Notes: generated by a model from the letters alone, not told the origin. 34,764 nucleotides of DNA from Perkinsus olseni (GCA_013115125.1 JABANN010000368.1:1-34764), one strand, 5' to 3'; shown: positions 1 to 34,764, counted from the first letter of the stretch. Program-made: numbers and translations.

Positions 1-1619
1 TTTTTATATATGTTTTTTCTCCATGCTTGATTACCCCGTATGCCAAGTTTCAGACCCCCAATCGCAATAAATTAAAAGAAATGAGGAAAAAACGCGATGT
101 GATATAATTTTGTGGAAGGGTTTAGTATCGGTCACCGTTTCTCCAGTCGTGAACAGTTAGCCATTCTATGCGTCTAACTTCCCCACCGTATGCTAGACTC
201 ATCATTAGAGGGATAAAAGCTTGGTTGGCGAGGCGCATCGTGAAGATTTCGAGCAAGAACTGGAGGGAGAAGTCGAGTGAGCTCTGACCCCGATAAGCGA
301 ATCAGAGCCGCGCAATCGGGGATTCACGGGGAAACTATAAACGCTCGATATCAGGGGCGGGCGAGCATGGAGTACACTGGTATTTTTTGCTCGAAGAAGT
401 AAGCCCTCGTCGCTCAGTGGCAGAACTGGTCTGTTCCCGGGCTTTCCTGCCCGTTCATATGTGGTAGAGCGGTTGTCTTCGCTCGTAGACTGGCACACTC
501 TCTTGTAGCCAGGGCTGCAGTCGTTTATAAGCAGATGATATTTGCTACTGTGGGCTAGCGGAGTACATCTCATACTACGGAATTTCCTAGCTCGAAAATG
601 TATGCTTTCGCCCACCCTCCGACTGGGCTGCGACTCGGTGCCCGGGGAACCGTGCTCTCGAGCATCGTCGTCCGAGTCCACAGTTGCTCTCAGGTGACTA
701 CTCATCTCAATTGTCCAGTTGTGGAATCGGCACAGCATGAGCTCTCAATTCGCATGCCACCTCGTCGACCTATAATCGGAAAAGCTCACCTTAAACGGGA
801 CAGTACGAACGAACTAAGGGACCCGAACTACGAACTGATGGCACGTCGCGATCGAACAGAGAAGGCGTGTGGTCGCTGTCCCAGCGGGTCTGCCGCGGGC
901 CCTCGCTGAAGAAATAAAGCAAGACGCCTCTCAGTTATAGCGAGATAGCAGTCGTTAGCGAAATTTCAATCAATTTGAAGCCACCAAGAGCCCCAACATC
1001 TCTCTTCTTGGGTCAGCGACCTACGAAGACCTACGGATACATGTCATGTCAGCTCGTGCATACGGGACTCTGCAATACTTTCTGCAGGGTGCAACTTCTC
1101 AATCTTAATTCTCAGTCTTCGCTGCGTCATCGGCGATGACTCATCAGTCGGTTTGAGTTTCCACATTCTATGCTTGGTAAGGTCAAGGGAATCACAATGC
1201 TATGAGTAAACCGAGTTAGTACCGGTTTAAGACGCCAACTTGTTTGAATGCTCGAGATCAATCCAGCTTCTGTGACCTTTCTAACTGCGCAACGCGGAAT
1301 CTTATCTTCATCGTACTAAAACACACAACGGACACAATAGTACGATCACACCATATCACATAACACTGTACAGGACACGTAACCGATGGCTGCTAACCAT
1401 ATCCAAACGACACAAGGGAATGATTACACAGCGTATGAATGTAATAACGTGACAACTAATCTTGAAGACAGTATATTAACACAGAGTCGAATCATAATAG
1501 ATCATAAATAAACGGGACTATATCGTGACACATATACTGGACAATCAGCATCGCATCGTAGTCCAACTTGTAGTCGTCTTACAGAGATTGATACTTCGGT
1601 GACCCAGTGAAGATTCTTT

Positions 1620-2425
1620 TCAGTCCAGAAAGGGGGCCTTTCTTCTTGCCACGTGGGGAGACCTTCCATGGCCTCTCTCGATTTCGCCCGGGGTGGGAGG
1701 TCTACAGTCCCAGTCTCTCAGATTAGAATTACCGACCACACGACCGCGCAGACCCACGCCGCTGTCTTCGGGCTCGAGGATAAGTCTATAGGTCATGAGC
1801 GGGGCAGTCGAGCTTTCGACAATAACCGAGAGCACATCCCCCACTCCGTAGTAGGTGAGTTTGTCCATCGTCTTAGCTACATCATTCAACGGCTCTGCGT
1901 TCACGCGTTCGACCATACCGTCCTTCACATCAATCTCAAGTTTCATAAATCCGGTATTCTCACCAGAATACGTACCGTCCTTGTCAAGGACTCTTTGATC
2001 TCGGAAGCGTCAAAACTACCAGCGACACGGAACTCATGGTTCTTACACATTTCTTTAAGGTCCGCAGCTACTTCTGGGTCAGACGGGTCGAGAGAGATGA
2101 AGCATTCCCGCCCCTCGTTGGTGACCAATCTTGCAGAGAACCACGTCTGCCGCTGCGTCTCGGCTTTTACATGATTTATCCTCACATTTCGGACAGAGAA
2201 AACGTTCAAAACCGTGGCATATTGTGTCGCTGGTATGCATTGGAAACCGTTGTCCACCGTGGCAGAGGGTCCAGTGCGCAACATGGAACTCCTTTCTTTA
2301 GGTTCAATATAGTATCGATCACCGGTGTTAATATTCGTAGAGAACAGCCATTCTAATGGTCTACCGCCGTTACCGCGGGCTAGAGTGGCCGTCAGAGAGA
2401 AGAGCAGTTGGCTGAGGAGACGCAT
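1620..2425 (-). CDS. Secreted hypothetical protein, at least 2 exons (2425-2047, 1999-1620)
   Basis: ATG at 2425 gives a signal-peptide-like start, MRLLSQLLFSLTATLARG. ORFs 1943..2671 and 1620..1946 join in frame through a 47-nt intron at 2046-2000 (GTAAGA...TTTGAC...TTCCGAG), giving ...DLKEMYQRVLDKDGTYSGENTGFMKLEIDV... The intron size matches others in the window. An AT-rich 3' flank follows (1300-1610). Confidence 0.7.
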
Positions 2426-3491
2426 CGTGGAGATGTTCGGCAAAAACTGGGGGAAGAAGGCAAATGACCTATGAGTGAAGTTCTGGTGCGATTTCCGGGA
2501 TTTCCGGAAACTTATAAACGATCGAACCAGAGAGCGTGGCCCAGGGCGACTCACCCTTGCCGCAGGCGCACATAAACTCCTCAGGAATTCCCTACTCAAC
2601 GGAAAGGGTCCTCCTCCGACTACGTGGACACTCCTTCCCCATAAGTACGATAGCTCTCGAGCAACGAGCATACCAGTGATCTCTCTATCAGTGTCTCTAA
2701 TACTCTCTCTTGAAATTTGGTATGAAACGAGAATCGATTACACAGAATTTGACGGACGATGGAACTCAGGGTGATAGCAGCGTTGTGTGATGGCTTCATT
2801 GTGATGTTCCATAATGATGGATAGTCCCCGGGCGGTTCTGATCTCGAGTACATAGATGTCTCCAGGCGTGGAAAGGAGAGAGGACACTCTGTGCCTGCTG
2901 GAGATTCCTGCGAGAGCTATGCAACTCCGTACTCTGGAGCTGAAACCCTAACAATAGCGATGATCGCACCGAGCCTGCCGGAAAGATCCCACGGCGAGCA
3001 AAGTTTCGCTGGCCCGCGACCAATTCAATGATGCAAACTCGAGCGCCTTGGGCACAATCCGCCTTGTAGTTACCGACCGAGTCGCCTGAGGCCATGGATC
3101 AAGAAAGGTTCGAAGCTCGGTGGGGCTTCCCGATACAGCGCGGACAGCAAGCAACCGAAGCACCTAATTGGCATCTGCATTAGAGTATAGATTGAAGCGC
3201 AACAGCCTCTCCGCGGGCAAAGGCTTATGTTACTGAAGGGGCGAGCTCTAAAAATGAGGTCCCAATCGCTCTCACTTAAACTCAATTTCACAAGCGAGCG
3301 GAAACTCAGAGAAAAATTTTGGTTGTCGTTCGAGTGCTCGGCTGAGAGTCATTATTCTCTACCACTGATCTAGATAGCAAAACAAGCAATGAGTCGACTC
3401 TGAGCTTCGGCTGAGCAGCTTTCTTCATCTAGAGACTCGGCAGAAGTCCAGCGAAGGTGGACCCCCCTGTTCAGCACAGAGCCAGCAGCGC

Positions 3492-4724
3492 CTAAAGGTC
3501 ACTCTCGTCACTGTCGTAATCGGAACCGTAAAGTTCTCGTTCTTCCTCCTCCATGTACTCCAGATGGAATCCATGGTCCTCGTGACGGGTATACTTGACG
3601 TAGTGTCTGAGCTTCATAACAGAGTATCCTGCGCAGTAAGTGACCCTGTTGCCGCGTACAGCCTCACGTCTACCACGAATAGCTATATAGGCCTTCCAGT
3701 CATCGCTTATGCTTAGAGAGCAAATTTTTTCATAGCCAAAGCACTCATACTCACAGCGAGGGAGAAGACCCTCGGGGCAGTGACACTCTGGTGGTGCCAG
3801 GACGGCATCCTTGTACATATCGTAGACGAAAAACATCTCGTCACGCTGACCACCAAACGAGCCAGCGCAGACCCTCCCGTTGGTGAAGGGAACGAAGCGG
3901 CACGTGATGGCCTTGTGCCCGGGGGACTCGTTGACAATACCCATCCCCTTCCTCCAGAGACAGAGCTCACCCTTGGAGTTGCCCTTAGTATAGAGAATAT
4001 GGGTTGGACGGCCCTTATCCATAATAGCGTCTTGGAACACAGGGTCAGGGATGATGAAGCCAGGATCCCACTCGTCCTCGTCGTCCCAGATTGATAGACG
4101 ATCGAGATCACGTGTGAGCCTGATCACCCTCTTGAATTCACGACTTTTCGGACTGAGCATGTATAGCCAATCAGTCTCAACACCGACGAGGAAGAGGTAG
4201 CCTTTCACTGCCTTCAACTGGTGGCACAGTTCGGGAAGCTCCATAATCGCCGGGGCGGATGGTCCTCGCATCACAGGTCTTCTGAGAAGATGGGTGGGGT
4301 CATCCGATAGGATGTAGTATAGCTGACCATTCACCAGACAGCCGTACTCGAGTACACCTTCAAGGCGGCAGACAACCTCGGGCGGCATCTGGCTAACATC
4401 GATCATAGGGACCTCGTGAGGAGGATTGAATCCTGCAAACAGAGGCTGAGGATGAACTCGAGGACCGCCTTGCAGCCGCGCAGCGACGATGGTACTCCCG
4501 CCGACAACACCTATGATTTCACGTGGCTCGACTGTCGTAGAGTAGTCTGATTCGAGAGGGACAAAATCGTTAGCCAATCTGGTACCATTTATGTGACCAC
4601 ACACATTGGGGTAAGTAGGAGGGAGGTAGCTCCATACAGGATTCACCAGATCGTCGCATTTATCACCGAGGCAGCTATGAAGAGCCTTCAGTCTCGCCGC
4701 GGCTAGAGTGGGAGCAGTGGACAT
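3492..4724 (-). CDS. Array copy 1 (distant paralog): N-terminal F-box-like motif, probable beta-propeller, acidic tail; ~410 aa, intronless
   Basis: Long ORF with likely ATG at 4724 (MSTAPTLAAARLKALHSCLGDKCDDLVNPVWSYLPP). It shares RLKAL...WSYL, CLVNGQLY and CRFVP with the array family. It ends in EEEERELYGSDYDSDESDL. Confidence 0.8.
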   Translation of the reverse strand: MSTAPTLAAARLKALHSCLGDKCDDLVNPVWSYLPPTYPNVCGHINGTRLANDFVPLESDYSTTVEPREIIGVVGGSTIVAARLQGGPRVHPQPLFAGFNPPHEVPMIDVSQMPPEVVCRLEGVLEYGCLVNGQLYYILSDDPTHLLRRPVMRGPSAPAIMELPELCHQLKAVKGYLFLVGVETDWLYMLSPKSREFKRVIRLTRDLDRLSIWDDEDEWDPGFIIPDPVFQDAIMDKGRPTHILYTKGNSKGELCLWRKGMGIVNESPGHKAITCRFVPFTNGRVCAGSFGGQRDEMFFVYDMYKDAVLAPPECHCPEGLLPRCEYECFGYEKICSLSISDDWKAYIAIRGRREAVRGNRVTYCAGYSVMKLRHYVKYTRHEDHGFHLEYMEEEERELYGSDYDSDESDL

Positions 4725-5779
4725 GTTTAAAATGAGGCTTTGCCACAACTGGTGGTTTGAGAATTGAGGGATGAAAGCAATCACCCCGGCGTCTCTCAGG
4801 GGTTATGACTTGCTGGTCGCGGACATCGGCTTTCCCAATAGAGTTCGCTCATTCATACACGCAAGGTTTAAAGACTTACTGCGAACATTTGGAGACATTC
4901 TACATGAATTCTTTTCGATATGTTCTCCACAAAAGTGACGCTAATAGATCGGCTGTGAACTGTGGACTCGATCACTCAACCACACATCGCCAGACCGCAC
5001 AGTCTCAGGAAAGGGCAATACCACCAAGTCCAAAATACAGTATGCTGCGTGGTTAAGTATGAGGGCGTACTTCGATTAATAGGATTAGGTCATTGCAAGC
5101 GCCCAGGACGGTCCATCCTTCGAGGCACCACACAACAGCTGAGCGATATAGAATCTCAGCTCAGCATGACGCTCGTGAATGACTAGAATGTCGAGCTTTG
5201 CGTAGCCGAAGTGATGCTTGAACGAGCCAAGCGGCGAAAATAGACAAACACACAATAGGAGAGGACGACGCTCCATAAAGCTGAACGAACGAGGCGAATC
5301 GCCACACAGCTGCAGCTAATGTTCGACCCTCGCTACTGCATCGATTTGACACTGTATCACAATTTATAATGTTCTTGTAGATAGAATCTCAAGATTCCAC
5401 TGAATATTTACTGCGTGAGTTCATGATGTGAACACATGTTTCGGTAGGAGGGCGGATCCGAAGTGGCCCATCATCCTTTTGTTAGCGAAGGATGATCATC
5501 ATGATCCATCTCGGCCCAACTACGTAGGCACTTCTTCACGACTAGTCCGATCATTCTCGAACAACGAGCGTTGTATATTTAGTCCATTCGATTATGGACG
5601 GATGAAGGAGCGGCTCTCTACGCGTTGGCTGTCAAACGCCCAATATGGGGCATCAATTCGAAGCCAAGAGCACATTGAAAACCCGACACCGGCAGGAAGA
5701 GAGAGGCAGAGAAATAACACCTTGCGAGCTTCATACGAATGTGAGAGACGCTAAAGTTAGCAATAGTACATGGCATACA

Positions 5780-6823
5780 TCACCCGGTCGAAAAATGAAC
5801 TCGTGAGGCCATCACTGTGAAAAGTGGGTTATAACCACCACCGGTCTTTTGGTGAGTCAGAACTACAAGGCCGCTCTGGGTAATCGCCAGATAGCGGAAG
5901 CAGCTGAGCTGTTGGTCTTGACCACAGTCCTCAGAAGGGCGCAACGTAAAGAGCACCGACATGCTCCAGATATCCAACAAACTGACAGAGGAAAAGCTCT
6001 TGCAATACGGTCGGGCAGCAACACATACTAGCTCGTCGTAGGAAGGAACGAACTTGCACATGTCGGCGGGCTCGTACGGTTCGATACTTCCATTACCATT
6101 GAAGTCAACAAAGTGGATGTAATTTCTGTCATCTTCGTACAGCACGCAGACGAGTTGAAACTTATCGTCATCTCTCGCTATTATGTCGATATCACAGACA
6201 TCACCCGGGATATCTGCAACGACTTCCCACTTCACACTATCTATGGGACAGTGGATGTCGAGAACCGACTGGTCGAGGGAAGCCCCGGGCGGAGCCAATT
6301 TTGTTCTGTACAGCTTGCGATCCTTGTACCCGACCGTGAAAAGCTGTCCATTAGACACACATGTTGAGTCGCACAGATAATTGTCGGGACCGCCTGATGG
6401 CGAGGGAATCCACCCCATACTATCCCCACTGGAGAGCGATACGCGCATGATACAATCTGGCCGAACATCTCGATCATAATAATATAAAAACTCGCCATCC
6501 GTACAGATTCTTGAAGACTCAGTATAAACATCAAACTCATCAACCACCACCGTCATGCCGTCGCTCTCGATATCATGACCGCTGATTGTCTTGAGTTCCG
6601 GAGCTTGATCCGGCTCAACACTAAGGAGGATGGAGCTCCGGCCGAGTGAGTCCATCCCAGCTATATAGCCCTGGCGATCGACTGTGTAGAGGGGTGATAA
6701 GGCCGGCCTTGGAGCCGCCAGAAAGGACCATGTGACCCAAAGGAGGACACCCTCCGACGAGTCGTACGTGTGGTTCAGCACATCAAGACGCAAACAGACC
6801 GCGGAGCGTTGCGACGGTTTCAT
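5780..6823 (-). CDS. Array copy 2: F-box-like motif plus probable beta-propeller, 347 aa
   Basis: Intact ORF carrying the family motifs AVCLRL, WSFL, GMDSLGRSS, VVVDEF, ICTDG, CVSNGQLF, WEVVAD, CKFVPSYDELVCVA and DIWSMSV. Confidence 0.9.
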   Translation of the reverse strand: MKPSQRSAVCLRLDVLNHTYDSSEGVLLWVTWSFLAAPRPALSPLYTVDRQGYIAGMDSLGRSSILLSVEPDQAPELKTISGHDIESDGMTVVVDEFDVYTESSRICTDGEFLYYYDRDVRPDCIMRVSLSSGDSMGWIPSPSGGPDNYLCDSTCVSNGQLFTVGYKDRKLYRTKLAPPGASLDQSVLDIHCPIDSVKWEVVADIPGDVCDIDIIARDDDKFQLVCVLYEDDRNYIHFVDFNGNGSIEPYEPADMCKFVPSYDELVCVAARPYCKSFSSVSLLDIWSMSVLFTLRPSEDCGQDQQLSCFRYLAITQSGLVVLTHQKTGGGYNPLFTVMASRVHFSTG

Positions 6824-7254
6824 TGTTGCTTTTGAAGCTGGAGAACAAGAGCCTGTAACGGATGCATTATCCCGAAGGCGTACGGAACATGAAGATTATA
6901 TATACGATACTGTCTTCCCTAACAGAATCTCTCGAAAACCCTCTAAGAATGTGCGACTTATCAATAGTTGGCATTCACTGAAAGGCCTGCCCCTTTCACA
7001 CCTGCCTTGAGTACCATCCACGAGAAGTGGCGAGCTCATGCAGACTTGTTTTCCGCTGTAAACAATGGGAAAGGGGAACCGAGACAGAATCCCAGTAGCA
7101 GAGGCTAGAGTCGTTGCAATAGCCATCCCCGACTCGAAACCCAAGACTAATTGCGTGTGGAGGAAACAACAACCTAGTAAAGCAGGGACTGTACTGACGT
7201 TAGTCGCGCAACGAGCACCGAAAATAGAAGATCCTGACAGTACAGCATCGATTC

Positions 7255-7284
7255 CTCAGTCGCAGACACATCGCGGGACGCCGA
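7255..7284 (-). pseudogene. Isolated relic of the family N-terminal motif (RRPAMCLRLR)
   Basis: 27 of 30 nt match 25382-25411 (start of copy 13) by manual alignment. No continuous family ORF follows. Confidence 0.6.
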
Positions 7285-7679
7285 ACCGCGACTACTCTAT
7301 ACATTCCTCCATCGGCATCTTCCCCAATAGGGGTTGAAAAATCCATAACGACAGGACGACTACAACGACTTTCAAGGCGGCCGCTTTCATCCACTACCGA
7401 TCTGGCCTAGATTACGGATTATCAATTGTACAGAAGTTTTCATGTGCCCTGACCCAGAGGCACCACGTGGATGTGGGCATATCCATTTCGAGTCCGCTGG
7501 GACTCCCCAACTCCTCACCGAGTGAAAAAAAATGAGGCAATACTTTTCCAATTGGCTGGTCGATTCGACCTGGTCGAAGGCAATCCCTTGGTAATACGAG
7601 CTCATCAAGGCATAGCAGTGGGCCACTGCCAGCGACCCACTGGAATTGTCATAGAGAATCGCAGTTGTGAATTGTTATG

Positions 7680-8750
7680 TCATGAGATGGAAAATCTCAT
7701 AGGGAATCGCAGTTGTGACACTACGACATCAAACGTTGGATCAACAAGGTAGGACTTTTGCTGAGCAAGAACGACGAGATCGTTCTCCGTGACACCCAGA
7801 TAGCAGTAACATCCGAGGGAGGCATTCATTGCAAATTCAGTCAGGGACGGTAGCGAGCATACCACAGACATCGACCAGATATCCACCAAACTGATGTCCC
7901 ACAAGAAAGCATCGCGAGGCGATCGGGATGCAACACATACAAACTCATCATGGGAGGGAATGAACTTACACATCCAAGCATCGTTGTAGCGTTTCAGAGT
8001 CTTGTTGCCTCCGAAATCGACATAGTAAAGGGAACGATCTCCTTCCTTATCATTATGAACCACACAAACGAACTGGAACTCATCTTTATCTCTCGCTATC
8101 ACGTCGATGTAGGAAGCGCCAAACGGAAGATCTGCAACAGGCTTCCACTCAACACCGTCCATGAGATGATCCACATCGGTGACCAATCGATCCACATCAT
8201 CACCGACGGGAGGTAGGACCGTCCTGAATAGCTTGTGATCTCCGTATCCCACCATGAAAAGTTGTCCATTGGACAAACAATTTGTTTCCGACAGGTTGTA
8301 GTATGAGTCCTGGCCAGGCGGAGAGGGAAACACAACTACGCCATCGCCATTGGGGAGGGACATACGCGCCACACAGCCTCGCTCCGCATCCGCATCAGAA
8401 AAATAAAGCATCTTGCCGTCGGTGCAAATACTCATAGGGAGCCTGTCCACTTCCAACTCATCAACCACCACTTTAAGGCCATCGACCCCGACATCGTGGC
8501 CGCTAATCACACGTACATCTTCACCATCTGCTGGCTGGACACTAAAGACAACAGAACTTCGGCCCCATGAGTCCATCCCGGATATGTACCCCCCGCGCTG
8601 GACAGTGTAGAAGTGCGATAGAGTAGGACTTGAAGTGGCTATGAATGACCATATGGTCAACAGAAGGTCGCCCTCCGATAAGTGACAAACCTCGTTGAAA
8701 GCTCTCAGACGTAGAGACAATGCTGAACGGCGAGACAACTCGCTTGTCAT
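7680..8750 (-). CDS. Array copy 3: F-box-like motif plus probable beta-propeller, ~356 aa
   Basis: Intact ORF. ATG at 8750 (MTSELSRRSALSLRLRAF) chosen by analogy with paralogs; an alternative ATG lies at 8774. All family motifs present. Confidence 0.88.
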   Translation of the reverse strand: MTSELSRRSALSLRLRAFNEVCHLSEGDLLLTIWSFIATSSPTLSHFYTVQRGGYISGMDSWGRSSVVFSVQPADGEDVRVISGHDVGVDGLKVVVDELEVDRLPMSICTDGKMLYFSDADAERGCVARMSLPNGDGVVVFPSPPGQDSYYNLSETNCLSNGQLFMVGYGDHKLFRTVLPPVGDDVDRLVTDVDHLMDGVEWKPVADLPFGASYIDVIARDKDEFQFVCVVHNDKEGDRSLYYVDFGGNKTLKRYNDAWMCKFIPSHDEFVCVASRSPRDAFLWDISLVDIWSMSVVCSLPSLTEFAMNASLGCYCYLGVTENDLVVLAQQKSYLVDPTFDVVVSQLRFPMRFSIS

Positions 8751-9673
8751 CTCGGTGAGGACTGTAGAAGCCATTGACGAGATGTCTGGATAAGCCTTAT
8801 TGTATGACACGTCTGCCACCCCTCCGGCCAGTAAGAAGCGTCAACTCAACACGATGCACTTTCTCATAGTCTAGTGATTAGACTCTAGTCCCGCCGTTCA
8901 TGAGACTGGAACTTGGGTTCGAGCTGCGATTCGCAATGGCGTTGAGAGGTTGTTGTTGTTGCACAACCGATCTATAACGGAAAGAAACAAAAGCAACCAT
9001 CGAGGAAAAACCAGAACAACCGGACTGAGCATTCGCCGTCCTCATGAATCCCCTCAGCGACCCCACGAAGAGAGTGGAGCGACCCCACGAAGTTATAGAC
9101 ACCATCACAAAATACGAGGACGTGATGATCGCTAGTGTAATCAGGCCGTAGTGATGTCTCTCTACACAACTAGTGCCTGATTGGTCAATACCAGTCTCCC
9201 TACTTATGCGATTGGACTGCCTAAAGATACGAGTGCAGGGCTTCTGCACTCATAAGACCATCAGGAAAGAGGCATCGCGAAGTGCTCATCACTAGTCATT
9301 TTCGTGCACGCTGTCATCATCATGAAGGGTGATCATCAGCGGCGATCACTCGGTGGCACGCATGTTTTTCACCGAATTGAGTTTTGTTGATTGAGAATCT
9401 GCTGCAACATATGCTATCGCGGTACACATTCCACGCGGCAATAGCATTGCAGCGGGCATGCCGACGAGACGTTTGTCAGTAGTGAACTCGCCATCTTCGA
9501 TTAAGCTAATGAACCGCGACTCACTGGGCAGGAAGGCTGGTAGTAAACGCGACACAGGTCGTCATATGAATTGATGCGATCATAACAACCATGCTATAAT
9601 AATCACGAGGCCCTCATGGTGAGGGTGTGATGATCGAGTCAACTTCTAATCGAACGCGTGGGCATTCGGTCAA

Positions 9674-10732
9674 TCACTGGAGTTCCCAGACCATTATTTC
9701 GAAGAATGGGTTCGCTGACCTTTGCTGACCAACAACCGCAAGACGGTTATCCATGGCAGCTAAATACCAGGTCTCTCCGAACTTTTTGTACTTTCCGATG
9801 CCTCCTGGACGGTCCAGCACGAAGAGCACCGACATGGACCAGATATCTACCAAGCTAATCCAAGGAACGTCGGAGGAGTCGAGGCCGCCAGCCACACACA
9901 CTAGCTCATCATTGGAAGGAACGAATCTACACAGCCATGCGTCTTCGAAAGGCTCGAGGCTTTCATTCCCTTCATAATCAACATGGTGGACGTAGGTCGC
10001 GAAGTCATCGGGGTCGGCTTTACGGCCCACGCAGACTAACTGGAATCTACCATCACTCCTAGCTATCACATCCATACCAGTAACGACAAGTTTGATATCA
10101 GCAACAGCCTCCCACCCAAATCCGTCGGTGTAGCCACCTCTGCCAAAGACTGGTTGCTCATCATGTTCACTGAGCGGAGATAGTCTAGTTCTGATCAATT
10201 CATGGCCCATTGCCGCGAAAAGACACCCATTTGACACACAGTTGAGTTGTGTGAGATAGCTCGTGCTTGGCGGGACAGGAATCACTTCCACACAATCACC
10301 ACTGGAAAGGGACACACGAACCATGTTTCGTCGGTTCGATTGAGGATAATATATGCAGTCACGATCAACACAAATACTTATTGTCCTCCCGTCCACTTCG
10401 TCGAACCTATCAGTCATCACCCCAAACTTCTCATCGTCGAAATCATAAGAGCTGATCAGCATAGCCCTGGAGCGATCTGAAAGAATGCTCAGCACAGCGG
10501 AACCTCGCCCGAACGTGTCCATCCCGCACACGTATCCCTCGCGTTCGGCAGTATACACGAGAGATAGGGTAGGCATTCGAGCCACGAGGAATGACCATGA
10601 GGTCCACAGAAGGCCGCTCTCTGATGAGTCACATCTCTTCCTGAGAGCGCTTAGACGGAGACATACCGCGGTGCGCCGACCCGATTGCATAGACATTCTC
10701 AAAGACTGTCGCGAAAACGCTACACTTCGCAT
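9674..10732 (-). CDS. Array copy 4: F-box-like motif plus probable beta-propeller, 340-352 aa
   Basis: Intact ORF with RRTAVCLRLSALRKRCDSSESGLLWTSWSFL. The real start may be 10696 or 10690. Confidence 0.88.
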   Translation of the reverse strand: MRSVAFSRQSLRMSMQSGRRTAVCLRLSALRKRCDSSESGLLWTSWSFLVARMPTLSLVYTAEREGYVCGMDTFGRGSAVLSILSDRSRAMLISSYDFDDEKFGVMTDRFDEVDGRTISICVDRDCIYYPQSNRRNMVRVSLSSGDCVEVIPVPPSTSYLTQLNCVSNGCLFAAMGHELIRTRLSPLSEHDEQPVFGRGGYTDGFGWEAVADIKLVVTGMDVIARSDGRFQLVCVGRKADPDDFATYVHHVDYEGNESLEPFEDAWLCRFVPSNDELVCVAGGLDSSDVPWISLVDIWSMSVLFVLDRPGGIGKYKKFGETWYLAAMDNRLAVVGQQRSANPFFEIMVWELQ

Positions 10733-11511
10733 CGATGAACATGAATGACCTCGAAGGCAAGCTTGACTAAATTGTCTTCGGGCAAGGACAAAGCCTCATT
10801 TCGCTCATGACCCTACTATCTGCCTCCCAATGTCTCCGCACGCGACACGAAGAATGATGGGAAACTGTTTCACTCGTGACCAGAGGTCAAAAATCGCAAA
10901 CCCCGACATCTAGCTTTCTCCTCCGCGAACTAACACCCCATGGAGCAAACATGTCGCAGGATGTTGAGTGCATTCTACAGTGCGTCACATTATCTCACAA
11001 TATGCCTCAATAATGTGATACAATGACGACTAGTTGAAAGCTCATGCTTGGGCATGTTATGTATAATGCTGTTATAGCAACGGTGATCCACACCATGTAC
11101 CTTGAGATTCATATACGGGGACTGCCATGTCGGCTGTCAAATAACTAAAATCGTACCATGAGTAGCGACTGTTACACGGAGGAGCAGAGATTCTGTGTGC
11201 TTCAGAGTGGCTAAATTGCCCTTCACTTTAATGAGGCCGGGGATCACCCCAGTACCACTTTGGCAGTCATTCATCCATGTGTTGTTTGTCAATGACCCGT
11301 GCTAAGAAACTCGGCCCTGGGAAAAGACTCAACTATGTTATAAAGGGTGAAGATATACTGGGCTGTTAGCCGATTCGAGAACACGAGAACTAAGTTATAA
11401 CATACACCAGCTGTAAGAGGGAAACCGAGACTTCCTTACATGCTAATGGTAATCGCGAAAATCAACAGTTCCAGGGGATGGAATACCACGGAAGCCGTAA
11501 CACAGCTATCA

Positions 11512-12564
11512 TCAACTGCAAAAACTCAGACGCCACACGCTGACTTTGAAAAGTGGATCAGAGGATTCTTTCTGCTGAGCAAGAACGACAAGACCACTCT
11601 CCGTGGTGGCCATGTAGGCACAGAACGATCTGTACTTCGAGCGGGATAGATAATCGAGCGAGTAGATCACGGACATGGACCAGACATCCACCAAACTGAT
11701 GGTCCACGAAAACGTCTGAGAATCGCACCGAGAGGCAACGCATACTAGCTCGTCGTAGGAAGGAACGAACTTGCACAACCGGGCGCCGGAGTGAGGCTTC
11801 AAGGTACCGCCTCCATCACTATCGAAATAATAAACGAAACACTCGCGACTACGGTCATCATAGCCAACACAGACCAGTCGCAACTCATCATCACCTTCAG
11901 CTATTACGTCGATATCAGTTACGGTGGAGTAACGATTGACCGGTAGATCAGCAACAGGCTTCCACTCAACACCATCTATGAAACGATGCGGGCTACGGAA
12001 CCCATCCAGGTGTTCATTAGCGAGCGGAGGAATTTTAGTTTTGAAAAGTTTACCTGCTCCGTACCCCACCATAAAAAGCTGCCCATTAGACACACAGTTA
12101 GTTTCTGACAGATTGTCGTATGTATCTGTCCCCGGTGGCGAGGGAATCAAGTCCCTACGCTCATCATTGCAGAGAGACCTACGCATAACCCAACCTGGGC
12201 GAGCATCGTAGTCGGGATAATACAAGCTCTCACCATCGGTACAGATGCTCTCAGGATGTCTATCGACTTCGAACTCGTCAACCACCACCCTCATGTCACT
12301 ATTATTCATATCATGACCACTGATCATGCGTATGTCATCACCGTCTGGATCATCACTCAGCAGGACGGATCTTTCACCCAATGAGTCCATCCCGAAAATG
12401 TAGCCCTCGCGGTATACCGTGTAGAGGATCGATAGGGTAGGCCGTGGGAAAGCGAGAAATGACCATGTGCTCCACAGGTGGTCGTCTTCGGACGAACCGA
12501 ACACATCGTTGAGGGCCTTCATGCGCAGACACGCTGCAGACTGACGAGACGGTTCCTCAGGCAT
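11512..12564 (-). CDS. Array copy 5: F-box-like motif plus probable beta-propeller, 350 aa
   Basis: Intact ORF with all family motifs. Its closest relative is copy 9 (16774..17826). Confidence 0.9.
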   Translation of the reverse strand: MPEEPSRQSAACLRMKALNDVFGSSEDDHLWSTWSFLAFPRPTLSILYTVYREGYIFGMDSLGERSVLLSDDPDGDDIRMISGHDMNNSDMRVVVDEFEVDRHPESICTDGESLYYPDYDARPGWVMRRSLCNDERRDLIPSPPGTDTYDNLSETNCVSNGQLFMVGYGAGKLFKTKIPPLANEHLDGFRSPHRFIDGVEWKPVADLPVNRYSTVTDIDVIAEGDDELRLVCVGYDDRSRECFVYYFDSDGGGTLKPHSGARLCKFVPSYDELVCVASRCDSQTFSWTISLVDVWSMSVIYSLDYLSRSKYRSFCAYMATTESGLVVLAQQKESSDPLFKVSVWRLSFCS

Positions 12565-12784
12565 TCAAACTAAGGAGCCCGCAAACTATTCACTGCACCA
12601 TGAACCCTATTTTCCCCGCGATCGAACCAACGTAGGCAGAACTTCACGAAATCCAGTGCTCAGTCGTTCAGCCTAGGAGAAAAGTGGGATTAGGACTCCA
12701 AATCCCGGAGGCCGGCAAAGTATCAGTATCAACTTCAGCAACTTCCGGAACCCCTACGCATCTTCCTCGAATCTCAGATCGCAA

Positions 12785-13030
12785 TGGATGCAAATTTCGT
12801 CCTTCAAGTTGGAGCACGCGTTAACTCATCATGGGAAGGAATTAACTTGCACATCCAAGAATCGTAGCGTTCCGGGATCTTGTTTCCTTAGAAAATTGGC
12901 ATAGCGAAGGGAACGATCCCCTTATTATCATAAACAAAACAAACGAACTGGTACTCATCATCAGCTCTCGCTAGCAGTGAGTCGCTACAATGCAAGAAGC
13001 CACCGATGGTAGATCTGCGAGAGGCTACTA
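12785..13030 (-). pseudogene. Copy 6: degenerate internal fragment of a copy-3-like gene
   Basis: Nucleotide similarity to 7926-8140 (aactcatcatggga.gga.t.aactt.cacatccaag; gggaacgatc; acaaacgaactgg.actcatc; agatctgc) with many indels. Confidence 0.75.
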
Positions 13031-13260
13031 CCAACCATCACCGGGAGTAAGGCAATCTATATCTCTTGAGTCCAATGAGACAATCTATGGAATCTTTGTA
13101 GTGGCGAGTAAACACCGGCGTCTTCGGGTGGCCCAGTCAACGCAAAGTCCGTTGGAGCGCGAAATCAACTTGAAAGATGAAAACAATTTACTATCCATTC
13201 ATAAGGCCAATGGCCTCAGGCCATTGCTAAAAACATAAAGTACCTCTACTAATAGCGACA

Positions 13261-14292
13261 TCACTTGATCGAGGGCTGAAGTCGGGAGACCAGCACCCCA
13301 AATATTGGCAGCTCGTAACCACCGGTTTTTTGCTGGGAAAGAACAACAAGACCGTTCTCCGTGATAGCAAGATAACAGTCGGCGCTGATGTTCTGGTCCC
13401 AGTCGTAGTCACCCTGACGAGTCTGGAAGAAGACCATCGACATCGACCAGATATCCACCAAACTTATCCAAGGAAAATTTTGGGTCTCTGGGGAGCCAGC
13501 AACGCATACTAGCTCGTCGTAGGAGGGAACGAATTTGCACATCCAAGCACGCTCGAAAGGCTCGAACCTCGTATCACCCTCATAGCCGGCATAGTAGATA
13601 CAACACTCCCAAGTGCTAGGATCACGTCCCACACAGACGAATTTGACTTTACCATCATTTCTGGTCAATACGTCCACTTCAGAAACCTTGATCGGGAGAT
13701 CTGCAACAAGCTCCCACTCGACACTGTGCGCTGAGGCACTTCGGCCAACGAGCTCAGTTGCTCGCTCGAATCGGCTGAGGGCAGGACATCTGGTTTTGAA
13801 TAACTTGCGGTCTCCGCACCCCAACATGTAGAGCTCCCCGTTGGCCACACAGCTTGTTCCTGACAGATTCTTGTCTGCTCCTGGTGGTGGGGGAATCCAT
13901 CCTATGCGCCTACCATTGGATAGCGACACGCACACGACCCCGGAATGATATAAGACCTCACCATCCGTACAAATATTCGACGGCCGTCCATCGAGTTGAA
14001 ACTCATCAACCACCACCCTCATCGCCTCACTATTCATATCATGCCCGCTGATCTTGCTTATACCCTCACCATCGGGCTCCACACTCAGCAAGACGGAGCT
14101 TCCTCCCAATGAGTCCATCCCGGATATGTAGCCTTCACGGTGCGCAGTGTACAGGGGCGACAGGGTGAACCTTGGAGTAGCCAGAAATGACCATATGATC
14201 CAAGAGAGGCCGTCCTCCGATGCATCACATCTCTTGGTAAGAGCTCTCAGCCGCAGGCACACCGCGGAACGTCGCGACCATTTCATACTCAT
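13261..14292 (-). CDS. Array copy 7: F-box-like motif plus probable beta-propeller, ~343 aa
   Basis: Intact ORF. Start MSMKWSRRSAVCLRLRAL at 14292 chosen by analogy; the ORF is open to 14412. Confidence 0.88.
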   Translation of the reverse strand: MSMKWSRRSAVCLRLRALTKRCDASEDGLSWIIWSFLATPRFTLSPLYTAHREGYISGMDSLGGSSVLLSVEPDGEGISKISGHDMNSEAMRVVVDEFQLDGRPSNICTDGEVLYHSGVVCVSLSNGRRIGWIPPPPGADKNLSGTSCVANGELYMLGCGDRKLFKTRCPALSRFERATELVGRSASAHSVEWELVADLPIKVSEVDVLTRNDGKVKFVCVGRDPSTWECCIYYAGYEGDTRFEPFERAWMCKFVPSYDELVCVAGSPETQNFPWISLVDIWSMSMVFFQTRQGDYDWDQNISADCYLAITENGLVVLSQQKTGGYELPIFGVLVSRLQPSIK

Positions 14293-15824
14293 CTCCACCG
14301 AGAAGTAATGGAGTCTCCGATGGATGCATTCACTCAAGGAATACTTGATCCTGGATGAAGAAGTGCTCCTCATTGCAATCCAGTCGATGTCTTCGGGGAA
14401 AAGACGGTCCATCAGAGTACCTCACGAATGCTAACAGGGTTGGGAAGTCCCACCAGGCCAGCTGCCTCTCACCAAAGCCTTATCAGCTTTCCTTCATATA
14501 CCCGACGCATTCTAGACAAGCATCTAACTTGCATCATGCAAGTTGCATGATCAAGCATCCGACTGTATTGAGTGGTGTGGATGACTCGAGAGGCGTTAAG
14601 GGCGACACAATTTGGTTCGGAAGAGCGTCTGCCATATATCTCAATGGCCCTCATGGCTCATTCCTACTGCGACATCTTGTGACTTCATGAGGAACGACCG
14701 CGGCGATTTACCATAAGATACTCCTACTGACAACGTGACACCATCTTCTGTTGCTAAGGAAAGCGTAGCTTCTCCGGGGTTGAAAAGACGCCAAAGATTG
14801 GGCCTTAGGTGGAGCCAAACTTAGGACACCGAGCACCAACGAGATCATCGGCACAACGGGACAGGCAGGGTGGAGCATGAGCGCTTCGGGCTAGGAGGCT
14901 GGTTGCTCTTGCCGTGCCTGTTTGAGTCATGGAATGATGGTGATCGTCGTCGTTTGAGGATACCGGTAGATGATCGCATTGCTGTGAAGGTCCTCTCCTT
15001 TCATCGTCTTCCTTCGACTCGGGGCTCCGATGTAGGCCCAAGGAGCAACCTTGGGTTCACACTGTGAACCCACCTGTGAACTTCACAGGAGTCCTGCCCC
15101 CTCGGCATAATTCTGCCGCGCCTTGCGTGTCTCCCTGCGCCGCTGCAGGTGGCGCTCGGAGGCGGAACGGCACCTCACCATAACTCCGAGACCAGGGGTT
15201 TCAAGTTGTGGATAACCGAAGCATGCTATACGTTCCCATTAAACTGTCGTTGAGAGTCGTTGGACGTCCAAGCGCATGTTAGAATTACAAACCATACGGA
15301 GCAAGAAAAATGACAGAAAATTCGGATAGAAGGCTACCGGCACACAAGTTTGAATACAGTGAATTTCACTGAGTGAAATTCCCACGATGCAGAGGTTAAG
15401 AGAGCGAACAGTGAATGACAGAGTCGGTGTAATAACACCGCTATACCCGATAGCGTCTCAGCTTGAACAGGTGATGAGAACCTGGCAGCCATTATGCAGT
15501 AGAAAACCACATGAATTGCCGGACTCCGTGTCCAATCAGGATCGAGTACCTGTCCATGGGTACTTTCTAATCCACTTAGCGCTTACCTAGTTCCTATGGT
15601 CCGTTCGGTGGGAAGGCTACATCTGGAACAGCCACACCGAGCCCAGGAGGGGCTCATTCTGTTGAACTTCAAGCCTGCCCCCGGGCGGCCAGCTTGGAGA
15701 CCTTCGGGAGGGACCCCTGCCTGAAGGACACAACCTGCCACAGGTCCTCTTCTGTGGCAACACGTCGTAGGCTGCGACTCGTAGCCTTCCTTGGTCTTGT
15801 TTTCTTCTAAATCGCCATAACAGA

Positions 15825-15900
15825 GACGCCACACCTCTTTCTGAGAGTACTTAGACGGAGATACGCCGCGGTACATCGACACGATCGGGTTGGTATTCTA
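15825..15900 (-). pseudogene. Copy 8: 5' stub of a copy-4-like gene
   Basis: cacacctctttctgagagtacttagacggagatacgccgcggtac matches 10630-10675. The rest of the gene is absent. Confidence 0.75.
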
Positions 15901-16773
15901 AGGGACTGTCGCGAAGAAGCTACACTTCAGCAACAATCAACAAGAATGACCTCAAAGCAACGTTCGACTGAATTGTATGTGGGCAAGCACGGAGCGTCCT
16001 TTCGATCATGAACCTCCTAAAGAATCATCCATCTGGATATTCCCCAACACGACACGACACTTTCCCTTGAAGACCAAGGGGTCAAGAAATGCGAGTCCCG
16101 AGGCCTAGCTTTCTACTACGCGCAGTGTCAACCCATGCGGCGGACATCTCACAGAATGTCGAGGCGACTCGACAGTGCTCCGAATGATCTTATCGACAGT
16201 GCTTAATGATTAGCCTCAATAATGAGATACGATGACGGCGAATCGAAGAACTTATTCTCAGATATGTTACAAATAATGTTCTTTCGATAATGGCATTCCA
16301 TGCCTTGGAGGAGAGGTCCATTCATGGGGGTTGCCATTTATTGACTGCTACATATCATGAACAACAACGTTTATCGACACGAGAACCGTTTTATGAGTAG
16401 CGCCTGTAGCATTAAAGTCGAGCGAAATTTCTGTGCGCCTCAGACCCGCCGAGTTATTCTGAGCATCCACTAGAGACTCCCAAGTGGGCTCAGGCTCAGG
16501 CTCACCCCAGTACCACTTCGGCAGTGATTCATTTACGTGGTGTTTGTCGATGGCCCGGCTATGAGAACTCCAGCCCCGGAAAAGAGCCCCACCTCTGTTA
16601 TAAAGGGTAGAGGTATAATCGGCCGTTGGCCCACTCAAGGATACGAGACTAACTGAGAACATACACCGGCTGCGGGTGGGAAGCGGAGACTCCTTTATAT
16701 GCTCATGATGACAGTGAGATCAGCAGTTCCCGTTCCAAGTGACGGAATATTATGGATACCCGTAGCACAGGCA

Positions 16774-17826
16774 TCAACAACTGCGGAATCTCAGACGCCA
16801 CACGATGATCTCGAAAAGTGGATTAGAGGAGTCTTTCTGCTGAGCTAGAACGACAAGACCACTCTCCGTTATTGTCAAGTAAGAACTGAACGAACTACAC
16901 GTGAAGAGGCATGGATAATCGAGCGTGTAGACCATAGACATGGACCAGACATCCAGGAAACTTATGGTCCGCGAAAATATCTGAGATTCAGAGCGAGAGC
17001 CGACGCATACTAAGTCGTCGTTGGAAGGAACGAACTTGCACATCTGAGCATTGGTGGAAGGCTTGAAGGAGCCACCTCCATCACTATCAAAATAATAAAG
17101 GAAACAGTCATGACTTCTATTGTCGTAGACAGCACAGACCAACCGCAACTCATCATCATCTCCTGCTATTACGTCGATATCGAGAATGGTGGAGTAAGTA
17201 TTGAGCGGTAGATCAGCAACAGCCTTCCACTCAACATCTATGAAACGATCCGAGTTACGGACCCCATCCAGGTGTTCATTGGTGAGCGGGGGAATTTTAG
17301 TCTTGAAAAGTTTACGTGGTCCGTATTGCACCACGAAAAGCTGCCCATTAGACACACAGTTTGCCTCTGACAGACGTTCATGTGGATCTCCACCCGGTGG
17401 AGTAGGAATTAACTCCTTACGCTCATCATTGCAGAGAGACCTGCGTATAACCCAACCTGGATCAACAAGGTAGTCGGGATAATACAAGCTCTCACCATCG
17501 GTATAAATGCCATAAGGAAGCCTATGGACTGCGAACGCATTAACCACCGTCCTCATGTCACTATCGCTCATATCATGGCCACTGATCCATCGTATGTCAT
17601 CAGCATCTCGATCAACACTCAAAAGGACGGAGTTCTCACCCAAGGAGTCCATCCCGTAAATGTATCCCTCGCGATCAACCGTGAACAGGAGCGATAGGGT
17701 AGGCCGTGGGGGAGCGAGAAATGACCATGTACTGTAGAGGAGGTCACCCTCAGATGAACCGAACATATCATTAATAGCCTTCAGGCGCAGGCACGCTGCT
17801 GAGTGCCGAGACAGTTCCTGTGGCAT
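16774..17826 (-). CDS. Array copy 9: F-box-like motif plus probable beta-propeller, 350 aa
   Basis: Intact ORF sharing diagnostic segments with copy 5 (PGWVxRRSLCNDER, KLFKTKIPPLxNEHLDG, YYFDSDGGG). Confidence 0.9.
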   Translation of the reverse strand: MPQELSRHSAACLRLKAINDMFGSSEGDLLYSTWSFLAPPRPTLSLLFTVDREGYIYGMDSLGENSVLLSVDRDADDIRWISGHDMSDSDMRTVVNAFAVHRLPYGIYTDGESLYYPDYLVDPGWVIRRSLCNDERKELIPTPPGGDPHERLSEANCVSNGQLFVVQYGPRKLFKTKIPPLTNEHLDGVRNSDRFIDVEWKAVADLPLNTYSTILDIDVIAGDDDELRLVCAVYDNRSHDCFLYYFDSDGGGSFKPSTNAQMCKFVPSNDDLVCVGSRSESQIFSRTISFLDVWSMSMVYTLDYPCLFTCSSFSSYLTITESGLVVLAQQKDSSNPLFEIIVWRLRFRSC

Positions 17827-17872
17827 TCAGAGTGAGGAGCCAAAAAACTGATTCCCTGCATTGTGAACTCTA

Positions 17873-18877
17873 CATCATGTCCCCAACTAAATAGAATGTT
17901 TTGTCGGTCAACTTGAACGATTTTGATAGCCACTCAGCGAGCATCATGGGAATTGAATTTCCATGACTTTCGCTGAGTGGCTACTAAAACCTCTGGTCTC
18001 CGAGATGAGGCAAGGCGCGGCACTCAACTGGCGTCGCAAAGGTCGACAGGAACGCGAAGGCAGAGTGTGCCGGGACCGAAGGCGATACCACCAATGGCAA
18101 ACGCGGTGTTGTATAGTTCTTACTCGTGGAACACAAGGCCAGAGGGAGCCTGTGAGATGGATCTTATGAAAGAGCTATTGCCCAGACTACTCTGCACGCA
18201 TAAACATAGACGGAGCGCAACACGCGGTTCGGCAGGCACGTTGCCTCTCTCGAAGACCTCGGCTAGAAAAAAGGGAGAGCGTCGAGAGCACGACGCTCGG
18301 CGAATCCAACCGTCATCGAGCACTGTTATAGGCTGTAGTTAGGCCTTGTGTCCCTTTAGGCTAGGTCACTCTGAGTTCACCAGTTTGAGCCTAACCTCCT
18401 TACTCACCATTCGGTGTGAGAGGCTGAGAATGACTATCTTAACACCATTGATTGTAGTTGCCTCTAAGTCTCGCCATTGGCTACAGTATGCTCTCTACAC
18501 TGTTGCACGCATACGTTACGGGGCTTGCTGAAGCCTTTGATTGGGAGTCAATAGAGGCACGCAACAGCAACTGACAGCACGAGCCGGCCCTCAAGGCACT
18601 AGCTTGCTGGCGCGGGAGGCACAATCGAAAGTTGTGCGCTCAACATAACATAGCATCTCTCCGCGCCGGTTTTAACCTATAGATAACCCACTCATTTATC
18701 CGCCGTAAAATTTTTTTAATAGCACGGAGAGTGAGATCTAATATGCGTGACATGAGTTTCTTGAATTTGCAAGGGTATTTTAAGTGGATGAAAACTTTTT
18801 TTAAAACAGAATTTCGTTTTCCCTGCCCTTCTATGTAACTCGAAGGGAACAGTATTTTATTCGATCGGGAAATGTTG
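17873..18877. mobile_element. Non-autonomous TIR DNA transposon (MITE-like, TA target as in Tc1/mariner), 1005 bp
   Basis: Absent from the paralogous block, where a single TA sits at 12608-12609. Flanked here by TA at 17871-72 and 18878-79. Degenerate TIRs: left CATCATGTCCCCAACTAAATAGAAT, right (reverse complement) CAACATTTCCCGATCGAATAAAAT. No transposase ORF recognised. Confidence 0.8.
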
Positions 18878-19142
18878 TAGTTTCCATACGAACGAATCAG
18901 CATTGCAAGAACCCTGCGAAGTTCTGCGCTCAAGCGTTGAGGCCTGAGGAGTGGGGCTGGGAGGCCGACAAAGTCTCAGTGAGAGTCTGAGGTGAGAACC
19001 CACCATGCCGCCACACCCGGGCCGGGTGATCCGGCTACTACCAACAAGTCCCGCAGTATCCTATCACGCCGACTATCCCATTCGCAACGACCATTTAACT
19101 TCGGAAACCCGACGCAATCTCCCTCGAATCCCAGATCACAAC

Positions 19143-19370
19143 GGATGCAAATTTCGTCTTTCACAACGAGGGACTCGTGAGCTCATCATGGGAGGGAATC
19201 AAGTTGCAAATCCGAGAATCGTAGCGTCCCAAGGCCTTGTTTCCTTTTTCCACTGTTTTCGAAACGATCCCCTTCCTCACAATCATGAAGTGCACAAACG
19301 ATTCCGAACATTCCATCATCAGCTCTTGCTAACATAAGTAGACACCAATGGTAGATATACGGAGATCCCT
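19143..19370 (-). pseudogene. Degenerate copy-3-like internal fragment (duplicate of the 12785-13030 relic)
   Basis: ggatgcaaatttcgtc, ctcatcatggga.ggaat, gaatcgtagcgt and aacgatcccctt are shared with 12785-12975. Confidence 0.75.
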
Positions 19371-19658
19371 AACTATTAGTTAGCCATCGCCGTGGCTGGC
19401 CATGAAAAGCCGCCCCTTCGGGCGACAGGAGGGGTGCGAGTCGGGACCTGCTGGGTAGAGAGTTGCACCTAGCCTGGGTGACCCAGGCACGATAACCAGT
19501 AGAGGTGATATCGAGCAACGCAGGAGCGCTGCCAGGGAACGCAACGCCATCCCTGAGAGACAGGGGAATGGAATACATGATTCGATAATGGCAACAATGA
19601 CATAAGAATTACGTATGAATTGAGTAAGAATTAGGGACATGAGCCTTCGCTCGATCAC

Positions 19659-20681
19659 TCAATCACACTCCAGTTGCGAGACCACAACCCCGAAGAATGG
19701 ATCCTCCTCAACATCATTTTGGAGGCCTAAAACCACGAGACCGTTCTCCATAATCGTGAAGAAGCGGAGGTAACTGAATTTAGGACCAAATCCGGAGATT
19801 TCTAGACGGCAGACTTCTGGCACTGACATGGACCAGATATCCACCACTCTGATCCAAAGGAAGTTGGAGGAGTCCGCGCGACCAGCCACATAGACTATCT
19901 CATCATTGGAAGGGACAAACTTGCACAGCAACGCCTCTTCCGAGATGTTCATAGTCGTGATAATCTCCTCATAATCAACATAGTGGATGCAATTCTCTTC
20001 GGTATCAACATCATAGCCCACGCAGACCAGCTTAAATTTGCCGTCCTCTCGAGCGACCACATCCATACCAGTAACGTCGGACGGGAGATCAGCAACAGCC
20101 TTCCACTGCACACCCTCTATGGGGTGGAGTCTGGCAGAGCGCGGTCTGGGGAGTTTGCCGAACGGAGGCAGTGTAGCGCTGAATAGTTTTCGGTCTTCGC
20201 GCCCTACCATGAAAAATCGTCCGTTTGACACGCAGTTCAAATACGATAGATCGTTGCCTGGCGGGGCGGTAATGAGTGCTTTGAACTTTCGATTACGGGA
20301 AGATATAACCAGCAACATATTATCACAAGTGACAAGAACATGCGAGCGGTCCCCAAGGGTACGGAAACTCCCTAAAGGGCGATCCGCTTCAAACACATTA
20401 GTCCATGTGCTCAAGTTCAAACCATCGGGAGCATAACGACACATCACCCGCCTTTGCTGGAAATCACCAGGCTGCCTCAGCAGCAAAGCAGAGCTTCGCT
20501 GGAATGCGTCCAGCCCGAGTATGAATCCCTCGCGTCCAGCAGCATACAGGGACGATAGGGTAGGCCTTCCACCCATCAGGAATGGCCATGAGATCCACAG
20601 GAGGCCGCTCTCTGATGAGTCACATCTCTTTCTGAGAGCACTTAGACGCAGACACACCGCGGTACGCCGGGAGGACCTCAT
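19659..20681 (-). CDS. Array copy 10: F-box-like motif plus probable beta-propeller, 340 aa (mosaic, with a divergent N-terminal half)
   Basis: Intact ORF. The N-terminus is nearly identical to copy 4 and a central block resembles copy 12. Confidence 0.87.
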   Translation of the reverse strand: MRSSRRTAVCLRLSALRKRCDSSESGLLWISWPFLMGGRPTLSSLYAAGREGFILGLDAFQRSSALLLRQPGDFQQRRVMCRYAPDGLNLSTWTNVFEADRPLGSFRTLGDRSHVLVTCDNMLLVISSRNRKFKALITAPPGNDLSYLNCVSNGRFFMVGREDRKLFSATLPPFGKLPRPRSARLHPIEGVQWKAVADLPSDVTGMDVVAREDGKFKLVCVGYDVDTEENCIHYVDYEEIITTMNISEEALLCKFVPSNDEIVYVAGRADSSNFLWIRVVDIWSMSVPEVCRLEISGFGPKFSYLRFFTIMENGLVVLGLQNDVEEDPFFGVVVSQLECD

Positions 20682-21090
20682 CCTTGTTTAAAAGGGCTGC
20701 CATACACATACTTATTCGAAAAAAAACTCGTAGGATCCCCGGAACAGTTAGACAGTATTGACAAGCGCGTACTTGAGCGGTTCCGGAAGAAGGGCCGTGA
20801 TTCGTCCATTGCGAGCCAACACCGCCTAGCATGGTGTCAACTGCGACTCATCCGATGAGGGTGAGGTATCTCATACTTTACCCTTTCTACATACCGTATA
20901 CATTCAAGTAAAGAGACAGAGGGGGACAACCACACTTGGTACCGGACGTATCAAACGCACTGTAATCACCTGGCAGGCTGCGACCGTATACAAAACTACA
21001 CAAGCATGAAAATGGGAGCAGAAACCGTATTACATACATATGCTCACCATGAACATGGCACGAGGGTGAAACTACCAAATGGGGACGCCG

Positions 21091-22136
21091 TCACGAACGA
21101 GTATCAATTTGAAAGACCGCCACCTCGAAGAAGCACTCTCTACCCCTGATGTGTTGCTGTGCGACAACTACACGATCGTTCTCAGTGATAGTCAGATAGC
21201 AATGACAGCCGAGGAAAGGGTCATACCCGTAGGGGGACACATGGTCCAGCGTAGAGAGGACAGACCCGTACCAGACATCCACTAGGATGATGGACCATGA
21301 TAACGTAGAAGACGCGAGGTTCGTAGCCACGCATACCAGCTCATCACAGGAAGGAACGAACTTGCACATCCGCGCATCTTTGCACGGCAAGATCTTCTCA
21401 GTGCCATCGCAATCAACGAAATGAATAGAATAGCTTTCACTTCCATCGTCACAACCCACGCAGACGAACTGAAATTTATCATCATCCGAGCCATTACGTC
21501 TATAGCAATTACTTCCAGCGGGAGATCAGCAACAGGCTCCCACGCAAGACCGTCTACCGGGGGACGAAACCTGCATGATGACAGTTCTAGGTGGTCACTG
21601 AGGCCAGGTAGGCTCATTCTGAACAACTTGCAGTCTCCGTTCCCGACCATGAATAACTGTCCATTTGACACACAGTGAGTGTCTGACAGATTGCAGCTCG
21701 GGTGCTCACCGGGCGGTGCGGGAAGTATATCAACACAGTCACTGATGGAAAGGGACAATCGCACCAGCCAGTTCCTCTGCAGACCAAAATCAGGATAATA
21801 CAAACACTCTCCGTCGGTACAAATACTCATCGGCTCTCCATCTATTTCCAACTCACCAAAGACCGCCGTCACACCTCCAGAACTCACATCATACCGACTG
21901 ATCAGACACACATCCCCACCGTGTATTGGCTTAACACTAAAAAGGACGGAACTCCGCCCGAACGAGTATGTGAAACCCTCACGGCGGACAGTATACGAAG
22001 GTCATAGAATGGAGTCTGGAGTCGCCAGGAATGACCATATCGCCCATAGAAGGCCGTTCTCTGGTAAGACACGTCTATCATTGAGGGCTCGCAGTCGCAG
22101 GCACACCGCGTTACGCCGAGACGATTTCATAGCCAT
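21091..22136 (-). pseudogene. Array copy 11: full-length but disrupted
   Basis: ATG at 22136 (MAMKSSRRNAVCLRLRAL). In-frame TGA at 22002-22004 where paralogs have Ser. A 9-nt deletion removes GMD. A 1-nt deletion near 21486 (GCT CGG ATG for GCT CGG GAT) links ORFs 21282..21911 and 21091..21459. Confidence 0.85.
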
Positions 22137-22740
22137 CGCCGATGAGGTGAACTATCCGTCCCAGACACACAAATGCCTTCACGGCGGTTTTTCTCAGCCC
22201 CCACATCACTAGCAAGGACTGACGGCGCTGCAAATTCCCACAGGATGGCAAGCGAGAGGTAGAGATTACTTTCTATTGTTCTCAGTGATCCATCAAGCCC
22301 GACCTGAGTGTACTTCTGGTGACCTCTGTTCCGTTTCACGACAAATTGGTTTAGTAGAACGAGCCAGGACCAGTGTAACACCGCCATAGGTACGGAAATA
22401 CTAACAAGCGACTGCACTAATCCCGAATGCACACTCTGGGCGATACAATTGCGCTCAATCTCGCACTGTACTGGCGAGCACGGTAGAGATACTATCCGTA
22501 TCTGAACCGGGAGTCGAGACATGCTGGTTTAGGAATTTCTATAGCGGGCAGAGTAAGCCCAGCAGTCATACTCGGTAGCCAAAACAGTGCGTGCGAGCTA
22601 AGCAACCTGGCAAATGTTACACTCGCAAGGACGATCACATAATTGCCGCAAATACACCACTGAAAGCCCAAGACTAGCGATGAGAGGAAACAACCTGTAG
22701 AAATTTCATATCCAGTTCCCCGCGAACATCAAGCAATCGA

Positions 22741-23777
22741 TCACTGAAATCTCGACACTACAAACTCGTAAAACGCATCCTCATCACTCGAGATTTGCTG
22801 AGCGACAACTACAAGATCGTCCTCTGTGATGGTCAAATAGCAGTAGTTGCCGACGTAAGGATCGCAGCCGATGTCACACAAAGAGTCCACCGAGAAGACC
22901 ACGGACATGTCCAGAACATCAATCAAGCTGATGTTCCATGAGGGTTCATCGGAGAGCGGCCGGGCAGCAACACACACTAGCTCATCGTAGGAAGGAACGA
23001 ACTTGCACATCGACACCTCATCGTGCGGCTTAACGCTCTCATTCCCCTCATAATCAGCATAGTGGATGTATTCCTTTTCGGTGTCCACGTCATAGCCCAC
23101 GCAGACCAGCTTGAACTTGCCATCATCTCTAGCGACCACATCCATATCACTAACGTCGGACGGAAGATCAGCAACAGCCTCCCATTTGATACCTTCTACG
23201 GGACGGAGTCTTTCTTGGGCTGACTGTGCGACATACTCACTGAGCGGAGGTAGTCTTGTTCTGAACAGCTTGTGGTGTCCGTACCCATACATGAAAAGTT
23301 GTCCATTCGAGACACAGTGTACATCCGACGGAGTGCCGTAACCACCCTGTGCAGGAATAACACCCACACAATCGCCGCTGGAGAGAGACATGCGTAGCAT
23401 GCAGTTCGTCCGTGCATCAATATCAGGATAATATAAAATCTCGCCGTCAGTAGATATACTCGCAGGGAGCCTATCCACTTCAAACTCATCAACCACCACC
23501 CTCATCTCTTAGTATCGATATTATGTCCGCTCATCCAGCGTATATCCTCGCCGTCCTGTGGCTGAGTACTGAGCATGACGGAGCTTCGCCCCAACGAGTC
23601 CATCCCGCATATGAAGCCTTCGCGATGCACAGTGTACAGGGGCACTAGGGTAGGCCTCGGGGTCCCTAGGTATGACCATGAGGTCCACAGAAGGCCGCTC
23701 TCCCATGAACCGCATGCCTTGTCGAGAGCTTTCAAATGCAAACACATCGCCGAACGCCGAGAAAACTTCTTTGCCAT
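22741..23777 (-). pseudogene. Array copy 12: single -1 nt frameshift (pseudogene, split gene or assembly indel)
   Basis: ORFs 23502..23777 and 22741..23505 together make a full family protein. There are 17 rather than 18 nt between the His of GH and the Met of MRVVVDEF, producing an ATGA overlap. Confidence 0.8.
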
Positions 23778-24365
23778 TTTCACCGCCGAAAACAAAAAAA
23801 CCTCTGCCAAAACGAGCTACTGGCTCGGTCACATCCAAGCAAAGGTGACAACAAGAGAGGTGCCGGTATCAAGCCCGAGCCTGGATTGTGGGGATCTAAC
23901 GCAACGCGGGTAACAAGAGAAAATCATACCACACGAATGAGCACGCGCATATCAAGATATGTCCGGTGTTCGCCAGCGATGGCGATACTCTCGCAGAGAA
24001 CGGCAATCACCTCATCCGAGACGACTGTGCTTCTTTATGCTAGCTGCGAGTGCGACAGCAGGTACGGAAGGAAGGCGGAAACATCAGCAATCTCATACGC
24101 TTCCGTCGCAAGTCCAACAGCAGACGAAGCTTGCAACGATGAGTGAATTAGAACCGACGCTTCGAGCCAGGGAGAAAAAACGAAGCACAAGTTTGCGAGT
24201 GTGTTTTTCGCCGATAGTGCTGGTACTAAATGAGCATCTCCATCCAAGAACAGAGTCAGCATAGCAGAGGCCACTAACCTCAGGCGGTCAAGTGACTTGA
24301 GTGATAAGCCATAAGGTGGGTTAACACGAACCACACGAGGATGAGAGAAACTACAGTAGATAACG

Positions 24366-25428
24366 TTACCCGATCGAGAGCTGTAGTCGATAAACCGTCA
24401 ACTCGAATATCGCATCAAGCCCACGGTCTTTCTGCTGAGCGATAACCACAAGACCGTCCTCAGTGATCGTCATGTAGTTGCAGAGGACGTCATGAGGGTA
24501 GCCCTCATAGTGACGAAGAGCGTCCAGCGAGAAGACTACCGACATGCACCAAATATCAACCAAGCTGATGCTCCAGGCGAAATCATCAGAGTCTTGGCAG
24601 GCAGCAACACATACAAGCTCGTCAGAAGAAGGAACCAACTTGCACATCCGAGCGTCGACATGAGGCTTCACTCGGGCCTTCCCTTCATGATCGACTAAGT
24701 AGATGTAACACTCTCCGCTATGGCCATCATGGCCCGCACAGACCAGTTGAAAGCTATCATCATCTCTAGCTATTACGTCGATATCGGTTACTCGGGAGGG
24801 GAGATCAGCAACAGCGACCCACTCAACACTCCCTTTGGGAGCATTCCTGTCAAGGACTTCGGCTGCCTGTGTGAGGTAGTCGCCGGGTGGAGGCAATACC
24901 ATTTTGAACACTTTGCCATCCCCGTATCCCACCATGAAAAGTTGTCCATTGGAGACACAGAAAGTCTCTGACAGATTATAGTAGGGCTTTGCACCGGGTG
25001 GTGGGGGGAGTACACCCAGACGTTGACCATTGGAAAAGGAAGCGCAGAGCACACAACACCGCCCTGCATCGTCACCAGCATGATATAGATTCTCGCCATC
25101 AGTAGCAATATTTCCAAAGTCAATCTTGAGTTCAAACTCATCAACCACCACTCTCATGGTTCGCATCAGTCATGTCATGGTCACTGATCGTACGTAGACC
25201 CTCCCCGCCTGGCTCGGAACTCAGTAGAATGGAGCCTCGACCAAGACCGGCGACCCCGGATACGTAGCCCTCACGTTGTACAGTGTACAGGGGTGACACG
25301 GTAGGCCTCGGGGTGGCTAGATACAACCACATGCTCCACAGGAGGCCGCTCTCCGATGAGTCCGACGCCTCGTTGAGAGCTCTCAGCCGGAGACACATCG
25401 CGGAACGCCGAGATGATTCTGTTACCAT
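24366..25428 (-). pseudogene. Array copy 13: single +1 nt frameshift (pseudogene, split gene or assembly indel)
   Basis: ORFs 25141..25428 (MVTESSRRSAMCLRLRAL) and 24366..25166 together make a full protein. There are 19 rather than 18 nt before MRVVVDEF. Confidence 0.8.
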
Positions 25429-25639
25429 TTCTACCCATCCGAAGACGGCCAGAACCACGCCCTTCCTGATAATGCCCCATTCCCTTGACTCTCCACTAAT
25501 CAACACCAACAGCATGGGCGAGCTATGAGACAATTTGGGCGACGGTATGCGGATTAACACCGAGTCTGGTCTCACAGGGCAGACGACAAGTCGGTCACAC
25601 CTAGACGAAGAGTCTAACGAGAAAACTACACCGACGTCA

Positions 25640-26100
25640 TATCAATGAGGCCTGTAGTGATACTAAGGCATCGCAGAATGGAAGGGGACTGCACGTCCGA
25701 GAATGGACGTAGCACACCAGAGTTCGATTTCTCGCATGGGCCACACAGCAGGTAGGAGAATCCTTGCCATGGCGCGCATGAAACAATTGGGTCCTTTCGC
25801 TATCTCTAGCTATCCTACCAATATCAGGACCATCGAACGGGCGATCATCAACAACCTGCCAACTCATACGGCTCCTACCAACTCCTTCAAACTCATCAAC
25901 GACCTCCCTCATGTCCTGACTATTCATATTGCGACGTCCGCCCTTCTCACCGTTTGACTCAACACTAAGCAGTCAAACGAAGCTTCTTCTCTATGCGTGT
26001 AGTCCGCAAATGTCACGATCACGCTGTATAGTGCACGCTCTCGATAGGATAGACTCCTTAGGAGACGGTCACGAGATTCAGCGAAAGCCACGCCAAGACT
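25640..26100 (-). pseudogene. Copy 14: heavily deleted and degenerate family relic
   Basis: MNSQDMREVVDEFE and WQVVDDRP..DIGRIARD remnants, with large internal deletions and frameshifts. Confidence 0.75.
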
Positions 26101-27114
26101 ATCGGGTGGCAATTCTTGCCTAGGAGTGTAAGAGTCCGACCACACCTAGCTGGAGAAAGACCGATTAACTTACGTAGAAAGAGCATTCCTTTCGAAGCAT
26201 CATATCTCTCATTTTCGATCTACCCCCGAGCAAGCCCCACGGGTTACAAGCAAATGGCCCAAAAACCTACCGTTTCACGTCGGCCGTCAGCGAAAAAACA
26301 CGAGGCTATTTCCGATGATAGTGGCCGAGCATATACATAGCTATCCGCGAGCCACCCTTGTGGTCGCTCAATCGTTGCTGTGCACAGCTCAATCCCTGTG
26401 AAGGATCTGCCATGGGTATCAAGCCCTCTTCGAAGAGGGCGATGAGTAGAGTTCACGACAAGAGCGCTAGACACACTCCGCAGGCAATGATTCCAATGAA
26501 GCTTGCCAAGCGATGATGCACACGCGCATAGATACTTACCAGCGGTTGCCTTCCTGTGAAATGGCATTATGGTGATAACTAACCGCCAACTCGCTGGGTG
26601 AAGTCCAAAATCCAAGGAAGCGCGAGCGACAGGGAGGAAAAAGCAACAGAAAAAGCCCTGAACTGCGGGTGAATGCAGCAACGGCGTACCGGAAACCCCT
26701 CCCGAAACCCGACAGGCCAACCCGATTCCGGAACTGTGATCAACCAGGGCAACAAGCTGAAACACGAAGTATTACCGTGAGCAACAAGATCTTCGGAAGT
26801 GCCTTCTTGGATTTCGGGAATTACTCCACTCCGCCGAGGCGTCTTCGTCGGATGCTGGGCGCGCGCACAAATCGGCGCAAGATTCGAATAGGAAAATTTA
26901 TGCGCCCTCGAAAAATTCGCGGAAGAGAACAGCTTCGCATTACTTTATCATGGACAATCAAGCAGCCCTGCAGTTTGCCGAGGTCATCGCTAAAGAGATA
27001 GGGGTTCAAACAAAATGGTTGAAGGATATGGACCTCTCAGACGCCAAGCCGATGCCCACATCAGAAACGTCAGAAGGGCACACTACTCATCTTTGCTGAC
27101 AATTAACCTGCTAG

Positions 27115-28460
27115 GTACAAGTCGAGCTCGATAGCTAAGATTCCCTCACCCGCAGCCGTCGCCACCGCCACTGGTGGTAACTTAGAGGACTCCGTTGGCA
27201 AGGTGACGTTCTCGAGTTGTCCTATTGGATTGGCCAACGGTTTGCCATTCAGTCGGTGAAGCCCGTCCCAACACGAGAGAACTTTCGCAAGGCTATTTTC
27301 AGCTTTGGCTTCGTCTTTGCCCCTCAAGAGGAGCAAAAACGTCAAGTAGGCGTGTCATTGACTCCGGTCGACACATGGCCGGAGAAAGATTCTCGGGCCA
27401 TTGCCAGTTCGACCCTCGCCCCGCAAACAACACCGTCTACGGCACGAACAGCGAGCAACGTTACCCCCTACCACCCAAAGCGTTACGGAACACGGAGGTA
27501 AATAATCAGTTTGTCTTTGGTCAGAAGATCTAGCTCCGCCCCTGCTCTCAGTACTATGGCATCACCCGCAAGTGCATCGATGACTTCTACAGTACCAGCG
27601 GTGCCTTCGAGGCGGTTATAGAAAAGTAGAGGCTTCAAGGGCGATTCTTATGCTGAGCATGCCTTTATTCACCAAACCCTTGTCATGCCCTGAGCCTCGC
27701 GTTGAAACGAGAGTGAACAGCCTGTTGACAGTTCGTCTAGGCGATGAATGGACTTCGTCGTTCGCTACCTCCAACAAACAGGGAATGAGGCCGGCCCTTC
27801 AACTTCCGTCAGGCTACGACGAGGCGGCCGAAATTTGGTATTCACGGCAATTAGCTTCGTAAGCCGGCCCTGCATACGCCCCAAACGACTATTTTGGTCT
27901 TGTTACCTTCTCAGACGTTGATGGCCTTGCTGGTTATTGTCCCATGCGTCCTCGGCATGGTAAGGCAATGCCTCGCTAGTCCTCGGAGGACATTCGTCAG
28001 GTTCATGTCCGACGGTTATTGAGTAACCTTCGAGAGCGTGAAGCTAGGGACAAGGAAGGCAAACGGGAAGCTGCTCTCAAGAAGCATGCTCAGAGAGTAC
28101 ACTGATGGCTTCGATGAGGAAAATGCTGAGCGCTCACATGATTAGGAATCAGAGCAAGATAAGGGCGACGCCGAGGCGCAGACCCCGATGAACTTCAAGA
28201 AGGCTGTTCTGGACCTTCGTGAGTTACAGCGGTCTTCTACATTATCAGCCACTTCATTTGGGCCTTTTTTGTGAGAGCCCCAAGAAACCATGCGAGGAGA
28301 ACCGAGCCCAGAAACTGATGCTGATGCCCTGCAGTTACTAATCCCTTGTTACTCGCATGGTGGCGTGAGTTCACCAAGGCTCACAACGGAGAGGATGATG
28401 ACGAGGAGGCCGTCGCTGCGGAACTTTTCGATGAAAGTTGCTCCATTCAGCAGGGCGTGC
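27115..28460 (+). CDS. Multi-exon hypothetical protein; boundaries approximate
   Basis: Short coding-like segments separated by GT..AG introns, e.g. ...LEDSVGK|gtgacg...cattcag|SVKPVP... Intron 28219-28334 joins ...MNFKKAVLDL to LTNPLLLAWWREFTKAHNGEDDDEEAVAAELFDE in frame. The full model is not resolved. Confidence 0.5.
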
Positions 28461-28623
28461 CTCATGCGATTTCTACCAGTGTCGCTGAGGGGGCAGTGGC
28501 ACTGCAGCCTGACTAATTACCAGCACGACGTTGTACTGAGCCAGCGTGCGCTTTGGGTTGCTTCCATTTTTGGCCCTTTCCCTGACCGTACCGGTAGGTA
28601 GATGTTAGTTCTCCCAAATCACG

Positions 28624-31600
28624 ATGTCTTCTGTCACCGCACCAGCCATAAAAGTTCCATCGCCCCTAGAGAACCCATCTGATACCTTGCGTGGAGGGGA
28701 TCCCTCTCCTGGTCGTAGCGACAGCGATAGCGAAGAAGACAGTGACGACTCATCCAGCGCTTCGGCGGGCTGTGGGATAGCTAGCTCAATAGCCTCTAGA
28801 AAGACTGCGTTGCTGGAAACCCTAGCGGCAATAGAGTCATCCCAGCGAGCACGAGTGGCGGTGGAGTCGAAGTTGGAAGCAGCGCGGAGCGAGCTAGCTA
28901 GACTGGAGGCATCGAGGGACGCAATGTTGCGCGAGAATGAGCTGCTAACAGCGAAGCGAAGGTCAATCAATGCACAGTTGGAAGAGGCTCGCAAGGAAAT
29001 AGCATCTTCAGGAGGCAATGACGTGGTGGAGGCTCTAGCCTCAGCAGAGGCTAGGACTGTAGCGTTGAGAGAGGAAGGGGATGCGCTCGAAGCGGAGCGG
29101 GAGAGGACGGAGTGTGAGGTGAAGGTGGCTCAACTGAACTTGGCGGAGTTGAAGAAGCAGCTCGACCGCTGGCAAGGAGAGCTGGACCGGATCAGGGCTG
29201 CCCAGAAGGAAGCGGCCGCTGAGGATGTGGTGAACGACTTGAAGGAGGAAAATGCCGCCCTACGAGAAAAACTAGTTTCTAGTGATGAGTTGGAACGAGC
29301 TAGGATTGAGCTAACCAGGAAGGAAGCGGAACTTGCTGAAGAGCAACGTAAAGTTGAAGCACTGACGAACGAGCTAGCTTTGATGAGAGGCGATAGAGGA
29401 AGAGGACGAGGACCGATGGAGAATGGGGGAGACTCACAGTCAGTCACCCCACAGGAGCGGCTCGACGAGATGGCGGAAATGCTGCGGGAAAGCGAGTCCG
29501 CCCGAGCAGACCTGGATCGTCAATTGGTGAGCTCGAAGGAGATACTGCAGAAAGAGGTCACAGCGCTCAAGGAGCAGTTGCGAAAGAACGATCAGGGGGA
29601 GGGTGGCCTTGAATCTCAGACGGGTCGAGAACTCCATGCAGAAGGTGTTGAAGACGTTCGTGCCGCTAGCGCCGGTGACGGCGGCAGGGCATCCTTAGTG
29701 GTGTCGAGGAGGTCATCGGAGTCGTCTCGGAGCGTTGGGATGAATACTCCGATGAAGCTGGGCATCGATGCGTATGCGGGAACGGACAGAGTGCAAATTT
29801 TAGAGGCCGCGGTTAATACTGACCGGAATGATATTTGTGATGATGGCAGCGGCCTGACCTGGGCGGAGCGAGACAGGCTGGCACGAGAAGTCGCGGAGTT
29901 GAAGACTAAGGCGATAGAGTTCAGCAACAAGGCTAGTAGACTTGCAGGACTGGAACAAGAACTGAAAGGTGGGGAGAATTCAGGTTAAGGATGAGAAGGA
30001 GCGTCTCTCTGTTAGTGCTGGAGAACAAGAAGCAAGATGCTGTGGATACTCTGGCCATTATGAAACGGCAACTCGATGATGCGACGAAGGCCAAGGGGCA
30101 GGCCTTGGCCACAGCCAAGGCGGAGAAGGAACAGCTTCTCCAGGTACCTCCCATCCACTGTTCATCTCTCGCTCTCACTCATCGGAATATATACGCCTCA
30201 CACCTCCTCGCGATGCTAAGATTGATTCCATGTTAGGAACTCGACAACATGCATCACGAGAAACGACAGCTCGAGAAGATTGTGCACGACTTGCAGAAGA
30301 GCAAGGTAGGACTGTATTGTTGTAGGGGTCCCGATTGGGGAGGTAACCGTTTGCAAACGCCTTGTAACGAAGGAATGCGACATACGAAAATGAGGCCGCT
30401 ATGCCGCATGAAACAATGGGGCCGCTATTCCATGGTGCTGCTGCTGCTGCCAAGTGGTTTGGTGCCCCAATTTTCAAATGTTCCACTAATTTCGTTACAG
30501 GCTGTGTTTTTTTCGCTCGATCACCTCAATCATCAGGAAAGTCTCTGCCAAGAGGAAGAAGCCGCGCTTGTTGAGTATAGAGACGCAGAGAGGCGGCGAG
30601 GCGAGGTCAGAGATACGAACGTGTTGCAGCCGTTAGACCAGTGCTCAGGCAATCGAGAAGTTGCAAGTCATTCAAGAGGAGTTGAAGAGATTCTCCGACA
30701 CCAAGCAGGAGCTGATGGAGGCACAGAAGATGCGGGATTCTCTGGTGGATGAACGGGAGAGGATAACAGGTGCCTCCCCGTGATGGGTCGAAGGGTGTGA
30801 ATACGCAGTTCTTATTAGTTGAGATGAAGAGCGAACTTGACCATTTCAAACGGCAAGAGGCGGAGCTTCGTGAGGTCGTGAAGGGTCTCGAGTCCGAGCA
30901 CGATCGTTTGAGAAAGAGCGTGAGTACTCTGATGAAGAGCGATATTGCTGTTGTTTGGCCGTTCTGCATGGTTCCGTGCTGCTGTGTCAGGTAGCGAGCC
31001 TGGTTCAACGCCGGCAGAGTGAGGATGCTGTTTTGTCTAAGATAGTGGAAGTCGAGAAAGACACCGAGTCGGAAGCTCGTCGGCTTCAGGGAAAGATAAA
31101 GTCGCTGATGAAAGACATCTGCACGCTGACCACTAGACGGGACAAGGCTGATGCCGAGATACGAGACGCATATTCGTTGTTGGAGCAAGTAGGCCTTCAG
31201 TTGGCCGATAAAGAATCGCAACGTGATGGGTTGAGTGAGAAGCTCTGTTCGATGGAAAATAGACTGACACAGTGTGAGAAGGAGCGGACGGACATACTGG
31301 AGGAGATCCAACAGTTGCACCATTTCCGGGACAAGCTCGAGGTGAAGTGTGACGTCTTCGCTAAGGACTTCGACCGAGCGAATGGCATCCTCGACGAGCT
31401 CCGTTACGAGATCAGCATGCTTGAGCGACGAAGAGATGCGCTGCACAGAATGCGGAGTCGAGGGCCTACCAAAGGGAAATCGAGGTACTCCCGTGAGCAC
31501 GCGCCCGGTCAGCCTTACGAGTGCAACATTGGTGAGAGCCCTGAAGCTCAGGCCGTTATCTTTCCGACGAGGCGTCGAAGACGGTCGTAGCGATCCCTGT

Positions 31601-32259
31601 TCTGATGTGTTCCTACATGTAGCATTGGCGATCGATGTTCAAGCAGATTCCTCGATGTTGAGTTGTGATAGTTTGGGATGCTCCCAAAACACAGATGATG
31701 CAGAATAGAATGGAAAACGAAAAGAAAGGAAGAAACTCCACCGAGGCGATGCGCCGTTTGGGAGCGCACGACTCGTGCGGCACGAGATGGAAAGTTGTGT
31801 GTATTTCGAGCGCCGGGCTAGCGCTCTCTGATGGGCGAGTTCGTGATCCACGAGCGGTCGCAGGGATCGCGCGCTGAATGAAGTCGTTGGAAGAGGACGC
31901 CGATCAGATCATCGAAAACTCGACAGCAAGAGGGAGTTCCATTGCTAAACGACCTCAGAACCACCACTGGGTAGCTTGGCTCTCTTCCTAAGTCCTTCGT
32001 GGATTTTTTGCGTTCGTCAATCACTGGCGCCACCGGCGGTGAGATCTCCTGCAGCACAACCGCTGCTTCCGGCGATTCGCATATCCGGCCGCTGTCGTCA
32101 AAGCCACCGGAGAGCATTCGCGCTGATTCTCAAGGGGTTACTGCTGATGGTTCACAAGCAGCTGAGCTCGACGGAAGCCCCACTCGTTCGCTGGTGGAAG
32201 GACGGATCAGCGTCTCAGTCGGGGTTCGCTTTGGCTGGCGCAAACACGAGCTCCTGTAA
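28624..32259 (+). CDS. Large multi-exon coiled-coil protein; 3' end uncertain (31590-32259)
   Basis: E/K/R/L/A-rich heptad sequence. Frame-preserving introns at 29969-30015 (47 nt), 30144-30236, 30606-30648 (43 nt), 30770-30818 (49 nt) and 30920-30990. No motor or SMC ATPase domain recognised. Confidence 0.75.
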
Positions 32260-32314
32260 TCTAAGAACAGTACTTCATCTTTGGACAGGCAAATTTTTAA
32301 AATCCATATAATTG

Positions 32315-33880
32315 ATGGTAACATCAGGCCTCTTCATCGTCACCGCGCTCCTCTCCGTTCGGACCTGGGCTTGGTATGCCACTCAATGCTCACTAAAGGT
32401 TTTTCACGTCCTCTTTTAGGACCTCCGAAATCCCGGTAAGACCGGGTATGACTTGGGAAGAACAAGCGTCCTACCTCGCCTACCATGACCGCTGCGATCT
32501 TGGAACCACTGCTTCTGTGAAGATAATGATAAGACCGAGGAGCTATGTCATCACCAATTGCCACCACAAGGGCTTCAACTCCTTCCGGACCATCAGCTAC
32601 GTTCCCAAGGATCTGAACATCCCCGGCCCTCACAACAAGGAGTGGTGCATTCGATACTTCCGCGCCGTCGGATTCCTTCCAGGAAAGTCACTTGATTGGG
32701 CCAGGAAGACGATGTGTGATGCCAACTATTGTAAGTCGTGAGGGTCCCTTCTCCTCGCTCTTCAAACAGTTCATAGAGGGCACACTATTTGAGCTTAAGG
32801 ACGCAGTAACTGGGTCCTAGTTGAAGTTGTCACTTTGTGGCAGTCCGCTCTGGGAAATGGAAACAACAAGACGAGGAACAAACCCGTAAGACTGTGGCCA
32901 ATGGGGGCTCTGAGGAGTCCTCAAAAGGTGAGATTCTCAGCAGATTTTTCCCCTCTTCGTACGACGCCGACTTTTGCCGACAGGTCCGCGCCCGAACCAC
33001 GAAAAGAGACCGACTCAAGGACCGAGTGACAGCAATAACAGCGGGGAACGGGGAGGTATAGAGAATAGGCTTCTCCCGAATAACAACGAAGTGCGAAGTG
33101 CAGAGACAACAACGGCAAAGACAACAACAACAACAACAACAACGACTACTACCACGACCACTACCACAACAACAACTCAGTATGTGACTTGAAGTTACCA
33201 GAGGTCCTCTGCGCCGTAGTTCAGGTCTTCAGAGAAGCCCGTCGTGAAGTGGGAGGATCAAGCATCCTATTATGCTTACCATGACCGTTGCGATCTCGGG
33301 ACGACTGAGACCGTGAAGATAATGATAAGACCCAGGAATTATGTCATGACCAATTGCGACCGCAAAGGCTTCAACTCCTTCCGGACCATAAACTACGTTC
33401 CCAAAGACGTTAACATCCCCGGCCCTCACAACAAGGAATGGTGCATTCGATACTTCCGCGCGGTCGGATTCCTTCCGGGCGAGTCCCTTGACTGGGCCAG
33501 GAAAACTATGTGCGACGCTGACTATTGTAAGGCGCGATACTCCGCTTCTTCCCCTCCTATCAAGATAGCAACAATCGAGCAACTATCTGTATGACCATGC
33601 AAGCTCTGTGAGGATGGTCTTTACTTCTCAGTCCGATCGGAAAAATGGAAAGAGCAAGGGGAAGATCGATCCGGCGAGAGTGTCGTGAATGGAGGGTCTG
33701 ACGAGTCCTCAGAAGGTAAAGTTCTGAGTCGAATGTGCTTGTATGAGGACAATCTCGGTCAGTTTCGAGCACGCAACCACCGGCTGAAACAGATGACGGC
33801 ACCAATAACAGTGGAGGCAGGAGGGTCCCAGAGACGAGACCGCTTCCGAATGCTGAGCGACTGTCTACTACAACGACCGT

Positions 33881-33955
<75 letters not shown>

Positions 33956-34696
33956 GACTACTACTACCACGACCACTACCACAACAACAACTCAGTATGT
34001 GACTTGAAGTTACCAGAGGTCCTCTACGCCGTTTGCTCAGGCCTTCAGAGAAGCCCGTCGTGAAGTGGGAGGATCAAGCATCCTATTATGCTTACCATGA
34101 CCGTTGCGATCTCGGTACGACTGAGACCGTGAAGATAATGATAAGACCCAGGAATTATGTCATCACCAATTGCGACCGCAAAGGCTTCAACTCCTTCCGG
34201 ACCATAAACTACGTTCCCAATGACGTTAACATACCCGGCCCTCACAACAAGGAGTGGTGCATTCGATACTTCCGCGCGGTCGGATTCCTTCCGGGCGAGT
34301 CCCTTGACTGGGCCAGGAAAACTATGTGCGACGCTGACTATTGTAAGGCGCGATAGCCCGCTTCTTCCCCTCCTATCAAGATAGCAACAATCGAGCAACT
34401 ATCTGTATAACCATGCAAGCTCTGTTAGGATGGTCTTTACTTCTCAGTCCGATCGGAGAAATGGAAAGAGCAAGAGGAAGATCGATCCGGCGAGAGTGCC
34501 GTGAATGGAGGGTCTGACGAGTCCTCAGAAGGTAAAGTTCTGAGTCGAATGTGCTTGTATGAGGGCAATCTCGGTCAGTTTCGAGCACGCAACCGCCGGC
34601 TGAAACAGATGACGGCACCAATAACAGTGGAGGCAGGAGGGTCCCAGAGACGAGACCGCTTCCGAACGTTGAGCGACCATCTACTACAACGACCGC

Positions 34697-34764
<68 letters not shown>
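32315..34764 (+). CDS. Secreted modular mucin-like protein: signal peptide plus at least 3 x [~95-aa 4-Cys domain, acidic linker, poly-Thr]; partial at the window end
   Basis: Exons 32315-32373, 32420-32730, 32844-32927, 32984-33179, 33225-33526, 33632-33715, 33763-33994, 34041-34342, 34448-34531 and 34579-end. All introns are GT-AG and keep one open frame. The N-terminus is MVTSGLFIVTALLSVRTWA. Confidence 0.88.
33121..33177 (+). repeat. (ACA/ACN)n coding microsatellite, 19 Thr
   Basis: Read directly from the sequence. Confidence 0.95.
33882..33992 (+). repeat. (ACA/ACN)n coding microsatellite, 37 Thr
   Basis: Read directly from the sequence. Confidence 0.95.
34698..34764 (+). repeat. (ACA)n coding microsatellite, at least 22 Thr, truncated by the window
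   Basis: Read directly from the sequence. Confidence 0.95.

Follow-up and report, generated by a model that had tools for sequence, protein, structure and literature searches.

The window analysed here, a stretch of 34 764 nucleotides of Perkinsus olseni DNA (GCA_013115125.1 JABANN010000368.1:1-34764), carries between positions 3492 and 26100 an array of gene copies, all on the minus strand: eight intact copies, three frameshifted or disrupted copies (d1, d2 and d3), four clear relics and one weak relic. The main piece of each clear relic was detected by nhmmer at E values of 3e-27 to 3e-9, and the top match on the reversed window, used as a control, reached only 0.27. The features are listed below, including a probable relic outside the array and the N-terminal box of the modelled copy.

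913..989, minus strand: probable 3'-end relic, outside 3492..26100 (nhmmer E 4e-5)
3492..4724, minus strand: copy 1, intact, 410 aa, divergent, of another subfamily; contigs in all four RNA-type runs
5780..6823, minus strand: copy 2, intact, 347 aa; contigs in runs X2 and X9
7255..7286, minus strand: weak, uncertain relic of a 5' end (nhmmer E 0.0024)
7680..8774, minus strand: copy 3, intact, family-aligned start at 8750; contigs in run X4
9674..10732, minus strand: copy 4, intact, aligned start at 10696
11512..12564, minus strand: copy 5, intact, 350 aa, used as the reference for modelling; contigs in all four RNA-type runs
12454..12546, minus strand: N-terminal box of copy 5, predicted helices 7–22 and 27–37
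12822..13044, minus strand: relic, copy-3-like (nhmmer)
13261..14412, minus strand: copy 6, intact, aligned start at 14292; splicing in part of its transcripts
15822..15892, minus strand: relic, 5' end of a copy-4 duplicate (nhmmer)
16774..17826, minus strand: copy 7, intact, 350 aa; contigs in runs X12, X2 and X9
19180..19419, minus strand: relic, duplicate of the 12.8-kb relic region (nhmmer)
19659..20681, minus strand: copy 8, intact, 340 aa; contig in run X4
21104..22136, minus strand: disrupted copy d1, internal stop at codon 45 and frameshift near 21486
22736..23777, minus strand: disrupted copy d2, frameshift near 23505–23511
24371..25426, minus strand: disrupted copy d3, frameshift near 25159–25163
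25660..26054, minus strand: relic in two pieces (nhmmer)

A sequence-only reading of this stretch had counted 16 co-oriented copies or relics, which is correct provided that the weak relic at 7255..7286 is included; its eight intact and three disrupted copies were borne out, while its five relics resolve into the four clear ones and the weak one. The strand and turn motifs that it quoted are present in the copies, one of them being a composite of two copies. The reported lack of a signal peptide or transmembrane segment agrees with a hydropathy scan of the eight intact proteins, in none of which a signal-peptide-like N-terminal hydrophobic segment was found (highest 19-residue Kyte–Doolittle mean, 1.05–1.53). 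The proteins are acidic, with a pI of 4.5–6.0.

These proteins of about 350 aa had been described as not assignable to a named family. Consistent with this description, no Pfam family matched the array proteins, the NCBIfam scan gave nothing relevant, and the family was not found in the papers searched. All named close homologues are P. olseni hypothetical proteins, placing the array proteins in this species and confirming a protist as their source. In a quick IQ-TREE search, with the deep joins flagged as long-branch, copies 2–8 formed a clade named from P. olseni only, and copy 1 fell in a separate subfamily of a dispersed, genus-wide Perkinsus superfamily. Copy 1 gave no tblastn match to copies 2–8 at E 1e-3 and is 21 % identical to copy 5; by hhalign it is a distant homologue (probability 94 %, E 1e-7) with the same layout of N-terminal helix, predicted six-blade propeller and acidic tail. 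The proposal of one family thus stands for copies 2–8, but copy 1 lies outside the tight family; lineage specificity likewise applies to the array clade, but not to the superfamily. The dispersed paralogues of the other species (P. chesapeaki FOL47_000749; P. marinus Pmar_PMAR007296, Pmar_PMAR006023 and Pmar_PMAR005094), all annotated as hypothetical, pair with dispersed G000 genes and not with the array. Some have no box; it is missing from P0043 and P0044 and from the two G000 members to which these are homologous. A broad-profile homologue search gave three matches among 8000 candidates scored, and the range beyond Perkinsus rests on one homologue search. The sole non-Perkinsus-looking match, P0034 (E 4e-4), was set aside as a repetitive lipoprotein-like propeller.

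The AlphaFold2 model of copy 5 (pLDDT 84.1, pTM 0.83) shows two helices, 7–22 and 27–37, followed by a propeller, as the sequence-only reading had supposed. On the DSSP string of this model the propeller has six blades, and the predicted fold is NHL/Kelch-like, not of the seven-bladed WD40 type. The top structural matches were the NHL domains of Brat (Z 22.6, rmsd 3.4, 249 aligned) and Mei-P26 (Z 22.6); for this six-bladed fold the rmsd was 3.3–3.4 over about 250 aligned residues, and the matches extended to NHL-2, TRIM2 and TRIM71 (Z 19.6–22.6). Unlike these NHL proteins, to which they are 10–14 % identical, the array proteins have an acidic surface and no RING, B-box or coiled coil. Kelch propellers were matched by the family profile at E 1.3e-5 and by a second profile not at all; the matches, to the six-bladed Kelch domains of NS1-BP (IVNS1ABP) and KLHL2 (E 1.3e-5 and 1e-3), cover about two blades, and the BTB/BACK part of those proteins is missing from the array family. 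Pfam NHL and Kelch repeats were not matched across 27 aligned rows, and Pfam WD40 was not matched in array or family proteins, the model being six-bladed against the usual seven. Foldseek WD40 matches had a TM of 0.42–0.51 and an rmsd of 6–17. Against viral models, Foldseek returned generic propellers only, and the F-box-named models at ranks 1 and 7 were discounted (TM about 0.4, rmsd 11–16). Separately, when full-length copy 5 was submitted to an Atlas feature search, the matches were hypothetical clusters, plus a single lead, at 0.87, labelled ‘six-bladed propeller’.

Sialidases and lactonases were also among the fold matches, and for copy 1 the top rank went to NEU1 (Z 16.3), level with NHL-2 (Z 15.9). 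Together with an Asp at position 219 in 27 of 27 rows and a Lys or Arg at 265 in 26 of 27, this would fit six-bladed propeller enzymes of a sialidase-, lactonase- or lyase-like type with these two residues being catalytic. The hallmarks of sialidases and lactonases are an Arg triad with Asp-boxes, or conserved metal ligands. However, the Asp-box was found in none of the 27 rows, no Arg triad, His or further acidic ligand is conserved across the subfamilies, and there is free variation at the tunnel entrance. Across the 27 rows no residues but D219 and P268 are invariant, and D219 and K/R265, which the DSSP string places mid-strand in adjacent blades, fit a structural salt bridge. These comparisons gave no enzyme signature, and we regard an enzymatic function as very improbable.

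Transcription of the intact copies, on which the sequence-only reading had made its proposal depend, is indicated by contigs of RNA-type runs covering at least seven of the eight. Copy 4 was not among the matches listed, which comprise 32 of 84 contig pieces, and its bins were empty or nearly so; as contigs show presence only, this gap is no evidence of silence. Transcripts resembling the window were seen, at low depth, in runs recorded under a different organism, coded B. Two segments are spliced out of some copy 6 transcripts:

13775..13819, minus strand: spliced segment of copy 6, 45 nt, GT..AG; contigs of X2 and X9
14171..14228, minus strand: spliced segment of copy 6, 58 nt, GT..AG; contigs of X2 and X4, the short side being only 28 nt

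Removal of the former is in frame and deletes a strand of blade 3, one X4 contig being unspliced there, and removal of the latter deletes box helix 2 and shifts the frame. The genes had been called intronless, which holds for the uninterrupted genomic ORFs but not for these transcripts.

Birth-and-death turnover of the array, as previously suggested, is supported by segmental duplication and by copies that are broken here yet intact in other assemblies. Copies 5 and 7, 70 % identical, are the youngest pair (dS 0.39); their regions, 10630–12609 and 15830–17872, resemble each other as a segmental duplication, with which the relic at 15822–15892 travelled. The broken form of d2 recurs identically in an X4 contig, and an intact allele is present in another assembly. 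The d2 break is not attributed to misassembly, because the X4 contig equals d2 at 12 of 12 listed substitutions and at the gap. For d3, the place of the frameshift is left out of a gene model annotated in another assembly, and further assemblies carry intact alleles. A protein of 99.7 % identity to copy 2 is also present in another assembly.

The paralogues are under purifying selection. All 21 pairs among copies 2–8 gave dN/dS ratios of 0.22–0.59, which are rough because dS exceeds 1 in 19 of the 21, and no region with dN/dS >1 was found in the paralogue comparison. Column identity was 0.58 in the box (no gaps), 0.51 in the strands, 0.47 in the short bottom turns and 0.24 in the top loops (12 % gaps), the N-terminal box being conserved and the ligand-face loops variable. 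These top loops are the most variable part, a long bottom-face insertion varies like them (0.22), and conservation is as high in the box as in the core of the propeller. Between copies 5 and 7, pN/pS was 0.20 in the box versus 0.82 in the top loops, and the Trp of the box is kept without exception in the 22 boxes compared, which come from subfamilies about 20 % identical.

This pattern bears on the role of the box. The box could be a mere structural cap or localization tag, the propellers being stand-alone binders of peptides, glycans or RNA with no link to a ubiquitin ligase, as the NHL domains as nearest folds and the existence of members without the box might suggest. In the copy 5 model, however, the box has a pLDDT of 54–73, compared with 79–96 for most of the propeller core, so that firm packing is not predicted for it, although no other part is better conserved. 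Brat-type RNA-binding NHL domains have a basic top face, unlike these acidic proteins, in which the net charge of the top loops, by sequence count and not by surface electrostatics, is negative in six of seven copies. We therefore consider a cap or tag improbable.

A role in intracellular defence or host manipulation, also raised by the sequence-only reading, found no supporting evidence. Exported effectors that target the cells of the mollusc host, perhaps taking over its SCF in the manner of poxviral truncated F-boxes, would suit a parasite with a species-restricted array clade and with array-like transcripts in runs recorded under another organism. However, the lack of a signal peptide or transmembrane segment and of any sign of positive selection argues against export, and the parasite has its own SCF core, with three Skp1 genes and cullin matches on three contigs; such effectors seem highly unlikely.

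The box comprises about 35 conserved residues in two predicted helices. By hhalign, its helix 2 falls in register with helix 1 of the F-boxes of this same genome, in a weak match (probability 0.7 %, E 0.084, 14 columns) whose score was reached by 1 of 100 column shuffles; with the seven array boxes alone, 19 of 60 shuffles reached the score, which is no better than shuffles. For the helix-1 signature, Leu-Pro-x-acidic followed by Ile-x-x-aromatic-Leu, 13-residue scores against these F-boxes of the genome were 0.7 for the array and 2.8 for the dispersed members, compared with −7.0 for an in-phase hydrophobic background and 4.6–21.8 for real F-boxes. The resemblance is thus above background but weak; the register was picked after a first run in which three of six F-box helices were mis-registered (array p 0.34), and the related boxes are not independent samples. 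The Leu-Pro start is lost in the array boxes, among which that of copy 3 is the most F-box-like, but is kept in some dispersed members, some of which begin with Leu-Pro-Glu. Pfam F-box was not matched in scans of 15, 27 and 21 sequences (full proteins and isolated boxes), none of the seven places listed by a genome search with PF12937 lies in the array or family loci, and the box profile gave no match to PDB sequences at E up to 10. In place of a three-helix bundle of about 42–50 aa, the F-box-like helix of the model enters a propeller strand directly; F-box helices 2–3 are missing, and the box is therefore not a canonical F-box. The proteins do share the layout of F-box proteins, an N-terminal box with a C-terminal binding domain, in a genome with an SCF core. 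The proposed N-terminal SCF adaptor box is accordingly retained as a weak resemblance of helix 2 to F-box helix 1, but not as an F-box recognizable by Pfam. As a separate lead only, F-box clusters stood at ranks 2–3 of an Atlas feature search (0.80 and 0.79).

Helix-loop-helix segments of the DDB1-binding type ahead of a propeller and LisH dimerization helices are known adaptor types, and the LisH consensus includes an I-x-x-Y-L helix end. The box might hence bind another shared partner or itself, as a DDB1-type helix-loop-helix, a LisH-like dimerization helix or a Perkinsus-specific scaffold. Its conservation requires a partner, of whatever kind, the F-box match spans just 14 columns, the conserved upstream R-L-x-x-L helix has no F-box counterpart, and the I-x-x-Y-L helix end resembles LisH. 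A genome-wide LisH search matched no place at all and carries no information on this point. On the other hand, LisH, SOCS and VHL were not matched by Pfam in 21 boxes, the Leu-Pro-Glu start of some dispersed boxes resembles F-box helix 1, and a Skp1_POZ search, limited by introns, found three Skp1-type genes only and no separate Elongin C-like place. Binding of another partner, or of the box to itself, is rather unlikely.

We tentatively favour, at slightly less than an even chance, the interpretation of the array proteins as putative substrate receptors whose F-box has degenerated to one helix and whose genes turn over by birth and death. P. olseni would have amplified in tandem a single member of a superfamily that is spread across Perkinsus and whose proteins are intracellular and consist of two parts. 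The predicted six-bladed propeller appears to be closed by its N-terminal strand, which would locate the box under the bottom face. There the box may dock on one shared partner, most likely Skp1, with F-box helix 1 represented by box helix 2 and the missing helices replaced by the upstream one, while each top face would bind a different ligand. The products would then be SCF substrate receptors, turning over like nematode and plant F-box genes. In a more specific and rather unlikely form of this proposal, perkinsids would have rearranged the F-box into helix 1 alone plus an upstream helix replacing helices 2–3, invisible to Pfam and putatively recruiting Skp1, perhaps in the form of the third, divergent paralogue, which lies on contig C91; P. 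olseni would have multiplied one branch in tandem, while alleles are currently disappearing and splicing can remove the box.

In F-box/WD40 and F-box/Kelch receptors, too, a propeller is preceded by a short helical box at the N-terminus, whereas the array family matches none of the Pfam F-box, WD40 and Kelch models and only the second of its two box helices corresponds to F-box helix 1. The tandem F-box expansions of Caenorhabditis and plants, as described in excerpts of PMC8120010, share with the array tandem duplication, variation mainly outside the box and broken copies, but the array pairs show no dN/dS >1. Excerpts of PMC9485057 describe protist F-boxes as degenerate and hard to detect. 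In poxviral F-box/PRANC proteins, including cowpox CP77, the F-box is cut to about helix 1, and one poxviral F-box of this reduced form still binds Skp1, according to excerpts of PMC4353913, which place the motif at the C-terminus, on ankyrin repeats, in viruses and intracellular bacteria. By contrast, the array box precedes a propeller at the N-terminus, has a further helix upstream and is encoded in a eukaryote's own genome, its Skp1 binding being hypothetical; PRANC was not matched in the array proteins.

If the rearranged F-box is true, P. olseni would possess a hidden SCF receptor repertoire of about 25–30 genes, several-fold above the seven places found with the Pfam model. A cryptic Skp1-binding box would mean that alveolate F-box counts are underestimated, would supply a new motif for searches, and would extend the birth and death of ubiquitin-ligase receptors known from nematodes and plants to a parasitic protist. 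Otherwise, the array would be a tandem family of binding proteins that is specific to its lineage and of an ordinary kind. The presence/absence polymorphism of its copies could serve population studies.

Based on ORF listing, tblastn and profile searches, eight intact ORFs of 340–410 aa (copies 1–8) were identified on the minus strand within 3492–26100, together with three full-length broken copies (d1–d3), four clear relics and a weak fifth relic; the array of co-oriented copies, broken copies and relics had thus been described accurately by the sequence-only reading. The window comprises a complete contig (C2644). The best match in the reversed window, used as a control, reached only E 0.27. 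The members discussed individually and the neighbours of the array are as follows.

3492–4724, minus strand: copy 1, divergent member of another subfamily
11512–12564, minus strand: copy 5 (350 aa), modelled reference
22736–23777, minus strand: broken copy d2
24371–25426, minus strand: broken copy d3
913–989: probable relic, beyond the 3492–26100 span
110–391 and 1943–2671, minus strand: second small tandem family beside the array (tblastn E 3e-7 between them; DNA similarity of 159–287 with 2346–2474; no Pfam family)
28624–31590, plus strand: long coiled-coil gene flanking the array, apparently intron-split, with only non-specific coiled-coil Pfam matches
~32400–34764, plus strand: tandem units of ~0.9 kb that combine extended ACA runs (rich in Thr if translated) with a small Cys-containing domain, mucin-like in layout; Pfam family absent in the two ORF pieces scanned

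Pairwise identity among copies 2–8 was 35–70%. Copy 1 gave no tblastn match to these copies at E 1e-3, but its subfamily was linked to theirs by profile comparison (probability 94%, E 1e-7, 242 columns) from the box, a conserved N-terminal two-helix segment of ~35 residues, onward.

The homologues of copy 5 (n=23) comprised 18 named Perkinsus olseni hypothetical proteins and five window-encoded proteins. A profile search run exhaustively over 1.84 billion representatives returned 21 matches, and the five followed up were two from P. olseni, one from P. chesapeaki, one clustering with a P. marinus protein and one unnamed. P0034, a weak match that is itself a repetitive propeller, was set aside. 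The proposed copy count yielded, for this genome, at least 19 further ORFs on 10 other contigs (broad family profile, E <1e-8), at least 16 of them of 300 aa or more. These dispersed ORFs were reached via single-protein searches of the genome, so the counts are lower bounds, and most match by construction because they built the profile; the membership of the two most divergent, C2678b and C2481a, is uncertain. On contig C2481, which carries a second small cluster, of five genes, one dispersed member is duplicated in inverted orientation at 99% identity (L003:4165–5130 and L015:1252–2217). In a quick tree, copies 2–8, the broken copies and homologues formed one clade (25 rows, SH-aLRT 99), every named member of which is from P. 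olseni. Dispersed genes paired with proteins of P. marinus or P. chesapeaki, and a different clade held copy 1. This sequence-based pattern indicates that the array is a tandem amplification of one branch of an old, dispersed Perkinsus superfamily. In the portion of the Perkinsus literature searched, the family was not found described, and supplementary gene lists could contain members.

The AlphaFold2 model of copy 5 (27-row alignment; pLDDT 84.1, pTM 0.83) contained helices at 7–22 and 27–37, followed by strands predicted to form six four-stranded blades, the last closed by the first strand, as read from the DSSP string. The best structural matches among 48,161 chains were the NHL domains of Brat (Z 22.6, rmsd 3.4, 249 aligned), Mei-P26 (Z 22.6) and NHL-2 (Z 21.2), followed by many propellers (10–14% identity); WD40 proteins were also returned by Foldseek, with a poorer fit. 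The fold search suggested for copy 5 thus pointed to a propeller, six-bladed and nearest to NHL, and the same fold was predicted for copy 1 with lower confidence (pLDDT 72). The family profile matched Kelch domains (E 1.3e-5), a second profile gave no Kelch match, and Pfam and NCBIfam held no relevant family match.

Alternative functions were weighed against the features of the NHL RNA-binding face and the LisH, DDB1-binding box, sialidase and lactonase motifs. That the propellers are stand-alone binders is rather unlikely: box-less members fit such a role, but the acidity of the proteins and of their top loops disfavours Brat-type RNA binding. An enzyme, which the sequence-only reading had named as a refuting outcome, is highly improbable, given Asp-boxes in 0 of 27 rows and no conserved catalytic set other than D219 and K/R265. 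Export to the host appears just as remote, as the sequence offers no support; the hydropathy scan of the array proteins detected no transmembrane segment and no typical signal peptide, as had been claimed.

All 21 pairs among copies 2–8 showed dN/dS of 0.22–0.59, with dS >1 in 19. Top and bottom faces were assigned by standard propeller geometry. Mean column identity was highest in the box (0.58, no gaps), followed by strands (0.51) and short bottom turns (0.47), and fell to 0.24 in the loops of the top face, with 12% gaps, and to 0.22 in a single long bottom insertion (top loops versus all bottom loops, p 5e-4). Between copies 5 and 7, where saturation is lowest, pN/pS was 0.20 for the box and 0.82 for the top loops, which are under relaxed constraint; the latter value does not demonstrate positive selection. 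Copy 7 originated by a segmental duplication that also took along the beginning of copy 4. The break in d2 is real, because a contig of sequencing run X4 shares its gap and all 12 of the substitutions listed. Proteins from other assemblies (P0051, P0053, P0005 and P0006; 87–98% identity) read through the positions of the d2 and d3 breaks without interruption, whereas gene model P0011 leaves out the d3 site. Loss of copies is therefore under way in some lineages, while others retain them. The d2 (23505–23511) and d3 (25159–25163) frameshifts are different events at nearly the same profile position (89–90), just before a conserved Met, and leave ORFs of 254 and 266 aa without the box. The same Met starts P0002, which models copy 5 with 260 aa in another assembly.

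Four of 20 listed runs were aligned to 3000–22500, one recorded as RNA and three guessed to be RNA; all are assembled contigs, from which expression cannot be ranked. Among the contig pieces listed, those identical to the window covered copies 1, 2, 3, 5, 6, 7 and 8, in agreement with transcription of intact copies, and d1; loose ends mapped to d2 and d3. In copy 6, two joints with minus-strand GT..AG borders, both seen in a pair of runs from different studies, show sense-strand RNA. The 45-nt splice is in frame and deletes a blade-3 strand (an X4 contig is unspliced there), while the 58-nt splice takes out helix 2 of the box with a frameshift, and is less sure because its short side is 28 nt. 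The plain reading is cryptic splicing; a regulated box-less form is possible. Elsewhere, an unspliced 1671-nt X4 contig and shorter X9 contigs lie over 14751–16417, a stretch without an intact ORF of the family; at 16069 in X2, a loose end rich in T may be the 3' terminus of a transcript from the minus strand; and 17985–18461 holds pieces of a multi-copy element, with diverged, very-high-depth contigs (88–339) on 18323–18461.

The box consensus is R-L-x-x-L in helix 1 and L-x-x-x-I-W-x-F-L in helix 2, and the Trp is the same in all 22 boxes. The box is missing from two members in this genome and from homologues P0043 and P0044; L006:2099–3157 and L008:2202–3272 carry a basic N-terminal stretch where it is expected, and one has a close P. 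marinus homologue (P0044). Against six F-boxes of this genome, hhalign placed box helix 2 on F-box helix 1, weakly (probability 0.7%, E 0.084). With the full set of boxes, 1 of 100 column shuffles reached the score; the 15 non-array boxes (including copy 1) gave 0 of 60 and the seven array boxes 19 of 60. A 13-residue BLOSUM score was 0.7 for array boxes, 2.8 for non-array boxes and 4.6–21.8 for the F-boxes themselves, against −7.0 over 180 in-phase hydrophobic windows of background, with p-values overstated because the boxes are related by descent; the array signal was absent from an earlier run with three of the six F-boxes out of register. An Atlas search with the most F-box-like member placed F-box clusters at ranks 2 and 3, scores that serve as leads only. 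Of the F-box-like adaptor and propeller proposed earlier, the conserved N-terminal box and predicted propeller stand, but the box is not a canonical F-box because helices 2 and 3 are absent.

A partner other than Skp1, or self-association, would account for the conservation of the box equally well, and is a less likely but serious alternative. By analogy, the box may still work like an F-box, because, according to PMC4353913, F-box helix 1 and the preceding loop make most Skp1 contacts and the cowpox protein CP77, with scarcely more than helix 1, still binds Skp1. Other papers describe degenerate protist F-boxes (PMC9485057), 18 Toxoplasma candidates under a three-helix definition (PMC6685633) and tandem F-box expansion with greater variation in substrate-binding domains (PMC8120010). 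This genome holds two near-identical tandem Skp1 genes on contig C3068, cullin matches on three contigs, and a divergent third Skp1 gene (L028:1258–2527, contig C91), a candidate partner for the non-canonical box. The family is unnamed, real, transcribed and under purifying selection, and both its build and its mode of evolution are those of a receptor repertoire.
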